Below are positions 1 through 63,222 of a stretch of 63,222 nt of DNA, piece by piece. The stretch's first letter is position 1, and the number at the start of each line of letters is the position of its first letter. The translations under genes were made by a program, and so were the position numbers. Under the pieces are notes generated by a model. That model was not told the origin of the DNA and made no database searches. It worked only from the letters and a program-made list of their open reading frames with translations. The stretch is from an uncultured Fibrobacterota bacterium (GTDB lineage: Bacteria; Fibrobacterota; Chitinivibrionia; Chitinivibrionales; FEN-1185), in the NCBI GenBank assembly GCA_963753345.1, contig CAVWBU010000052.1, positions 1 through 63,222 of the forward strand. Reading direction: 5' to 3'.

Positions 1-102
1 TAAAGAAGGAGGCGCTCCATTAATATTCTATTTTGGAGCGCCTTTCCATTTTCAGTATATTCTGTAATATGTGAAAGAAAGACGAAAATAGGAGCTTTAA
101 AA

Positions 103-294
103 ATGGGGAAGTCCATGTACGACTTTGGCAAACGGGCGAAAGAAAAAGCAAGACAGCAGAAACAAATGGATAAGGCTTCAAAGCGCATAATGGCCAAGCA
201 GCAAAAGGCTGATATAAAAGCAAACACTCCAAACGTAGACTCAGATATAGCTGAGCCGCAACGAATGGAAGACAACGGCAAAAGCACTACATAG
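103..294 (+). CDS. small basic hypothetical protein
   Basis: 63-aa Lys/Arg/Gln-rich ORF with AGGAG RBS upstream. Confidence 0.55.
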   Translation: MGKSMYDFGKRAKEKARQQKQMDKASKRIMAKQQKADIKANTPNVDSDIAEPQRMEDNGKSTT

Positions 295-405
295 GGGCTA
301 TATAATAATCTTAATTCGATTTTATGATGGTTGCAATGACCTTACAAAGGCGGAAATGAATGTTTATTTTTGTTTCCGGGATCGTGAACTTGAAGGTGAG
401 TTGAA

Positions 406-1509
406 ATGGCTGAAGACCCTTTGAGTATGAACAAAGACTTAACAGCGGCGCTATCGCCCGAGCTGTGTGCGAGCAAAATATTTGAGATCAGCGGCACAAA
501 ATTTGATCCTGATGCTGCTGCTGACTTGTGGCCAAGAATTTTGCAGCATAAATGGCTCATGTCCGAAAAACTCCGTCGGGATGTTGGCTTGCGGGTCGCA
601 TGCATCGATTTTCTCGAAAATATAGAGCAGGCTAATGAGGAGTACATGGCCTATAAAAGGAGGGACATCCTCAATGAGATGGGGGCACAGACTATCAGAA
701 AAGAAATATGGGACACCATCTCCGATTCGCAGCCTCCAAAACAGTTAGTTCAGAGGAAAATCATACTTCCGTTGACAGAACGAGATCTTTCGAAAAAGCA
801 TGGGGTTGTTCCACCCAAGACTATTATTTTTTTTGGACCTCCCGGTACGGGGAAAACTCATTTTGCCAAAGCAATAGCCGGGATCCTTTCCTGGTGGTTT
901 ATTGAAATTGCTCCAAGCATGCTGATGGTTGACGGAAGCGAAAGAGTGGGAGCTAACCTGCGTATAGTAATGGAAAAGGCACGAAACCTGGAAGAAGCGG
1001 TCATCTTTATCGATGAGTTTGAAGAGATTGCGGGCAGTCGTGATGAGGCAAGCCGGGTTGATAAGTCTATTACCAATGAATTTCTTAAGCAGGTGCCGCT
1101 GCTTAAAAACCAGGGAAACAATATACTTCTCATTTGCGCTACGAATTATATCAGGCAACTTGATGCGGCACTGCTTCGCCCGGGAAGATTTGATTGTATC
1201 ATTCCCGTAGGCGGTTTAAACGAAGATGAGAGGAAGACTATTCTGGGGCACTACCTTTCCAAGCTTCATACAGGGGAGATCGATCTTGAGCGCATCATAA
1301 AGATGACATCTCAATTTACACCGGCTGATATGGAGTATCTCTTCCAGCAAGTTGCACAGTTTACCTTTGAAAAGGAACTTGCCACGAAACGGGATTATCG
1401 GGTAACTACGGAAACTATTATTGAAATTATGCCGAAAATCCGTCCTTCTCTGACTGACGAGATCATCACAGAGTTTGAAAAAGACAAGATCACCTATTCC
1501 CGCGCGTAG
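406..1509 (+). CDS. AAA+ ATPase with DUF4032-like N-terminal segment
   Basis: Walker A GPPGTGKT, Walker B VIFIDE, SRH TNY..LDAALLRPGRFD; N-terminal ILQHKWLMSEKLRRDVG resembles the DUF4032 motif. Confidence 0.85.
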   Translation: MAEDPLSMNKDLTAALSPELCASKIFEISGTKFDPDAAADLWPRILQHKWLMSEKLRRDVGLRVACIDFLENIEQANEEYMAYKRRDILNEMGAQTIRKEIWDTISDSQPPKQLVQRKIILPLTERDLSKKHGVVPPKTIIFFGPPGTGKTHFAKAIAGILSWWFIEIAPSMLMVDGSERVGANLRIVMEKARNLEEAVIFIDEFEEIAGSRDEASRVDKSITNEFLKQVPLLKNQGNNILLICATNYIRQLDAALLRPGRFDCIIPVGGLNEDERKTILGHYLSKLHTGEIDLERIIKMTSQFTPADMEYLFQQVAQFTFEKELATKRDYRVTTETIIEIMPKIRPSLTDEIITEFEKDKITYSRA

Positions 1510-1837
1510 AAGTCGTGTCTGTTGCACCATAATTTTCATGAACGCGACAGGTTCTGCGCAAAGCGGGCTTGAAGTGAGAATGATGGACTTGCAACAAAGT
1601 CTCTCCCCAGTTAATTATGCACATTTCTCCCAGTTAGCAGTAATCCGAAACGAGACCCATTTGGACACTGTCTGTCAAGTCAGGTATAAGTGAGAGCAGT
1701 ATTATGACCCGAACCGAGACTATTTGATTTGCATCTCAATTGATCAGCACGAGATATCATAATGCTACATGGTCACAAGGAAGCCTCTCATCTTCTGGGG
1801 TCCCTCCCCTGCCAGCTTCTCATCGATCGCTAAAGAA

Positions 1838-2010
1838 AGCCATTCCAAGCACCTGGGGGCGGCTTTTGTCGCCCCTATCTTTCTGTCAGAATAACGAATC
1901 CCCATACAAGTAAGTGGGTAGATACAGTTGGACTAATTGATACAGGAGCTGATGATTGTGCAATACTAGCATCATTTGCTGTTTTATGAGGACATGATTT
2001 GTCCAAGGGG
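1838..2010 (+). pseudogene. retropepsin-like aspartyl protease remnant
   Basis: manual translation from 1870: RPYLSVRITNPHTSKWVDTVGLIDTGADDCAILASFAVL*GHDLSKG; LIDTGA motif, in-frame TGA at 1987, no start codon. Confidence 0.6.
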
Positions 2011-2069
2011 AGTATCGTATTTTAAGAGAATATGTGATTTCTTAAAACATTTCTTATTGAGAATTTCTC

Positions 2070-2499
2070 CTAACTCCTTTCCTTCAGCACTTCGTGTATT
2101 CTGCTGATAAACTTCCTGGCAAAAGTCAGAGATTGTTTTGCCTCCTCGTCTGAAACAATGCCTGCGGTATCGTAGACTGCCTGGTTCCGTTTCATTCGCA
2201 TTTTATCGAAACAATTTACCTCATCCTAAAACTTCTCACCCAGGGCGCGTTCAGTAAAAAGTATGGCTGTTTTATGCTGCCCTTCCCCTATGGGTCTGAA
2301 CCTTTCTACGTACATCAGAGCCCGAACCGCTTGTAGAATCGCATTATATGCAATGTTGTATGCCCAGTCGTTATCGACTCCAAGGATCGCAGCAGCTCTT
2401 TAGATCTCGGCTTGCTAGCTCCATCTGTTTTTTGATCTGTCGCTTCGTGGCTTTAAATGGCTTTATGAGACCTTGAGCCTCAAGTTGCTCGTAAGTCAT
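2070..2499 (-). pseudogene. HEPN-domain toxin, disrupted
   Basis: manual translation MTYEQLEAQGLIKPF...DWAYNIAYNAILQAVRALM...GQHK...RMKRNQAVYD; frameshift near 2400 and in-frame TAG at 2226-2228; start overlaps the MNT gene end. Confidence 0.75.
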
Positions 2500-3058
2500 C
2501 CTCTTCACCTATCAGCATGAGCTTAGGCTCATTCATCACATTAACAATGAATGGGTCTTCCTTTTTCATTCGCCGCTTATAATCCTTCAGTCCGTATAAC
2601 GAGGGATTAATCTGCCGTCCAAGGCTTCTTTCGGCACCTTTTAATAACCTCAGAAGCGTCTCCAGAGGGATTTCTCCGAGAAACAGCAGATCGATGTCGC
2701 TCTTCGCCGTGTCAGTGCCCGCTGCAATGGAGCCATAGACAAAAGCATAATCAATACCCCTCGCTTTTGACAGAGTCTCCTTGAGCGTACCCACGATGCC
2801 TCTCGTTTTTAGGATAATCGATCTCAGTTCGTCGTAAAGCAAGAAATTCCTGTTTAATGAGTAGTACTTCAAATTTCCTTCTTTTCTATCCGTGAGCAGT
2901 CCAATACTCTCCAGCGCTCTCAGTTCTCGGCTGATGTTGCCGCGATCCTCTCCGGTGCGCTTCACAATATCACCAAAGTAAAAGGCCTCTCCCGGCCATG
3001 AAAAGAAAAGTGACAATAGTTCTACTCTCAATTTTGACGCGAATAATTTAACCAGCAT
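2480..3058 (-). CDS. winged-helix plus minimal nucleotidyltransferase (MNT) antitoxin
   Basis: N-terminal wHTH (NISRELRALESIGLL), VYGSIAAG..SDIDLL motif; ATG at 3058 with AGGGAG RBS. Confidence 0.85.
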   Translation of the reverse strand: MLVKLFASKLRVELLSLFFSWPGEAFYFGDIVKRTGEDRGNISRELRALESIGLLTDRKEGNLKYYSLNRNFLLYDELRSIILKTRGIVGTLKETLSKARGIDYAFVYGSIAAGTDTAKSDIDLLFLGEIPLETLLRLLKGAERSLGRQINPSLYGLKDYKRRMKKEDPFIVNVMNEPKLMLIGEEDDLRAT

Positions 3059-3071
3059 ATGGATCTCCCTT

Positions 3072-3112
3072 TTGTTGTAAATAATACAACAATTGTTGTA
3101 ATTATTACAACA
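3072..3112. promoter_or_regulatory. twin palindromic operator upstream of the MNT gene
   Basis: TTGTTGTA-N5-TACAACAA directly followed by TGTTGTAA-N3-TTACAACA. Confidence 0.6.
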
Positions 3113-3205
3113 TATATTCACGGGGCTGTTCACATATACTAAAATGCCTATTGACAACCAGTTTTCTAAAGTTTCTCATATAGGGCGCTATGCCGTTCCT
3201 GCGCT

Positions 3206-3699
3206 CGCCCTCCAGGTACGTGTTCTGGCAGGCAAGCGTCCGCGCTTTCAGTTTCGCCTCGAATTCCGGGCGGACGCAGTAATTTTTCTGTGAGACAACG
3301 CGGCCGTAGGTGAAAGGGTTCATGCCACCTCCTTGTTGCACTCATCGGTATTGCACCATTTAATATACTTCATTGCACTAAATAGTGCAACACTAAATGG
3401 TACACCTTACAGCAATGCCGTGATGACTCGAAAGCGGGGGAGGGATGGGTGACGCCCTCCAGGTACGTGTTCTGGCAGGCAAGCGTCCGCGCTTTCAGTT
3501 TCGCCTCGAGTTCCGGGCGGACGCAGTAATTTTTCTGTGAGACAACGCGGCCGTAGGTGAAAGGGTTCATGCCACCTCCTTGTTGCACTCATCGGTATTG
3601 CACCATTTAGTATACTTTATTGCACTAAATAGTGCAACACTAAATGGTACACCTTACAGCAATGCCGTGATGACTCGAAAGCGGGGGAGGGATGGGTGA
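3206..3699. repeat. 247-bp tandem duplication holding the 5' stub of an ATP-binding protein gene
   Basis: 3206-3452 and 3453-3699 are near identical (3 mismatches seen); each encodes MNPFTYGRVV..NYCVRPE..NTYLEG on the minus strand, broken at Walker A. Confidence 0.9.
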
Positions 3700-3825
3700 A
3701 GCGCATTGCGGAAGGAAACCGCAGGCGCCCGGCGCAAGGTTGCATTGCAGATGCATCTATCATACAATTTATTTTACCGGCAAGTTCTTTGCCATATTTT
3801 CCGGCCCTTTCTAACGGAGCTCCAC

Positions 3826-5151
3826 ATGATCTACGAAGACGTCCTCGCAAATCCTGACAGCTTCGATTTTTCGGTCCCCATCCTCGGCGAGCGGAAGGTC
3901 GATTCGCCGGTCCGCGGCAGGCAATTCGTGGACGATGACGAAAGAATTACGTTTGCCAGCCAGGTGAAGAACATCAGTTCCCTTATGAAAAGGGCGAAGG
4001 CGTTTCCCGCGTTTGAGAAGGCCGGGCCGCGAAAAAAGATCTTCCACGATCCGGCCGCGAGCCGGGCGGGCATCGTCACGTGCGGCGGGCTCTGCCCCGG
4101 GCTCAACAACGTGATCAAAGGCCTCGTGAACGTGCTGTATCACGAATACGGCGTAAAGAACATCGCCGGGTTCCGTTACGGCTACCAGGGCCTTGTGCCG
4201 AAATACGGCCACGCGCCGCTCGAACTCACGCCGTCCGCGGTTGACGAAATACACAAGAACGGCGGCACCGTGCTCGGTTCGTCGCGCGGCAACCAGGACC
4301 CCGTTGCCATGGTCGATACCCTGGAGCGGATGTGGACAAACATTCTGTTCTGCATCGGCGGCGACGGAACGCTCCGCGGCGCCGCCGCCGTCGCCGACGA
4401 GGTCGCCAAGCGTAAGCGCCCCATCAGCGTGATCGGCGTGCCCAAGACCATCGACAACGACCTGCGGTTTGTGGAGAAGACGTTCGGGTTCGAGACCGCG
4501 GTGCAGGCCGCGGCCGACATCATCGGGTCAGCGCACAACGAGGCCGAGGGCGCGGATAACGGAATCGCGATTGTCAAGCTCATGGGCCGCGATTCCGGGT
4601 TTATCGCGGCCGCGGCCACGCTCGCCAATTCGGTGGTTGATTTCTGCCTCGTGCCCGAGATAACCTTCGCGCTGGAAGGGGAGCACGGACTGTTTGCCGC
4701 GCTTGCGCGCAGGCTCGACGCCGCGCACCACGCCGTGATCGTGACGGCCGAGGGCGCCGGGCAATCCTTGTTTGAAGGCGCGGATGTCAAGAAGGACGCC
4801 TCGGGCAACGTGCTCAAGAACGACATCGGCGTTTTTCTCAAGGACGAAATAGGGAAGTATTTCAAAAAGGCGGGACGCGACGTTTCGGTAAAGTACCTCG
4901 ACCCGAGCTACCATATCCGCAGCGTTGCGGCGAATTCAACAGACGCCATTTTCTGCTACCTGCTCGCCGAGCACGCAGTGCACGCGGCCATGGCCGGCAA
5001 GACGAAAATCGTGGTGGGGCAGTGGAACAATTACTTCACCCACGTGCCCATCGGATTGGCAACGAGGGAGAGGCTGAAGATCGACCTTGACGGAGCGCTT
5101 TGGAAGGGCGTGCTGAGTGCAACGAGGCAGAATGATTATTTTGGGATATAA
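3826..5151 (+). CDS. pfkA: ATP-dependent 6-phosphofructokinase (group X type)
   Basis: TCGGLCPG, GGTVLGSSRG, IGGDGT, PKTIDND, LMGRDSG motifs; ATG 3826 after GGAG. Confidence 0.92.
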   Translation: MIYEDVLANPDSFDFSVPILGERKVDSPVRGRQFVDDDERITFASQVKNISSLMKRAKAFPAFEKAGPRKKIFHDPAASRAGIVTCGGLCPGLNNVIKGLVNVLYHEYGVKNIAGFRYGYQGLVPKYGHAPLELTPSAVDEIHKNGGTVLGSSRGNQDPVAMVDTLERMWTNILFCIGGDGTLRGAAAVADEVAKRKRPISVIGVPKTIDNDLRFVEKTFGFETAVQAAADIIGSAHNEAEGADNGIAIVKLMGRDSGFIAAAATLANSVVDFCLVPEITFALEGEHGLFAALARRLDAAHHAVIVTAEGAGQSLFEGADVKKDASGNVLKNDIGVFLKDEIGKYFKKAGRDVSVKYLDPSYHIRSVAANSTDAIFCYLLAEHAVHAAMAGKTKIVVGQWNNYFTHVPIGLATRERLKIDLDGALWKGVLSATRQNDYFGI

Positions 5152-5179
5152 TGCATCTGTAAATTTGAAGATATTTGGT

Positions 5180-5543
5180 GGGGGAAGTGTCCCCCTAGGG
5201 TGCAGCCTCCTCGGAAAGGTCTTTGTTTGTCGAGTCCGTTAACCTTGCCTTGGGGTCTGCACCCATACCCCCTCGTGGGTAGCCCCCCAGTGAATTGATT
5301 TGCAAGAAAGAAACATCGGCTGCGGGGGCACCGAGAAAAGCAGTTGAATAGTTGAGAAGTTGAGAGGTTGAGAAGTTCAAAGAAGAAATCATTATTTTGT
5401 TCTTGAGGATTCGGACTGGCGCAAGCGTAAACCTTGACTAATGAGACCCTCGCTGCCGCGCGTTAGGTGGACTGGAGGGTGAGCCAAAGCGAATTGCCGG
5501 CCGACCCGACCCCGAGCTTGTCGAGGGGGAGGGGGAACGCCCA
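5180..5543 (+). repeat. composite intergenic element (A + octamer array + C + TTGACT + short B)
   Basis: A 5180-5332, AGTTGAGA array 5342-5378, TTGACT 5434, B 5455-5543 internally deleted between GACCC repeats. Confidence 0.85.
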
Positions 5544-5577
5544 AGTCTTTTAAGATATTTTGTAAAGGAGCAGCAAG

Positions 5578-7069
5578 ATGAATTCAGCGTCATCAAAACC
5601 AGAATCCTCCGACGTCTTCGACCTCGACCTCCACCACAAATACCTTTATTTCCGCCGCACGAAGATAGTGGCGACCATAGGCCCGGCCACGTCGTCGCCG
5701 GAAAAGCTGAGGCGGCTTATTGCCGGGGGGCTTGACGTCGCGCGAATCAATTTCTCGCACGGCGAGGCGCGCGACCACCTGAAGACCATCGGGCTCATCA
5801 GATCGATCTCTGCGAAGCTCGGAAAACCCGTGGCGATACTCGGGGACTTGTGCGGTCCCAAGATCCGCGTGGGCGAATTCGAGGGCGGATCGGCGGCGCT
5901 CAGAAACGGATCAACGGTTTTCATCACGACGAAGCCCGTGATGGGCACGGCCACGATTATCCCTTCGCAGTACAGGGGAATAATAAAGGAATCACAGCCC
6001 GGAAATTCAATTTTGCTTGACGACGGCAACCTTGAACTCAAAGTGGTAAGGAAATACAAAGACAGGATTGAAGCAAAGGTGGTGAACGGCGGGGTTCTCA
6101 AGAACCACAAGGGCATGAACCTGCCCGATGCAAAGCTCGGCGTGGCCGCGCTCACCGCAAAGGACAGGGAAGACGTGCTCTATTGCATCAAAGGCGAGGT
6201 TGACTATATCGCACTGTCGTTTGTGAGGAAGCCGAAAGACATTACCGACCTTAAACAATGGCTGGCCCGCAACAACGCCGACATCCCGGTGATTGCGAAA
6301 ATAGAAATGCCCGAGGCGCTCAAAAACATCCGCGCGATCATGGAACTCGCCGACGGCATTATGGTCGCCCGCGGCGACCTGGGCGTGGAGCTTCCCGCAA
6401 AAAAAGTCCCCATCATCCAGAACAAGCTCATTCAGATCGCGAACAAGATGAGCAAACCCGTTATCGTCGCCACGCAGATGCTCGAAAGCATGATCGAACA
6501 TCCGCGGCCCACGCGCGCCGAGGTCACCGACGTGGCGGCCGCGTGCCTTGCCGGCGCTGACGCCGTGATGATGTCTGCCGAGACCGCCGCAGGGAAATTC
6601 CCCCTCGAGTCGTTTGCGACCATGAATTCAATTTTGCGCGAGACCGAGGCGTACCAGTTCTTCTCGCGGGGCGGAAGGTTCGGCGGTTATTTCCACGGCC
6701 GCGCGAGCGGCCTGCTCGACGCGATCGGCGAGGCGACCGCGCAATTGTCGCGCGACCTGATGGTGCACTGCATTTTCGTGCTCACCGCGTCGGGCTACAC
6801 CGCGCGTATCGTGTCGTCGGACCGGCCGGCCGCGCCCGTCATCGCGTTCACGCATTCGGAAAAGGTGGCCCGGCGCATGCACCTGTTATGGGGCGTGTAT
6901 CCGCATCTTGTAAAGAAGGCGCTCACCACGCAGGAACATCTCACCATTGGCGAGAGCATTCTCAGGGAGAAGAGACTTGCGAAAGAAGGGCGACTTTGTG
7001 ATTATGATTTCGGGACTGAAGGATATCGGAACCAAGGCGACGGCGATAGTGCTGCACAGAGTTGGATAG
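5578..7069 (+). CDS. pyk: pyruvate kinase (one-base frameshift near 6985)
   Basis: RRTKIVATIGPA, RINFSHG, IAKIE, MVARGDLGVE, ATQMLESM; native C-terminus GDFVIMISG..IVLHRVG* lies in another frame ending 7069. Confidence 0.93.
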
Positions 7070-7092
7070 GATATTTTAAAAAAACAAAATAC

Positions 7093-7518
7093 TGGGCGTT
7101 CCCCCGCTTCGCGGGGTCGGTTCTCCTCCGGGCTCGGCTTGTCAGCCTCGTTGCCGGTCCGCCCCTATGCCTGTCGGCGGGGTCGGCCGGCAATCCCGCT
7201 ATGGCGGGACCACTCCGTCGCCCCTAACGCGCGGCAGAAGAAGCCTATTCAGTCTGGTTTTTTATTGCGCCAATCGGAATACTCAGTACAAACCGGAATC
7301 TTTTCCCCAATCCTGCTGTCAACTGCCAACTGTCAACTCTCAACTATTCTTCTTGGTGCCCCCGCAGCGTAGTTTCTGGCTTGCCACCGAACTGTCAAGG
7401 GGGCTACCCAGAGAGGGGAGCGCAGGACCGGCGCGGAATAAGGTGAACGCTGAAAATGTGAGGCTGGGTCGGAGGACGGGGACGACCCTGGAAGTACCCG
7501 ACGGGGTAGACTTCCCCC
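7093..7518 (-). repeat. composite intergenic element, full, minus strand
   Basis: A 7355-7518, heptamer array 7316-7345, C 7265-7280, B 7093-7235. Confidence 0.88.
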
Positions 7519-7536
7519 GATTTCATTTTGCTTTAT

Positions 7537-9375
7537 TTAATTTTGCTCACCAACTACAATCTTCCTTGCCTTCCCATCTTGATTCCTTAAAATCAAGCAC
7601 CCCATCCCGGCCCTCTTCAGCACCGTCCTTAACTCATTATCCGAAATATCACCCCTCACCGTAAACACCGTCCGTCCTCTCAAATCCGTGCACTTGATCC
7701 ATCCCGCCTGACGTTTGAAAGGCGCTGTCAAAGTATTAAATCCGTTCGCCACTCCCGCCGACGTTCCCTTGAGCAGCACCGCGGTTATGGAAAATGCCGG
7801 GAGGCTCATCGACAGCGTTGTTCCGGACACGGCAACGGATTTGCGCTTGAGCGCGTTCGTTGTGGCGGTAAACGTCTCGGTGGCAGGAAGGCCGGACAGT
7901 TCGAGGGTCGAATCGGGTCCGGCCTGGGGCGTGAACCCGGAAAACGAGATCTGCGCCTGCTGCGCGGTTGACGGGAAACGGTTGACAAGAATGACCGTGA
8001 GGGAGTCGCCGGCTGCATTGACAGAGGAGTATGCCGAGACCATGGTGTCGAGGTCCGACGTTGAAAGCACGCGGGTCGTCTTTGCACAGGTTGAAAATAA
8101 ATGCAGCACTTCCCACTGGCCCGGATACCAGTCCCAGGGCGTGAAGATGGTGGCGCCCTGGTCGGCGAACGTCCCCATCATCGACGCATACCACAAGGCT
8201 ATCGCGTTTGCGCTTCCGGTGAGCGCGCCGTGCTCCGAAACGGAGAAGCCGACGTTGTTGTTTGTGCCCATATACTGCGCAAGCCACCGCCGGCTGCGTT
8301 CCATCACATATTCTTTTGTCTGGTTGTTGTCCCAGGAGCCGCTCACGTTCTTTACGCCGTTGGCCCCGGGGTAATTGTACGTGGTGTCGAACCAGACGCG
8401 ATGGAGCTGGGTGATGTCGTGGTCGTTGTTCGTGCCGGGATAGAAGTGGAAGTCGAGCACGTCGAGTAGCCGCACGCCGGACGCCGTCTGCTCCTCGGCC
8501 ACGCGCTTGATGAAATATTCGAGCCAGCAGAAATTGCGCGTCGTGCCGCCGTCGCTGCCGGGAATGGTCACGTTGTTCCACGCCCACCACTGCCATTCGT
8601 TTGTAAAGACCGGGCCGACAAGCTTGATGCCCGGGAATTGCGCCCGCGCCACCTTTGCAACAGCGAAATATTTCGAAAGATAGGTTTCCACGGGCATGGG
8701 CGAGGTGACCACGTCGTCGTGCGTGGAGTTCCAGACTTCAGGCTCGTTGTCCATGTTCCAGTAGCGCAAAAGCGTGCTGTCGAGGCCAAGGCCGCCCGCC
8801 GACACCGGCGAGAAGAAACTTGCAAAGATGCCGGCCGTGGAATCGGCAGGCCAGTTCATCAGATATTTGGTGATGTCGCCCCCGCCGCACCAGTTTTGCG
8901 ACACGTCGGCGGTCCACTGGCACTGGTTGTAGTCCCAGCAGTCGAAGTTGGCGCTGTCGGTGCGCGCGGCCATCCCAAGCAATTGCAGCGCCCACAGGAG
9001 ACTCACCCCGGGAAGACGCTTCTGGACATCCTGCGAAGTAAAGCCCCAATCGTGCGCGTACACGTTGTTGTACCAGTCCGGGTGGGACGAGAGTTTCCTT
9101 CGCCAGTTGTATTTGGTGCTGTTATTGCCGCCGTTGTCGCGGCTCATGCGCAGGCCCGCGGCCTTGTAGAGGGCAATGTTGTCCGCGCTGGTCGGAGTGG
9201 TCGGATCGTCGGAAAAATCGTTGTTGCGGCCGTAAATGTAGGGCGAAATGGGAAGGCGGCCAACCTGGGCATTGATGGTGATGTTCACGGCGGCCAGAAT
9301 GGATTGCGCAAGGATGGCAGCCATAAAACATGCTATGACTATTTGATGTTTTGCCATGAAGAAACGTGGAAACAT
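7537..9375 (-). CDS. secreted glycoside hydrolase family 44 (endoglucanase/xyloglucanase)
   Basis: signal peptide, ISPYIYGRN, GGNNSTKYNW, MDNEPEVWNSTHDDV, LLDVLDFHFYP. Confidence 0.85.
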   Translation of the reverse strand: MFPRFFMAKHQIVIACFMAAILAQSILAAVNITINAQVGRLPISPYIYGRNNDFSDDPTTPTSADNIALYKAAGLRMSRDNGGNNSTKYNWRRKLSSHPDWYNNVYAHDWGFTSQDVQKRLPGVSLLWALQLLGMAARTDSANFDCWDYNQCQWTADVSQNWCGGGDITKYLMNWPADSTAGIFASFFSPVSAGGLGLDSTLLRYWNMDNEPEVWNSTHDDVVTSPMPVETYLSKYFAVAKVARAQFPGIKLVGPVFTNEWQWWAWNNVTIPGSDGGTTRNFCWLEYFIKRVAEEQTASGVRLLDVLDFHFYPGTNNDHDITQLHRVWFDTTYNYPGANGVKNVSGSWDNNQTKEYVMERSRRWLAQYMGTNNNVGFSVSEHGALTGSANAIALWYASMMGTFADQGATIFTPWDWYPGQWEVLHLFSTCAKTTRVLSTSDLDTMVSAYSSVNAAGDSLTVILVNRFPSTAQQAQISFSGFTPQAGPDSTLELSGLPATETFTATTNALKRKSVAVSGTTLSMSLPAFSITAVLLKGTSAGVANGFNTLTAPFKRQAGWIKCTDLRGRTVFTVRGDISDNELRTVLKRAGMGCLILRNQDGKARKIVVGEQN

Positions 9376-9531
9376 TGTTGTCCTCCTTCAAATCCTATCA
9401 CGTGTGATCAATTCACGATGGAAACAGGCATGACAAACCATTTCGGCATCCCGCTTTACAAACCCGTTCCTGTCAATAATATAAGGTAGTTGCCGGAGCG
9501 AATTATGATAAAAAAACGAAAGCGAGGGAGG

Positions 9532-9864
9532 CTACTTCGCCTCTTCCGCCACTACCGCCGTCCCGTAGCACAAAACTTCGGTGACCCCTTGCATCACCTC
9601 ATTGGCATCATACCGTACGCCGATCACCGCGTTCGCGCCGAGCTGGTCCGCGTGCTTGAGCATGAGATCGAAGGCATCGGACCGGGATTTCTCGCACAAC
9701 TGGGTGAAAAGGGTGATGTTTCCGCCGAACAGCGTTTGTAAAGACGCGCCGAACGTGCCGATTACCGAACGCGAGCGGACAATGATGCCCCGAACGATGC
9801 CGAGACTTTTTGCAATGGTGTAACCGTCGATGGTGAATGCTGTTGTTGTGAGGGACCTGTGCAT
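9532..9864 (-). CDS. YbjQ/UPF0145 family protein
   Basis: [26 protein letters not shown]. Confidence 0.9.
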
Positions 9865-9954
9865 GGGGCCTTCCTTTGGGGAGGTTGAAGAGCAAAATCC
9901 TTTTGACAGCTAATCTTGTATTTTATTTTCTCCTGCAGTAAATGCTTCGCTTTT

Positions 9955-11454
9955 CTACGCCCAGTATTCAAACCTCACAATACTCCACAGTTTCACCTCC
10001 GGCAGCACCAGCACGCTTGTGCCGCCTTCATTCCGTACTGTCAATTTCACTGGTTCAGCCCCGTACGAATATACGGTGCCGCCCGAGAAGTTCCGGTTGA
10101 AGATGCTGTCGGGGAGCCGCACTTCCACGTTGGCAAGCGGCGCGATCCGATGCGTGGCGGCATTGTAGCAATGGTTCACCACGTGGACAGCCGCCATGCC
10201 GTCGCTCTTGACTCTGGGAAAGACCCATGCGTCGCTGCCGGCAGCGAGCGGAACCGCAGGCCGCGTTTCGAACGCTGAGGCAAGTTGCTGCCGCTTGGCA
10301 AGTGTTTCGAATGAAGACGGAATACCCTCCGGTCGCGCCAGCGGGCCCGCAGCGGAGAAATCGTTGAGCAGGAAACCGTGTTTCTTCACAAAAGCGTACA
10401 GCGGCGAAAAGGTCGACGCGGAACCGCAGAACCAGTCCGGCGCACCGCCCGAAAGCCCGCAGAGCATCCGGTTGGGCACCATGAAGCGCTGTCCGCACGC
10501 ATAGGCAAGCGCGATCCAGAGGCTCACGAGCTGCTCTGCGTTGCTGGCCTTTACAAACGCCCAGTCCTCAGGCGTTGCCGTGGCGGCCATGGGGATGCCC
10601 AGCGCCTCGGCGGCGCGGTAGGCGCTTATGGCGCCCGCAAGGCCCGTTTCTCCCGCCGCGGCATCGTGTTTCACTTCGCTGGCGCAATAACTGAGGTGCG
10701 GCACAACAACGGTGTGTTCGGCAGCGGGCAGGCGCAGGTTCGCGCTCAGGGTGACGGGCCGTTGTGCAATGTCCTGCGCGAGTTTCCCGAGCGCCGCCGC
10801 GTTGTTTGCCGCGCTTTCCAGCTGGAAGTCCGTGAATTCCTGCCACAGGGGAATGGAAGCGGCAGGCGAAAGGTAGTGCTCGCGCGTGGGCGCGAAGGCC
10901 TTGACAAAAGGGCGGTAGTCAAATGTATCGAATGAGGAAACGTTTGCGGTTCGCGCCAGCGCCGGATCGCCGAGCTTTGCAAGATACCCGGCGAATCTCC
11001 CCATGCAAAAATCACAAAAGCACCCGCCGAGTGGAAGGGTCGCGGCGCTGCCGAGGTGTTCGTCGACATGCAGGCCGTCGACGCCGCCGGTCATAGCGTC
11101 GCAGACCTTTCGGCGCATATGCGCACGAAACGCCGGGTGGTTGACGCAGCCGTAATACCGCGGCGCGCCCGAACCGGAGGCGGGCGCAAGACTGGCAATG
11201 GCGATGGGCTCGCCCGCGACGTCGCGGGCAACCGCGGAGGCAAGCTCGGGATAGGCGTGCAGGTCGTGGCTCTGGGCGGTGAGACACCACATCGATCCGG
11301 CGACGCGCAGCCCCTGGCGCCGCAGGTTATTGACATGATCGGAAGAACGGCCGGCGCCCGATGCGATCACGGTCGCCCCGTATTTCGCGTAGGACGACGG
11401 ATCGGCGGCGGGCGAGAGGAAGACGACATCGTCGTGCAGCAGGGTGTGTTTCAT
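9955..11454 (-). CDS. hypothetical protein, putative glycoside-hydrolase-like TIM barrel
   Basis: GCVNHPAFR, GVDGLHVDE, GCFCDFC motifs; ATG 11454 with GGAGG RBS. Confidence 0.5.
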   Translation of the reverse strand: MKHTLLHDDVVFLSPAADPSSYAKYGATVIASGAGRSSDHVNNLRRQGLRVAGSMWCLTAQSHDLHAYPELASAVARDVAGEPIAIASLAPASGSGAPRYYGCVNHPAFRAHMRRKVCDAMTGGVDGLHVDEHLGSAATLPLGGCFCDFCMGRFAGYLAKLGDPALARTANVSSFDTFDYRPFVKAFAPTREHYLSPAASIPLWQEFTDFQLESAANNAAALGKLAQDIAQRPVTLSANLRLPAAEHTVVVPHLSYCASEVKHDAAAGETGLAGAISAYRAAEALGIPMAATATPEDWAFVKASNAEQLVSLWIALAYACGQRFMVPNRMLCGLSGGAPDWFCGSASTFSPLYAFVKKHGFLLNDFSAAGPLARPEGIPSSFETLAKRQQLASAFETRPAVPLAAGSDAWVFPRVKSDGMAAVHVVNHCYNAATHRIAPLANVEVRLPDSIFNRNFSGGTVYSYGAEPVKLTVRNEGGTSVLVLPEVKLWSIVRFEYWA

Positions 11455-11651
11455 GGCGATCTCAACCTCCGGGGAGCGAGGGCGGTTTGCGGGTGAAAGG
11501 GATGGAAACCTCCGCCATACCAATTATATGATTTCCGGCAAACACGCTCCAGGTTTTCTTGCGGCGCCGGCAATCCGGAACGTACCTTTATGGGAACGAA
11601 AATGCCGATGCAACAATGATACAAGTGTCTGGCACACACACATCAACTCCC

Positions 11652-12728
11652 ATGATCCAGTCAATTCATTCCCACAAAATGCCGCAATGGCTCGCCGGAG
11701 GCGGTCCCGACGGCGACGTGGTGCTTTCCACGCGCGTGCGGCTCGCGCGCAACCTGGCGCATCACCGGTTTCCCCGGCGCGCGTCGGCGTTCGAGCGCGC
11801 GCAGGTGTTCGAGGAAGTCGCCGCGGCCTTCAGCGGGGCGGCCGGCGGCGCGCCGTTCAACGCCGTGGCGTTCCAGCACCTTGACAAAAGGCAGCGCGAA
11901 TTTCTGGCGGAGGAGGGAGCCGCAAGCGTGGAACTCGCCTCGGCCGGCGAAGGCTGCGGCATCGTGCACGACGCCGCCGGGCGGGTGAGCGTACTGGTAA
12001 ACGAGGACGACCATCTGCGCTTCACGGCGCTCGACGCCGGCCTCAGGCGGCGGGAACTGTTTGCGGAGCTCGATGCGCTCGACGACGCCGTGGGCGCGCG
12101 CCTCGATTACGCATTTGACAAACGAATCGGCTTTCTTACCAGTTGTCCCTCGGACGCGGGAACCGGCCTTGCCGTGTCGTTCCTCGTGCACCTTCCGTCG
12201 CTTGCGCTCACTCGCTCGCAAGAAAGGGTTCTTAGCGGTATTCGCGGAAAGGGCATTGACCTGCGGGGTTTTGTGTGCGGCGCCGGAGCCGGCAACCTGT
12301 TTCTCATGTCCGCGGGGCGGGCGGCGGGAGCAGGGGAGGCCGGACTTCTGGACAATGCCGCTGCAATGGTGAGGCAGGCGGCGTGGCTCGAGCGCAAGTC
12401 GCGCGAGCGCGTGCTTGCCGACGGCCGTGACGAATTGGCCGACAGGATCCATCAATCGTGGGGCATCCTGCGCGGCGCAACGCTGCTTTCCGTGGAGGAG
12501 TTTTTCGAGCGGAGCTCGGACCTGCGTTTGGGGATCGAATGCAATCTTTTTGACGGATGCACACTCGACGACTTGAACCGTCTTTCCCTGTTTGTACGGC
12601 CCGCGCACCTCGAGACGTGCCTTGGCAGGACCCTCGCTCCGGAGGAAGCAAAGGAAGCGAGGGCTTCCCTGGTGCAAACCTATTTCGCGCGCAATGCGCA
12701 GAAGGAACCATCCCATGAAAACGGTTGA
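11652..12728 (+). CDS. McsB-like ATP:guanido phosphotransferase family protein (divergent)
   Basis: DVVLSTRVRLARNL, VNEDDHLR, GFLTSCPSDAGTGL, C-terminal RPAHL; start approximate. Confidence 0.8.
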   Translation: MIQSIHSHKMPQWLAGGGPDGDVVLSTRVRLARNLAHHRFPRRASAFERAQVFEEVAAAFSGAAGGAPFNAVAFQHLDKRQREFLAEEGAASVELASAGEGCGIVHDAAGRVSVLVNEDDHLRFTALDAGLRRRELFAELDALDDAVGARLDYAFDKRIGFLTSCPSDAGTGLAVSFLVHLPSLALTRSQERVLSGIRGKGIDLRGFVCGAGAGNLFLMSAGRAAGAGEAGLLDNAAAMVRQAAWLERKSRERVLADGRDELADRIHQSWGILRGATLLSVEEFFERSSDLRLGIECNLFDGCTLDDLNRLSLFVRPAHLETCLGRTLAPEEAKEARASLVQTYFARNAQKEPSHENG

Positions 12729-13320
12729 CGCACGCGGCATGCTCTGTCCAAAGCCGCTCATTCTCACGAAGAAAGCCCTTAACGGGCTTGCTCCGGGCGG
12801 GCACCTAACGGTGCTCATCGACAACGAGACGTCGAAAGGCAACGTGGAGCGGTTCTGCCGCGACAACGGCGTGGACGTCTCGGCCGCGCGCGACGGCGCA
12901 ATGTTCACGCTCACGCTCGTCAAACAGCGCGGCGAAAAGATCTCTGCCGACGAAAAGGCGTACTGCGCTCCGGAAAGTCAGCGGAAACCGCACGTGATCG
13001 CCTTCCGCGGCGACACCATGGGAAGCGGGCCGGAAGAACTCGGAGCCATCCTGATGAAAGCGTTTGTCAATACCATAAAAGAGACGCAACCGCTGCCGAG
13101 CCACCTGGTGTTCTACAACACCGGCGTACGGCTCGTGGTGCAGGGTTCGCCGCTGGTGGTGCCGCTCGCCGAGCTTGAGAAAAAGGGAATAAGAATCCTC
13201 GCCTGCGGAACCTGCCTCGACTATTTCGGGCTCAAGGCCAAGCTTGCGGTGGGAACGGTATCGAACATGTACTCCATTCTGGAAACCCTGAGCAACGCAG
13301 GCAGCGTAATAGCGCCGTAG
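12715..13320 (+). CDS. yedF: sulfurtransferase-like selenium metabolism protein YedF
   Basis: TusA-like DARGMLCPKPLI, ELGAILMKAF, FYNTGV, ACGTCLDYFGL, SNMY. Confidence 0.88.
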   Translation: MKTVDARGMLCPKPLILTKKALNGLAPGGHLTVLIDNETSKGNVERFCRDNGVDVSAARDGAMFTLTLVKQRGEKISADEKAYCAPESQRKPHVIAFRGDTMGSGPEELGAILMKAFVNTIKETQPLPSHLVFYNTGVRLVVQGSPLVVPLAELEKKGIRILACGTCLDYFGLKAKLAVGTVSNMYSILETLSNAGSVIAP

Positions 13321-13330
13321 AATCGCGTTC

Positions 13331-13546
13331 ATGAACAACGTCATTGCCGTCTTCGAATCCACGCGCGCTGCCATTGAGGCGGAACGCGCGTGCCTGGCAG
13401 CGGGCGTCAAGTGCCAGGCAATCCCTCTGCCGCGGGAAATTTCTGCGGGCTGCGGCATAGCGCTGGAAGTGAATCTGGATGATTTTGTCAAGGCTGAAAC
13501 AGTGTTTCGCGGAACCGGAATATCATACACCATGATGAGGCGGTGA
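13331..13546 (+). CDS. DUF3343 family protein
   Basis: FESTRAAI, IPLPREISAGCGIAL; usual yedF neighbour. Confidence 0.85.
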   Translation: MNNVIAVFESTRAAIEAERACLAAGVKCQAIPLPREISAGCGIALEVNLDDFVKAETVFRGTGISYTMMRR

Positions 13547-13679
13547 CAGCGGGCAATCATCGGATCGCATGGCGACATCAATGTTCTCCGCCTAATTCGC
13601 TTGATCCGCGTTTGCCGGCCAAGGTATTTTTCAAACTCGTTCGACCGGTCGTGAACGGCGACCAAGAAAGGAATGCATT

Positions 13680-14255
13680 ATGAAATCCATCAAGGGCACA
13701 AAGACCGAAAAGAATCTCTGCGCGTCGTTCGCCGGCGAATCGCAGGCGCGCAACCGCTACACCTATTTCGCGAGCGCTGCGAAAAAGGAAGGGTTCGTCC
13801 AGATTGCGAACGCCTTCGAGGAGACCGCCGACAACGAGAAAGAGCATGCCAAGCGCATGTTCAAGTTTCTTGAAGGCGGCATGGTTGAAATTACGGCGTC
13901 GTATCCCGCGGGTAAAATCGGTACAACGGCCGAAAACCTTGCGGCAAGCGCCGACGGCGAACGCGAGGAACACACCGAGTTGTATCCCGCGTTCGCGAAG
14001 ACCGCGCAGGAGGAAGGGTTCGCCGAAGTGGCGACCATGTACAAAATGATAAGCGTTGCCGAGGCGCAGCACGAGAAGAGATACCGCGGCCTGCTCGCGA
14101 ACATCGAAAAGGGAAAGGTCTTCAAAAAAGAGGGCAAGGTGTACTGGAGGTGCAGCAATTGCGGATATATCCACGAAGCCACGGAAGCGCCGAAGAATTG
14201 CCCGGCATGCAATCATCCGCAGGCATATTTCGAGGTGCTGGCCGAAAACTGGTAG
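13680..14255 (+). CDS. rbr: rubrerythrin
   Basis: [30 protein letters not shown]. Confidence 0.95.
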
Positions 14256-14275
14256 GAAACTCCGGAGGAAGAACC

Positions 14276-14434
14276 ATGAAACGTTATGTGTGTAACGCGT
14301 GCGGATGGATTTACGATCCGGCAGTCGGCGACCCGGACGGCGGCATCGCGCCGGGGACCGCTTTCGAAGACATCCCCGCCGATTGGGTGTGTCCTCAATG
14401 CGGAGTCGGCAAAGACGAATTCTCCCCTGAGTGA
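14276..14434 (+). CDS. rubredoxin
   Basis: [33 protein letters not shown]. Confidence 0.95.
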
Positions 14435-14466
14435 ACCGCGTTTTCGAACGCGCCCGAGTGCATAGC

Positions 14467-14613
14467 ATGGGTGTCTGCTGCGCGAAGAAATACCCCTGTC
14501 CCGATTGCCGTTTCTGCCAGTGGTGCGCGGAGTCCCGGTGCAGCGAATGCAGGAGCAGAAACAATCTCCACGCTCGCCGCAGGACCACCTGCCGCGCGAG
14601 AAAGAAACGGTGA
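14467..14613 (+). CDS. small Cys-rich hypothetical protein
   Basis: KKYPCPDCRFCQWCAESRCSECR; fills the gap between rubredoxin and zwf. Confidence 0.5.
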   Translation: MGVCCAKKYPCPDCRFCQWCAESRCSECRSRNNLHARRRTTCRARKKR

Positions 14614-14615
14614 CC

Positions 14616-15941
14616 ATGGCATGCAAAGCGATAGTGATCCTCGGCGCGTCCGGAGATTTGACAAAGAAGAAGCTGGTGCCGGCGCTGCACCGGCTGCATG
14701 CGCGCGGCGAGTTGGCCGATTGCATGCTTATCGCCGGCGAGGGCCGCACGGCATTTACCGATGAACAGTTCCGCGCGCGGCTCGGCGTCGAAGACGACTT
14801 CGCCCGGAAGCTCGCGTATCACCAGGGCATAAAGGGGCTCAAGGCATTTCTCGCATCACGGGGGAAATTCACTGGGATCATCTTCTTCTTCGCCCTTCCG
14901 CCCGAGGCGTATGCGACCACGGCGCAGGAACTCGCTCACGAGGGGTTCGGACGCGAGGCATCCATCATCATAGAAAAACCGTTCGGGTGCGACTACGAAT
15001 CGGCCGCAGCGCTCAACCGCAGGCTTCTCTCGTTCTTCGAGGAGTCGCAGATCTTCCGCAACGACCACTACCTTGCCAAGGAAGCGGTGCAGAACATCCT
15101 CGTGTTCCGGTTTGCCAATGCCGTGTTCGGCCCTGTCTGGAACGCCGACTTCGTGGAATCGATCCAGATCAACTCCTGTGAAGAGCGCACGGTGTCGGAG
15201 CGCTCACAGTATTTCGATAAGGCCGGCATCCTCCGTGACATGGTGCAGAACCATCTTATGCAGCTTCTCTGCCTTGTCGCCATGGAGCCCCCGGACTCGC
15301 TTGACGCGGAAGCGATACGCGCGCGGAAAATGGAAGTGCTCCGGGCGCTTGTCGCGCAGGAATGCCGCCGCAGCCAGTACGAAGGTTACCGCAGCGAGAA
15401 GGGCGTCGGGGCCGATTCGAACACAGAGACGTTTGCCGAGCTTTCGCTTGCCATCAACAATGACCGGTGGCGCGGCGTGCCCGTGCACCTTCGCACCGGC
15501 AAGGCGCTCCACCGCACGGGCACGGAGATCGGCATCAGGTTCAAGCGCCTGCCTTCGACCCTGTTCAACCGGTCGGGGCCGCTGCCGAGAAACCTCATCG
15601 TTTTCAACATTCAGCCCGCGCCCGGCATTGTCGTAAAATTGTCAAGCAAAAATCCCGGCACCGATATGCGTCTCACCGACACGCAGTTGACATTCTGCTA
15701 CAACAGTGCGTTCGAGGAAGAGATCCCGGAGGCCTATCAGAAGCTGCTGCTCGACGCCGTGCGCGGCGACCATACGCTGTTCGTCACCTCGGAGGAAACA
15801 GAGCAGTCGTGGCGCGTGCTTGACGGAGTGCTTGACAAAGGCCTGTGCGGGACCTATGCACCAGGAGCCAGGCCGCCCGAGACGTTGCCGGTCGACTGGA
15901 TCGATTTCGACCGCTATGCGTCGGCCTGCGGGCCGGCCTGA
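14616..15941 (+). CDS. zwf: glucose-6-phosphate 1-dehydrogenase
   Basis: GASGDLTKKK, IEKPFG, RNDHYLAKE, RDMVQNHL, LRTGK. Confidence 0.92.
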   Translation: MACKAIVILGASGDLTKKKLVPALHRLHARGELADCMLIAGEGRTAFTDEQFRARLGVEDDFARKLAYHQGIKGLKAFLASRGKFTGIIFFFALPPEAYATTAQELAHEGFGREASIIIEKPFGCDYESAAALNRRLLSFFEESQIFRNDHYLAKEAVQNILVFRFANAVFGPVWNADFVESIQINSCEERTVSERSQYFDKAGILRDMVQNHLMQLLCLVAMEPPDSLDAEAIRARKMEVLRALVAQECRRSQYEGYRSEKGVGADSNTETFAELSLAINNDRWRGVPVHLRTGKALHRTGTEIGIRFKRLPSTLFNRSGPLPRNLIVFNIQPAPGIVVKLSSKNPGTDMRLTDTQLTFCYNSAFEEEIPEAYQKLLLDAVRGDHTLFVTSEETEQSWRVLDGVLDKGLCGTYAPGARPPETLPVDWIDFDRYASACGPA

Positions 15942-15977
15942 GGAACAAACCGAAAACCATCACCAGAGGAGGAATTC

Positions 15978-16472
15978 ATGGGTCTATCGTACAGCGCAGA
16001 CGAAATTTACGAAATAGGAGTCGGCATCGAAAAGAACGGGAAGCGGTTCTATGAGGCGGCGGCAGACACCGCAAAGCAGGGGACGGTAAAGGACTTCTTC
16101 GGCCGTCTTGCCAAATGGGAGCAGAAGCATGTCGAGCTCTTTTCCAGCCTCAAGGCGGGCCTCAAAGGCGACGCTCGCGAGCACCTTTCCTTCGACCCTG
16201 CAAACGAGCTGGCGTTATACCTGCAGGCGGCGGCCGACACGCACATCTTCAAGGCCGGCGCCGATATTCCCGCGCTGGTCGCACGGTGCCCGACCGCGAT
16301 CGACGCGCTGTCGATGGCACTTGCGTTTGAAAAGGATTCGGTGGTGTTGTATTCCACCTTCCTTAATCTCGTCCCCGCGGATCTCGGCAGAAACGACGTG
16401 GAGCGGATCCTGCAGGAAGAGCTCAAGCATGTGACGTACATTACGGATGAGATGAAGAAGTTGACAAAATAG
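15978..16472 (+). CDS. ferritin-like/rubrerythrin family protein
   Basis: IEKNGKRFY, EQKH, FEKDSV, EELKH di-iron motifs. Confidence 0.85.
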   Translation: MGLSYSADEIYEIGVGIEKNGKRFYEAAADTAKQGTVKDFFGRLAKWEQKHVELFSSLKAGLKGDAREHLSFDPANELALYLQAAADTHIFKAGADIPALVARCPTAIDALSMALAFEKDSVVLYSTFLNLVPADLGRNDVERILQEELKHVTYITDEMKKLTK

Positions 16473-16540
16473 ATAATGGTCCGTGAAGAGCAAAACGTTC
16501 CGCACGGCACCCCTCGTTTGCCTTACGAAAGGCAATTCCC

Positions 16541-17119
16541 ATGAACGACGTCCTCGCCCGGATGCACGACCCGCATGTCCTTGCCTGGATATTCATGATT
16601 ATGGCATATGGATTCCTTGAGATCGGCATCGGCCATCTTAAGAAAGGCAAACGTCGTGAAAAAAGGGTGAGGGACATCACATTCTACGCGGTAACGGTGC
16701 CTTCGATGACTGCCATGTGCGCGGCGCTATTTGAGGCGGTGATAGCCGGCCGCGAGTTTCCGGCCGCAGTGTTCTTTACGGGATGCGTCGTACTGTCGGC
16801 AGGAATCATTCTTCGTCTCGCTGCGCTTGTGCAGCTCGGCACAGGGTTTTCCACAAAGGTTGAAAAATTCGAGGGCCAGCAGCTGACCACGACGGGCATG
16901 TACAAGCTGGTGCGTCACCCCCTGTACCTTGCCACGCTTCTGCAGGTTGCCGGATCGGGGATCATGCTCTGTTCTGTCGTCGCACTTGCGCTTTTCCCTT
17001 TGTGCGTTGCAGGAATTTTTGTTCGCATAAGGAAAGAAGAGCGATTCATGACGGCCGAATTCTCCGAATATGCAGACTACGCAAAGAACACCTGGCGTTT
17101 GATTCCGTGGTTGTATTAG
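16541..17119 (+). CDS. isoprenylcysteine carboxyl methyltransferase family membrane protein
   Basis: GMYKLVRHPLY, RIRKEE, YADY..WRLIPWLY. Confidence 0.85.
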   Translation: MNDVLARMHDPHVLAWIFMIMAYGFLEIGIGHLKKGKRREKRVRDITFYAVTVPSMTAMCAALFEAVIAGREFPAAVFFTGCVVLSAGIILRLAALVQLGTGFSTKVEKFEGQQLTTTGMYKLVRHPLYLATLLQVAGSGIMLCSVVALALFPLCVAGIFVRIRKEERFMTAEFSEYADYAKNTWRLIPWLY

Positions 17120-17268
17120 GGAAATGATGATCAATCCCTGCCCTTGTCCCAAGAGAAAATGCGCACGCCATGGCGATTGCGGTCCCTGCCGTGAATATCA
17201 CGCGCAGAAAGGCAAACTGCCGCGATGCGAGAGGAAAAAGATGAGCATTTGGCCATGGGGTGGGGAGA

Positions 17269-17496
17269 AGTTGAATGTTGAAGGTTGAAAGTTGACAGCA
17301 TGAGCAAGAAGCGGATGCTGAGAGCTTCTTTTCTTCCGCGTTAGGGGCGACTGGAAAAACGGTCCCGCTTGAGGCGGGATGCCGCCCGGACCCGGCCCTG
17401 TGGGCCATAGGGCCGTGGCGGCCCGAGGCCGAAGGCCGAGACCGGAAGGAGAACCGACCCGAGTCTGAGCATAGGCGAGGGCGAGGGGAACGCCCA
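17269..17496 (+). repeat. partial composite element (heptamer array + B)
   Basis: GTTGAAA-type array 17269-17297; B 17336-17496. Confidence 0.85.
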
Positions 17497-17526
17497 TTAC
17501 TCTTGATTGGTTCAAATAAGAAAGAC

Positions 17527-18897
17527 ATGAAAGACTCCCTGCCCTCAGTTACATATACCGGCATCATAAAACTCGCCGCGCCGCTTGTTCTTTCCATGAG
17601 CGGCGTGATGATCATGCAGTTCGTGGACGCGCTGTTTCTCTCCTGGTATTCGGCCGACGCCATTGCCGCGGTGGTGCCGGCGGTAATGCCCGCGTTGCTT
17701 CTGTCAAGTGCATTCACGGGAGCGGCGGGCTATACCTCCACGTTTGTTGCTCAGTACACCGGCGCGGGACGTCCGGAGCGCAGCGCGGCGGCCGTGTGGC
17801 AGGGGATTTACTTTTCGGTGCTGTCCGGGGCGTTTCTTGCGCTTGTGTCGCTCGGCGCTCGGCCGCTGTTTGGCTGGGTGGGCCATGCACCGGTGATCCA
17901 GGCGATGGAAGTGCGGTTCTTTTCAATCATGTGCTGGGGCGCATTTTTCTTTGCCGCGGCAAACGCGCTTTCAGGCTTTTTCTCCGGCAGGGGCGCGACG
18001 TCGGTGGTGATGGCAGTAAACATCGCCGGGCTCTGCGCCAACGCCGCGCTCGATTACATATTGATATTCGGGAAATTCGGTTTTCCGAGGCTCGGCATCA
18101 CGGGCGCGGCGCTGGCAACCGTTGCTTCCCAGGCGCTGATCACGCTCGTTTTTGCCGTGCTGTTCCTCAGGCGCGAAAACCGTGTGCACTGGGCGACTTG
18201 GCGTTCGCGTGCCCTTGACATTCCGCTTTTTCTCAGGCTGGTACGGTTCGGGTTTCCCGGCGGCATGCGTTTTTCGCTTGAGATGGCGTCGTGGACCGTG
18301 TTCGTGTTCTTTGTGGGCCGGATTGGGCCCATTGACCTTGCCGCCACCAATATTGCATGGCGCATCAACGGCATTGCGTTTTTTCCCGCCATAGGGATTT
18401 CGCAGGCGGTGGCCATTCTCGTGGGAAATGCGCAGGGCGCGGGGCAGCCGGCGCTGTCGGCAAAAGCCACCTGGCGCGGCACCGCGCTTTCCCAGGTGTG
18501 GATGCTGGTGATGGCCGCGGTCTTCGTGGTCTTCCCCGTGCAATTGTTCGGCATTTTCGCAGGCCGCGACCCGGCTACGGCTGCGCAATTCGCAACCCTG
18601 GGCCCCATGCTCCTGCGGTTCGTGGCGGTCTACTGTCTGCTTGACGCATTAAACTACGTGTTCATCAGCGCGCTTGTTGCCGCGGGTGACACGCGGTGGA
18701 CCCTGTACGCGTCGATCGCGCTCAACGCCGCATTTGTTGCCGCGCTTGCCGCGGCGGACGTATTCTTTCGGACGCTCTTTGCCGAATGGCTCGTCGCAAC
18801 GGTGTTCGTGATGGCACAGGCTCTGTTATGGCTCGCGCGGTTTCTGCAGGGGAAGTGGAAGGGGTTGAGAGTAATTGAGCCGAAGATAGCGGAGTGA
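17527..18897 (+). CDS. MATE family efflux transporter
   Basis: hydrophobic multi-TM profile, LIFGKFGFPRLGITGAALAT, AGDTR. Confidence 0.9.
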   Translation: MKDSLPSVTYTGIIKLAAPLVLSMSGVMIMQFVDALFLSWYSADAIAAVVPAVMPALLLSSAFTGAAGYTSTFVAQYTGAGRPERSAAAVWQGIYFSVLSGAFLALVSLGARPLFGWVGHAPVIQAMEVRFFSIMCWGAFFFAAANALSGFFSGRGATSVVMAVNIAGLCANAALDYILIFGKFGFPRLGITGAALATVASQALITLVFAVLFLRRENRVHWATWRSRALDIPLFLRLVRFGFPGGMRFSLEMASWTVFVFFVGRIGPIDLAATNIAWRINGIAFFPAIGISQAVAILVGNAQGAGQPALSAKATWRGTALSQVWMLVMAAVFVVFPVQLFGIFAGRDPATAAQFATLGPMLLRFVAVYCLLDALNYVFISALVAAGDTRWTLYASIALNAAFVAALAAADVFFRTLFAEWLVATVFVMAQALLWLARFLQGKWKGLRVIEPKIAE

Positions 18898-18933
18898 TGA
18901 GATACTTCGTTGTCAATATAAATAAGTCTTGGT

Positions 18934-19356
18934 GGGGGAAGTTTCCCCCTAGCTGCGGCCCGGACGCGCCGCTTTACAAACTAGCATCCCGGAGGCGCGT
19001 CCAGTCCTCCGCTACCCCTTCCTGGGTGCACCCCAAGTGAATGCAGTTGCAAGAATCAAGCACCTGTGTGGGGGCACCCACGAGGAGCAGTTGAAAAGTT
19101 GAAACGTTGAAAAGTAGAAAATAGAAACAATGAGCTTGACCGGTTTATTGCGAATGCCGATTGGCGCGAGAAGATGCAATTGACTGAATAGAACTCTGTT
19201 GCCGCGCGTTAGGTGGACCGGAGGGGGCGCCAGAGCGCATTGCCGCCTGATCCCTAGCCGAAGGCGATTGGGACAGGCGGCAACGAGGCCGGACGGCCGA
19301 GCCCGCAGGGAGACCGACCCGACCCCGAGCAAAGTCGAGGGGGAGTGGAACGCCCA
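18934..19356 (+). repeat. composite intergenic element, full
   Basis: A 18934-19079, AGTTGAAA array 19089-19127, C about 19150-19168, TTGACT 19180, B 19201-19356. Confidence 0.9.
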
Positions 19357-19408
19357 TCTCCCACTTCCAAGAAATAGAATAGAAATAGTAGTATATTTTC
19401 AAGAGTCC

Positions 19409-19984
19409 ATGGAACCATCATTCCCCGATCTTGGACCCGATTCCGCTGCGCAGGAGCACATCGGCCGCCTTGCTGATGGCGCCGTGCTGCTGGCGCGTGA
19501 TCTGCTCTCCGATCCCAATTTTTCCGCCGCGGTGGTGCTCATGTGCATTTACGCAAAGGAAAGCGGCGCCTACGGCCTTGTGCTCAACAGACCGTCGCAC
19601 ATGCCCCTGTCCGAGGTGTTCGACGGGTTTTCGGACATGGGCGACAGGCGCGAGCTTTACATCGGCGGACCGGTCGAGCAGGAGGAACTGCAGATCCTCG
19701 AGATCGCCGACGCGGGCCGCGACCAGTCACATCAGGTGGCGCCCAGGGTGTTTCTCGGGGGAAAATGGGAGAGCGTCGAGGAGATGCTTCTTGTCGAGCC
19801 TGATTCGACGCGCCTGTTTCTCGGGTATTCGGGCTGGGCGCCGGGCCAGCTCGAAAACGAAATAGCGGCCGGGGCGTGGGACGTGTTCCGGGTGGACGTG
19901 GAAAAACTGTTGATGAACTCCGGAAAGATGCTCACCGCAGATGTAAAGGCTATTGGTGAATTTTTAGATACTATAAAGTTGTAA
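19409..19984 (+). CDS. YqgE/AlgH family protein
   Basis: DPNF..VVL, GLVLNRP, YIGGPV, FLGYSGWAPGQLENEI. Confidence 0.9.
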   Translation: MEPSFPDLGPDSAAQEHIGRLADGAVLLARDLLSDPNFSAAVVLMCIYAKESGAYGLVLNRPSHMPLSEVFDGFSDMGDRRELYIGGPVEQEELQILEIADAGRDQSHQVAPRVFLGGKWESVEEMLLVEPDSTRLFLGYSGWAPGQLENEIAAGAWDVFRVDVEKLLMNSGKMLTADVKAIGEFLDTIKL

Positions 19985-19998
19985 GAAGTATAAAAGAT

Positions 19999-20174
19999 TG
20001 GGCGCCCCGCCGCGCTGACGCGCGTCGGCGGCCCTCCCTTCCGGTCCACCCCTTCGGGTGCTTCCAAGGGTCGTCGGCCTTTGGCCTCGGGCCGCCACGG
20101 CCCTATGGCCCACAGGGCCGGGTCCGGGCGGCATCCCGCTCCAGCGGGACCTCCAGTCCGGCCTGGCGCGTGGC
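19999..20174 (-). repeat. module B' copy (GCGCC/GGCGC subtype)
   Basis: minus strand reads GCCACGCGCCAGGCCGGACTGGAGG...CGGCGGGGCGCCCA. Confidence 0.85.
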
Positions 20175-20264
20175 AACAGAAATCTTTCGCAGTCGTCACA
20201 TCTGACTGATTGGAGTGCATGTGCATTGTTTCAAGCGAATGCTACAACGCGCAAGTACTACAAC

Positions 20265-20451
20265 TTGACAGAATGGATTCCCGTATTCGCGCGTTAGGTG
20301 GACTGGAGGGTGAGCTAGAGTGAATTGCCGGCCGACCCCGGCCGAAGGCCATCGGGGCGGTCCGGCAACGAGGCGAACAGCCGAGCCCGGAAGGAGACCG
20401 ACCCCATGGAGAGGCACACAGCCGTGCGCCTCTCCATGGGGGGAACGCCCA
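20265..20451 (+). repeat. TTGACA + module B copy
   Basis: TTGACA 20265; CGCGCGTTAGGTGGACTGGAGG...GGGGAACGCCCA. Confidence 0.85.
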
Positions 20452-20466
20452 AGTCTTTTCTTTATT

Positions 20467-22491
20467 TCAAAAGATCATCGTTATAAACGAATGAGCTGGA
20501 ATCGACGGCTTTACAATCTGCGACCCGAGCTTGAGTTTGAAATTCACCGCTGCCGCGCCGCGGTTCATCACCACAACCACGATAGTTCCGTTGGCGTTCA
20601 GAAAGGCAGTCGACTCCAGCGTTGATGCGGTGCTCGTGAATCCGACCCGCATTGCGCCCGGCCGCACATACCTGCTGAAATGCGCGATGGTGTAGTAGTG
20701 CGGGTTGACAAAATAAGTTTTCTGCGCTTGGTTGGTCATGATCGGCGCGTTGCCGACGCTGCCCGTCCAGCCCGGCCCGCCGTTTTCGTCCACGCACAGA
20801 TTCCATTCGTTCCAGCCGTTGCTCCAGTGGTTCATGTCGCCGATAAGGTCGTGGCCTTCGCGCTCGGCCTGACCCCAGTCCACTTTGTAACTTCCGTCGG
20901 CGTTGTAGCCTTTGAAGGGCTCGGCCACTTCTGTTTCGACAAGAAGTTTGGAGGCATAGCTGTTGTGAAAGGCCGTGAGACTGTCGAACATGTCTCCCGA
21001 ATACCAGTGATACGCCGCGCCCAGCGCATATTTTCCGGCCGCCGTATCGCCGATGATGGTGTTTCCCCAGGCGTTGAGCAGGTCCTTGTTGTGGTCCCAT
21101 ATCATCACTTTCACTTTGTTAAGCAGCCCTTCGGCCTGCAATTGGGGGCCCAGGTTGTCGTGCAGCAGGGTCCGCTCCTGCTGGGCAGTGTAGGTGCACG
21201 AGGGATACCAGGGTGAATCGAACGCAGGCTCGTTCTGCATGGTGATGGCCCAGATATCGACGCCGTTCCGGTTCATCTCCTCCACGTATTTGCACAGGTA
21301 AAGGCCGAACGCGGCGTAGCAGTTGGAAAGCAGGGTGCCGTGGAGCCAGTTGTTGGTGGACTTCATCCACGGCGGGGGACTCCACGGCGCGGCGAAAATC
21401 TTTATGTCGGCGCCGGGGACCGATTTTGCCTGCTGGATCATGGGTATCATCCACTGCTGATCGTGAACAATGGAAAAATCGTTGAGGCTGAAATCGTTGG
21501 CGGTGTTATCGTAGAAGTACGGGGCCACCGAGAAATCGCTGGAGCCTATCTGCGTGCGGCCCATGGTGAATCCCGCGCCGGTGTACGGGTTGAAGAACAG
21601 ATCCATGATTTCCTTGCGCGGCCCCGGTCCTATGTTGCTCATGCAGTAAACGGCCGCCTCGGTGAACGCCGCGCCGAACCCGAGAATCGTCTGGTACTTC
21701 TGCGATGTGTCAACAGTAATCGTGGGCATGGCGGAGCCGTCGTCTGCGGCAAACGCAAGCGCGGGTTTTAGCGCGAGTCTGTCGCCTGCCTGCGAGGTCT
21801 GGACAACCACGGCCTGACCGTCGGGCACGGTCCTGCTCAGCACGAAATCGTACACGCCGGTGTAGCTGTCTATGGAGAGGCTGGCCGTGGTGTAGCCGAC
21901 CGATCCGGCAAGCATCGAATCGACTAAAGCTGCGATTTTGTCAAGTGCGGCAGTCCGGCTTCCCGCAGGCTGCGAAAATCCGGTGCACGGTTTTGCCCCG
22001 TTCGTGAACGGCATGGGAATCACCGTTGCGGCGAAACCCACGGCGGCCTTCAGGAAGTAAACCTGCGAGGACAGCGGCACCTGCGCTCCGGCAAGAAGGG
22101 AAATCCGGTATTCGCCCTTGGAAAGGTCCCTGTCGAGAAGCGATGCTGCGAGCCTGCCGTGGCAGTCGAAGAGTTCCAGACGGACGCGTTCCCGTGCATT
22201 GACAACCGAAAACCGCAGCACGCCGTTGGCAAGGGTGATCCGGCCTGTGGCGCACGGCGAGGACGAAGATGGGTGAAGGACCGCCGTAGACCCGGAAACT
22301 ATGGCATACACGCCCGTTGAGTCGGTGACCGCCGACTTCCCGGCCGACACAATGCTTACCATGGCGCCGGCAAGCGGTTTGCCTGCTGCGTTCTTGACAG
22401 TGCCGGTGATGTTGATCTGTTGGCCGAACAGGGAGGAACTGCAGGCAAGAAAACAGAAAAAGACGATTGCAAAGCGCCGCAAAGTCGGCAT
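20467..22491 (-). CDS. secreted glycoside hydrolase family 30 with N-terminal beta-sandwich domains
   Basis: signal peptide, GFGAAFTE, IGSSDFS, APWSPPPWMK, ITMQNEP, YHWY, LVETE, WNEWNL. Confidence 0.88.
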   Translation of the reverse strand: MPTLRRFAIVFFCFLACSSSLFGQQINITGTVKNAAGKPLAGAMVSIVSAGKSAVTDSTGVYAIVSGSTAVLHPSSSSPCATGRITLANGVLRFSVVNARERVRLELFDCHGRLAASLLDRDLSKGEYRISLLAGAQVPLSSQVYFLKAAVGFAATVIPMPFTNGAKPCTGFSQPAGSRTAALDKIAALVDSMLAGSVGYTTASLSIDSYTGVYDFVLSRTVPDGQAVVVQTSQAGDRLALKPALAFAADDGSAMPTITVDTSQKYQTILGFGAAFTEAAVYCMSNIGPGPRKEIMDLFFNPYTGAGFTMGRTQIGSSDFSVAPYFYDNTANDFSLNDFSIVHDQQWMIPMIQQAKSVPGADIKIFAAPWSPPPWMKSTNNWLHGTLLSNCYAAFGLYLCKYVEEMNRNGVDIWAITMQNEPAFDSPWYPSCTYTAQQERTLLHDNLGPQLQAEGLLNKVKVMIWDHNKDLLNAWGNTIIGDTAAGKYALGAAYHWYSGDMFDSLTAFHNSYASKLLVETEVAEPFKGYNADGSYKVDWGQAEREGHDLIGDMNHWSNGWNEWNLCVDENGGPGWTGSVGNAPIMTNQAQKTYFVNPHYYTIAHFSRYVRPGAMRVGFTSTASTLESTAFLNANGTIVVVVMNRGAAAVNFKLKLGSQIVKPSIPAHSFITMIF

Positions 22492-22623
22492 AACTCCTCC
22501 TTCCCCCTCACCATACCATAATTTAGGACCTTCTGGGCGGCATGGCCAGGCTTTTTTCGAGTGTTTGGAACGGATACAAGATAAGTTATGAATTGGTTGC
22601 AGTAAAAAACCAAGGAAAAAGCT

Positions 22624-22802
22624 TTGACTGAATAGAATTCCGTTACTGTGCGTTAGGGGCGACTGGAGGTCCCGCTAGAGCGGGATGCTGCCCGGACCCG
22701 GCCCTGTGGGCCATAGGGCCGTGGCGGCCCGAGGCTGAAGGCCGAGACCGGAAGGAGAACCGACCCGAGCCTCAGTTTTGACGTAGGCGAGGGGAACGCC
22801 CA
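22624..22802 (+). repeat. TTGACT + module B copy
   Basis: TTGACT 22624; B 22645-22802. Confidence 0.85.
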
Positions 22803-23299
22803 GGTCTTCTCTTTGTATTTACTTTTCGCTTTCTTTCTCTTCTTTGCACCAGCGACGTCACCCTCGGATAAAACCCCCACTGCTCGTAGAACTTGAACGC
22901 CGACTCGTTGCCGACCGCAACGTTGACGGACGCCGATTTCACCTTCTTCCTTCCGAACCAGTTCAGCATCCGCTTGACAAGCGAACTGCCGACGCCACGG
23001 CGGCGAAAAGACTCGTCGACATACATCGACTCGATTTCGGCATGGCCGCGGCTGTTGATGACCGCGACACAGTATCCAACGCATCGTCTTCCGGCGGCAC
23101 TCTCCGCGAGCGCGATGCGCAGCGAGCCTGCGGCCGCCTTTTCCAGCAGATCGGCCCTCCGGCCGGGCCAGCGCATGGTTTGAAACTCGCCGCTGAAATG
23201 GACGGAAATGCCCGCATGATGGCGGGTGAGCTTTCGCCACAACGGCGCGATTGTTTCGAGAAGCGGGGCGCCGCCTTCGATGATACGGAAATTCGTCAT
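22772..23299 (-). CDS. GNAT family N-acetyltransferase
   Basis: EIESMYVDESFRRRGVG, NESAFKFYEQWGF; stop codon lies inside module B. Confidence 0.85.
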   Translation of the reverse strand: MTNFRIIEGGAPLLETIAPLWRKLTRHHAGISVHFSGEFQTMRWPGRRADLLEKAAAGSLRIALAESAAGRRCVGYCVAVINSRGHAEIESMYVDESFRRRGVGSSLVKRMLNWFGRKKVKSASVNVAVGNESAFKFYEQWGFYPRVTSLVQRRERKRKVNTKRRPGRSPRLRQN

Positions 23300-23541
23300 G
23301 GTTGTTTGCCTGGTTGAGGAAGAATCACCACGATGACACAAAGGAAACCGGGAAAAACAATGAGTTACTTAGAAAGATAATGAAGAAATATACTATCGAC
23401 CGATGAATGACGATAAAGAGCGTTATTGCCATCCGCTGTTGCCTATCACTATATTCAGAATACTTATCCAACCATAAACAACTGACACCATTCACCCATA
23501 GCACCTAACCTTCGGTGCACTTCATACGGAAGGAGACGCCC

Positions 23542-24510
23542 ATGAACTACCGTCCCTTCGGAAAAACCAACTGGCAGGTGAGCGAAATCGGCTGCGGCAT
23601 GTGGGGGCTGGCCGACTGGACCGGCTCCAGCGACGCGGAATCCGACGAGGCGCTCGACTGCGCTGTGGAAAACGGATGTAATTTTTTCGACACCGCCTGG
23701 GCCTACGGCAAGGGAAAAAGCGAAAGGATTCTCGCACGGCTCATCAAGCGGCACCCGGAGAAGAAACTCTACGTCGCGACGAAAATTCCGCCCAAGAACC
23801 TCAAGTGGCCATCCAAGGCCGACTACGCTCTCGATGATTGCTTTCCGCCCGAACACATCATCGAATACGCGGAGAAAAGCCTGAAGAACCTCGAAGTTCC
23901 GATAGACCTCTTGCAGTTTCACGTGTGGGAAGACGGATGGGCGCGCGACCACCGGTGGCAGGACGCGGTCGCGCGGCTTAAACGCCAGGGCAAGATCAAG
24001 GCGGTGGGGGTGTCCGTCAACAGGTGGGAGCCCGACAACTGCCTCGAAACGATTCAGACAGGGATTGTGGACTGTGTCCAGGTGATTTACAACATTTTCG
24101 ACCAGGCGCCCGAGGACCGGCTGCTGCCGGTGTGCAGGGCATACGGCACCGCCGTGATCGCGCGCGTGCCGTTCGACGAGGGCACGCTTGCGGGCGCGGT
24201 GACGCGAACCACCACATTCCCGGCGAATGATTGGCGCTCAAGCTACTTTGTTCAGGAAAATTTTGAGCCGAGCATGGACCGCGTGGACCGGCTCAGGCAG
24301 ATCCTGCCTCAGGGGATGACCCTGCCGGAAATGGCGCTCAGGTTCATCCTGAGCAATCCGATCGTGTCCACCACGATCCCGGGCATGCGCAGAAAAGGCC
24401 ACGTGCTTTCGAACATCGCCGCGTCTCAGGCCGGGCCGCTTGACAATGCGCTTCTTGCCGAGCTGAAACAGCACAGGTGGGACCGGCAGCCGGCGTGGTG
24501 GTCGCAGTAA
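23542..24510 (+). CDS. aldo/keto reductase
   Basis: VSEIGCGMW, FFDTAWAYG, VATK, IDLLQFH, IPGMR. Confidence 0.92.
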   Translation: MNYRPFGKTNWQVSEIGCGMWGLADWTGSSDAESDEALDCAVENGCNFFDTAWAYGKGKSERILARLIKRHPEKKLYVATKIPPKNLKWPSKADYALDDCFPPEHIIEYAEKSLKNLEVPIDLLQFHVWEDGWARDHRWQDAVARLKRQGKIKAVGVSVNRWEPDNCLETIQTGIVDCVQVIYNIFDQAPEDRLLPVCRAYGTAVIARVPFDEGTLAGAVTRTTTFPANDWRSSYFVQENFEPSMDRVDRLRQILPQGMTLPEMALRFILSNPIVSTTIPGMRRKGHVLSNIAASQAGPLDNALLAELKQHRWDRQPAWWSQ

Positions 24511-24600
24511 AAGAGTTCAAAGTTGAAAGTTGCAAGTTGAAAGCAAGATAGCGGAAAACAGAAAAAATCCCGGACTTTGAACTTTCAACTTTGAACTCTT
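24511..24600. repeat. 21-bp inverted repeat built from heptamer arrays
   Basis: AAGAGTTCAAAGTTGAAAGTT (24511-24531) and its exact reverse complement (24580-24600). Confidence 0.85.
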
Positions 24601-24806
24601 GCATTTATTCCAGCCACACCATCCGGGAGTGGTGGCCTGTTCATTTATGTGAAGTAATTCGGTGTGCCACGATCATCCTTGATCGTATTCTTCTGTTCAT
24701 CCTCCAAATCCCTACTGCGATCCTTGAAAACCAAACCGCAGGTAATCCGCCCTCTCAGCAGCTCAAACATCTTGGGGAATAATCAGTAGACAATTCTATC
24801 TTATCT

Positions 24807-24898
24807 GTCAACTACCAACCGTCAACTGTCAACTCTTCTTTTTCAACTCTTCACTCTTAACTCTCAACTCTGAACTCTCAACTTTCAACTTGTAACTT
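24807..24898. repeat. degenerate heptamer tandem array (TCAACTC-like)
   Basis: about a dozen imperfect units, overlapping the 3' end of the minus-strand ORF. Confidence 0.8.
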
Positions 24899-25386
24899 GC
24901 CAAAGCTCCGGCCCTCGAATTCTCCATCATCACCACCCTCGACTGCGCCTTCCAGGCCTTGAACGGATTGAAATGCCTGAACGTCTCGATCAGGTACACC
25001 GAGCGCCCCACGCCGGCGATCACCAGGAAGATGCACACGATGCCGAGCCAGAGAAGCGTCCTGCCGCGCCGAATTGCCCTTGATCCGTCGACTACCTTTG
25101 TGTCGTGGATCACCTTCTGGCCCGGATAGGGCATACGCTTTGAGCGAATGATCCTCCTGCCCACGACGATCAGATAGATGGACGGCCCGACAAGCGGGAC
25201 AAGCAGGCAGATTATGGTTATTTCCGACGCGGTCATCAGGTCCTGAAAGCCGACCCGATTCACATAGGCAAAATACGGTGGAAGGCCGAAGTAGAGGACA
25301 AGGCCAAGCGCGGCGAGGCACACGAGATAAACGGTAAAGAGCCGTTGCCGGTACGGTTTATCGGTTCTGACGATTTCGGGTTCCAT
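24829..25386 (-). CDS. hypothetical membrane protein
   Basis: three hydrophobic segments, RMPYPGQKVIHDT; start MEPEIV after AAGGA. Confidence 0.6.
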   Translation of the reverse strand: MEPEIVRTDKPYRQRLFTVYLVCLAALGLVLYFGLPPYFAYVNRVGFQDLMTASEITIICLLVPLVGPSIYLIVVGRRIIRSKRMPYPGQKVIHDTKVVDGSRAIRRGRTLLWLGIVCIFLVIAGVGRSVYLIETFRHFNPFKAWKAQSRVVMMENSRAGALASYKLKVESSELRVKSEELKKKS

Positions 25387-25418
25387 GCGTTCCTTTGTGG
25401 TTTTCGGCCGGGGTTTCG

Positions 25419-27338
25419 CTACAATCGCGCCAGTATCTTCCGTATTGCGGCTTTCATTCGCAGTGTTCTCGAAATGGTTTCCTTGACAAAAGCATCCCCC
25501 GACGCCGCACCATGAGCCATATCGTAATCGTCGATAATGCGCCGGCCCCGCGCGTCGTCCTTTTCCTTTGCCGAAAGTGTCCCGGCCGCGATGGTGTCGA
25601 GCATGCCGAGAAGCCGCTCGCAGTTTTCCCTTATGCTGCGGGAGGTGAAGCCTTCTCTTGAGAGCATGGCGCGCTGGTGTTCCCACAGAGGGTCGGCCGT
25701 TGCCCTGCCATATATCGACAACGCTGATCCTTTGGAAGCAAGCCGGGAAACAAGCCCGCGCAGACAATAATATTCTATGAAGAAGTTGTACGTGTCAATG
25801 CCTTTCCGGCGGTTCTGCTCGGTGATGAAGTTCTGGCCGGCGCCGGGAATGTGCGATTCGTCGTACCAGGGTCGGGTCTCGGTTACCAGGGCGAGGCGGT
25901 CGCGTCCGTGAAGGAGCAGGTCGATGATGCCGGGGGAGAACGTTTCAAACGAGAATGAGGACCGCGTTGCCCTGTTGCGCTTCTCGAACTTTGCCTCGTT
26001 TCTGAGGACCATGTACAGGTTGTCGGACAAAACCCATCCCGGAAACAGCTCGTTCTGGGAGGGCCGGGCGCCTTCGGGGCGGTGGGCGGGAATGTTGATA
26101 AGCGAGAATGGGAATTCGAGCCTCTGCGGGGGCGTGGTGACGCCGGTGGCGATCACGGTGTACGGCGCGCGGGAAAAATCAGCCGGATACTTCACGTTGA
26201 CCCCGAGCCCAAGAAACATCCCCTCCCCGCACCAAAGCTCTTGATCGGGCGCACGCGAGGTGTGGTTGGAACCCACGTTCGCGCCGCTGGCGACATTTCC
26301 CTTTCCTTGGGGCCACAGAACGCCGATGAGCATCGACTGATGATGGAGGCCCACAAACGGCCCGACGAGGCTTGCGGTCACCTCGCCCTGGGCGATCTGC
26401 GTGTTGGGCCCGACAATGCTGTTCGTCACCTTCGCATGCTTTTCCGCGGAGGAGTGCTCGGCAAACACCGAGTGTTCGACAATTGCCATGGAAGAAACCG
26501 TGCAGCCCCATTGCAGGCACGAGTTCCTCACGATTGCGCCATCCTCCACACGAGTTTCGCCTGGCGCCGAGCACAGCATTGTGGCGTTTTCCACAAGCGC
26601 GGCGCCGCTGACCATGCAGCCCGGCCCAAGAAACGCGTCGACAACCCTGGCCGAGCACCGGACAATAGCGCCCGCGCCGACGACGCTGAACGGCAGGGAG
26701 CAGCCTCGCGCGTAGTTCTTGACAAAGCGCGCATATTCACCGAGAAACGACCGGTCGCCGCGACGCAGGGCTGCTTCGCGCGCGACGGGAACCGAAAGTT
26801 CGGCATACACGGGGATGTCGCGGCCGCCGGTCTCAATCCCCACCTGAACAACGGTTCCGTTGCCGAAAGCGGTCGTGCCGCTGCACGCAAGCTCTCCCAC
26901 GGAAAAGACCACTGCACCGGCGGCGATGACGCAGCGCGACACAACGGAATTGCACACCAGGCTGTCGTTTCCGATTTCCGAATCGATGATCGTGCTTTTG
27001 TAAATGCCGCAGGGGAGCGCGAGTCCGGCGTCCACCTTGACCGCACGCTTGGAAAACGAGCCGATTATGCAGGAACCTGAAAATGTTGAATGGAATATTG
27101 CGGACGGATTGAAGCCGCGTGCGACGCGGATCTTTCGCCAATCGGCGCAGGTGTTGCCGCGCGCCTCAAGGTGCGAGATTTCTTTGGCGGTGAGCGGCCG
27201 CGTCGACCTTCCGAACAGGCGGCTGGCCGTGGGGTGAGCGCGCAAGGAGGCCGCGGCTAAGAGGAATTCCGAAGAGTCAAGCAGCGGGCCGATTAGGGAT
27301 TTGAGGTCTCGGGTCATGGTGCTCCGGGCTTGCGGCAT
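25419..27338 (-). CDS. DUF4954 family protein (beta-helix repeats)
   Basis: LEARGNTCADW, ETGGRDI, GPFVGLHHQS, GANVGSNHTSRAPDQE. Confidence 0.75.
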   Translation of the reverse strand: MPQARSTMTRDLKSLIGPLLDSSEFLLAAASLRAHPTASRLFGRSTRPLTAKEISHLEARGNTCADWRKIRVARGFNPSAIFHSTFSGSCIIGSFSKRAVKVDAGLALPCGIYKSTIIDSEIGNDSLVCNSVVSRCVIAAGAVVFSVGELACSGTTAFGNGTVVQVGIETGGRDIPVYAELSVPVAREAALRRGDRSFLGEYARFVKNYARGCSLPFSVVGAGAIVRCSARVVDAFLGPGCMVSGAALVENATMLCSAPGETRVEDGAIVRNSCLQWGCTVSSMAIVEHSVFAEHSSAEKHAKVTNSIVGPNTQIAQGEVTASLVGPFVGLHHQSMLIGVLWPQGKGNVASGANVGSNHTSRAPDQELWCGEGMFLGLGVNVKYPADFSRAPYTVIATGVTTPPQRLEFPFSLINIPAHRPEGARPSQNELFPGWVLSDNLYMVLRNEAKFEKRNRATRSSFSFETFSPGIIDLLLHGRDRLALVTETRPWYDESHIPGAGQNFITEQNRRKGIDTYNFFIEYYCLRGLVSRLASKGSALSIYGRATADPLWEHQRAMLSREGFTSRSIRENCERLLGMLDTIAAGTLSAKEKDDARGRRIIDDYDMAHGAASGDAFVKETISRTLRMKAAIRKILARL

Positions 27339-27502
27339 GCCAATCTAATGCTGGAAACGGAATGCGTGTAGAGTTTCATCATGGAAATTATCACAATCCG
27401 CCGACAAATGCAAGCATGAGATTACACAATGCCCGGCAACGGGCGCGCACCCCAATTTTGCCGTTCCCGCAAACAGGGTGCCTAGTATATTTAACGGCAG
27501 CC

Positions 27503-28666
27503 ATGCCTCAAACCTTCGACATCATCATAATCGGCGCAGGGCCGGCGGGCCTGAGCGCGGCGCTTGCAGCGCTTGCGGCAAAGCCGAAGCCGTCGGTGCT
27601 GCTGGTTGACCGGGTCGCGCCGTGGGAAAAACCCATTGCCTGCGCCGAAGGCGTGTGGACCGATCAGCTTTATGCGGCGCTTGACGTGAAACCGGAATGG
27701 GTGCGGTTCAAGATAAGCAAGCTGGTGCTTTGTTCCGCCGACGGATCGAGAGTCACCCATTTCGCAAAGGAGGCGGGCTGCATCATCAACAGGCAACTGA
27801 TGCAGCGCGACTTGGCCGGGCAGTGCAAAGCGCTCGGCGCTGAGATGCGGCTCAACGCGTGCGTGGCTGGCATCGCGCCGGAATCGGGTTCGCTCCGCGG
27901 CGTGCGATTTGCCGACGGGACCGTAGTGTCGGGCCGCACCGTGATCGATGCTTCCGGCCCGATCGCGGGGTTCGGGAAAAATGAGAATATCGCCTGGAAA
28001 CCGCCCGATCTGGAACCTGCGTATTTTGTCATAGCGGAAAACGCCGGCATTGCCGCGGACGAAATCCATGTCCATCTTGGTGGCAGCGTTGCGCCGGGCG
28101 GCTATGTTTGGGCGTTTCCCCGCGAAAACAACGGCGCAAACATCGGGCTGGTGCTGGGTGCTTCATACCGCGGGAAGGTTGACATAAGAAAACTTCTCGC
28201 TTCGTTTCTCGCGTCAAACTTTCCCGACGCGACCGTAAAGGGGCGCCATGCGGGCGCGATCCCCTGCGGCGGGAAGCAGCTGCCGATCGCGGTGAGCAGA
28301 CTGGCGAAGGCGGGCGACGCGGCGAGCATGGTCAACCCGTTTTCGCGAGCGGGCATCATGGAGGCCGTGATAAGCGGGACGCTGGCCGGCCTCTGCGCGT
28401 GCGAGATGCTTGCCGCAGGATCACCGGAAAAAATGCGCGCCGCATGCAGAGGCTATGAGAAGCGCTGGCTCAAGGCCCTGGGGAAAAAGCAGGAGAGGCT
28501 GGCGCGGGCAAAGGACGCGCTCTTCAAGATACCCGACGCAGATTACAACGCGGCGTTCGCTGCGCTGTCGAAGATTCCTCCTGACAAGCGCTCCATTACA
28601 AAAATCATCGGCTTGAGTTTGGGCAGGTTCCCGCGCCTCGCGTTCGCCATGCGGCACCTGATTTAA
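27503..28666 (+). CDS. geranylgeranyl reductase family FAD-dependent oxidoreductase
   Basis: IIIGAGPAG, CAEG, APGGYVWAFP, AGDAASMVNP. Confidence 0.85.
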   Translation: MPQTFDIIIIGAGPAGLSAALAALAAKPKPSVLLVDRVAPWEKPIACAEGVWTDQLYAALDVKPEWVRFKISKLVLCSADGSRVTHFAKEAGCIINRQLMQRDLAGQCKALGAEMRLNACVAGIAPESGSLRGVRFADGTVVSGRTVIDASGPIAGFGKNENIAWKPPDLEPAYFVIAENAGIAADEIHVHLGGSVAPGGYVWAFPRENNGANIGLVLGASYRGKVDIRKLLASFLASNFPDATVKGRHAGAIPCGGKQLPIAVSRLAKAGDAASMVNPFSRAGIMEAVISGTLAGLCACEMLAAGSPEKMRAACRGYEKRWLKALGKKQERLARAKDALFKIPDADYNAAFAALSKIPPDKRSITKIIGLSLGRFPRLAFAMRHLI

Positions 28667-28790
28667 GAAACCTGTCTTCGTGGACGACAGTGGCACACGT
28701 TTTTTGATTTCCGGTCAAACAGGGTACTCGTGCGCTGTTGCACCATGACCAAAATAAAAATTGGAGCCTTTCCTGTCGGCTATCGTTTCT

Positions 28791-28932
28791 GCGTGCCCCC
28801 GCAGCGATGCTTCGGGCTTGCCACTGATTTGTCAAGGGGGCTACGCAGGAGGGGGTAGCGGAGGACCGGCGCGGAATAAGGTGAACTTTGAGAATACGAG
28901 CGCCGGGCCGGAGCGAGGGGGAGCCTTCCCCC
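28791..28932 (-). repeat. solo module A copy
   Basis: minus strand reads GGGGGAAGGCTCCCCCT...CTGCGTAGCCCCC...TGCGGGGGCACGC. Confidence 0.85.
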
Positions 28933-28969
28933 ACATGAAGATTTGTTTTATTGACAAGTATGAATTTAT

Positions 28970-29932
28970 TTAAGCTTCGTCCTCCGCCCTCATCCTCTCG
29001 TAAAACTTGACAAACGTGTCTTTGCCTGTTCCCGCCCTCTGGCCGTCCACGAAGCTCATGGCGTCCTGCGGATGAAGATTGAGCATTCCCGAAACCATGT
29101 AGGGAATGTTATATCCCCATTCCATTTCCGCGCGCAGCGGCAAGATGGTGGTTTCGATCACGTCAAGGATGGGCCTGATGTTGAACTTGGGGTTCTTGAG
29201 GAACCCCATGAGGAGTTCGAGCGGGCAATTGCCTGCCGCGCGGCCGAGGCCGTAAAGCGTGCCGTCAAGATAATTGGCGTTTTTGATGATCCCTTCGATG
29301 GTGTTGGCGAATCCGAGCTGCATCTGGTTGTGGCAGTGTATGCCGATTTCCTTGGTGCGCAGGTAGCGCTGGAATTTGTGGACAAGGTAGTCGATGTCTT
29401 CGCTGTACAGTGACCCGAAGCTGTCGACGATGTAACACGCCGTGATTGACGTCTCGGACTCGATCTGCTGCAGGGCCTCGTCGAGGTCGCGCTCAAGCAC
29501 ATGCGAAATGGCCATGATGTTGATGGTGGCTTCGTATCCTTTTTTCGTCGCGTTGTTTGCAAGCGCGATCGCCTTGTCAACGTCTTTGACGTAGGTGGCG
29601 ACGCGGACCATGTCGACCACGCTTTCCGATTTGGGGATGACGTCGTCGCCGGTGGCCTTGTGCGCGTCCTGCATGATCGCTATCTTGGCGGTCTTGGTTA
29701 CGCCTTCGGTGGCCTTCCTGAGCATGTCCTCTTCGCAGAACCGCCATGCCCCGTACTTGCCGGGCGAGAAGTGCTCCTTGCTGTTGCGGTATCCCAGCTC
29801 GATGATATCGACGCCTGCCTGGCTGCAGGCCGAGTAGATGTTTCGCACGGTCTCGAGCGTGAATTTCGAGTTGTTCATCAATCCGCCGTCGCGGATCGTG
29901 CAGTCGCAGACTTTGATTTGTGGCCGGAACAT
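28970..29932 (-). CDS. HMGL-like (DRE-TIM) aldolase catalytic domain protein
   Basis: DCTIRDGG, IVDSFG, GIHCHN, GLGRAAGN. Confidence 0.85.
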   Translation of the reverse strand: MFRPQIKVCDCTIRDGGLMNNSKFTLETVRNIYSACSQAGVDIIELGYRNSKEHFSPGKYGAWRFCEEDMLRKATEGVTKTAKIAIMQDAHKATGDDVIPKSESVVDMVRVATYVKDVDKAIALANNATKKGYEATINIMAISHVLERDLDEALQQIESETSITACYIVDSFGSLYSEDIDYLVHKFQRYLRTKEIGIHCHNQMQLGFANTIEGIIKNANYLDGTLYGLGRAAGNCPLELLMGFLKNPKFNIRPILDVIETTILPLRAEMEWGYNIPYMVSGMLNLHPQDAMSFVDGQRAGTGKDTFVKFYERMRAEDEA

Positions 29933-30176
29933 AGACCGATCCTGGTATGGTTGAGGTGCTTCTTCGCAAATGCAAAGAGCTGAAAATAGTTCTTTCCCGA
30001 GGCGCAGGCGACGTTGTTATGCACAGGATGATTAAATACGGAGGCCGCTACGCCGTATTGTTGATTTCGGGCCGTTACGCGGAGCCATGTTCTTTTTCGC
30101 AGGTGCCGAAGCCCCCGGAACCTTGCTGGGGGGTATTCAATTATTTTATACACTCATTTATAGCAGGGGAATACCC

Positions 30177-31061
30177 ATGCGCGGTCTCAAGATTGCGGTT
30201 TCCGGGAAAGGCGGGGTGGGAAAATCCACGCTCGCTGCTGCGCTGTGCCGAATATTTTCCGGCAAAGGCCAGAGAGTGATCGCCATAGACGCCGACCCCG
30301 ATGCGAACCTGGCTTCGGCCCTGGGATTTCCGCAGGAATTTCTGCCGAAGATCCGACCCCTGGCGCGGGAAGCGGGCCTCATTGAGCAGCGAACCGGTGC
30401 GATTCCGGGCAGGGCCGGGCAGATGTTCTCGCTGTCGCCGGAAGTTGCCGATATCGCCGAGAAGTACGGGCTTGAGCACAACCGCGTTTCCCTGCTCGTG
30501 CTCGGCGCCGTGAAATCCGGCGGCGGCGGCTGCGCGTGCCCTGAAAACGTGTTTCTCAAAAAGCTCATCCGCCACCTCGTACTGCGCGACGACGAAACCG
30601 TGGTGGTCGACATGGAACCCGGCATCGAGCACCTGGGCCGCGCCACGGCGCAGGGCGTTGACGCGATGATAATCGTCCTCGAGCCCGGAACGAGGAGCAG
30701 GGAGACGGCGAGGCGGATAATTAACTTGTCAAAGGACATAGGCCTTTCGAGCAAGCTTTTCTTTGTGCTTAACAAGATAAGAAATGATGATGATGAGCGG
30801 GCGCTGCTTTCGGAAGATTTCGGCGCGATTGAAGTTCTGGGAAGAATTCCATTCGATGATAAATTTGTTGATGCTGATTGCAAGGGAATTTCGATTCTTG
30901 ACATGCCGGGAACAAAGGATCTTAAGGCGGGGTTTGAGGCGATAGCTTATAGATTATTGACAATAGAAAATGGAAAGAGTCTCAAGGGGGGAGGTCTCCC
31001 CCTCGCTCCGGCCTCCTCGGCCTTCGGCCTGCGGGGTCCTGCGCTGCCCCCTCATGGGTAG
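30177..31061 (+). CDS. cooC: CooC-type CODH nickel-insertion ATPase
   Basis: SGKGGVGKST, DADPDANL, GGGCACPEN, DMEPGIEHLGR; 3' end reads into module A. Confidence 0.9.
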   Translation: MRGLKIAVSGKGGVGKSTLAAALCRIFSGKGQRVIAIDADPDANLASALGFPQEFLPKIRPLAREAGLIEQRTGAIPGRAGQMFSLSPEVADIAEKYGLEHNRVSLLVLGAVKSGGGGCACPENVFLKKLIRHLVLRDDETVVVDMEPGIEHLGRATAQGVDAMIIVLEPGTRSRETARRIINLSKDIGLSSKLFFVLNKIRNDDDERALLSEDFGAIEVLGRIPFDDKFVDADCKGISILDMPGTKDLKAGFEAIAYRLLTIENGKSLKGGGLPLAPASSAFGLRGPALPPHG

Positions 31062-31367
31062 CCCCCCTAGCGAGTTGATGTGAGAGATAGAAACTTTTAC
31101 TGCGGGGGCACCGATAGGAATTGTGGATTGATGATTGCGGATTGCGGATTGAAGAATGAAGAGTCTCTAACAGATTGCCTTGAAATTCAGGATGGCGAAA
31201 AGTTAAGCTTGACTAATGATATTTCTTATGCCGCGCGTTAGGGGCGACGGAGGGTGCGCTAGAGCGCATTGCCGGCTGACCCCGCCGAAGGCATAGGGGC
31301 GGTCCGGCAACGAGGCGAATAGCCGAGCCCGGAGGAGAACCGACCCCGCGAAGCGGGGGAACGCCCA
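30986..31367 (+). repeat. composite intergenic element, full
   Basis: A 30986-31112, GATTGCG array 31119-31158, TTGACT 31209, B 31230-31367. Confidence 0.9.
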
Positions 31368-31397
31368 CTTTTTTAATACGAGGAGAATAGAACTATC

Positions 31398-32459
31398 ATG
31401 GCCTCACCATCACCCTTCCTCGCCACCGCAATCGGCAGCCTGCCGCATGCAAGCGCGGAGAAGGCGGTCGACATTGTTCTTGACAAAATCCCGGACTGTC
31501 CTATCTGGCCGCAGCTGCCCAGGCTGGGCCTGCGCGAGCAGATGGAGATCCAGTATGCCGAGGGCCTGCCCTGCGTCGTTATCGACGAGGCAAAGGGAAG
31601 AATGTTTTTCGACACCGCCGACGACAACACAAGCGCTGCGGCCATGGCCGCGTTCTACGAAAAATTCATGGCATCCCAGGAAAGCGGCGACTGGAGCGCA
31701 TTTGCGATCACGCCGGCGTTTTCACGCGGGATTTATGCTCTGCTTGACAGACTGAAATCCGGCGGCGGGAAACGGCCGTGGCTTAAGGTCCAGACAACGG
31801 GCCCGCTTTCCATCGGCCTGTCGATTGTTGATGAGAACAAGCGCGCCATTTATTATAACGAGGCCTTTCGCGACATCATTGTAAAGGGGTGTGTCGCAAA
31901 ATGCCGTTGGCAGCTCGGGCTGTTCAAGCAATATGCAGATAACCTCATCTGCTTCGTTGACGAACCAATATTGTCCGCGTTCGGATCGTCCACCTATGTT
32001 TCGGTCCATCGCGACGATGTGATAGCGGCCCTTGCGGAAGTGGCCGAGGCGATCCACGGCGCCGACGCGTTGTGCGGCGTGCATTGCTGCGGCAACACCG
32101 AATGGCCCATTCTTGCCGAGGCGGGCGTTGACATCATCAATTTCGACGCTTACGGCTACGGCGAGTCCATTGCGCTGTACGCTGGACCAATCGGCGAATT
32201 TCTAAAAGCCGGCAACCGAATTGCGTGGGGCATTGTGCCCACGTCGGAGAAAATCGCGGCCGAGACCGTTGATTCGCTCGTTGGGAAATACGACAAGGCC
32301 GCTGACCTGCTCGCGTCAAAGGGAATTGATAAGGCGCTTATTCGCAAGCAGTCGATGCTCACCCCGTCGTGTGGAACAGGGTCGCTTTCCGAATCGCAGG
32401 CCGAACGGGTGTTCGACCTGCTGGCAGGGACGTCGGAGGCGTTGCAGAGAAGAGGTTAA
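31398..32459 (+). CDS. core (single-barrel) MetE-like methionine synthase, MesB-like
   Basis: TAIGSLPH, WPQLP, FVDEP, Zn ligands HCC and TPSCG; 353 aa. Confidence 0.8.
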   Translation: MASPSPFLATAIGSLPHASAEKAVDIVLDKIPDCPIWPQLPRLGLREQMEIQYAEGLPCVVIDEAKGRMFFDTADDNTSAAAMAAFYEKFMASQESGDWSAFAITPAFSRGIYALLDRLKSGGGKRPWLKVQTTGPLSIGLSIVDENKRAIYYNEAFRDIIVKGCVAKCRWQLGLFKQYADNLICFVDEPILSAFGSSTYVSVHRDDVIAALAEVAEAIHGADALCGVHCCGNTEWPILAEAGVDIINFDAYGYGESIALYAGPIGEFLKAGNRIAWGIVPTSEKIAAETVDSLVGKYDKAADLLASKGIDKALIRKQSMLTPSCGTGSLSESQAERVFDLLAGTSEALQRRG

Positions 32460-32510
32460 AGGGTTTATGGGTTACAGAAAAGAAAGACCACATGTCGGTT
32501 TATGAGGTTG

Positions 32511-32568
32511 TCAACCAGTCAACTCATCAACGCATCAACTCATTAACCCATCAACCATTCCAAACCAA
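32511..32568. repeat. octamer tandem array (TCAACNCA)
   Basis: TCAACCAG TCAACTCA TCAACGCA TCAACTCA TTAACCCA TCAACCAT. Confidence 0.75.
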
Positions 32569-32583
32569 CGGGAAGAACCAACA

Positions 32584-33348
32584 GTGCCCACCATCGCACT
32601 CACCGGCAAAGGCGGCACCGGCAAGACGACCATTGCCGCGCTCATGGTGCGCTGGCTCGTTGCAAACGGGAAGACGCCCGTGCTTGCGGTGGATGCGGAC
32701 AGCAACGCCAATCTCAACGAAATGCTCGGGGTTTCGTATTCGGCAACCGTGGGCGGCGTTCGGGAAGACACGAGGAGCAAGGCCGGGGCGCTCGGCAACG
32801 GCCTTTCCAAACAGCAGTTTCTGGAAGCTGCCATCAACCGGGCGCTTGTCGAAAGCGAAGGGTTCGACCTGATTGTGATGGGAAGGCCCGAGGGGCCGGG
32901 CTGCTATTGTTTTGCGAACAACGTGCTCCGCGACGTGCTTGCTCGCATAGCGAGGAACTATCCTTCCATCGCGGTGGACTGCGAGGCGGGGCTCGAACAC
33001 CTGTCCCGCCGCACGCTGCTCGCGGTGGACTGGCTGGTGACCGTTTCCGATCCGTCAATTCGTGGCCTGCGCACGGCCAAACGGGTTGGTGAGCTTGTTG
33101 ATGAGATGAAGACAAGGGTAAGGCATCGGGCACTTGTTGTCAATATGCTCCGGGATGGTTCCGGCAGATTGAACGATGCGCAACAAAAAGCTGTTGACGA
33201 AAGCGGGTTTGACAGAGTGTTTATGTTACCGTACGATGAGGCGATCAAGGTAATGGATGAGAACGGCGGGACGGTGAGAGATATTGGTGAAACCAGTGAG
33301 ATTTACAAAGGTGTTGCGGGGGTAATGGCTGAGATTGCTAAAGGATGA
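32584..33348 (+). CDS. CooC2/AcsF-type ACS nickel-insertion ATPase
   Basis: GKGGTGKTT, MGRPEGPGCYC, DCEAGLEHLSRR. Confidence 0.88.
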   Translation: MPTIALTGKGGTGKTTIAALMVRWLVANGKTPVLAVDADSNANLNEMLGVSYSATVGGVREDTRSKAGALGNGLSKQQFLEAAINRALVESEGFDLIVMGRPEGPGCYCFANNVLRDVLARIARNYPSIAVDCEAGLEHLSRRTLLAVDWLVTVSDPSIRGLRTAKRVGELVDEMKTRVRHRALVVNMLRDGSGRLNDAQQKAVDESGFDRVFMLPYDEAIKVMDENGGTVRDIGETSEIYKGVAGVMAEIAKG

Positions 33349-33369
33349 AATGGCCCTGGGTTGATATGA

Positions 33370-33577
33370 TGCGGATGCCGATTGGCGCGAAAAAGTTGTT
33401 TGAATGATAAAAGTTCCTATGCCTCGCGTTAGGTGGACCGGAGGGTGAGCCAGAGCGAATTGCCGGCCGACCCTTCGCCGGAGGCGACTAGGGGCGGACC
33501 GGCAACGAGGCGAATAGCCGAGCCCGGAGGAGAACCGACCCGAGCCAGAGTTTTAACGAAGGCGAGGGGAACGCCCA
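33370..33577 (+). repeat. partial composite element (C + TTGAAT + B)
   Basis: GCGGATGCCGATTGGCGCGA 33371-33390; TTGAAT 33400; B 33421-33577. Confidence 0.85.
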
Positions 33578-33600
33578 GATTCTTAGTTACTTGGAGGAAG

Positions 33601-35543
33601 ATGTTAAAAAATCAGGAAAATCTGTCTCATTCCGATCCTGCAACTGTTCAAATGCGGGATGCGGCAAAAAAGCGGGGCATAGAAACCGTATGGGACCGCT
33701 CTGCCGCGAATGTCGTTTGTAAATTCGGCGTCGAGGGGCTGTGCTGCAAGAACTGCAACATGGGGCCGTGCAGAATTTCTGCGAAGACGCCGCGGGGCAT
33801 GTGCGGGGCCGACGCAGACACCATCGCTGCGCGGAACCTGAGCCGCGCCGTCGCGGCCGGAACGTCGGCGCATTCGGACCACGGCCGCCACCTTGTGCGC
33901 ACGCTGCGCATGGTGGCCGAGGGGAAAACCGACTCGTACAAGATAATGCCGATGAGCGGAAACTCCTGGAAGTGGCGGAACTTTACAAGATAGATACCAA
34001 GGACCGGGGGGCACTCGACATAGCGCGTGACCTTGCCGACGCACTGGATGCGGAATTCGCGCACAGTGAAGAACCCATGAAGACGCTGTCCCAAGCGCCT
34101 GTCAAGCGCCAGGCGATATGGCAGAAAGCGGGCGTCCGGCCGCACGGCATAGACCATTCGGTGGTGGAGCTCATGCACCGCACGCACATGGGTGTGGACC
34201 ACGCGTTCGACCATCTTGAACTGGGCACGATCACAACATCGATCGCGGATGGCTGGGGTGGGTCCATGATCGCCACCGCGGTTTCCGACATCCTTTTCGG
34301 CACGCCGAAGCCGGTGCTCTCTTCCGTCAACCTCGGCGTCATTGCGAAAGACCACGTGAACATCGTGGTGCACGGCCACGAGCCCGCGCTGTCCGACTGT
34401 GTGGCGGCGGCGTGCGAGGAACCCGCCGCGATCGAATATGCAAAAAGCAAGGGCGCGGCCGGGATCCGGCTGTCGGGCATCTGCTGCACCGCCAACGAGA
34501 TGCTCATGCGGCGCGGCATTCCCGTGGCCGGGAATTTCCTCCAGCAGGAGCTTGCCATCATGACCGGCGCCGTGGAAATGATGCTCGTGGACGTGCAGTG
34601 CATCATGCCGTCGCTCGCGTCGGTGGCGGCCTGCTTCCACACCAGGGTGGTGGCCACGTCGAAGCTCGCGCACACCGCCGGTTTCGAGACCGTCGACTTC
34701 AATGAGGAGCACGCCATGGAACAGGCGCGCTCGCTGGTGAGGTCAGCAATCGACAACTTTGCAAACAGGAAGAAAGACATGGTGGAGATCCCCGACAGCC
34801 GCGTCGATTTTGTGGCGGGGTTTTCGGTGCGCGCCATCCACGAGATGCTCGGCGGCCGTTTCCGCAGCACCTTCCGGCCGCTCAATGATGCCATTATCGA
34901 CGGCCGCATACGCGGGATCGCCGGCGTTGTCGGATGCAACAACCCGAAGAAGAACCTCGACGGTACCATTGTGCCTCTTGTCAAGGAGCTTATTGCCCAT
35001 GACGTGCTGGTCCTGCTCACCGGGTGCGCGGCGATAAGCTGCGCCAAGGCCGGGCTGCTGTCGCCCGAGACCGCGCGCCAAGCGGCTTCGCCGGGTCTTG
35101 CCGAAGTGTGCGAAGCCATCGGCATCCCGCCAGTGCTGCACATGGGGTCGTGCGTCGACAACAGCAGAATACTGTCGGCTGCCTGCGACGTTCTGCGCGA
35201 GGGCGGTCTCGGCGAAGACATTTCCGACCTTCCCGCAGCGGGCGCTGCGCCCGAATGGATGAGCGAAAAGGCCGTGGCGATAGGCCACTACTTCGTGGCC
35301 TCGGGCATGCTCGTGCTGCTCGGAAGTCCGCTCCACGTAGTCGGCGGCGAGAATCTGAACAAGATGCTCACGCAGGGCGTTGAAGAGACGTTCGGCGGAA
35401 AATTCGCCTGGGGTTCGCATACCGCAACGCAGGTGAAGATCATACTCGACCATATCGACAAGAAACGCGAGGCGCTCGGCATAAACACAAAGAGGCAGCG
35501 CATGCTGTTTGACATGAAGGAAAGAAGGGCGCTCGATGTCTAA
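33601..35543 (+). CDS. cooS: anaerobic Ni-Fe carbon monoxide dehydrogenase (frameshift near 33945)
   Basis: CCKNCNMGPCRI and AHSDHGR in frame 1; VHGHEP, GICCTANE, VDVQC, GCNN, HMGSCVD, SEKA in frame 2. Confidence 0.93.
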
Positions 35544-38500
35544 ACTCATTGCGACTTCTGCGATCCGCGGCGCCCATGCAGCGGTTGCGCAGGCAAAGAA
35601 AAAGGTTGAGGAGGCGCTTGCGGAAAAAGGGCCTGCCTGCCCCGTGGCGTTTCCCAACTCGGGCTATTTCCTGCCGGTTGCGTATTCAATGCTCGGCTCG
35701 GAAATCACCACGCTCGGCCAGCTTGGCGGCGTGCTTGCCGAATGCGATAGGCTGCTTCCGCCGGTCCCGCGCGACACAACATGGCTTCCGTACCTTGGGA
35801 AGGCGCTTGACGCGGGCATGGCCACGCTGTTTGCGTTCGAGATCATCGAGGCGTGCAAGACCGTTATCGGGCCTAACCCGGTACAGGGCATCTGGCTGGG
35901 CGCGGCCGACGATGTGATCATGCGCGAGCGCGGGGTGGAATTCGTGGACGGCTCCGCGCCGGGTTTTGCCGCAATCGTGGGCGCCGCGCCCGACGCAGAC
36001 GCCGCCGTGAAGCTCGCGCGCGAACTGCAGAGCAAGAATCTGTATGTGTTCATGGCGGGACACGTTCACGGCGTGTCGTTTGCCGAACAGCTCGCCAGTA
36101 AGGGCGTTGAGCTCGGATGGCCCACGCGGCTTGTCCCGTTTGGAAAGGACATCAGCGCGAGCATCCACGCGCTCGGGTTTGCCAGCCGTACCGCGCTGTC
36201 GTTCGGCGGAGTGAAAAAGGGCGATTTCAAACGGAACCTTGCCTACAACAAGAACAGGGTGTTTGCGTTCGTGCTCGCGCTCGGCGAGGTTGACGAAGAG
36301 AAATACGCGGCCGCGGCCGGATGCATCAACTACGGGTTCCCGACCATCGCGAACACGCCGATCCCGCAGATTCTTCCGACCGGCATCTGCACCTACGAGC
36401 ATGTGGTGAGCAACGTTCCGCTCGACGCCATGGTGGCGCGCGCGCTCGAAGTGCGCGGATGCAAAGTCAAAGTCACCAGCGTGCCCATTCCCGTCAACTA
36501 CGGTTCCGCCTTCGCGGGCGAGCGCATCCGCAAAGAACAGGTGCACGTCGAATTCGGCGGCACGCGCACCACGGCATTTGAATACTGCACCATGAAAGAA
36601 CCGGCTGAGGTTGAAGACGGGAAGATCATTGTCGTGGGAAAAGAGGCTGACGAAGTCGAACCGGGAACGCAGCTGCCGCTCGCCATCTGGATAGAAGTCG
36701 CGGGCCGCAAGATGCAGCCCGATTTCGAGCCGATTCTGGAGCGACAGGTGCACCATCTTATCAACGGCGCCGAAGGCGTGTGGCACATGGGCCAGCGCGA
36801 CATCGTGTGGGCGCGCATCAGCAAAGACGCATTTGCAAAGGGATTCCGCATACGGCACCTGGGCGAGATCGTCCGCGCGAAATTCCTGAGCGATTATCCG
36901 GCCATTGTCGACAAGGTGCAGGTGACACTGTACACCGCCGCCGACAAGGTGGAGGAGCTTGTGGGGGAGGCGCGGCGGGTATACCGCGAGCGAAATCTGC
37001 GCCTCGAATCCATGACCGACGAAAACGCCGATATTTTCTACAGCTGCCTGTTATGCCAGTCGTTCGCGCCCAACCATGTGTGCGTTATAACGCCCGAAAG
37101 ACTGGGCCTGTGCGGCGCGTACAACTGGCTCGACGGCAAGGCAGCCTACGAAATCGACCCCACGGGTCCCAATCAGCCGCTTACCAAGGGGGAATTGCTG
37201 GACCCGGTGCGCGGCGTGTGGAAGAACATCAACGACTACGTGCACCTGCACTCGAACAAGGCCGTGGAAGAGATCACCATGTATTCGATCATGAAGAACC
37301 CCATGACCTCGTGCGGGTGCTTCGAGGCGATATGCGCCGTGGTGCCGGAGCTCAACGGCATCATCGTTGTCAACCGCGAATACACGGGAGACACGCCGCT
37401 CGGCATGAAATTCTCCACGCTCGCGGGCAATGTGGGCGGGGGCCAGCAGACGCCCGGGTTCATCGGCTGCGGCAAGAGTTTCCTTCTGTCAAAGAAGTTT
37501 CTTGCGGCAGAGGGCGGGTTCAGCCGCATCGTATGGATGCCGTCGTCGCTCAAGCAGCAGATGAAGGAAGATCTGGAAATCGCGGCGAAGCGCACGCAAT
37601 GGCCCGACCTGCTCGACAGAATGGCCGACGAAACAACAGGCGTTGACACGAAAAGCATCCTCACGTTCCTGAAGGAAAAGAAGCATCCGGCACTTGACAT
37701 GTGGGATATCACTGCTCCCAGCCCCGAGGCGCAGAAGACCGATGAGGCAAGGGCGGCATCACAGGGCGGCGCCATTGCAAAGGAAGTGAAACCTGCCAAG
37801 GTGCCTGCTGCAAAACCCGTAGCTTTGTCGAAGGTTATTGTCGTTGGAAAACCGCTGGAGGTGCCGCCGGTTCCCGATACTGGAGCATCGCTTGACGAAT
37901 CGTTAACCTATGTCCGTGCGGTTGTGGCTGATCTGTCGCGAAAGGCTGCATTAGGCGCCAGGGAGCCCGGGCTGGAAGATGCAGTAAGGTCCCTGCTTGC
38001 GTCCGCGACCAGGTTGCAAGCAAAGAACGGTGGAACGTCCCCGGAAATTCGCCGGGAGCGCGAATCCGATCCGGAAATCATCCTTCCCTCAAGATTTGCT
38101 CATGCGAAGGAGACTCTGTCGGGCCGGATCCTTCCCGTCACGCTCGGCGGCAGCGGCACGCGTACGAGCAGGCTCGTTATCGGTGGGGAAACAATCCTTC
38201 CGTTCCGCTATATGGAAGGCGAGGCGGCAAATCCGACCGCGATTGTCATGGAAGTATTCGATGTCCCACCGGAGAAATATCCGCAGACGCTGCGTGATTA
38301 TTACGGGACCCAGCTTGCCGATCCGGCCTCAATGGCGCGCTACTGCGTTGAAAAGCTTGGCGTGCAGGCAATCTCCGTTCGCCTTGACGGATGCCATCCC
38401 GACAAGGGGAACCGCCCGCCCCAGCACGCCGCCGACACGGTCGGCGCGGTCCTCAAGGCGGTCGGCGTGCCCGTGATCGTGAGCGGTCCGGCGCACTTTG

Positions 38501-39042
38501 ACAAGCGCAACGAAGTGATGAAGAAGATCGCCGCGGATTTCGCGGGCGAGAACCTGCTGCTCAACTGGGCCGAGACCGACAACTACAAGACCATTGCCGG
38601 CGCGGCAATGGGCTACGGCCACTGCGTTGTCGCGCAGACGCCCATCGACGTGAATATGGCAAAGCAGCTCAACATTCTGCTTACCACAATGGGAATCGCA
38701 CCCGACAAGATCGTTATCGACCCCATGACCGGTGCGCTTGGCTACGGCCTCGAATACACCTATTCGGTCATGGAGCGCATCAGGCTGGCCGGCCTCGGCG
38801 GAGACGGCATGCTGTCCCAGCCGTTCGTGTGCGCCATCGGGTTTGAGACTGCAAAGTGCAAGGAGGCCAACGCAAGTGGGCCGGAATTTTCCGCGTGGGG
38901 CGATGCGGCGCAGCGAGGGGCAAATCTGGAGGTGAGCGCGGCCATGGCCTTGATAAATGCAGGTGCGAATTTACTTATCATGTATTATCCGGAGGCGGTG
39001 ACGACTATTAAACATGTTATTGATAAGATGAAAAGGAATTAG
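35536..39042 (+). CDS. acsB: acetyl-CoA synthase AcsB fused to corrinoid Fe-S protein small subunit AcsD
   Basis: SCLLCQSFAPNHVC, GLCGA, TSCGCFE, HPALDM (ends about 37710); linker; AcsD motifs PIDVNMAKQLN, DPMTGALGYGLEY. Confidence 0.9.
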   Translation: MSKLIATSAIRGAHAAVAQAKKKVEEALAEKGPACPVAFPNSGYFLPVAYSMLGSEITTLGQLGGVLAECDRLLPPVPRDTTWLPYLGKALDAGMATLFAFEIIEACKTVIGPNPVQGIWLGAADDVIMRERGVEFVDGSAPGFAAIVGAAPDADAAVKLARELQSKNLYVFMAGHVHGVSFAEQLASKGVELGWPTRLVPFGKDISASIHALGFASRTALSFGGVKKGDFKRNLAYNKNRVFAFVLALGEVDEEKYAAAAGCINYGFPTIANTPIPQILPTGICTYEHVVSNVPLDAMVARALEVRGCKVKVTSVPIPVNYGSAFAGERIRKEQVHVEFGGTRTTAFEYCTMKEPAEVEDGKIIVVGKEADEVEPGTQLPLAIWIEVAGRKMQPDFEPILERQVHHLINGAEGVWHMGQRDIVWARISKDAFAKGFRIRHLGEIVRAKFLSDYPAIVDKVQVTLYTAADKVEELVGEARRVYRERNLRLESMTDENADIFYSCLLCQSFAPNHVCVITPERLGLCGAYNWLDGKAAYEIDPTGPNQPLTKGELLDPVRGVWKNINDYVHLHSNKAVEEITMYSIMKNPMTSCGCFEAICAVVPELNGIIVVNREYTGDTPLGMKFSTLAGNVGGGQQTPGFIGCGKSFLLSKKFLAAEGGFSRIVWMPSSLKQQMKEDLEIAAKRTQWPDLLDRMADETTGVDTKSILTFLKEKKHPALDMWDITAPSPEAQKTDEARAASQGGAIAKEVKPAKVPAAKPVALSKVIVVGKPLEVPPVPDTGASLDESLTYVRAVVADLSRKAALGAREPGLEDAVRSLLASATRLQAKNGGTSPEIRRERESDPEIILPSRFAHAKETLSGRILPVTLGGSGTRTSRLVIGGETILPFRYMEGEAANPTAIVMEVFDVPPEKYPQTLRDYYGTQLADPASMARYCVEKLGVQAISVRLDGCHPDKGNRPPQHAADTVGAVLKAVGVPVIVSGPAHFDKRNEVMKKIAADFAGENLLLNWAETDNYKTIAGAAMGYGHCVVAQTPIDVNMAKQLNILLTTMGIAPDKIVIDPMTGALGYGLEYTYSVMERIRLAGLGGDGMLSQPFVCAIGFETAKCKEANASGPEFSAWGDAAQRGANLEVSAAMALINAGANLLIMYYPEAVTTIKHVIDKMKRN

Positions 39043-39044
39043 CA

Positions 39045-40397
39045 ATGGCCAAAAAACTCACCGGGATGGATATATTCAAATTACTCCCCAAAACCAACTG
39101 CGGCGAGTGCGGCGTGGCGACGTGCATGGCGTTCGCCATGAAGCTCGCGCAGAAGAACGCGGAGTTGTCGCAGTGCCCGTATGCTTCCGATGAAGCGAAA
39201 AAAGTGATCGGCGCGGCAAGCGAGCCGCCCATCCGGCTTTTAAAGATCGGGTCCGGGGAGAGAAACGTGTCGCTGGGCAACGAAATTGTGATGTTCCGGC
39301 ATGACAAGACATTCGTTCACCAGACCGCGATTGCGGTCCGGGTGAGCGACACGTTGCCGAAAGAGGAAATAATCCGGCTCGCGTCGGAAATAGAGTCTTA
39401 TTGTATTGTCCGCGTGGGCGAAACGCTCCGCGTGGATATGCTCTGTGTCAACAATGTAAGCGGAGATGCCGGCAAATTCGTTGATGCGGCAAAATCGGTT
39501 GCCGCCCATTTCAAGGGACCGATGATGTTACAAAGCGTCTCGTCCAAGAACCTCATCGAGTGCGGCCGGGCCATTGGCGACCGTGCACCGATTCTTCATG
39601 CAGTTACCAAAAGCAATATAGACGAAATCACGGAATTCTTAACAAAGGCGAAACTGCCGGTGTGTGTGGCGGCGACAAGCGTCGATGAGGCGTTCGAGCT
39701 CACGCAAATTCTTGGTGACAAGGGTCATAGGGACACTATTATTGATATTGCGGCCGACAACCCCGCGGCCATGATTCAGAACAATACCGTAATCCGAAAG
39801 GCCGCGATTGTGTCGTCGGTGAAGCAGATGGGATATCCGATTGTCAATTTTGTCACCGGCAGGCAGTCGGCGGCCGAGATGGTCGCCGACGCGTCGAGCG
39901 CGATCTGCAAGTATGCGTCCATCGTCGTGATCGACAGGCCGGACAGAGAGGCCCTGCTGCCCCTGCTTATCCTGCGCCAGAACATCTACACCGACCCGCA
40001 GAAGCCCATTCAGGTCGACGCCGGCATTTACAAGATAGGAGATGCCGGGCCGGACGCGCCGCTGGCCGTCACCACGAATTTCTCGCTTACCTATTTTATC
40101 GTGAGCGGCGAGCTGGAAAACGTGGGCGTGCCGGTCCACCTCGCCGTTGTCGACGCCGAGGGCATGAGCGTGCTCACCGCGTGGGCGGCGCGCAAGTTCA
40201 ACGGAGAAAAGATCGGAGCGTTCCTTAAAAGCAAAGACGTTGACACGCAGTACACATCGCGGAAGCTCATCATTCCCGGGTATGTGGCGTCCATTTCCGG
40301 CGAGCTCGAGGAGCAGATGCCCGGCTGGCAGGTCCTCGTCGGGCCGCAGGAGGCGTCGGACATCGGGCCGTTTATGAAGAGATTGGGGAAGGGGTAG
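39045..40397 (+). CDS. acsC: corrinoid Fe-S protein large subunit
   Basis: LPKTNCGECGVATCMAFA, IYTDPQKP, TTNFSLTYF, SVLTAWAA, GPQEA. Confidence 0.95.
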   Translation: MAKKLTGMDIFKLLPKTNCGECGVATCMAFAMKLAQKNAELSQCPYASDEAKKVIGAASEPPIRLLKIGSGERNVSLGNEIVMFRHDKTFVHQTAIAVRVSDTLPKEEIIRLASEIESYCIVRVGETLRVDMLCVNNVSGDAGKFVDAAKSVAAHFKGPMMLQSVSSKNLIECGRAIGDRAPILHAVTKSNIDEITEFLTKAKLPVCVAATSVDEAFELTQILGDKGHRDTIIDIAADNPAAMIQNNTVIRKAAIVSSVKQMGYPIVNFVTGRQSAAEMVADASSAICKYASIVVIDRPDREALLPLLILRQNIYTDPQKPIQVDAGIYKIGDAGPDAPLAVTTNFSLTYFIVSGELENVGVPVHLAVVDAEGMSVLTAWAARKFNGEKIGAFLKSKDVDTQYTSRKLIIPGYVASISGELEEQMPGWQVLVGPQEASDIGPFMKRLGKG

Positions 40398-40428
40398 AGC
40401 TTCGCATTTTTGTCCATGAAAGATGACT

Positions 40429-40636
40429 TGGGCGTTACCCTCCCCCTCGCACGTGCTCGGCGTCGGGTCGGTTCTCCTTCCGGTCCACCCCTTCGGGTGC
40501 TTCCAAGGGTCGTCGGCCTTCGGCCTCGGGCCGCCTCGGCCCCTATGCCGCGGTAGCGGCGGGGCCAGGCGGCATCCCGCTTTGGCGGGACCTCCAGTCG
40601 CCCCTAACGCGCGGCATCGGAAATATATTCTGTCAA
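40429..40636 (-). repeat. TTGACA + module B copy
   Basis: B 40429-40615; TGTCAA at 40631-40636. Confidence 0.85.
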
Positions 40637-40728
40637 GGACTATATCTTGCGCTATTTGGAAACATTATGATCTCGCGCAAGTAAACTCCTATTTGTCAGG
40701 TATGCATAGAGTGTGGAATGTTCCTGAT

Positions 40729-40868
40729 GCCACGCGCCAGGCAGGACTGGAGGCCGCGCCAGAGCGCGGTGCTGCCTGACCACGGCCCGCAGGGCCTTTG
40801 TGGCAGGCAGCCCGAGGCCGAAGGCCGAGACCGGAAGGACGGCCGCCGCCGTCTTCGGCGGGGCGCCC
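40729..40868 (+). repeat. module B' copy
   Basis: GCCACGCGCCAGGCAGGACTGGAGG...CGGCGGGGCGCCC. Confidence 0.85.
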
Positions 40869-41000
40869 GGATCTTCTCTTGAGTTTTGAGACAGGCTGGC
40901 CTTCCCCCGCCAAATAGTATTAATGCATAATTTGGTATTCTTTCCCACAATCAAGCATATTCTATGGTTTCCAAAATGAAACCTTTGCACCGGGAGGCAC

Positions 41001-42609
41001 ATGGGTGACGCGATAAAGATCACCAGGGCGCTCATAAGCGTGTCCGACAAGGCGGGAATCGTTGAATTCGCGCGGGCTCTTGCCGAATGCGGGGTCGAGA
41101 TCGTATCCACCGGAGGCACAAGCCGCCTTCTTGCCGAAAACAAGGTGCCGGTGACGCACGGTCGACTCTCTTACCGGATTTCCCGAAATCATGGACGGAC
41201 GGGTGAAGACGCTCCACCCCAAGGTCCACGGCGGGATTCTCGGGGTACGCGAAAACCCTGCGCATCTCGAACAGATGCAGAAGAACGGCATCGTGCCCAT
41301 TGATCTGGTGGTGGTGAACCTGTACCCGTTCCGGGTCACCATCGAGAAGCCGGGCGTGACCGTGGAGGAGGCGATTGAGAACATCGACATCGGCGGGCCG
41401 GCCATGATCCGGAGCGCGGCAAAGAACCACGCCTATGTGACCGTGGTGGTTGACCCTGCCGACTACGCCGCGGTCGCCCGTGCGGTGAAGAACGGCGGCG
41501 TGCCGCTTGACATGAGGAAATCCCTTGCCGTTAAGGCGTTCGGCCACACCGCCGAATACGACGGGGCGATCGACGTTTACTTTTCGCGCCGGTATCTCAA
41601 CGAGGAAGTGCTCAGGCTCTGTTATCGCAACGGCGGAGAGCTCCGGTACGGCGAAAACCCGCACCAGTCGGCAATGTTCTTTAAATCGAAGGAATGCAGC
41701 GAGCCGTGCATGGCGACCGCGGAGCAGCTTCACGGAAAGGAATTGTCCTACAACAATATCGTGGACGGCGATGCCGCGATAGAGGCGGCAAAGGAAAATG
41801 CCTCGACACCCGCCGCCGCCGTGATCAAGCACACCAACCCGTGCGGGTTTGCAACCGGGAAAACGCTTGCCGAGGCCATCGAGGCCGCATGGTCGGGCGA
41901 TCCGGTGTCGGCATTCGGCAGCGTCATCGCCGTGACGCGGACAATGGATCTGGCGGCCGCGCAGGTCCTCGGCCGAAGGTTCGTGGAGATACTTATCGCC
42001 CCGGACTTTGCACCGGACGCGCTGCAGTATCTTAAGGACAAGAGCTCGCAGCTGCGGATTCTCAAGGCGGGCGATCTGGCCAGGAAGAAGGAAGAACGGT
42101 TCGTTTACAAACACGTGGTCGGCGCGATGCTCAGGCAGGACCGCGACGTGGTGGAATGCGAAAAATGGGAAACGGTCACCACGGCGCAGTTCCCGGAAAG
42201 CAAGGCGCCGCTTGCCCGCTTCGCCTGGGCGGCGGCAAAACACACCAAGTCCAACGCAATCGTGCTCGCTCAGGAATACGCGCCGGGATTCTACCGCGTG
42301 GTGGGCATGGGCGCCGGCCAGCCCAACAGGGTGGACTCGCTCCGCAAGCTTTCCGTCACCAAGACGAGGGAGAACTTTACGTCCGAGAAAAAGGACGGGG
42401 GCCCGGATTTTGCCGAAGCGTTCGCGGAGCTGGTGCTCGCGTCCGACGCCTACTTTCCGTTTGCCGACAACATCGAGGAGGCGCACAAGGCGGGCATCCG
42501 CTATATTGTCGAGCCGGGCGGCTCAAAGCGCGACGCCGAAGTGATTGACGCATGCAACAAGTACGGCATCGCGATGGTGTTCACGGGCATGCGTCATTTC
42601 CGCCACTAG
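41001..42609 (+). CDS. purH: bifunctional AICAR transformylase/IMP cyclohydrolase (frameshift near 41160)
   Basis: [14 protein letters not shown], then [31 protein letters not shown]. Confidence 0.95.
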
Positions 42610-42698
42610 ACCGTGCCGATGTATATTAGAGGCCGTTTGTCGCGCCGGTGATTTGTCATTGACCGCCGCGGTGTCCTTTACGCATTAGACAAGGAACC

Positions 42699-44988
42699 AT
42701 GTCCGCTATGCCGAAACATCTGGTTATCGTCGAATCGCCCGCAAAGTGCAAGACCATCTCCAAGTACCTGGGCAAGAACTATTCGGTGAGGGCCACCATG
42801 GGCCACATCATCGATTTGCCGGGCAAGGAATTCGGCGTCGACATCGAGCACGATTTCAAGCCGAAATACACGGTTGCGAAAGGGAAAAACCGCATCCTCA
42901 AGGCGCTCAAGGACGACGCTGCGCATGCGGACATCGTGTATCTCGCTCCCGACCCCGACCGCGAAGGGGAGGCCATTGCCTGGCACGTGGCCCAGAACAT
43001 TGCCAAGGCGAATGCGAACATCAAGCGCGTGCAGTTCAACGAAATCACCAAGCCCGCGGTGCTGGATGCCATCGCCCACCCGGGTGACATCGATATGAAC
43101 AAGGTGAACGCGCAGCAGGCGAGGAGGATCCTCGACAGGATCGTTGGGTACCAGATATCGCCCATCCTCTGGCGCACGGTGTTTCGCGGCCTGTCGGCGG
43201 GCCGCGTGCAGTCGGTGGCCCTGCGGCTCATCTGCGAACGCGAGGACGAAATCAAAGCATTTGTCAAGAGGGAATACTGGTCGATTCATTCCCAGCACCA
43301 GTACAAGGGCATAGAGTTTTGGGCGAAACTCCTATCGGTTGACGGTGCAAAGGTGCAGACGGTAGAGCAAGCCTGCGTGGTCTTGCCGAATGCCGCCGCG
43401 GCCAAAACCGTGATGGAACGGCTCAACAACAAGCCGTTCACCGTCATCGATGTGCAGCGTGTGGAAAAATCGCGAAGACCCTATCCACCGTTCATCACTA
43501 GCACGCTCCAGCAGGAAGCGGCGCGCAAGCTCAATTTCTCCGCGACAAAGACCATGATCATCGCACAGCAGCTTTACGAAGGACTCGAGCTGGGAGAATT
43601 GGGCAGCATGGGTCTCATCACCTACATGCGCACCGATTCCACGCGCATAGCGCAGGAAGCGCTGGCGGGCGCGCGTAAGTTCATCGCGTCGCAGTACGGC
43701 AACAAATACCTTCCGCAGGAACCAAGGGTGTATGCAAGCAGTAAAAACGCGCAGGACGCGCACGAGGCCATCCGTCCTTCCCAGGTGTCGCTGGAATTCT
43801 CACCCGACAAGGTACACGCTTATCTGAGCAAGGACCAGCAGCGGCTCTACGAGCTGATATGGAAGCGATTTCTCGCTTCACAGATGGAAAACGCACTATA
43901 CGATTCCACCCGTATCGACCTGGCGTCGGCCGGATGCACGTTCCGCGCCACGGGTTCCATCCAGAAATTCGACGGGTTTCTCGCTCTGTACGAGGAAACG
44001 ACCGAAGAGAATCGTCGCCGAGAACGGGGAAGACGAGAACGTGCGGCTTCCCGAGGTGGAGGCGAACGCGACGGTAGCGCTTCAGAAACTGTCCGACAAA
44101 CAGCATTTCACCCAGCCGCCGCCGCGGTATTCCGAGGCCGCGCTCGTGCGTGAACTCGAGGACAAGGGCATCGGCAGGCCGAGCACCTACGCGCAAATCA
44201 TCGACACGCTCAAGCGCCGGAAATACGTGGGCGTCGACAACAAGCGGTTTATACCCACCGAAGTGGGCTACATGGTGAAGGACATTCTGGTGAAGCAGTT
44301 TTCCGACGTGTTCGACGTCGGGTTCACCGCCACCATGGAAAACTCGCTGGACAAAGTGGAATTGGGCGAGGCCGACTGGGTGGCGGTGCTCAAGGACTTT
44401 TACGGGCCGTTTTCACGGCGGTTGGAGGGCGTCAAGGCCAACATTAAGGACCTCAAGGCGGCCAACCAGACGATTACGGGCCGCACCTGCCCCGAGTGCG
44501 GGAAGTTCCCACTCGTGGTCAAGTGGAGCAAAAACGGCAAGTTCCTCGCATGTCAGGGGTTTCCCGCGTGCCGCTACACCGAGCCCTTCGAGAAGGTGGC
44601 TCCGCAACAGTCCGGAGAGAAATGCGACAAGTGCGGCGCGCCCATGGTGGTGCTCAACATCAACGGCAACCGGTTCCTCGGCTGCTCGCGGTACCCGGAA
44701 TGCAGGAACACCAAGTCGATATCAACCGGCGTCGCGTGCCCGCGCGAGGGCTGCACGGGCCAGCTCATTGAGCGTAAAACCAAGCGCGGCCGCCTGTTTT
44801 TCGGGTGCAACACCTACCCGAAATGCACCTTTGCGACATGGGACAGGCCGGTCGCGAAGAAATGCCCGCACTGCGGGTTCGGCATCCTCGTGTTCAAGGA
44901 CACAAAACGCAAAGGCGCGTATCACCGTTGCCCGCAATGCAGGACCGAGTATCCCATCATCGAACCGAGCGCGGTCGAAGCACAGTAA
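42699..44988 (+). CDS. topA: DNA topoisomerase I (frameshift near 44010)
   Basis: IVESPAK, DPDREGE, SAGRVQS, ITYMRTD, AHEAIRP, then GIGRPSTY and C-terminal zinc ribbons. Confidence 0.95.
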
Positions 44989-45025
44989 GCGCGGCTCCGG
45001 CGTTGCTCCCCCACGAGTCGACAAG

Positions 45026-46348
45026 ATGCGTTCCATCGGAATCATCGGCGCGGGTCTTGCCGGATGCGAAGCGGCACTCGCGCTCGCGCGGCGCGGCGTG
45101 GCGGTCACGCTGTACGAGATGCGGCCGGCGAAAATGACGCCGGCGCACGCGACCGGCCTTCCCGCCGAGCTGGTCTGCTCCAATTCGCTTAAGTCAACAG
45201 AACTCCCCGGTGCGCAGGCCCTGCTCAAGGAGGAGCTTTCGCTGCTGTCAAGCCCGCTCCTTTCGTGCGCAAAAAGAGGCGCGATACCCGCAGGCAAGGC
45301 CCTTGCGGTCGACAGAAAGGCATTTTCGGCCGCCGTTCTGTCCGAACTGCGCGACGTATCCGGCATCACGCTTGAAACGCGAGAAATTGCGGAGCCGCCG
45401 CCTGTGCACGATGCGGTCATCGTCGCAACGGGCCCCCTGTCGTCCGACGCGATCGTTGCGTGGCTGGCTGCCGCGGTCTCGCGGGAAGCGCTCCATTTTT
45501 ACGACGCCATTGCGCCCATTGTGGCTGCGGAATCCATCGACATGTCGAAGGCGTTCTTCGGTTCGCGGTGGCGGCCCTTGGAAAAGGACTACTGCAACTG
45601 CCCGTTTACGGAAGAGGAATACGATGCGTTCCTCGGCGCGATAGCGGCCGCCGAAACCGCAGAGAGACACCCGTTCGAGGAGGAGAAGTATTTCGAGGCA
45701 TGCCTGCCTCTCGACATCGTGGCAAAGCGCGGCCGACTGGCGATGGCCTACGGCCCGCTTAAGCCCGTTGGATTTGACGACCCGAAGACCGGAAAGCGGC
45801 CGTTTGCTGTATGTCAACTGAGGCGCGAGGACGCGGCCGGAGCGAGCTTCGGCCTCGTCGCCTGCCAGTCGCGGCTCAAACAGGGCGAGCAGCAGTGCGT
45901 GTTCAGGATGATTCCGGGCCTAGAGCACGCGGAGTTCCTCCGCTGGGGCTCCTGCCACCGAAACACCTACATGGATTCGCCGGAATTGCTGAACCCGAAT
46001 CTTTCGCTCAGGAAAATGCCCACGGTATTTCTCGCCGGCCAGCTGTGCGGCGGCGAAGGGTACATGGAGAGCATCGCAACGGGCATGCTGGCGGCGTTGT
46101 TTGCGGAAGCGGCTGTTTCCGGAAAGTCAATAGAACCGCCGCCGGAAACCACGGCGCTCGGCGGGCTGCTCCGCCATGTTACCGGGTCGCCGGTGCGGCC
46201 GTTTTCGCCGAGCAGCTTTCATTTTGGCCTGCTGCCGCCGCTTGAACTTTCAACAAGGAAGGCGCCGAAGCGGGAACGGCACATGCGGCTGTGTGAAAGA
46301 GCACTTGCAGATTTGAAGAAGTGGTTGAAAGAAATAGATAAAATATAG
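45026..46348 (+). CDS. trmFO: methylenetetrahydrofolate:tRNA U54 methyltransferase
   Basis: IIGAGLAGCEAA, AELVCSNS, FYDAIAP, HRNTY; follows topA. Confidence 0.92.
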   Translation: MRSIGIIGAGLAGCEAALALARRGVAVTLYEMRPAKMTPAHATGLPAELVCSNSLKSTELPGAQALLKEELSLLSSPLLSCAKRGAIPAGKALAVDRKAFSAAVLSELRDVSGITLETREIAEPPPVHDAVIVATGPLSSDAIVAWLAAAVSREALHFYDAIAPIVAAESIDMSKAFFGSRWRPLEKDYCNCPFTEEEYDAFLGAIAAAETAERHPFEEEKYFEACLPLDIVAKRGRLAMAYGPLKPVGFDDPKTGKRPFAVCQLRREDAAGASFGLVACQSRLKQGEQQCVFRMIPGLEHAEFLRWGSCHRNTYMDSPELLNPNLSLRKMPTVFLAGQLCGGEGYMESIATGMLAALFAEAAVSGKSIEPPPETTALGGLLRHVTGSPVRPFSPSSFHFGLLPPLELSTRKAPKRERHMRLCERALADLKKWLKEIDKI

Positions 46349-46350
46349 GC

Positions 46351-46664
46351 GGGGGAAGTTTCCTCTAGGCAGAAGTTGAGAGGTTGAGAAGTTGAGGAGT
46401 TGAGAAGAAAAGCGTTGAAGAGTTGAATAGTTGAAACGTTGAAAAGAATAAGAGCCGACCGATTTGTGGCGAACGCCAAAAGGCGCAAATAGAAATGCTT
46501 GACTGAAGAGAATCTTGATGCCGCGCGTTAGGGGCGACTGGAGGTCCCGCCAAAGCGGGATGCCGCCCGGACCCGGCCCTGTGGGCCATAGGGCCGTGGC
46601 GGCTCGAGGGCAAGGCCCGAGACCGGAAGGAGAACCGACCCGAGCGCAGCGAGGGAAACGCCCA
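46351..46664 (+). repeat. composite element with A reduced to its first hairpin
   Basis: GGGGGAAGTTTCCTCT, octamer arrays 46374-46444, C, TTGACT 46499, B 46520-46664. Confidence 0.88.
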
Positions 46665-46786
46665 ACTCCTTTCTTTATTAAATATTGTTATAGCAAGTCC
46701 TGTTTTGGAAAACCACGTCACCGAACTATATTTTATTGGTTGCTGCCGATTCATCAATTGCCCCTATTCCGCCGAAAGGAACATGC

Positions 46787-47512
46787 ATGAACATTCCAAT
46801 CCTAGAAATGATACTGCGCTCCGGATGGGTGGCGCGGTGCATTCTCGTTCTCCTCGGAATTTTCTCCGTGGTCACCTGGGCGGTGATCTTCAACCGGTTC
46901 TACTACGTGGGCAGGGCGTCGAAGCGCAACAGGCTCTTTTTGCGGAAATATCGCTCCATGAAGGCGCTTGTCGAAATAGAAAAGGCCGATGCGACGCTCC
47001 TCGCTTCTCCCATGGGCGCGCTCGGGCTCAAGGGCGTGAGCGAGTTCAAACGCATCCTCGATGATGCAACCGCGCACGCCGGGATACGGGACGCGGCGTT
47101 CTTTATCCAGAACCAGTTCGCCATCACCCTGGAGCGGATCGATTCGGCGTTCGCCGGGATATCGAGGAAACTGGACAGCGGGCTTATCATGCTCGCCATA
47201 TCCGCCTCGGTATGCCCGTTTCTCGGACTCCTCGGCACGGTGTGGGGGATCATGGACTCGTTCTACGAGATAGGCAACCAGGGGTCGGCGAGCCTTCCGG
47301 TGGTGGCGCCCGGCATTGCCGAGGCTCTGGTCGTGACGCTCGTGGGCCTCGCGGTGGCCATCCCGGCCGTTCTCTTTTACAATTATTTCGTGCATCGCGC
47401 GGACCGGATCGAAAACGAACTCGATGAATTCAAGAACCTTCTGTTCTCGCATTTGAAGCGCGAAATATTGGACGTCCTCTTTCGCGACAACAAGGGCGCA
47501 AAGGCCGTATGA
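46787..47512 (+). CDS. tolQ: TolQ/ExbB proton channel
   Basis: PFLGLLGTVWGIM, VAPGIAEAL. Confidence 0.9.
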   Translation: MNIPILEMILRSGWVARCILVLLGIFSVVTWAVIFNRFYYVGRASKRNRLFLRKYRSMKALVEIEKADATLLASPMGALGLKGVSEFKRILDDATAHAGIRDAAFFIQNQFAITLERIDSAFAGISRKLDSGLIMLAISASVCPFLGLLGTVWGIMDSFYEIGNQGSASLPVVAPGIAEALVVTLVGLAVAIPAVLFYNYFVHRADRIENELDEFKNLLFSHLKREILDVLFRDNKGAKAV

Positions 47513-47925
47513 AGTCACGGAAAAGGCTGAAGGCCATCGCCGACCTGAACATCACCAACCTCGTGGACGTGGTGTTCACGCTGCTTATCATTTTTATGAT
47601 CACCGCGCCCATGATGACGCAGGGTGTGCAGGTTGATCTTCCCAAGGCCGAGGCGGAAAACGTCGAGGTGAACGATTACATCCAGGTGTCGATCAACGGC
47701 CGCAGCGAGATATTCATAGACCAGGAGCGCATCAATCTGGGCGATTTCAAGAAGCGCTTCCGGGAAGTGTTCCGCGGCCGCATCAAGACGCCGGTGTTCA
47801 TCAACGCCGACAAGAAAGTTCCCTACGGCCTGGTGATCCGCGTGATAGCCGACATCCAGAACGCCGGGGTGGTCAAACTCGGGTTCCTCACGCTGCCGGT
47901 CAAAGAGGGAGCTGGTGGGTCGTGA
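47509..47925 (+). CDS. tolR: TolR/ExbD
   Basis: NITNLVDVVFTLLIIFMITAP, ADKKVPYG. Confidence 0.9.
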   Translation: MKSRKRLKAIADLNITNLVDVVFTLLIIFMITAPMMTQGVQVDLPKAEAENVEVNDYIQVSINGRSEIFIDQERINLGDFKKRFREVFRGRIKTPVFINADKKVPYGLVIRVIADIQNAGVVKLGFLTLPVKEGAGGS

Positions 47926-48593
47926 CGGCACTGTCTGCCGCAGCACCCGGCCGGCCTCAGGCAGTGGCGCCGCTCGGCGGATCTTTTGCGCCGGTGGTGG
48001 TCGCCTCGCTTGTGCTCCATATAATGATCTTTGCGGGCATCCCGCTTGCCGCACGGCTGCTCTACCGTTCCACGGTCTACGAGCGTCCCAAGACATTCAC
48101 CCTTGTAAACATGCCGGTGCAGGCCGTCCAGGCGGTGAGGCAGGCGGTGCAGAACAAGCCCAAGGCGACAACGCCGGTCCCTGCCAAGAAACGGGCGAGA
48201 AGCGCGGGGAAAACCGAGGACAAGCCTGAGGAAAAGAAGGACGAGCTTAACGAATTGCTGGATGCGATTCCAGCGTCCGTATCTGATATCTCGGCCGGCC
48301 AGTCGTTCAAGTACGCATGGTACCTCAACAGCGTGATATCGAAGGTCGAGGAGAATTGGAAGCCGCCCATGGGGCTCACCGACCGCAAGGACGCGGCCGC
48401 GACCGTGGTGTTCACCATTTTGTCATCGGGCGAGATTTCCGGAGTGTCAATCGCCGGGTCGTCGGGCGTCCCGACCCTCGACAACATGGCCGCCAAGGCC
48501 GTGAAGGCGGCAGCGCCGTTCGGCAAGCTGCCCGTGGGCTTTCAGGGAGACAGGCTCGATATCAAGTACGTGCTGCACTATGTCAAACAGTAA
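47922..48593 (+). CDS. tolA: TolA/TonB C-terminal domain protein
   Basis: TM with SLVLH, Lys-rich linker, SSGVPTLD..AAPF; position in operon. Confidence 0.75.
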   Translation: MTALSAAAPGRPQAVAPLGGSFAPVVVASLVLHIMIFAGIPLAARLLYRSTVYERPKTFTLVNMPVQAVQAVRQAVQNKPKATTPVPAKKRARSAGKTEDKPEEKKDELNELLDAIPASVSDISAGQSFKYAWYLNSVISKVEENWKPPMGLTDRKDAAATVVFTILSSGEISGVSIAGSSGVPTLDNMAAKAVKAAAPFGKLPVGFQGDRLDIKYVLHYVKQ

Positions 48594-49860
48594 CAGGGAA
48601 AGGTGTCTCCACGTGTCAATCAGACTTCTCAGGACGGCAGTGATGGTGAGCGCATGTCTTTCAACATGCGCGTTCTCCGAGCGTATCACCCTCGAATCGT
48701 ACGCCGGCAACCTCGACAGCATTTCCATAGCAATCATGCCGTTCAAGATCGCGGGAGACGGGCATATCGCCAAGGACGAACCCTGGAAGGTCATTGCCGC
48801 CGACCTTGAGTTTTCCGGCAGGTTTACTTTGTACCGGATCACGAAGACCGACAGCACCTTGTTTGCGGAAAAGAATATTCCGATCTATGTTGACGGAACC
48901 TGCGAAACGTTCGGCCAGCAGTATGTCCGCGTGGACTGCTTCCTGCGCGATGCGAAATCGGGGAGCGCGCTTGTCGAAAAGAAATACGAGGCCGACGTGC
49001 GGCACCTGAAGCCCGTGGGCAACAAATTTGCAAACGAGCTCGTGCGTATGCTGTTCAACGTGAAAGGCATTTTTGAGAGCAAAATGCTTTTTGTAAAGGA
49101 CGAAGGCGCGAAGAAGAACATCTGGATCATGGACTGGGACGGCGACAACATGCACGCGCTTACCGCGACCTCCGCCATAAACATCTTCCCGACCTTTGTC
49201 GATTCGTCGACCTTCCTCTGGACGTCGTTTATCCGCGGTCATCCCGACATTTACAAGGCGACCATCGGCGGCAGGGGCGGGGCGATAATGTCGAGCAGGT
49301 ACATCCAGACGTCGCCCGCGTATTCGCCCATCACCGGAAGGGTGGCGTTCGCGTCGTCGCGCGACGGCAACATGGAGATTTACACCTGCGACCTCGACGG
49401 CACCAACCTCAAGCGGCTCACCAAGGCGCCCTCCATCGAGACGGCGCCGCGCTGGTCGCCGAACGGGTACCAGATCGCCTTCACGTCCGACAGGACCGGC
49501 GCGCCCCGCATATTCGTGATGGACGCCGACGGCACCAACGTTCACCAGCTTGTGTTTGAGGGCGGGTACCAGGACTCGCCGGCCTGGTCCCCGAAAGGGG
49601 ACAAGATCGCCTACCAGTGCATGGCCGGCGGCAAGTTCGAAATATTCACCGTGCAGACCGACCACACAAACGTCTTCCAGGTGACCAACTGCCCGGGAAA
49701 CAACGAGTATCCTGCCTGGGCGGCCGACGGCGAGCACCTTGTGTTTTCGAGCAGCCGCGGCGGGTCCACCGATTTGTACGCAATCAGGGCCGACGGTACG
49801 CATTTGACAAGGCTGACGAACATCGGAAACGCGAAGATGCCGGACTGGGGCAATTGGTAG
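48580..49860 (+). CDS. tolB: TolB
   Basis: ADLEFSGRF N-domain and PD40 repeats (WSPNG..IAFTSDR); true start may be GTG 48613. Confidence 0.88.
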   Translation: MSNSNRERCLHVSIRLLRTAVMVSACLSTCAFSERITLESYAGNLDSISIAIMPFKIAGDGHIAKDEPWKVIAADLEFSGRFTLYRITKTDSTLFAEKNIPIYVDGTCETFGQQYVRVDCFLRDAKSGSALVEKKYEADVRHLKPVGNKFANELVRMLFNVKGIFESKMLFVKDEGAKKNIWIMDWDGDNMHALTATSAINIFPTFVDSSTFLWTSFIRGHPDIYKATIGGRGGAIMSSRYIQTSPAYSPITGRVAFASSRDGNMEIYTCDLDGTNLKRLTKAPSIETAPRWSPNGYQIAFTSDRTGAPRIFVMDADGTNVHQLVFEGGYQDSPAWSPKGDKIAYQCMAGGKFEIFTVQTDHTNVFQVTNCPGNNEYPAWAADGEHLVFSSSRGGSTDLYAIRADGTHLTRLTNIGNAKMPDWGNW

Positions 49861-49886
49861 ATGAAGCGAAGCATGGAGGCAAATTC

Positions 49887-50339
49887 ATGGAGCCCGTTAC
49901 CCATTTTGATCTGAACAAATATCTTGGAAGATGGTACGAAATCGCGCGCATGCCTGCGGGTTTCGAAAACAACCTGATTCAGGTGACCGCGACGTATTCA
50001 CTTCGGAATGACGGCAAGGTCAGGGTTGAAAATGCAGGTGTTGACGCCAGGTCGTCAAAAAGGAAAATGGCGATCGGGAAGGCGAAGTTTGCCAGAAACG
50101 CGGACACAGGGTATCTTAAGGTATCATTTTTCGGGCCCTTCTATGCGGATTATGTTATTCTTGAATTGGATCAGGATTACCGGTACGCAATGATTGCGAG
50201 TTCCAGGAAGTATTTGTGGATATTGTCAAGAGAGCCCTCTCTTGAAAAGACGACGCTTGACAGGTTGATGGAAAAAGCGAAGAACCTCGGATTTGCAACG
50301 GAAAAACTGTACTTCACTCCGCAGATCAACAATGTTTGA
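49887..50339 (+). CDS. blc: Blc-like lipocalin without signal peptide
   Basis: YLGRWYEIAR, LKVSFFGPFY, YLWILSR; GGAGG RBS. Confidence 0.88.
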   Translation: MEPVTHFDLNKYLGRWYEIARMPAGFENNLIQVTATYSLRNDGKVRVENAGVDARSSKRKMAIGKAKFARNADTGYLKVSFFGPFYADYVILELDQDYRYAMIASSRKYLWILSREPSLEKTTLDRLMEKAKNLGFATEKLYFTPQINNV

Positions 50340-50376
50340 AATGAACCTGAACTTCTTCAAAGGCAGGCAGGTCACT

Positions 50377-51123
50377 ATGAAAATCAGCCGGATCATCATC
50401 ATCCCAGCATCCATCATTTTTTGCATGCTTCTCTCCTCCTGCTCCTCCATCACCCTGATCCGCATACAGGAGCTCAAGCAGGTGGAGGCACACGTGGATT
50501 CCCTGAAAGCAATGGTCGACTCCGAGCAGCAGGCGCTGCGGAATGAGGAGAAAAGCCAGAACGAGCTGCTCCGCCTCATCCGCGCGGACATGCAGGTGCG
50601 GTTCGAGGAGCTCGGCCAGAAGATCGGGGCGCTCGAGGGCAGTTTGTCGGAAAGCAAATTCAAACTGTCGCTCATCGACAAGAAGACACAGGAGATCCAG
50701 GACCAGTGGAAGGCCAAGGCGGTGTCGGATTCGGTTTCCGCGTCCCAGAAGAACACCCAGGTGGAGAAGATGTACCAGATCGCGTGCGGCGATTACAACG
50801 CGTCGCGCTGGGACCTCGCGGCCAGCGGCTTTTTGGACCTTGTCACCCAGTACCCGGAATCGCCCCTTGCCGACGAGTCGTCGTACTGGTACGCGGAGTG
50901 CTTTGCGAGCAAGAAAGATTTTGACAAGGCAGAACAGCTCCTCTCGGACTACCTCAGAAAATTCCGCAACGGAAAGAAAGTCTGCGCCTCGCTCTATTCG
51001 CTGGGTCTCGTGTTTGAAACCAAGAAACTGCCGGACAAGAAGAAGCTGGTGTGGCAGAAGCTTCTGTCAACCTGCCCCGATTCGCCCGAGGCCAAGGCCG
51101 TTAAGGAGAAGATGGGGAAGTAA
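50377..51123 (+). CDS. cpoB: CpoB/YbgF-like coiled-coil TPR lipoprotein
   Basis: lipobox-like LSSC, coiled coil, TPRs (YPESPLAD..YWYAE). Confidence 0.75.
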   Translation: MKISRIIIIPASIIFCMLLSSCSSITLIRIQELKQVEAHVDSLKAMVDSEQQALRNEEKSQNELLRLIRADMQVRFEELGQKIGALEGSLSESKFKLSLIDKKTQEIQDQWKAKAVSDSVSASQKNTQVEKMYQIACGDYNASRWDLAASGFLDLVTQYPESPLADESSYWYAECFASKKDFDKAEQLLSDYLRKFRNGKKVCASLYSLGLVFETKKLPDKKKLVWQKLLSTCPDSPEAKAVKEKMGK

Positions 51124-51174
51124 AGATGGGGCAGGTGGGCCGGTGAAAATGTTTTGCAAATCAATTAAAAGACT

Positions 51175-51612
51175 TGGGCGCCCCGCCGCAGTGCGGCGGC
51201 GGCCCTCCTTCCAGGCTCGGCCTATCGGCCTCGTTGCCGCCAGCCACGAGGGCCCTGCGGGCCGTGGTCTGGCGGCAATGCGCTCCAGCGCACCTTTCAG
51301 TCCGGCCTGGCGCGCGGCAACGGAATTCCATTAAGTCAATTACTTCTTTTCGCGCCAATTGACATCCGCAAAATTAAATCGATAGAGGCTTCTTTTGCTA
51401 ATTGTCAATTTCTCAACTCTTTAACGCTTCAACTATTCAACGTTTCAACTTTTCAACTACTCTCCGTGGGTGCCCCCGCACAGGTGACTGGTTTTACAAC
51501 TACTTCCACTTAGGGTGCACCCAGGAGGGGGTAGCGGAGGACCGAACGCGCCTCCGGGATGTTTCCTTGTAAACCGGCGCGGACGGGCCGGAGCGAGGGG
51601 GAAACTTCCCCC
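51175..51612 (-). repeat. composite element, full, minus strand, B' subtype
   Basis: A 51469-51612, octamer array about 51405-51458, C 51350-51370, TTGACT 51339-51334, B' 51175-51318. Confidence 0.9.
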
Positions 51613-51667
51613 ACTAAGGATGGTATTCACAAGAGATAATTAAAAAAGGGAGAAAAACTCAAGAAGC

Positions 51668-53206
51668 CTAAATATCCTCCATCATCATCTCATCCCGATC
51701 TTCCTTCCACGCCGCCAGTTGTTTGGTGCGGCTGGGATGCTTGAGCTTGGCGAGGGCCTTGGTTTCGATCTGGCGCACGCGCTCGCGGGAAATGTTGAAC
51801 GCTTCGCCGATCTCCTTGAGGGTCTTGATGCGGCCGTCGTCGAGGCCGAACCGCATGGTGACGATCTCGCGCTCCTTGTCGGCAAGGGAATCGAGCACGG
51901 TCTTGATGTGCTCGCGGAGCTTGATAAGCGACATCCGCTGGGCCGGGTCGCCGGCCTTCGGGTCCTCGATGTATTCGCCGAAGGTGGTGGTGCCGTCGGT
52001 GCCGATCTCCATGTCGAGCGAAATCGGGTCCAGCGAATATTCGAGCGCCATCTGCACCTTGTTGACTGAATAGCCGAGCGCCCGCGCGATTTCCTCGTGC
52101 GTGGGCTCGGTGCCCATCTCGGTGACCCGCTTGCGGCAATAGCGGATGGTCTTGTTGACAAGGTCGAGTGTGTTGGCGGGGATGCGGATGGTCTTTGACT
52201 TGTCGTTGATGGCGCGCGATATTGCCTGCTTGATCCACCAGGTCGCGTAGGTGGAAAACTTGTAGCCCTTTCGGTAATCGAAGTTCTCCACCGCCTTGAT
52301 GAGGCCGCGGTTGCCTTCCTGGATCAGGTCGATGATCTCCATGCCGCGCAGGGTGTATTTCTTGGCGATGCTCACCACGAGCCGCACGTTCGCTTCGATG
52401 ATGGCGCACTTGGCCTGGTTGCGCTCGTCCTCCCACTTCTGGAATTCCGCGAGGAGCGCACCCTCGTTTTTCTTCTTGAGCTGTTCTTTGAAGTTGTCAA
52501 GGATATGTTGGACCTGTTTCGCGTTGAGATTGAGCTTCCTGCACAGGTCGGTGCTTTCCCTGCGGAGCGTGTCGATCTTCTCCTGAACGTCGTACCTGCG
52601 CTTTGCGGCGCCGGTTGCGCGTGATTGCACGGCGAGATCGGACAGCAGCTTGTTCTTGTGCCGGATGTGCGCCACGGTGCGGATAAACGCGGAGCGCAGC
52701 TTTTCGCATTCATCCGTTTTGTCAATTTGATCCTCTTCGATCTGCAGGACGTCGGCGCATTCGAGCACGTTCCGCTTGAACTCCGCCGCGATGCGGTACA
52801 GGCTGTCGAGCGCCGCCGGAGAGCGGAACGCCATGTCGTACAGTTTCTCCTGCGCCGACTCCATCCGCATGGCGAACTCGGCCTCCTGGTCGCGCGACAG
52901 CAGGGGCACGCGTCCCACGCTGTTGAGGTACACCCACGTCGGGTCTGCGTAGCGGGGGATGCGCCGCACCGAGATCATGCGCCGCGGGCGGCGTTCGAGG
53001 GGCGCCTCCTTTTTCTCGGACACCAGGGCGTTGATGCTGATGCTTTCCCGCTCGAGGATGGTCTCTATCTTGTCGCGCTCCTCGAGCGTGGGCGCGAGTT
53101 CCTCGATCTGGTCGGGAGTGACGAAGCCCTGGAGCTGGGCGAGCTTGCGCAGCCGTGCGGCTATCTTGTCAATCGGCAGGGACGATGGGGGTTCGTTGGA
53201 GGCCAT
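51668..53206 (-). CDS. rpoD: primary-type RNA polymerase sigma-70 factor
   Basis: [42 protein letters not shown]; downstream of dnaG. Confidence 0.92.
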
Positions 53207-55005
53207 TATTGTCCGGAAAGCGCTTTCAGTTGAAGGGAGTATTCTTTTACCTGTTCCAGGAGCGCCGCTCCGGTGCCGGGTTCCTTTTTCATTCGCTCGG
53301 TGCAGTCGCGGATCTTCTGTTGCAGGAACTTTTCCTGCAGGCGCTTCATGGTGTGCACAAGTTCTTCGTTCGCGTCGGCCGCGGGAGCTTCATTTGCAAA
53401 CGCGAAACTAACGATCCGTTTCTCGTCGTCGGACACCTTCGAAAGCAGGGTGTCGAGGTTCCGGCGCTCGTCGTAACTCGCCAGGATGGATAAATATAAT
53501 TTACCGGAGAATTGGTCCGTAAACGTTTCCGGCGGCACAAACTGCCGCGCTTCGGGGATAAGGGCCGGATTGCACAGCAGGAGCCGGACAAAATTCCCTT
53601 CGATGGTGCCGAAATATTCCGCCGCCTGGTCGGGCTGGCCGCGCGAATCCCCGTAAGGGCGCTGGCCCGGCCCCTTGCGGATTTGGCGGTACACCACGTC
53701 TTCGGCAAGCGAGAGTCGCTCGCCGATCTGCTTGACAAACTCACGCTGCACCACCGGATCGGACAGCGACTGTGCGAGCGGGGCAAGCGCCGAAAGCGCG
53801 GCCGATTTTCCATAGGGCGTGGTTGCCCCGCTGTCGGCCGCGGTCTTATCGATGATGAACTTCATGTAGTCCACAGAAGATTTGTCAAGCAGCTCCGCAA
53901 ACGCTGTTGCACCCTTTGCCTTCACGAAATCGTCGGGGTCCTCGTCGTTGGGAATGGTGAGCACCCGGATGTCGAAATTGTAGGGCGCAAGCACGAAGAT
54001 CGCTCTGCGGGCCGCCTCGATGCCGGCAGCGTCGCCGTCGAACACGAGAAAAATCGTATCGGTAAAGCGCCGGAGCGTGCGGGCGTGCGTGTCGGTGAAC
54101 GCGGTGCCGGAGGCGGCGATCACGTTCTTTATGCCGGCCTGGTACAGGGCGAGGAAATCCATGTACCCTTCCACGATGATCACGCTTTTCTTTTCGCGAA
54201 CGTGCCGGTGTGTTTCATGAAATCCGTACAGAATGCCGCTTTTGCGGTACAGCGGGGTTTCCGGCGAATTGAGGTACTTGGGCACGGCGGCGGCGGTGAG
54301 GCCCCGGCCGGCAAATCCCACGGGCCGCTTTGAACTGTCGAAAATGGGGAAGATGATGCGGTCGCGGAACCGGTCGTACATGCCGCCGGTGTCGGGCTTC
54401 ACAATTGCGAGTCCGGCACGGGCCACGAGCGTGTCGGCCGCGCCATGCTGCTTGGCGAAATCCAGAAACGCGGTCCACCCGGGCGGCGCGTACCCGAGCC
54501 GGAACTCCCGGATGGTCTCTTTTGACAATCCGCGCGAGACAAAGTAGTCTATGGCCAATGGAAAGTTCCGGGTCTGGCGGTAGTAGAAATCGAGCGCGAG
54601 ACGGTTGACGGTGAACAGCTCGTCCTTGGAGGGAAATCCTTGGGCCGGTTCCTCGCCGGGAGAAGGGGCGTACTCAGGCCCGTGTTTCGGGGGCGCAAGT
54701 TTTATGCCCGCTTCGTCGGCGAGGAGCCTGAGCGCCTCGGGAAAGGTGAGGCCCTCCAGCTCCATGAGGAAATTGAACACGTCGCCGCCCTTGTGGCAGC
54801 CGAAGCAGTAGTAGATTCCCTTGGCCGGCGACACCGTGAACGACGGCGTTTTCTCCTTGTGGAAAGGGCACAGCCCCTTGAGGTTCTGGCCCGTGGCCTT
54901 GAGCGCCACATGCCTGCCCACCACATCGGCGATATTGATTGCCGAGCGTATCTCCTCCTTTACGCTGTCGTCGAATTGTTTTTGAAGATTGGGTCCAGGG
55001 GACAT
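53206..55005 (-). CDS. dnaG: DNA primase
   Basis: [39 protein letters not shown]. Confidence 0.96.
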
Positions 55006-55090
55006 GATTAAGTTAAAAAATAGGTTTGAGCGGGGAATGGGGAAGAGGAAAAGTTAGAGCCTTACATGGTGTTGCAGAAATAGAAATGAT

Positions 55091-55234
55091 TGGGCGCCCC
55101 GCCGCTGTGCGGCGGCGGCCCTCCCTCCAGTCTCGGCGTTCGGCCTCGGGCCGCCACGGCCCTATGCCGCGGGAGCGGCGGGTCCGGGCGGCACCGCGCT
55201 TTGGCGCGGCCTCCGGTCCGGCCTGGCGCTGCGC
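55091..55234 (-). repeat. module B' copy
   Basis: minus strand reads GCGCCAGGCCGGACCGGAGG...CGGCGGGGCGCCCA; GATTGCG-type array at 55376-55408. Confidence 0.85.
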
Positions 55235-55278
55235 AGAAGACAGTTGCCAGGAACTTGCATTGCGTTCGCATCTGTCAC

Positions 55279-55313
55279 GCCCCTCTCCAATCGGAGAGGG
55301 GACGGGGGTGAGG
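55279..55313. repeat. REP-like hairpin
   Basis: CCCCTCTCC-AATC-GGAGAGGGG followed by ACGGGGGTGAGG. Confidence 0.6.
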
Positions 55314-55388
55314 TCAGAAATCCATAAAAAAATATCGCTTATCAGATATCCGATTCCCAGAAAGAAAGCCTTTGTCAATCCGCAATCG

Positions 55389-55715
55389 TCAATCATCAAT
55401 CCGCAATTGTAAAGCGCGCCCTGCAGGATTCGAACCCGCAACCCTCCGGTCCGAAGGGTCCTGAGAGCATCGAAAAAACCGTAAAGTTTTGGCCTCCTTG
55501 AAAGCCTCACGGGCTTCGGTTTCGTCCGTGTAAGACAGAATATCTTCTTCGTCGTCCGTCCGTTTAACGAGGAGCCACAAGCCGCCGTGCTCAATCAATT
55601 GGACATCGCGCCCCTCCTCAGAGGCTTCATTGAAATCCCCGTATGAGTTGATTGTTTCACCTTCGTCATAGGCGATGGCTACTAAAGCGTCGAACTTTTC
55701 GGTTTTTGAGGACAT
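55389..55715 (-). CDS. small acidic hypothetical protein reading through the att site
   Basis: GGAGG RBS, Asp/Glu-rich; last ~25 codons come from the tRNA fragment and repeat. Confidence 0.5.
   Translation of the reverse strand: MSSKTEKFDALVAIAYDEGETINSYGDFNEASEEGRDVQLIEHGGLWLLVKRTDDEEDILSYTDETEAREAFKEAKTLRFFRCSQDPSDRRVAGSNPAGRALQLRIDD
55414..55456 (-). mobile_element. 3' half of tRNA-Arg(TCG): att site at an island border
   Basis: minus strand CTTCGGA-CCGGAGGGTT-GCGGGTTCGAATCCTGC-AGGGCGCGC; anticodon loop, T arm and 3' acceptor strand present; 5' half absent. Confidence 0.8.
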
Positions 55716-55898
55716 AACGGACCTCCATCTAGGTTAAGTTGGTTTGGGAACGGCATAGGAAGCCGCGAATTATTGGAGAGAAAAATATTCGTGGTTATTT
55801 TTTTTAAAAAGAGCTGTACGAACATGAGAACAAAAAGCCCAAGCACAAGGACTCGCCGGGCTCAATATGTTTTAATCGGCGGAAACTGGCGGAATCTG

Positions 55899-56879
55899 CT
55901 ATTTAAGAAGACTGGCGATCCTGTCCTTTTGCGTACTCTTGTACATATACTTTCCTCTTTTTGCTTTGGTAATAAATCCGTTCCGTTGATTTTCTTCACT
56001 CTTGATAAACTGTCTCAATGTTGTCTCTGCAACCGAAAATTTTTCCATAAGCTCATTAATTGAAAAACTCATTGAATAGTTCTTGTTGATACCCTTGTTT
56101 GATTCTTGAAAAGCGGACTTAAAACCCCCACTTCTTAGGCATTCCAAAGCGTTTACAAAAGCATTATTCTCAGATGCAAGATTGCAAGATAGTATTTGTG
56201 AAAAAGGATTTGGAAAAGCCAAGCTTCCGATTACATTTGTATCAATGTTTTCTCTGCCGCCAAACAATTCGATCACATCATCTTTGGACCTTTTACCAGC
56301 GCCGCTTTCATATAATACTCTTATTGAGGTATTGCCAAACTGTTGAAAATAGTTTTTTGGTAGGATGATAGCCCCTGCCGTGCGCCTTACCGGAATAGAA
56401 TCAATTTGCAATTCAATTGAATCATCATCTACGATAGGCAAGGCCTTTGCCGAATCAGGATCAAACGGGTTTTCATCAGGGAATATGAGAGAAAGGGGGT
56501 TTGACATCTGAGCACATTTGGCTGAAAGCTGGATGCGACCATGGGGATTAACGAGCAAAACGGAATCCTGAAAAATGCCGTCAAATAGAAGGAAATCCTT
56601 AAATTGGAAAGTGCCTATAGCATCACATAACAATTGCAGCCCTTTGATGATTTCTCTTAGTTCCTTTTTTAGGACGCCTCGTGCGTAGCGGGACAAGCCA
56701 ACGAAATAATTCCTATGAAAGGCAATATATTTGTCCTTACGAAGCGCCAAATTCCCTTGAGTGAAAAATAAAGAAATAGCGGGATTGTAGAATCTGCTTG
56801 CGGAGAAATACGATTTGACGTCTCGTTCACAGAGACGTTGCTGAGTTTGTTCGGTTATTTCTAGAACAAAAGGTTCCAT
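55899..56879 (-). CDS. hypothetical protein, possible C-terminal HTH
   Basis: 326-aa AT-rich ORF; SINELMEKFSVAETTLRQFI. Confidence 0.65.
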   Translation of the reverse strand: MEPFVLEITEQTQQRLCERDVKSYFSASRFYNPAISLFFTQGNLALRKDKYIAFHRNYFVGLSRYARGVLKKELREIIKGLQLLCDAIGTFQFKDFLLFDGIFQDSVLLVNPHGRIQLSAKCAQMSNPLSLIFPDENPFDPDSAKALPIVDDDSIELQIDSIPVRRTAGAIILPKNYFQQFGNTSIRVLYESGAGKRSKDDVIELFGGRENIDTNVIGSLAFPNPFSQILSCNLASENNAFVNALECLRSGGFKSAFQESNKGINKNYSMSFSINELMEKFSVAETTLRQFIKSEENQRNGFITKAKRGKYMYKSTQKDRIASLLK

Positions 56880-56924
56880 ATTTTAAGGGTCAGTGAAGAT
56901 ATGGTATTTACTCATTTGTTTGAG

Positions 56925-57063
56925 CCATAACGCCGCGCTAATATGCCTGACTACGACCGCATTTTCACCTTTGCAAACCACCAATCTTTCGATAGTAGGC
57001 GATAGCTCGCGCGCAAAAGGTGATCGCAGCGGCGGACAGTCATGATTTAACGCGTTGTTATGC
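56925..57063 (-). mobile_element. integron attC site
   Basis: directly after the TAG of 57064-57627: GCATAAC..CGCGTTAA...long imperfect palindrome...TTAGCGCG..GTTATGG; 139 bp. Confidence 0.75.
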
Positions 57064-57627
57064 CTATTGTTCTTTAATTTCCTTTATTAGGTCTTTAGTT
57101 ACTTCTAAGACTTCCTGCATTTTGTTATTTGTTCTTGAATTATCCTCTTCGTATACTCTGGCAATTATTTCGCCATCTTCTGTGTTTAAGATTTTTAATG
57201 ATTCTTCCAAATGCGACATTTTTTTTCGGGCCAATTCAGGCAATGAAAGCCTTTCTTTGATTTCACTTGAGACATCACCATTTGCGCTCATTGTGGAAAT
57301 ATCTATTATCAAAGGAGCAATAACATATTTGACTTTGTATTTAGTTGTAAATTCATTCAATTTTACCGTGTCGGTATATGAGGGAACATCGCCAGCGAAG
57401 AAGGCTAAAACAGTATCAAAAGGAATGATGTTTATCTTAAATTGGTTTTTAAATATACCGTAAAGCTTTTTATTTATTTCATGGCAATTTTCTAGGCTCT
57501 CGCAATTTATTGGCCAGGCAACAATATTTCCAGATAGTACTTTTCGCAATTTAATTACGTTCGAGACATCCGAAGAATAGCTCGTGCAACAAATGGTTAA
57601 AAATATTAAAATCAATTTTGATTTCAC
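57064..57627 (-). CDS. secreted hypothetical protein (gene cassette)
   Basis: signal-peptide-like N-terminus, very AT-rich, bounded by GTTATGC upstream and attC downstream. Confidence 0.7.
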   Translation of the reverse strand: MKSKLILIFLTICCTSYSSDVSNVIKLRKVLSGNIVAWPINCESLENCHEINKKLYGIFKNQFKINIIPFDTVLAFFAGDVPSYTDTVKLNEFTTKYKVKYVIAPLIIDISTMSANGDVSSEIKERLSLPELARKKMSHLEESLKILNTEDGEIIARVYEEDNSRTNNKMQEVLEVTKDLIKEIKEQ

Positions 57628-57723
57628 ATTAATATCCTTTCCAACGAGTCCAACGATCTAATCTTAAGATATCTCCAACTTATGTCTTTATCTTTTTCCG
57701 ATTAGTTGTCTTTAAATTTCTGG

Positions 57724-57755
57724 GCATAACAGGTATTAGTTATCAAACGAACTAA
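57724..57755 (-). mobile_element. putative attI site
   Basis: minus strand GTTCGTTTGATAACTAATACCT-GTTATGC; GTTRRRY-like core complementary to the attC R'' box GCATAAC. Confidence 0.5.
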
Positions 57756-57835
57756 AGGAAATAGTTTGTTGAAGAGAAATATTGAATATTATATTAACCA
57801 AAAATAATCAATATGTCGTCTAGGGGAGGCTGGTC

Positions 57836-57946
57836 GTGAACACTGGTAAATCAATTGCCTTTTGAGCGGAGTATAATAGCACCATAAAGAAACTAGGTAT
57901 TCCAGACGAAAATGGCAAGTATTATGCAAATTGGGTCAAGCGGTTC
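57836..57946 (+). pseudogene. possible 5' remnant of an integron integrase
   Basis: GGGGAGG RBS; VNTGKSIAF*AEYNSTIKKLGIPDENGKYYANWVKRF resembles IntI N-terminal SAM-like helices; divergent from attI; ends at an abrupt GC shift. Confidence 0.4.
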
Positions 57947-58099
57947 GATCGCTCCCGCGCCCACCGCACCTCCGCCTGAACCGGCAGGGTCATTTCTTGA
58001 CTGCGATTGTTTTTCTGTCACCTGCGCCTGAAAAACCCTCACCACTCGCTCCGATTTAGCCTCGCTTGACCCCATGCCCCGGAAACCCCGTTGCCAAAG

Positions 58100-58128
58100 T
58101 TGACACAGGGCCGCCTAATCCTTATATT
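58100..58128 (+). promoter_or_regulatory. sigma70-type promoter of the GH2 gene
   Basis: TTGACA-N17-TATATT. Confidence 0.55.
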
Positions 58129-58187
58129 CTTAAGAGGAGAAGGGCGCGTGAACCTCTATCCAATCAACCGAACAAGGGGGGGATTTT

Positions 58188-61019
58188 ATGCAACGGAACA
58201 TGGTGCTGGCGGCTGCGCTCATTGCGGCCGCAGGAGCTGCAATCTGTCTGGCGGACACCTATAGCCCTGAGGCGAGCGACAGGGTGGACATAAACATGGG
58301 CGTTACGCCATGGTTGTTCACAAAAGGTGATCCGATAGGGGCGACCGCGGTGGCGTTTAGCGACGCAGGGTGGAAGACAGTCGGGGTGCCGCACACCGTC
58401 AACGCCGATGACACCTACATCAACAACATCAGCGGCGACGGGGCTACCTATGGCGGCATGATGTGCTACCGGAAGCACTTCACGCTTTCCGCGTCGTATG
58501 CCGGCCGCAAAGTTTTCATTGAATTCGGAGGGGCCAACGTCGCCGCCGCGGTATATATCAACGGGACCTTTATTAAAGGCAACAGCACGCTGGATACTCA
58601 AGCCACGTATGCGTACGGTTTCGAACCGTTCATCGTCGATGCGACGCCCTATGTGCATTTCGACGGGACCGACAATGTTCTCGCCGTCCGCGTCAGCAAT
58701 GCCGGCGTGATCTATACCGATCCGGGGTTTGGGGGCGAACCGCGGTTCGGGCAGCACGACGGCGGCCTCTTTCGCCCGGTGTGGATGCGTATTACCAACA
58801 AAGTATACGTCCCGGCAAACATCTATTCCGTGGTGAGCAACTGGGGGACCTGCGTCGGAACGGTTCTCGCAAGCGATGCCACCGCGACCGTGCGCATGAT
58901 GACTAACGTCATGAACGAGAGCGGCGCGACGCAGAGCGTCACGGTGACGACCAAGGTGGTCGACGACCAGAACAACGTGGTCTTGACCGAGCAAAGCGTG
59001 CAATCGGTCGGCAACGGCACAAGCGTCGTTTTCGACCAGAGCGGCGACATCGCCAACCCGAAGCTGTGGTACCCGGCCAACAGCCCCTGGGGGAAACCGA
59101 ACATGCATAAGGTTTATCATATTGTCAAGGTCGGCGGGACCACGGTCGATGTTTTCGAAAGCCCGCTCGGGATCAGGAAAATCACGTGGGACACCGACTA
59201 TCCCTATATCAACGGCCATAAGCACTACATGTGGGGCATGGCGGGCCGTTATAATTATCCGGCGCTCGGCTCGGCAGTGCCCGACGAGCTTTTGTGGAAA
59301 GACGTGAAGCTGACCGCCGATTGCGGCGGTACGAGCTGGCGGCCCGGCCACTCCGCCTGCGCGCATGAGTTCGTGGAGGCGTGCGACGCGTTCGGCGTCA
59401 TGGTCGATCAGCCGAGCGGCGACGGCGAGGGCGCGTTCCAGGCCAACAACCTCAGGCCGATTACAATTCAATTCAAGACCCAATTGCATCGCGACATGAT
59501 AGTCCATGACCGCAACCACCCCAGCATTCTCATGTGGGAAGTCACCAACGCCGGCATTATCGACAGCCTCGCGCGGTCGCTCAAGGCGCTTGCGCTGCAA
59601 TGGGATCCTATCGAACAACGGGCCCAGTCGGACCGGTCGTATGGTGACGGCTGCAAAGCCGGAATCTCCGATGTCATAGAGTGTTCTTCGTCGGGGTGCG
59701 AAGCCGGACAAAAAAATGGGGGGGTGGGAACTTGCGGCAAATTTCCGGCGTATGGCGCGGAAGCGTGGGATGCCGGGCCGGCCCGAATGTCGCGCTTCGC
59801 CTATGACCATGAGCTTGAGTTTTCGGGTCCTTACATGCAGAACTGGAAAGCCTCCTGGAAAGCGGACGCGTTCGGCCTCGCGCATTGGTATCTTGCCGAG
59901 CCGCCGGGTGAGGTCGGGACATTTCTAGGCGATGCCCGCACCGCGCGATCGTTCGGTTCATCGGTCATGGATGCGAATCGTATTCCGAAATTGTTGTACA
60001 ACATCTACCGCGTCTCCTGGATTCCTTATTCGATCAAGCCCGGTATTGCAATCGCGCACCATTGGAACAGAACGGGAACCGTGCGTGTCAACGTGTTCAG
60101 CAACTGTCCGAAAGTCCGGTTATCGCTGAATGGGACCAGCCTCGGTGAAAAAGTTCCCAACACGGCTGATGGCGGAGGCGATGCGAGCTGGAGAGACCAG
60201 GCCACGACGCTCATCTCCTATCAATGCTATTGGGACGTGGCCTGGGCTGCGGGTACGCTCAAGGCCGACGGGCTCGATTCCAGCGGCAACGTCGTCTGCT
60301 CCGATCAAAAAGTGACGGCCGGCGACCCCGACCATGTTACATTGACCGTGGATCCGAACCTGCAAAAGCCCGACGGGACCTTCTTCCAGATCACCGCGAA
60401 TGGAACGGATGTCGCGACTATCCTCGCCACCGTTGTTGACAAAAACAACAACTGGTGTCCTACCGCGACCAATGCAATCACCTTTGCCGTTAATGGACCG
60501 TGCGAATACCGCGGCGGCACCGACGCCTTCGTCACCGCCGGACAACCGGTCGGGTACCATGCGCCCCTTGACCCGGAGCTTAGTGCCGAAGGTGGAATGT
60601 GTAAAGTTGCCGTGCGGTCGACCTTCACCCCCGGGGCGGTGACCGTCACTGCCACTTCACCGGGGCTCGGCCAGGGCACGGCCACGTACACTGTGTATCC
60701 GCTCGGCCAGGTCTCAACGATTTTCCGTCCGGGCAGCGCCGGGGGAAAATCGGGAAGCGCTCTGCGCAGCCTCGAAATACGGGGTAAGGTTGTGCGCTAC
60801 TACCTCGAAACCCCCTCGGTTGTCGGCTTCGAAATGCTTGATCCGAGCGGGCGCGTCATCGGACGGATCGCCGCAGCCAGGCAGGGCGCAGGGTACCATT
60901 CGGTACCTCTGCTGAATGGTTCGATTTCTGGAAAAAAAAGCGGAAACGGAGTCTATTTCCTCCGGAGCGCGGTGGATGGCAAATACGTGAATGTCAAACG
61001 GATGATAGTGCTTAAATAG
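58188..61019 (+). CDS. secreted glycoside hydrolase family 2-like protein
   Basis: signal peptide, YRKHF, GGLFRPV, DRNHPSILMWE, VFSNCPKVRLSLNG, C-terminal Ig and sorting domains. Confidence 0.85.
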   Translation: MQRNMVLAAALIAAAGAAICLADTYSPEASDRVDINMGVTPWLFTKGDPIGATAVAFSDAGWKTVGVPHTVNADDTYINNISGDGATYGGMMCYRKHFTLSASYAGRKVFIEFGGANVAAAVYINGTFIKGNSTLDTQATYAYGFEPFIVDATPYVHFDGTDNVLAVRVSNAGVIYTDPGFGGEPRFGQHDGGLFRPVWMRITNKVYVPANIYSVVSNWGTCVGTVLASDATATVRMMTNVMNESGATQSVTVTTKVVDDQNNVVLTEQSVQSVGNGTSVVFDQSGDIANPKLWYPANSPWGKPNMHKVYHIVKVGGTTVDVFESPLGIRKITWDTDYPYINGHKHYMWGMAGRYNYPALGSAVPDELLWKDVKLTADCGGTSWRPGHSACAHEFVEACDAFGVMVDQPSGDGEGAFQANNLRPITIQFKTQLHRDMIVHDRNHPSILMWEVTNAGIIDSLARSLKALALQWDPIEQRAQSDRSYGDGCKAGISDVIECSSSGCEAGQKNGGVGTCGKFPAYGAEAWDAGPARMSRFAYDHELEFSGPYMQNWKASWKADAFGLAHWYLAEPPGEVGTFLGDARTARSFGSSVMDANRIPKLLYNIYRVSWIPYSIKPGIAIAHHWNRTGTVRVNVFSNCPKVRLSLNGTSLGEKVPNTADGGGDASWRDQATTLISYQCYWDVAWAAGTLKADGLDSSGNVVCSDQKVTAGDPDHVTLTVDPNLQKPDGTFFQITANGTDVATILATVVDKNNNWCPTATNAITFAVNGPCEYRGGTDAFVTAGQPVGYHAPLDPELSAEGGMCKVAVRSTFTPGAVTVTATSPGLGQGTATYTVYPLGQVSTIFRPGSAGGKSGSALRSLEIRGKVVRYYLETPSVVGFEMLDPSGRVIGRIAAARQGAGYHSVPLLNGSISGKKSGNGVYFLRSAVDGKYVNVKRMIVLK

Positions 61020-61044
61020 CGCTGTCGGGGCGTATGCGAATTTA

Positions 61045-61224
61045 TTAGCAGGCGTCTTTACGGAATTCAACGGTAAGTATTAGAACTATCTTTGCTTGGT
61101 CATCAATGGAATAGAAAAGGCGATATTTACCGATACGATAGCGCCATGTTTCCGGCCTATAGCCAACAAGCTTTCTTATGTTCTTACCAAAATGGGGTTC
61201 AGTTCCGAGTTGAGGATAAACGTA
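61045..61224 (-). pseudogene. RelE/ParE toxin 3' fragment
   Basis: manual translation YVYPQLGTEPHFGKNIRKLVGYRPETWRYRIGKYRLFYSIDDQAKIVLILTVEFRKDAC*; N-terminal part missing. Confidence 0.7.
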
Positions 61225-61457
61225 AGTTGCAAATCGAATGCAATTTCCATTGGGTGTCCGCCTTTACCCTGGTGCGCACGGCCCGGCAATGCCGGTCATG
61301 ATGGTGCCGCCGTCCCAGTCGTGGTTTATCCTGGCTGCGGTCCCGGCGCCATCGGTTATGATTGCACTCCCTTTCTTCTTGGAAACAAAAAGGAGACACG
61401 GGATTTTTCCTCACCGTGTCTCCAGCTTTTAACCAACAGCAATTACCGTCGGACAGT

Positions 61458-62873
61458 TTACTTCTTGCAAAATCTTTGCGTTGTCGTGAAACCCTGCTTG
61501 TCAGTTATCCGCACAATGTAGGCACCAGACGAAAATCCTGCAATGCTGAATGTATTATTGTTCACCTGCAGGCTCTTGCGCATGGATTTTCCATTGAGGG
61601 AAACCAGCAAGACCTTTTCAATAGGGCTTGCACTTTGAACAAGAACGACATTATTAGCACCCATCCGTATCGCATGTGAGCTTGCCGGTGATTTCTGCTG
61701 CGCAGCAATCACACCGTCGGGTGGCAGCGGCTCGAACGATCCGATATCAAAGACGAGGGAGTCGAGCGGTTGCGAGCTGCCCACAATGAGCACCGAACTC
61801 TGATTGTTGTTATCGTCAAAGCCAAAACCGTAGGCCTTATTATGAATGCTGATCCTGTGCAGGAGATCGGCGAATTCGCTCCTGATCTTGCTTTTGTGAT
61901 AATAGGTGGAAGGGTTGTTATACCAGCTGGAGTCTCGCGCCACTCCGCGACACAGTGCCGATGAAAGTGGAGCCACAAAGTTAAGACTCATCTGGTCAAA
62001 GCTGTTGTTGGCCCAGATCGACCTCGCGGTGGGCTTGCTCATTTTTCCCGCATTGCTACCGGATACGGTCACCGTATCGGTGCCATTTCCGGTTATCGTC
62101 CAGGTGCTGCCTCCGTATTTGAACGTGAACGGCGATGCCGTCCAGAGTGTCCAGAGAGAATCAAGCATGGGTTTGAAATAGCTGTCGTAGGCGCCTCCAA
62201 CGTAGAACTGGCTGGAGTTTTGCGGCGCCAAAATGCGGGTAGGTTTGATGGAGGCCTGGAAAGGGGCCGACATACTGTCCTTGAAGAGTTTCATGATCTT
62301 TGGCATAGACCAGCCGCTGCTGCTGCTGATGCCGCAACTGTCCAAGAAATGCGTTGAAGACTGACAGACTTTTACGGAATAGGGAAAACCGAAAATATCG
62401 ACCTGGGTCGTATTGCCGCCGAACTGAAGTCCGTTATAGGTGTAGGCCATTTCGTACCAGTCCCAGTAGGCATCCGCCATGGGATCACCCGGGTTCTGGG
62501 GATCGGGTAACGCGAACCCGCCGTCCGAGACGTTTACCAGGAACGGACTGCCGACCGACATATAGAGTCGTCCGCCGCCGACCGCCGTCGGACACCTGAA
62601 ATTGACCATATCGGAAAGACGGACGGAAACAGCAGCATAATTCTTGCCGTTCTTGGTGTAATGCCCTGGCGCATTGGCGTCCGCCGCAACAAAGGGCTGC
62701 ACGGCACCATTTTTGTCAACCCAATATTTATTTTGCACCCAGAATAAGACATAAATCTGGCTATCGGCATACACCTTGGTATTGTTGTGGAATATGACCG
62801 GGAAAGTACCGGTCTGGCCGAACAATGTGGTACTGCATAACGCAATTAGCAAGAAACTGAGGACCTTTTTCAT
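61458..62873 (-). CDS. secreted GH64-like beta-1,3-glucanase with C-terminal secretion domain
   Basis: signal peptide, GGRLY, WDWYE, GNTTQVDIFGFP, AYGFGFDD, T9SS-like tail GAYIVRI. Confidence 0.8.
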   Translation of the reverse strand: MKKVLSFLLIALCSTTLFGQTGTFPVIFHNNTKVYADSQIYVLFWVQNKYWVDKNGAVQPFVAADANAPGHYTKNGKNYAAVSVRLSDMVNFRCPTAVGGGRLYMSVGSPFLVNVSDGGFALPDPQNPGDPMADAYWDWYEMAYTYNGLQFGGNTTQVDIFGFPYSVKVCQSSTHFLDSCGISSSSGWSMPKIMKLFKDSMSAPFQASIKPTRILAPQNSSQFYVGGAYDSYFKPMLDSLWTLWTASPFTFKYGGSTWTITGNGTDTVTVSGSNAGKMSKPTARSIWANNSFDQMSLNFVAPLSSALCRGVARDSSWYNNPSTYYHKSKIRSEFADLLHRISIHNKAYGFGFDDNNNQSSVLIVGSSQPLDSLVFDIGSFEPLPPDGVIAAQQKSPASSHAIRMGANNVVLVQSASPIEKVLLVSLNGKSMRKSLQVNNNTFSIAGFSSGAYIVRITDKQGFTTTQRFCKK

Positions 62874-63222
62874 ACGCTCTCCTATCTGTTAAATGGAATT
62901 TGCATTTCGCATGATCCGGTGCAAGGATGCCCTAATGCTATCAAAGAGCCTTTTTCTCTATTCTACCATAAAATAAGGACAATGACCATTAGCCGGATGA
63001 ATTCCTTGTGGGTACGGCATTTATCTGTTACACGAATTTGTAACGGGGAGCAGAACGGCTGGATACGGCGATTCGAACGGGCTGCATCGAACGGGGTTGG
63101 TGGAATCCTTCGGGCGTGCCGGGTGTGCAGAACGCCTTCACGAACCGGTGAAAAAAACAACAGGGACTTGTGCATACCAAAGCAGTTTGCAAATGCGGAA
63201 GGTCATGATTGAGCGCGTTGTT

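Follow-up and report, generated by a model that had tools for sequence, protein, structure and literature searches.

A recurring modular non-coding cassette between housekeeping genes of uncultured Fibrobacterota, probably an elaborate composite repeat of the BOX/BIME kind

The ends of IS200/IS605 elements, PATEs and the TnpB omega/reRNAs have neither terminal inverted repeats (TIRs) nor target-site duplications (TSDs). They carry strand-specific subterminal structure, a short motif at the left junction and a structured right end that is the best-conserved part, and in IS200/IS605 the left- and right-end hairpins resemble each other. BOX elements of Streptococcus pneumoniae, according to excerpts of one account, are composite repeats of the form boxA-(boxB)n-boxC that are intergenic, high in copy number and extensively structured; their turnover is slow, their insertion sites are mostly common to relatives, and they are thought to affect co-transcribed genes (PMC3049150). 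REP/BIME repeats are presented, in excerpts of three sources, as extragenic hairpin mosaics that are species- or lineage-specific and have proposed roles in termination and mRNA stabilisation (PMC2817692, PMC3116915, PMC3733652). Known members of the MITE-type repeats (Correia, ERIC, Nezha, RUP) create promoters, RNase sites or attenuators, again according to excerpts (PMC3049150). Elements of the IS200/IS605 type are also the subject of PMC6006769.

The window analyzed here, a 63,222-nt stretch of DNA from an uncultured Fibrobacterota bacterium, contains a recurring modular non-coding cassette that is most likely a new relative of the mosaic repeats known from other bacteria. Its recurrence, proposed in a preliminary description, was confirmed. 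Module A and/or module B is present at all 13 loci said to carry all or part of the architecture, a covariance model of B (R1, built from alignment A1) returned exactly the 14 expected B copies with E-values from 5e-31 to 4e-9, and the seven A copies, one truncated, were recovered as six full copies by nhmmer with an A profile and a stub read directly in the sequence. The order A, array, TTGAC, B holds on either strand as read in the sequence, and the flanking accessory regions, described as free of copies, gave no A or B match (1–5170 and 55470–63222, both low in GC). A pattern for the 3′ end of B matched eight times in the window, with 0.00 matches expected from 100 shuffles. The cassettes are strongly folded and, in the window as at the loci from other genomes, fill the spacers between housekeeping genes in either orientation. 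By the sum of their spans they occupy ∼4.4 kb of the 50.2-kb core (∼9%) and take up most of the longer spacers between genes, with about one B per 3.6 kb; for a bacterial genome this load is very high.

The full unit is polar and ∼400–450 nt long, and it is composed of A, a tandem array, a variable spacer, a box, TTGAC, B and a tail. Module A (∼150 nt) comprises a conserved G5A/UC5 hairpin, a variable hairpin and a long helix closed by GGGU.GCCCCC/GGGGGC.ACC. The array is purine-rich and C-poor, with 2–10 units of 7–8 nt built around a TTGA core; its C content is 6% in eight window arrays and 11.6% over the 45 nt that follow each of the 23 A copies, compared with 28% in the core region. Among the matches listed, the A profile has 23 matches, and in 22 of them B follows 53–186 nt downstream on the same strand, so that the composite layout of two distinct end modules with a variable-copy array between them is present in 22 of 23 A-bearing cases. 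The 'hairpin C' of the preliminary description has no supported hairpin and is replaced by a conserved box (core TGGCGCR) that recurs at the same place. The box is found in 27 of 48 copies; one of these is doubtful (L080, 12 nt upstream), and in the remaining 26 it lies 32–37 nt upstream of the modelled B core. TTGAC, located 11–12 nt from the box, is present in 29 of the 48 copies and lacking from 19. Module B (95–260 nt) is a succession of GC-rich hairpins (P2, P3/P3a/P3b, P4 and P5), several of which have tandem G.A pairs and GNRA-like loops, closed by the 5-bp helix P1. It is followed by the tail CGCCCA-A-N-U-Y-U-U-U, with 56% T and 6% G at positions 3–14. At two orthologous sites, conservation is highest in the unstructured box and in TTGAC, a hint that a protein or a polymerase may bind there. 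When read by eye, their spacings do not fit sigma-54, sigma-28, ECF, extended −10 or Bacteroidetes-type promoters.

In the coordinates that follow, B copies are those of R1, full A copies those of nhmmer, and arrays those of Tandem Repeats Finder. The full cassette between pfk and pyk (5173..5546, plus strand) consists of A at 5173–5339, the array at 5342–5381, the box at ∼5415–5425, TTGAC at 5434–5438 and B at 5452–5546, the last being a 95-nt internally deleted form with an R1 score of 52.8 bits. Another full cassette, located 3′ of a GH44 gene, converges on pyk (7090..7502, minus; A 7348–7502, array 7316–7345, B 7090–7238). Further full cassettes lie between a MATE transporter gene and algH (18927..19359, plus; A 18927–19085, array 19089–19127, B 19198–19359), at 30981..31370 (plus; A 30981–31119, array of GATTGNG units 31120–31152, B 31227–31370, ending 27 nt 5′ of the next start codon) and after rpoD, converging on a ybgF-like gene (51172..51618, minus; A 51463–51618, array 51413–51459, B 51172–51321 of the B2 subtype). 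An array and B without A are located immediately 5′ of the MATE gene (17268..17499, plus; array 17268–17295, B 17330–17499), and between trmFO and exbB an A stub (46351–46372) is joined to a long array (46371–46446) and B (46517–46667; 46351..46667, plus). The box and B alone (33381..33580, plus; B 33418–33580) separate a cooC-like gene from cooS within the CODH/ACS gene cluster. At 55088..55410 (minus), B (55088–55237) lies upstream of dnaG and is accompanied by a GATTGNN array (55374–55407); this array comes after a tRNA-3′-half-like fragment. ARAGORN found no tRNA or tmRNA.

Copies of B also occur by themselves. A B2-subtype copy with an extra hairpin (19996..20177, minus), whose 3′ end is 11 nt from the algH stop, is arranged head-to-head with the copy at 20283..20454 (plus), whose 3′ end is 12 nt from the stop of a convergent GH30 gene. 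Similarly, a copy with an extra hairpin at 40426..40618 (minus; 3′ end 28 nt from the cdhD stop) is head-to-head with a B2-subtype copy upstream of purH (40726..40872, plus); such pairs were seen only at these two loci and at L048. The copy with the top model score (153.6 bits; 22642..22805, plus) is antisense between minus-strand GNAT acetyltransferase and GH30 genes. A solo A (28786..28938, minus), followed by neither array nor B, lies 31 nt past the stop of an HMGL-like gene. Solo heptamer arrays are found within 24514..24897 (unstranded), at 24514–24597 (24514–24543 and 24574–24597, which together form a 20-nt perfect inverted repeat) and in minus sense at 24805–24897, and a solo 8-mer array (32511..32556, minus), which reads TCAACNCA on the plus strand, is located between two plus-strand genes.

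Modules A and B fold on one strand only, and their folds are kept by compensatory change, in agreement with the earlier view of the element as structured. In B, 91.8% of 1734 pair cells are paired (32–46% with the partners slid) and 25 of 36 pairs show double-sided change in 162 cells, values that were reached in none of 500 shuffles; fitting alignment A3 to the model inflates the pairing counts, and the copies are paralogues related to one another. The preliminary description had made the idea depend on significant covariation in a genome-wide alignment, and the B pairs do covary beyond the shuffled and slid controls. The window copies alone are 91.1% paired, with double change in 15 of 36 pairs, and the covariation of P1 rests essentially on one subfamily split, B1 versus B2. 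The pair cells of B include G.U/U.G (99), A.C/C.A (23) and G.A (70); the excess of G.U over A.C indicates that one strand folds, a ratio that does not distinguish RNA from single-stranded DNA. In A, 94.6% of cells are paired and 5 of 14 pairs show double change. Single-sequence folding z-scores are modest (−1.8 to −2.9) and alike on both strands, so in this GC-rich DNA thermodynamics alone is uninformative.

The cassette was found in at least three other Fibrobacterota/Chitinivibrionales MAGs, and a variant of B in a fourth, always adjoining housekeeping genes. R1 gave 40 matches in 36 of 39 Fibrobacterota loci, among the matches listed, versus one marginal match in 54 non-Fibrobacterota control loci. 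The family had been called lineage-specific, and the matches listed indeed come only from Fibrobacterota/Chitinivibrionales MAGs and one further assembly. It had also been said to match no known family; in agreement, Rfam 15 searched with the whole window on both strands returned no match at the gathering threshold or at E ≤ 1. No match to the full cassette was found in plasmid and phage sequences (blastn, 'distant' mode), and titles and abstract openings of the literature on Chitinivibrionales and on Fibrobacteres intergenic repetitive elements contain no description of the family. In SMAG_U9540, a species ∼89% identical, both comparable orthologous sites, pfk-pyk (L014) and rpoD-ybgF (L059), contain a cassette. 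L014 is the full-length ortholog of 5173..5546: the window B (B05) is internally deleted, and the B of L014 has kept its full length and carries a nested insert of a kind present in four SMAG copies and in none of the window. Array length also differs between L014 and the window. L059, the ortholog of 51172..51618, has a chimeric B with a B2-type 5′ end and a B1-type 3′ end. Orthologous A copies are 78–80% identical, and third codon positions of the flanking genes are 74–88% identical. The cassettes are old enough to occupy the same sites in a ∼89%-identical species, with single copies drifting at about the synonymous rate, and copies lose or gain internal hairpins, vary in array length and swap segments with other copies. 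The most widely conserved part of B is its 3′ 50 nt (L046, L090 and L071). Synteny with the window breaks directly after pyk in L014, which precludes a clean comparison of empty and filled sites, and mobility is therefore deduced only from copy number, subfamilies and truncated copies.

Gene calls in these loci were made with a crude codon-bias caller. Across 38 loci, 92 of 94 neighboring ORFs are not transposases, and nearly all of those with Pfam names are housekeeping genes; the other two belong to one DDE IS (DDE_Tnp_1 in L007 and L019), inserted beside cassettes, which is the only IS seen. A search near the copies for RAYT/Y1 transposase and reverse transcriptase (RT) genes, as had been suggested, found none among 157 ORFs (63 in the window and 94 in the 38 loci; ∼4 kb around each copy), nor any other HUH or TnpB gene, and neither tnpA nor tnpB lies within 2 kb in ∼40 Fibrobacterota loci bearing the 3′ end of B. 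The longest k-mer shared by the two flanks averages 4.29 nt for 17 cassettes and 4.28 nt for 272 mismatched pairs; one cassette, at 5173, has a 9-mer common to both flanks. The inverted repeats of four full cassettes are all internal hairpins, none of which joins the ends. The picture of a modular intergenic element without TIR, TSD or a cognate transposase in view thus withstood both the sequence tests and inspection of the ORFs. Loose regular expressions for the head and tail matched mostly coding DNA, and only intergenic cases were used.

The orientation of B relative to the downstream gene is unbiased (25 same, 23 convergent), and 11 copies are antisense within co-directional gene pairs. 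R1 score is independent of orientation (p = 0.58), and copies in leader position are not better preserved. In 15 of 21 cases the gene that precedes module A is co-directional with it, and in 13 of these A lies 7–49 nt past the stop; this mild polarity (p about 0.04) is not expected of a purely selfish element. The gap from B to the next start codon is below 85 nt in at least 14 copies. A sigma-70 promoter and intrinsic-terminator scan of 16–35 kb gave counts not above those of shuffles, with no promoter-like site upstream of any of the seven B copies there and a terminator-like call at one B end only (17479–17495). The phrase 'candidate new system' was too strong, since unbiased orientation, drift at about the synonymous rate and orientation-independent integrity are better explained by a mosaic repeat family than by a dedicated system of regulation.

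Two of the alternatives place the function of B in RNA. It is improbable that B copies are high-copy, independently transcribed sRNAs of ∼150–190 nt, in which box/TTGAC would be the promoter, CGCCCA and the U-rich tail the terminator, P1 a tie between the 5′ and 3′ ends, and A with the array upstream control or insulator DNA. The anatomy is gene-like, with a conserved unstructured upstream region at a fixed distance, a covarying fold and a U-rich tail; free orientation and orientation-independent integrity would be explained as well, and a TAGAAT-like hexamer 4–5 nt past TTGAC in many copies would put the transcription start at the foot of P1. However, by eye TTGAC has no −10 element at 16–18 nt and the hexamer has no correctly spaced −35; the promoter scan was negative, the U tract begins 5 nt past P1, which is atypical for an intrinsic terminator, TTGAC is missing from many copies, orthologous copies show large deletions and chimerism, and hundreds of paralogous sRNA genes would be unprecedented. 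It is very unlikely that B is a dedicated riboswitch- or attenuator-like cis-regulatory leader of a large regulon, with the box (UGGCGCG) pairing to the 5′ strand of P1 as an anti-P1. Such a role would suit the short gaps to start codons, which leave only a Shine-Dalgarno region, the U-rich tract after P1, and the complementarity of the box to CGCG(UU/CC)A at six or more of seven positions in 23 of 27 boxed copies, a pairing that would exclude P1. Against it, 23 of 48 copies point at a gene's 3′ end with model scores equal to those of leader-position copies, so sense orientation is not constant, the genes downstream have unrelated functions, deletion or chimerism affects orthologous copies, and the box never covaries, its pairing with P1 being a prediction.

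The other two alternatives concern the DNA itself. About as improbable as the sRNA proposal is an origin of the modules, as relics or non-autonomous derivatives, from a single-strand (HUH/Y1) transposon of the IS200/IS605 or REP-RAYT type. In that case TTGAC would serve as target and cleavage motif at the flank, cleavage at the right end would take place at CGCCCA, and the transposase would bind the hairpins on single-stranded DNA. The lack of TIR and TSD resembles that superfamily, folding is strand-specific with G.T tolerated, a short conserved motif abuts the 5′ side and an invariant one ends the 3′ side, the 3′-most hairpin stops 8 nt short of the end, the 3′ end of B is the most widely conserved part, and there are 4–5 solo 3′ tails versus no solo heads. 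However, Y1_Tnp, OrfB_IS605 and RT domains are absent from all 157 ORFs near copies, the units are 150–190-nt multi-helix folds and not 20–40-nt palindromes with a GTAG or CGTC tag, P2 does not resemble P5, in contrast to the two end hairpins of IS200/IS605, a simple end-to-end element would not explain the fixed A-array-B order, and there is little bias relative to the GC-skew-defined leading strand (nine B copies plus, five minus). An artefact of assembly chimeras, low-complexity GC-rich sequence or chance similarity has a negligible probability: the window contains three frameshift-like gene splits, which suggest indel errors, and the single-copy z-scores are modest, but the family is present in four MAGs independently assembled in different projects, E-values reach 1e-31, compensatory substitutions are present and positions are kept at orthologous sites. 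The independent MAGs, the R1 matches and the covariation of B refute it.

We consider it somewhat probable that the cassettes are lineage-specific composite small interspersed repeats of uncultured Chitinivibrionales-type Fibrobacterota. They are probably an unusually elaborate BOX/BIME-like repeat, selfish and with orientation-dependent effects on RNA. As a non-autonomous element that has neither TIR nor TSD, such a family may have spread and become homogenized at the DNA level, with ectopic recombination or gene conversion among copies apparently visible, and the original driver would most likely have been a trans-acting enzyme that recognizes single-stranded hairpins. Where the gap to the start codon is short, little or no room is left for a promoter, so that B would form a 5′ leader there and A the 3′ UTR of the preceding gene. 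The practical effect may be punctuation at the RNA level, in which folded blocks buffer transcript ends or attenuate read-through, and the outcome would differ with orientation, since the sense array is poor in C and the antisense array is C-rich and G-poor, similar to a Rho-loading site. A bolder idea, less probable than the sRNA or transposon proposals, sees the cassette as more than a selfish repeat, namely as a domesticated device that punctuates transcription units in an orientation-coded way. In sense, the C-poor array and folded A and B would let RNA polymerase pass and give the downstream gene a protected structured 5′ leader; in antisense, the array would be a C-rich, G-poor Rho-loading site that ends the upstream transcript. 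By analogy with tRNAs, which are processing sites in mitochondrial transcripts, the acceptor-like closing helix of B and its invariant CCA could be a tRNA-like processing site. If this were true, a single modular RNA/DNA element would mark most operon boundaries throughout a bacterial lineage.

In this uncultured lineage, A and B lie directly against the stop and start codons of genes for core metabolism and replication (pyk, cooS, purH, dnaG and rpoD) and, as judged from this placement, very probably shape mRNA ends. They are large, covariation-supported folds missing from Rfam and should become models, with which cassette regions would no longer be annotated as spurious ORFs. The contigs of SMAG_U9540 are 2–20 kb long, and four loci end within B; cassettes fragment assemblies, and models would thus be useful for assembling Fibrobacterota from peat, lake or sediment metagenomes.

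When the cassette is compared with the described systems, it shares with IS200/IS605 ends, PATEs and omega/reRNAs the lack of TIR and TSD, strand-specific structure, a short motif at the left junction and a best-conserved structured right end of ∼150 nt. However, its right ends are not adjoined by tnpA or tnpB (∼40 loci), the Rfam IS605-related and HEARO models give no match in the window, and the fixed upstream partner of A plus array has no counterpart there. As in MITE-type repeats, the units are non-coding, dispersed and folded if transcribed, but the defining TIR and TSD, both tested, are absent, and the cassette is GC-rich and larger, up to ∼450 nt. Similar to REP, BIME and REPIN sequences, it is an extragenic, lineage-specific mosaic of GC-rich hairpin units with conserved linkers and without TIR or TSD, for which more than 100 copies per genome are expected. 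It differs in that its units are 95–260-nt multi-helix structures in a fixed A-to-B order and not 20–40-nt alternating palindromes, its hairpins are joined into a single fold by the long-range helices P1 and P3, no GTAG or CGTC tag was seen, tandem heptamer arrays are present, and no RAYT was found among the 157 ORFs. No repeat family described so far accounts for the heptamer arrays or the conserved box. BOX elements have boxB units of ∼45 nt, in contrast to the 7–8-nt units of the cassette array, and they are AT-rich and belong to a different phylum, whereas the cassette is GC-rich with end modules that are 150–190-nt multi-helix folds. The boxA and boxC ends are complementary and resemble the TIR of a resident IS, and the cassette ends have no such complementarity; nor was an IS with ends like theirs seen. 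Nevertheless, the cassette can be set beside BOX by description: it too is composite and polar, with two unlike end modules around a variable-copy tandem array, and it is intergenic, high in copy number and strongly structured, with slow turnover and sites largely shared with a relative.

The intergenic repeat of the window is a cassette with a fixed order of parts. A G5A-NNNN-UC5 hairpin opens its 5′ module, A, whose 3′ end reads GCGGGGGCACC; A is followed by an array of 2–10 tandem units of 7–8 nt each with a TTGA core; some arrays are built of GATTGNG units instead. Next come a variable spacer, a conserved box (TGGCGCR) and, 11–12 nt further on, the motif TTGAC. The 3′ module, B, starts ~30 nt past TTGAC, with GCG(UU/CC)AGG at its 5′ end and CGCCCA at its 3′ end, after which there is a U-rich tract. 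The families were identified by repeat finding, Tandem Repeats Finder and direct reading of the loci, and the first two recovered those of the preliminary description. The 14 B copies were aligned, their structure was written by hand and a covariance model was built, which found exactly these 14 copies in the window and none in the flanks. An nhmmer profile of A found six full copies, the seventh A of the window being a 22-nt stub at 46351, and a pattern for the 3′ end of B gave 8 window matches against 0.00 expected. The copy numbers, coordinates and module order reported earlier are therefore correct. A 'hairpin C' that had been placed before TTGAC is unconfirmed, as its position is taken by the conserved and essentially unpaired box, with a 3-bp mini-hairpin at most. 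At 24511–24599, right 3′ of an aldo/keto reductase gene, two opposed heptamer arrays ~50 nt apart form a perfect 20-nt inverted repeat, a long hairpin of array units alone.

The folding of B was analyzed in a model-fitted alignment of 53 distinct sequences, all paralogues of common ancestry, in which 91.8% of 1734 pair cells are standard pairs (32–46% when the 3′ partners are slid by 1–3 columns), both sides have changed at 25 of the 36 pairs (162 cells), and none of 500 shuffles reaches the observed values. In the window copies aligned with MAFFT without model fitting, pairing is 91.1% and double changes occur at 15/36 pairs. RNAalifold independently finds helices P1, P2, P3, P3a, P4 and P5. 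P2 occurs as UCCCGC/GCGGGA, GUGCGC/GCGCAU or CCGCGC/GCGCGG, and also with tandem G·A pairs; at one pair of P3, C-G is replaced by G-C in 21 of 49 cells. P1 is GCGUU/AACGC in subtype B1 and GCGCC/GGCGC in B2, so that its covariation is essentially one subfamily split. In module A, the first hairpin is conserved and the second hypervariable, and the module is closed by a long helix, in which one C-G pair has become G-C in 4 of 20 copies and a further pair is compensated in one copy; overall, A is 94.6% paired, with double changes at 5/14 pairs. The earlier claim that pairing is kept despite sequence divergence is thus borne out by compensatory changes in both modules. G·U pairs in B exceed A·C by 99 to 23 (G·A, 70), which places the fold on the B-sense strand; the pairing would be compatible with RNA or single-stranded DNA alike.

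The window core (~3.7–55.5 kb) has a GC content of 55–65%, with positive GC skew throughout, and lower GC at both window ends. It carries housekeeping genes (pfk, pyk, G6PD, the CODH/ACS cluster, purH, topA, trmFO, exbB/exbD/tonB/tolB, rpoD and dnaG). Two contigs of Chitinivibrionales bacterium SMAG_U9540, L014 and L059, align with the window in four BLAST segments totaling ~5.2 kb at 86–90% identity, which indicates that the two are related but distinct Fibrobacterota species. Three core genes appear frameshifted (5578–7227, pyk; 33601–35543, cooS; 42699–44988, topA). The pyk ORF runs beyond a conserved stop codon (TAG, 7067–7069), which is in frame in the L014 ortholog, into a B element; cooS is split into 33601–33993 and 33741–35543, and topA into 42699–44153 and 44041–44988. 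All three reflect either assembly indel errors or pseudogenes, and an 81-nt overlap of a ParA-like ORF (30087–31061) with A may have the same cause. A 247-bp unit at 3206–3699, just 5′ of pfk and bordering the low-GC left flank, is directly duplicated in tandem (98–99% identical). At the other border (~55420–55470, minus strand), a fragment that resembles a tRNA 3′ half (T-arm GGTTCGAATCC and acceptor strand) occupies the usual place of A, before the array and the B copy at 55088–55237 (minus strand); ARAGORN called no tRNA there. It adjoins a region of 36–51% GC (55.9–58 kb) and may be what remains of the attachment site of an integrated island.

Scanning a collection of species-representative genomes with the B 3′-end pattern gave at least 93 loci, 39 of them in Fibrobacterota MAGs (SMAG_U9540, fen_1185, MFD03044.bin.1.58 and AlinenSedimentsD2_bin-1055). 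The covariance model matches 36 of these 39 (40 matches, including two duplicates caused by overlap between loci); of the remaining three, L046 retains only a 3′ remnant of B, L049 has a B with a large insert and damage at its 5′ end, and L090 holds a shorter B variant. Among the 54 other loci listed (Streptomyces, Kitasatospora and others), it matches one, L071 (OW818690.1, a 3.47-Mb assembly; E = 0.0024), where a B-like element at 1780–2120 has the same ends as B and a different interior, with heptamer arrays of other sequence upstream (CGAACGT-type) and downstream (GAATGAA-type). The reach of the family may extend beyond the four MAGs. The A profile has 17 further matches in the loci, and in all 17 B lies 53–186 nt downstream on the same strand. 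The cassette is thus common to a clade of widely separated members; a GH2 gene shared by the window and MFD03044 is only 69% identical. The SMAG_U9540 contigs (DATFYJ01) are only 2–20 kb long and four loci (L020, L032, L085 and L092) stop inside B; evidently, short-read assemblies of this lineage break at the repeats.

Genes in the loci were called with a codon-bias scorer trained on the Pfam-confirmed genes of the window, a crude method that reproduces the Pfam set. Of the 48 full B copies, 25 have a co-directional gene beyond their 3′ end and 23 a convergent one. Within co-directional gene pairs, 18 copies are sense and 11 antisense; nine stand between convergent genes and five between divergent ones. 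Whatever the direction of the neighboring gene, the 3′ terminus of B is close to it: the stop codon is 10–85 nt away for 20 of the 23 convergent genes, and the start codon <85 nt away for at least 14 of the 25 co-directional genes. Orientation makes no difference to the model scores of B (medians 109.9 and 107.4, p = 0.58). The gene before A is co-directional with it in 15 of 21 cases, and in 13 of these 15 A lies 7–49 nt past the stop codon. The neighbors are housekeeping genes of every kind, and only two of 94 locus ORFs are transposases. These are identical DDE_Tnp_1 (IS4/IS5-like) genes beside or inside MFD03044.bin.1.58 cassettes, directly upstream of B (L007:660–1520 and L019:2489–3349); in L007, the adjoining A is cut off at profile position 46. 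This IS may prefer cassettes as targets.

No Y1/HUH transposase, TnpB or reverse transcriptase was found among the 94 locus ORFs or the 63 window ORFs, in agreement with the reported absence of a cognate transposase from the window; the proposed search for copies flanking a RAYT/Y1 transposase or reverse transcriptase returned none in either set. The absence of target duplications and terminal inverted repeats also held: the flanks of 17 cassettes are no more alike than mismatched flanks, and the two cassette ends are not inverted repeats of each other. The flanks of the pfk-pyk cassette (5160–5172 and 5547–5566) share a near-identical 12-mer with a AAGATATTT core, 9 nt of it exact, and such a match occurs in 1 of 272 control pairs. 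This is probably chance, because the orthologous L014 cassette has no such repeat.

At the two intergenic sites for which a comparison with SMAG_U9540 is possible, both species carry the cassette, so these insertions predate the species split. Orthologous A modules are 78–80% identical; the flanking genes are 74–88% identical at third codon positions and 88–100% at first and second ones. Orthologous copies are not conserved as functional RNAs would be. At pfk-pyk, the L014 array contains roughly double the number of units of the window array, and the window B (5452–5546) has lost P3–P4 by deletion. B carries a nested insert in P3 in both L014 and L059; this ~60-nt insert occurs in four SMAG_U9540 copies (L010, L014, L049 and L059) and in none of the window. 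The L059 copy combines a B2-type 5′ end with a B1-type 3′ end, which breaks P1, and the P2 of this copy and that of its ortholog in the window differ in the coordinated way that distinguishes two P2 variants. These differences are signs of exchange among dispersed copies after speciation. Four to five solo 3′ tails of B lie 25–35 nt downstream of complete copies, and no solo 5′ heads were found. The spacer holds a 24-nt palindromic mini-insert in L003 (1743–1766) and L043 (1776–1799). In cassettes with the short form of the second A hairpin, this hairpin is the reverse complement of P4 of B (L026:1616–1632 with 1952–1968, 17 nt at 94%; window 31015–31028 with 31284–31297, 14 nt at 86%), and one small palindromic unit appears to serve both modules in opposite orientations.

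The cassettes are thus a polar, modular and strand-specifically folded repeat family that is old, dense, intergenic and free in orientation, and its copies evolve by drift, indels and inter-copy recombination. We infer that they behave like composite small interspersed repeats known from other bacteria, non-autonomous DNA whose spread lies in the past and which now persists in spacers, where it affects transcripts through its fold. In at least 14 copies, B leaves hardly any space, or none, for a promoter before the start codon, and in L022 and similar divergent spacers almost the whole gap is taken up by the cassette. B, and at times the whole cassette, must therefore belong to the 5′ leader of the downstream gene, and A to the 3′ UTR of the gene before it. 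The tail past CGCCCA reads A-N-U-Y-U-U-U, with 6% G over twelve positions. The arrays contain 6% C in the window and 11.6% C 3′ of all 23 A copies (28% in the core region); read antisense, they are C-rich and G-poor, a composition expected of Rho loading sites. The leader and UTR placement, the U-rich tail and the array composition lead us to favor orientation-dependent RNA punctuation as the effect of the cassette. For its spread, we loosely favor a hairpin-recognizing single-strand mechanism together with gene conversion. Of the unpaired motifs, the box and TTGAC are best preserved at the orthologous sites, and sequence reading and a promoter scan found no recognizable promoter spacing in this region. 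In 23 of the 27 copies that have it, the box (UGGCGCG) shows complementarity at six or more of its 7 positions to CGCG(UU/CC)A, a stretch that includes the P1 5′ strand; this pairing would exclude P1, and the box, being invariant, gives no covariation signal. The heptamer period is constant, and the unit sequence varies between copies and lineages.

No Rfam family matches the cassette, and literature searches turned up no account of repeats in this lineage. The terminal inverted repeats and target duplications that define MITEs were both tested for, and the cassette has neither; it also lacks the short alternating palindromes that define REP/BIME elements. In make-up it is nearest to BIMEs/REPINs, GC-rich hairpin mosaics without terminal inverted repeats or target duplications that are tied to RAYT transposases (PMC2817692). 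In design it is nearest to pneumococcal BOX, in which a tandem array of variable length lies between two end modules and which is highly folded and turns over slowly (PMC3049150). The cassette is unusual in the size of its fold and its covariation, its heptamer arrays, its density and its persistence across an uncultured Fibrobacterota clade.

Follow-up and report, generated by a model that had tools for sequence, protein, structure and literature searches.

Why does one contig of an uncultured Fibrobacterota bacterium (Chitinivibrionales) carry the same multi-hairpin element again and again, and is it the letters of this element or its fold that has been kept? The window analyzed here, a stretch of 63,222 nucleotides, holds 14 copies of this element of 120 to 250 nt, which we call module B. 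A first-pass annotation had placed these 14 copies, and each was found at its position by nhmmer, in its sequence and in alignment A1. The source genome (G000), a 94% complete draft of 4.52 Mb, has about 395 copies (nhmmer), with unit lengths of 73 to 251 nt and a median of 144. B alone makes up about 1.4% of the genome (395 copies of about 165 nt), and more when its partner modules are included. By crude gene calls, only 1 of the 395 copies lies inside a gene. We propose, with moderate confidence, that B belongs to a family of structured, strand-specific intergenic repeats that occurs in the phylum Fibrobacterota and has not been described before; a full-text search for such a repeat in Fibrobacterota, judged on titles and the openings of abstracts, found nothing.

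The first-pass annotation described a closing helix with the ends GCGTT...AACGC in 10 of the 14 window copies and GCGCC...GGCGC in 4, and our data agree. RNAalifold recovers this helix unaided, with UA in 10 and CG in 4 copies at both variable pairs. Genome-wide the two forms number 230 and 102, and 31 of 363 end combinations collected with a regular expression fit neither matched form, some of them because the expression picked the wrong 3' site. The second helix had been put in the wrong register: GGTGG and GGGGCG, paired there with CCGACC and CGACCC, are both set against the same 3' letters CCGACCC, which does not amount to covariation. The second helix that does covary (P2) has 3 bp and joins the three bases 3' of GCGYY-A to the triplet 5' of a conserved GAC. 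It occurs as GGU/ACC, GGC/GCC, GCC/GGC, GGG/CCC and GCU/AGC, and a GGG form facing ACC leaves a G.A mismatch. Hairpins 1 and 2 alternate among the window copies as described (alignment A1), hairpin 1 having a fourth form, TGAGC/GCGAA, with a tandem G.A, and the linkers are conserved in the alignment of these copies.

The fold of the written strand is as follows, with the copy at 19201 to 19356 as the example (Table 1). A 5-bp closing helix (P1) is followed inward by one A and then by the 3-bp P2. P1 and P2 clamp a four-way junction of hairpins H1, H2 and H3, lined by two conserved purine-rich strands (J1 and J2), and a fourth, freely variable hairpin between the 3' strands of P2 and P1 creates a three-way junction of P1, P2 and this hairpin. 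A CCA tail follows the 3' strand of P1. The unpaired A between P1 and P2 is present in 34 of 34 copies from distant genomes, and the CC directly 3' of P1 is invariant. Both-sided changes were seen at 4 of 6 family pairs of H1 (A2 columns 42-49/56-63), at 5 of 8 of H2 (A2 columns 65-83/211-224) and at 3 of 3 pairs of the H3 stem in alignment A4. The base of the last hairpin covaries and shows complete linkage with the type of P1 (TA with CG in 89 copies, CG with GC in 42). Pairing between J1 and J2 was rejected, as it would oppose C to C in 32 of 138 copies and A to C in 9 of 138, at two positions. An outer helix of leader and trailer (P0) is unsupported (duplex energy of -4.09, against -3.99 +/- 0.12 with shuffled partners), and so is pairing of J1 with the upstream module A (-15.7, against -15.9 +/- 0.2 for shuffled).

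Table 1. Parts of the predicted fold of the copy at 19201 to 19356, its flanks, and the other copies of module B in the window
Feature	Position	Strand	Remark
Upstream partners of this copy	18935-19125	+	structured module A (to about 19085) and 8-bp tandem array (19086-19122)
Conserved 5' leader	19150-19205	+	TGGCGC 19162-19167, TTGAC 19180-19184, TAGAAC 19189-19194, GCCGC just 5' of the fold
P1 5' strand GCGTT	19206-19210	+	pairs with 19349-19353, covaries
Unpaired A (19211), then P2 5' strand GGT (19212-19214)	19211-19214	+	
Junction strand J1, GGACCGGAGG	19215-19224	+	purine-rich, conserved; alignments A1, A2, A4
Hairpin H1, GGGCGC CAGA GCGCAT	19225-19240	+	starts with a G.U pair; one G.A mismatch
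Hairpin H2, long arm	19241-19282	+	inner GCC-GAA-GGC tip; present in the minimum-energy fold
Hairpin H3, C-GA-GGCC GGAC GGCC-GA-G	19284-19301	+	tandem G.A near the base
Junction strand J2, CCCGCAGGGAG	19302-19312	+	purine-rich; in most copies almost a direct repeat of J1
P2 3' strand ACC (19313-19315), then conserved GAC (19316-19318)	19313-19318	+	
Last hairpin, variable	19319-19348	+	two tandem G.A steps in this copy
P1 3' strand AACGC (19349-19353), tail CCA (19354-19356)	19349-19356	+	
Pyrimidine/T-rich trailer	19357-19376	+	
B copy, internally deleted	5449-5556	+	65.5 bits
B copy	7080-7241	-	
B copy	17327-17509	+	the only one of five in 17000-23500 with a terminator-like 3' site
B copy, GCGCC/GGCGC type	19986-20180	-	left half of a head-to-head pair
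B copy	20280-20464	+	right half of a head-to-head pair
B copy	22639-22815	+	other sub-type at the same site in congener G001
B copy	31224-31380	+	
B copy	33415-33590	+	
B copy, one extra hairpin	40416-40621	-	left half of a head-to-head pair
B copy, GCGCC/GGCGC type	40723-40882	+	
B copy	46514-46677	+	
B copy, GCGCC/GGCGC type	51162-51324	-	
B copy, GCGCC/GGCGC type	55078-55240	-	

The strength of the pairing becomes clear when copies are compared within and between genomes. For 138 copies of the source genome, in an alignment fitted to the fold model, 97.0% of the cells pair, against 85.2% with shuffled partners (a test inflated by the relatedness of the copies) and 34 to 53% with the partner slid; both-sided changes occur at 16 of 29 pairs. 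The 34 distant copies, from 7 genomes of other families and aligned in the same model-fitted way, pair in 94.6% of the cells, against 65.5% for the likewise inflated shuffles and 33 to 46% for slid partners, with both-sided changes at 24 of 28 pairs. P1 alone has 11 fully Watson-Crick versions among these distant copies, and the congeners add GCGCG/CGCGC and GCGCT/AGCGC. With 13 fully paired versions counted, the covariation does not come from one ancestral split alone; it holds from family to family within the order and recurs in a second order of the phylum. Taken by itself, the pattern GCGTT-N90-120-AACGC is not rarer than chance predicts (3 matches, with 5.75 expected), and the minimum-energy fold of 19201 to 19356 taken alone has no closing helix (z of -2.60; 2 of 200 shuffles fold as well), so the significance comes from the family alignment.

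The copies of the source genome also show which parts of B travel together. There are 81 haplotypes among the 138 copies. The variable 5' base of P1 has a Cramer's V of 0.08 to 0.33 with H1, 0.17 to 0.35 with H2 and 0.10 with H3, and of 0.93 to 0.95 with the 3' strand of P1 and the base of the last hairpin. In other words, the two ends keep their linkage across more than 110 nt, and the hairpins in between are almost unlinked. The hairpins are thus reassorted among copies, we think by ectopic recombination, with each helix remaining paired. The family also serves as a natural experiment on the shuffling of hairpin cassettes under retained long-range pairing. The mini-copies of B come from deletion between internal repeats (J1 to J2).

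Could this pattern arise with no selected fold at all, the covariation only mirroring a small number of sub-families within a G+C-rich repeat? In the source genome P1 takes only two states, fully linked to the adjoining hairpin base, and model-fitted alignments and kinship among the copies would help such an explanation. We find it scarcely credible in view of the 13 paired versions of P1 across genomes, the both-sided variation in distant copies, the slid-partner controls that pair only at 33 to 53%, the interior that reassorts while the ends stay matched, and the few mismatched ends, which are partly errors of the regular expression. We think that the fold, rather than the letters, is the target of selection. 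The covariation, the linked ends, the asymmetry of the strands and the many versions of P1 support the earlier proposal that selection acts on a single strand, folded and with a junction core that is conserved.

Which strand folds, and is it RNA? In the helices G.U occurs 230 times and A.C 18 times, and this excess identifies the written strand as the one that folds; 188 of the G.U pairs are at two positions of H1 where U-A and C-G occur too. In single-stranded DNA (ssDNA), G.T wobbles, tandem G.A and GNA triloops are stable as well, hence the letters by themselves do not prove RNA. A census of loops in minimum-energy folds (GNRA in 92 of 676 tetraloops and UNCG in 1; GAA, GCA or GGA in 283 of 467 triloops) does not separate RNA from DNA either. 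The data show the fold with its covariation, the strand that folds, the distribution and the reassortment; we infer RNA rather than ssDNA, and B is probably a new non-autonomous, recombining structured repeat that acts as RNA. Most likely it would serve neighboring transcripts as a stable, structured RNA module at their ends, or be a platform for a protein that recognizes the junction. Fold complexity of this kind normally implies a specific molecular partner. There is a tension with the gene context, as the fold is strand-specific yet the orientation to genes is only weakly biased: by crude gene calls, the upstream gene is co-oriented with B in 241 cases versus 142, the downstream gene in 199 versus 191, with 69 of the 395 copies running antisense to the genes on either side.

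B matches were obtained in 15 of 41 relatives and in 30 of 151 genomes of the phylum Fibrobacterota. Four of five congeners are high in copies, these counts being lower bounds, and the congener G003 (99% complete) has none and also lacks module A. Genomes of the second order have 1 to 6 copies each; low-copy carriers occur among Fibrobacter-like genomes, a group with cultured species, which makes B accessible to bench work. In a pattern scan of genome contigs, 64 of 66 loci among the matches listed come from three Fibrobacterota/Chitinivibrionales metagenome-assembled genomes, and the single alphaproteobacterial locus among them has no match to the B model. Viral contigs gave no match to the pattern of the B 3' end. 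The similarity of copies within and between genomes shows no genome-specific clustering. Known dispersed structured repeats of bacteria are nearly always simple hairpins within one genus or family. B departs from this, with several junctions in one closed fold, junction letters that do not vary, and compensatory changes over a whole phylum.

The family behaves like a non-autonomous repeat: it has reached hundreds of copies in some lineages, is absent or low in copy number in others, and lies in spacers right at gene ends, alone or as head-to-head pairs. Turnover is visible in orthologous spacers: among those checked in G002, G004 and G005 the sole shared pair follows an AlgH-like gene, and it is shared only with G004. 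In G001, a closer congener, the B of the same spacer belongs to another sub-type, although the flanking genes are 90 to 91% identical. Of the spacers with two copies, 25 of 28 have them head-to-head, with a gap of 103 to 139 nt. The six leaders that had no called B were all followed by truncated or mini copies or by a contig end, with no empty site among them. Contigs of four DNA runs over positions 15000 to 34000 break at the repeats and show chimeric joints between copies; their repeat bins have 20 to 40 times more summed depth, and they gave no clean empty site or readable target duplication. That B moves is something we infer solely from its copy number and turnover.

If the fold were ssDNA, a transposase or recombinase might recognize B as its substrate and act on it in trans, as for REP/REPIN elements with RAYT or for elements derived from IS200/IS605, and the structure would be kept for copying rather than for a function as RNA. 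The high copy number and patchy presence among congeners, the single folding strand, the head-to-head doublets at fixed spacing like those of REPINs, and the near-random orientation to genes all fit, and so do the loops, in which GAA and GCA triloops prevail; GCGAAGC, which occurs among them, is a mini-hairpin of high stability in DNA. We nevertheless regard this explanation as rather unlikely. The Y1 transposase profile (PF01797) has no match in G000 or G003, 8 in G002 and 2 each in G004 and G005, and so does not track B; the TnpB zinc-ribbon domain (PF07282) has none in five genomes. Profiles for Y1, TnpB and reverse transcriptase found no mobilizing enzyme linked to B in G000, a 94% complete draft from which a multi-copy enzyme gene might be absent. 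Strong strand bias is typical of IS200/IS605 elements, but the copies of B show no bias to a replication strand beyond that of genes (143 versus 98 copies with the G-rich strand by GC skew, or 59%, versus 58% of genes). Moreover, a four-way plus a three-way junction, lined by conserved purine strands and maintained over the phylum, is far more elaborate than the known ends of ssDNA transposons.

Among known repeats, the REP, BIME and REPIN elements of proteobacteria likewise number in the hundreds between genes and at gene ends, fold as single strands, form inverted doublets at a fixed spacing, are amplified patchily among relatives and are non-autonomous. REPs are simple hairpins of 20 to 40 nt; B, in contrast, has 73 to 251 nt in a multi-branch fold of at least four hairpins with conserved junction strands, and covaries over the phylum; no Y1 or RAYT gene was found in G000. 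BOX of Streptococcus pneumoniae and ERIC/IRU of enterobacteria are modular repeats of about 100 to 200 nt, intergenic and of the transcribed type, with stable predicted folds and a varying number of modules. B shares this modularity, in its exchangeable hairpin slots and its partner modules (module A and an octamer array), but its sequence is unrelated, its junctions differ from their long imperfect hairpins, and its covariation is demonstrated across families. Correia/NEMIS and other bacterial MITEs are likewise small, non-coding and dispersed in spacers, and some have regulatory side effects. Terminal inverted repeats and target duplications are the defining marks of MITEs; a single B unit may lack such inverted repeats, as a scan of one copy (18900 to 19420) returned the internal hairpins and only one weak pair of 15 nt, with a 73% match, around the whole composite.

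The omega RNAs of HEARO/IscB and of IS605-orfB/TnpB resemble B in their complex conserved folds and many copies per genome. They were first met as orphan repeats, and orphan multi-copy RNAs such as HEARO, with IscB, later proved to be parts of new machineries. B differs from them in that it has no Rfam match, no TnpB domain was found in the five genomes, and a guide-like variable flank is missing; the 3' flank is T-rich and the 5' flank is the conserved leader. A group II intron or retroelement was rejected, with no match to reverse transcriptase (PF00078) in G000 and G005 and none to an Rfam intron.

The letters of P1 raise one further possibility. GCGTT...AACGC followed by CC and A equals, letter for letter, pairs 3-70 to 7-66 plus C71, C72 and A73 of the tRNA-Val(TAC) of the source genome. 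This identity, which we treat as a lead only, could mean that B is a tRNA-like element derived from tRNA-Val, in which P1 and CCA mimic the acceptor stem and are handled by RNase P, the CCA-adding enzyme and perhaps valyl-tRNA synthetase; B would then signal processing between genes or provide the handle for its own copying. Among 53 tRNAs called by ARAGORN, GCG at positions 3 to 5 occurs in just three tRNA-Val and one tRNA-Phe (TGGCGCT), and together with a CGCCCA end in tRNA-Val genes only. G022, G012, G033 and G018 have the same tRNA-Val stem, GCGTT/AACGC is the commonest P1 of distant copies (14 of 34), and the stems of the other two tRNA-Val are matched, exactly or nearly, by the variants GCGAT/ATCGC and GCGTA/TACGC. 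The order of parts also agrees, P1, one A, a helix of 3 to 4 bp and finally a hairpin and the P1 3' strand standing for acceptor, linker, D stem and finally T arm and acceptor; P2 of the G033 copies is GCT(C)/(G)AGC, and the CC after P1 never varies.

We judge a tRNA-like element to be distinctly unlikely all the same. The Rfam tRNA model (RF00005) has no match on four copies at E values up to 5, and ARAGORN calls no tRNA on the contig of the window, with its 14 copies. There is no T-loop and no anticodon arm, the linker has one base rather than two, and positions 1-72 and 2-71 are unpaired in most lineages. P1 departs from the tRNA in G100 (tRNA GCGAT, element GCGTG) and in G022, and a match of 8 plus 5 letters may be chance in G+C-rich sequence, the odds being roughly 1 in 100 to 1 in 1000. 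Compared with tRNA-Val and with tRNA-like structures (tRNA-derived SINEs of eukaryotes, the valine-accepting structures of viruses, tmRNA), B shares the acceptor-end letters of tRNA-Val(TAC) and the order of elements, but not the T-loop or anticodon arm, nor detection by these two programs, and no reverse transcriptase was found in G000. A similarly doubtful idea makes B the bacterial equivalent of the tRNA-derived SINEs. B would then be a tRNA-Val-like structured RNA, multiplied to hundreds of intergenic copies, with its acceptor-like helix and CCA processed by tRNA-maturation enzymes, and it would serve as RNA "punctuation" or as the handle of an RNA-based way of copying.

Invariant junction letters beside freely varying stems, in a multi-copy and mobile-like element as with hammerhead and twister repeats, could instead point to a self-cleaving ribozyme or another catalytic RNA carried on a mobile repeat. 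Rfam 15 gave no match at the gathering score over the whole window, and none in five B loci of another order. At E values up to 5, over 17250 to 20500 with its four copies, the best match overlapping a copy was c-di-GMP-II-GAG with 19.9 bits against a gathering score of 40, and no ribozyme family was matched at either setting. The lengths of the three-way junction (1, 2 to 3 and 0 to 1 nt) misfit the hammerhead core, and no cleavage-site signature can be defined. We rate catalysis as very improbable.

The flanks of B bear on whether it has transcripts of its own. Columns upstream of 379 and 350 anchored copies show that the leader is conserved in the genus; leaders differ in other families of the order, where other modules stand. 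In the trailer of 350 copies the share of T is 65% over +5 to +9 and falls to 54% over +10 to +14. Each B might thus be a small RNA gene, with a promoter in the leader, an end in the T-rich trailer and a free RNA acting in trans, for example by protein titration. This would account for a leader of about 50 to 100 nt that is kept in sequence yet lies outside the fold, for the trailer, for head-to-head pairs whose fixed 103- to 139-nt center resembles divergent promoters, for copies that are antisense to both neighbors but intact, and for several conserved GGA motifs. We consider it unlikely. A consensus scan found no canonical promoter or terminator at unit ends: the leader has no sigma-70 site, its TTGAC and TAGAAT-like boxes being just 3 nt apart, whereas tRNA promoters in this genome resemble TTGACA-17-TATTTT, and only one of five copies in 17000 to 23500 has a terminator-like 3' site. 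The T run begins about 5 nt (5 to 8) past P1 and not after a hairpin, which, with the weakly biased orientation (upstream gene 241 of 383), speaks against a terminator. The leader is not conserved in other families, and we know of no precedent for some 400 genes for a single small RNA. A sponge for CsrA, the obvious binder of GGA, was rejected, as PF02599 has no match in the high-copy G000 and G002 and one each in the copy-free G003, in G004 and in G022.

Module A was also considered as a dedicated promoter module. Of 80 lone A modules, only 48 have a co-oriented gene after them, so A is not dedicated to that function. Module A is found 0 to 450 nt upstream of B on the same strand for 174 of 350 copies, and in 27 cases the two enclose a gene in an "A - gene - B" cassette.

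The segment at 19201-19356 is a single copy of repeat B, best regarded as a new Fibrobacterota family of intergenic repeats that are structured, recombining and non-autonomous. Iterated nhmmer rounds (E up to 1e-5) over the genome that carries the window (G000; 4,516,072 bases, 55 contigs, 55.9% G+C) raised the number of matches from 176 to 385 and then 395; 161 cover the whole length of the profile, and the window contains 14, the same copies that the first-pass annotation had counted. Its description of the closing helix (P1) as GCGTT...AACGC in 10 of these copies and GCGCC...GGCGC in 4 was borne out as well, and RNAalifold predicted P1 unaided from the 14 copies. Both ends could be anchored in 363 of the 384 matches starting at the profile's 5' end, yielding 230 GCGTT/AACGC, 102 GCGCC/GGCGC and 31 other combinations, among them some wobble intermediates and some cases in which the regular expression chose a wrong 3' site. 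Two results count against a naive reading of P1: the bare pattern GCGTT-N90-120-AACGC does not beat chance (3 found versus 5.75 expected), and P1 is missing from the minimum-energy fold of the 19201-19356 copy taken singly (-76 kcal/mol, z -2.60). The opposite strand of that copy scored -71.2 kcal/mol (z -1.28). No Rfam family matched, either at the gathering score or with E values up to 5 allowed.

The 14 window copies served to build a covariance model (R1), which aligned 138 copies drawn from the window plus 20 other G000 regions. With the corrected structure, 97.0% of cells are paired, compared with 85.2% when the 3' letters are shuffled, in an alignment fitted to the model, a procedure that favors pairing. 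None of 500 shuffles attained the observed pairing, sliding the partners by 1 to 3 columns reduced it to 34 to 53%, and both sides change at 16 of the 29 pairs. The correction concerns the second helix. A covarying helix exists, as had been proposed, but the proposed register was wrong, because it paired two different 5' words with one identical 3' word; the true helix is the 3-bp P2, with the covarying forms GGU/ACC, GGC/GCC, GCC/GGC, GGG/CCC and GCU/AGC and a form containing G.A, GGG/ACC. Tandem G.A steps with Watson-Crick flanks occur in H3, in many last hairpins and in one form of H1. Pairings between leader and trailer, between J1 and J2, and between J1 and module A, the second structured repeat, were tested and found unsupported. 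In three G000 copies, an unrelated insert of about 97 nt, equal in size, takes the place of the H1/H2 part.

Elements of the B fold and coordinates of associated features (C, contig of G000; L, locus; rc, reverse complement)
Feature	Location	Description
P1	Both ends of B	5-bp closing helix, 5' strand followed by one unpaired A
P2	5' strand after unpaired A; 3' strand after J2	3 bp; 3' strand followed by conserved GAC
J1	Between P2 5' strand and H1	Junction strand GGAC-N-GGAGG
H1, H2, H3	Between J1 and J2	Three hairpins
J2	Before P2 3' strand	Junction strand CC-N-GGA(A)GGAG
Last hairpin	Between conserved GAC and P1 3' strand	Variable
CCA tail	Directly after P1 3' strand	
B copies with H1/H2 replaced	C26 149441-149677; C31 13527-13749; C35 68051-68304	Split profile matches
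Module A	Window 18935-19085; 5266-5374; 31063-31114; 7350-7418 (rc); 28787-28855 (rc)	Structured repeat
8-bp tandem arrays	Window 19086-19122; 5331-5383; 46363-46454; 7316-7345 (rc); 24575-24897 (rc)	
tRNA-Val genes (three)	C6 22738-22812 (L005 18605-18679); C7; C16	
B after Fib_succ_major genes	L147, L159, L161, L164	Genomes G082, G054, G087; co-oriented

Could the covariation stem from one ancestral split? P1 has only two states in G000, yet three findings exceed a single split. The B family is old: its model matches 15 of 41 relatives and, across the phylum (E up to 1e-4), 30 of 151 sampled genomes, including a second order where genes beside B carry the Fibrobacter succinogenes major domain. 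An alignment of 34 distant copies from seven genomes of other families has 94.6% of cells paired (65.5% shuffled, 33 to 46% slid), with both-side changes at 24 of 28 pairs and covariation at four of the five P1 pairs. GCGTT/AACGC is its commonest P1 version (14 of 34 copies), alongside GCGCC/GGCGC, GCGCA/TGCGC, GCACG/CGTGC, GCCTT/AAGGC, GGGTT/AACCC, GTGTT/AACAC, GCGAT/ATCGC, GCGTA/TACGC, GCATT/AATGC and GCGTG/CACGC, two G.U forms and one mismatched copy; congeners add GCGCG/CGCGC and GCGCT/AGCGC. Within G000 the hairpins reassort: when nine variable pairs are scored, the 138 copies fall into 81 haplotypes. P1, at its variable 5' base, is nearly unlinked to H1, H2 and H3 (Cramer's V 0.08-0.33, 0.17-0.35 and 0.10), compared with 0.93-0.95 for its own 3' strand and for the base of the hairpin next to that strand, over 110 nt distant. 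Either mismatched ends are purged by selection or exchange is confined to the inner cassettes; each explanation implicates the fold. The fold belongs to one of the two strands, since the helices contain 230 G.U against 18 A.C; 188 of the 230 G.U fall at two positions of H1, with alternation between G.U, U-A and C-G at one of them. Distant covariation, linked ends and the G.U excess thus support the earlier proposal that selection acts on a folded single strand whose junction core is conserved.

The closing helix and tail also resemble an acceptor stem, and B might be a tRNA-Val-like element, a reading we regard as improbable and keep as a lead. GCGTT...AACGC-CC-A is identical to the acceptor of the G000 tRNA-Val(TAC), GGGCGTT...AACGCCCA, comprising pairs 3-70 to 7-66 and then C71, C72 and A73. 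AACGCCCA, ATCGCCCA and TGCGCCCA are the 3' ends of the three tRNA-Val genes. Most B copies finish with exactly the letters of the first, whose gene also has the 5' strand GGGCGTT that matches P1, and two of the rarer P1 versions are the same as or similar to the stems of the other two genes. Among 53 tRNAs found by ARAGORN, GCG at positions 3-5 is confined to the three tRNA-Val genes and one tRNA-Phe (TGGCGCT), and only the former also end in CGCCCA. Four other carrier genomes have the same tRNA-Val stem, and the order P1, linker, short helix ... hairpin, P1 parallels acceptor, linker, D stem ... T arm, acceptor. However, tRNA models do not recognize B, which has neither a T-loop nor an anticodon arm, and P1 drifts from the tRNA stem in some lineages.

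Gene positions in G000 come from a crude codon-usage gene caller (3,078 genes), which makes all these placement figures approximate. A single one of the 395 copies falls within a gene. The gene upstream shares the orientation of B 241 times and opposes it 142 times, the gene downstream 199 and 191 times, and 69 of 395 copies are antisense to both neighbors; where B points its 3' end at that of a convergent gene, the two lie very close, at a median distance of 28-33 nt. Spacers with two copies hold them head-to-head in 25 of 28 cases, 103-139 nt apart. A leader (TGGCGC ... TTGAC ... TAGAAT-like ... GCCGC) is conserved 5' of P1 in this genus and a T-rich trailer follows B; the unit here is wider than the fold at 19201-19356. 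Other families have a different leader. The low-copy Fibrobacter-like genomes of the second order contain 1-6 copies each, and in three of them B follows the stop of a Fib_succ_major gene at a distance of 5-45 nt, once as two in tandem.

Module A has about 275 copies in G000, 174 of them shortly upstream of a same-strand B; conversely, of 350 B copies, 174 follow a same-strand module A at a distance of 90-250 nt, and in 71 an 8-bp repeat array lies between the two. Module A reaches further 5' than first seen, with a GGGGGA-AGTA-TCCCCC hairpin followed by a long GGGTG(G/C)CCCCC ... GGGGG(G)CACCC arm. The array unit is GTTGAAAA / GTTGAGAA; a loose regular expression found 115 arrays of at least three units in G000, 79 of them within 450 nt upstream of a same-strand B.

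At least 69 B copies were scored in each of four of the five congeners. No copy of B or module A was found in the fifth, G003 (99% complete), which makes it a natural comparison for finding a gene linked to B. Module A does occur in G002, G004 and G005, but not in G022. Around five window copies, orthologous spacers in G002, G004 and G005 (genes 72-79% identical) share a single B site, the head-to-head pair after an AlgH-like gene, in G004 only; one copy common to G002 and G004 is not in G000. G001 is a closer congener (genes 82-91% identical), and its GH30-adjacent spacer has B in the same place and orientation. The flanking genes there are 90-91% identical, yet this copy differs in sub-type at P1, H1, H2 and the last hairpin; overwriting or replacement of B copies therefore outpaces change in the sequence around them. 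Three related MAGs contain both P1 types, a sample biased by the fetching pattern, and B copies do not cluster by genome. Mini-copies arise from deletion between internal repeats.

B probably acts as RNA rather than ssDNA; this reading is inferred, as are its function and the way its copies spread. REP/RAYT, BOX, ERIC and Correia elements, the strand bias of IS200/IS605, HEARO and the GCGAAGC DNA hairpin offer comparisons. No Y1 transposase, TnpB or reverse transcriptase domain matched in G000, a 94% complete draft from which repeated genes may be missing, and the B 3'-end pattern was not found in viral contigs. Replication-strand bias was rejected, as B orientation follows GC skew to the same extent as genes do (59% and 58%). 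A link to CsrA was dropped: CsrA is absent from two high-copy genomes and present in a copy-free one. No canonical promoter or terminator was found at the ends of B, and the leader was rejected as a promoter, its boxes lacking the TTGACA-17-TATTTT layout of G000 tRNA genes.

Several G000 tRNA genes are preceded by promoter-like TTGACA, 17-18 nt and TATTTT, TATCTT or TAATTT, and many mature tRNA 5' ends have a TATTTT-like box 10-30 nt ahead of them (by eye, uncounted). Elsewhere in the window, 3206-3699 is a perfect-register tandem duplication of a 247-nt unit with 99% identity (family D5). A 1,168-aa open frame at 35536-39042 (+) joins a CODH alpha-like N-terminal part with ACS/CODH beta (CdhC, ACS_CODH_B_C) and CdhD (delta subunit) domains and, if the frame is real, is an unusual ACS/CODH fusion.
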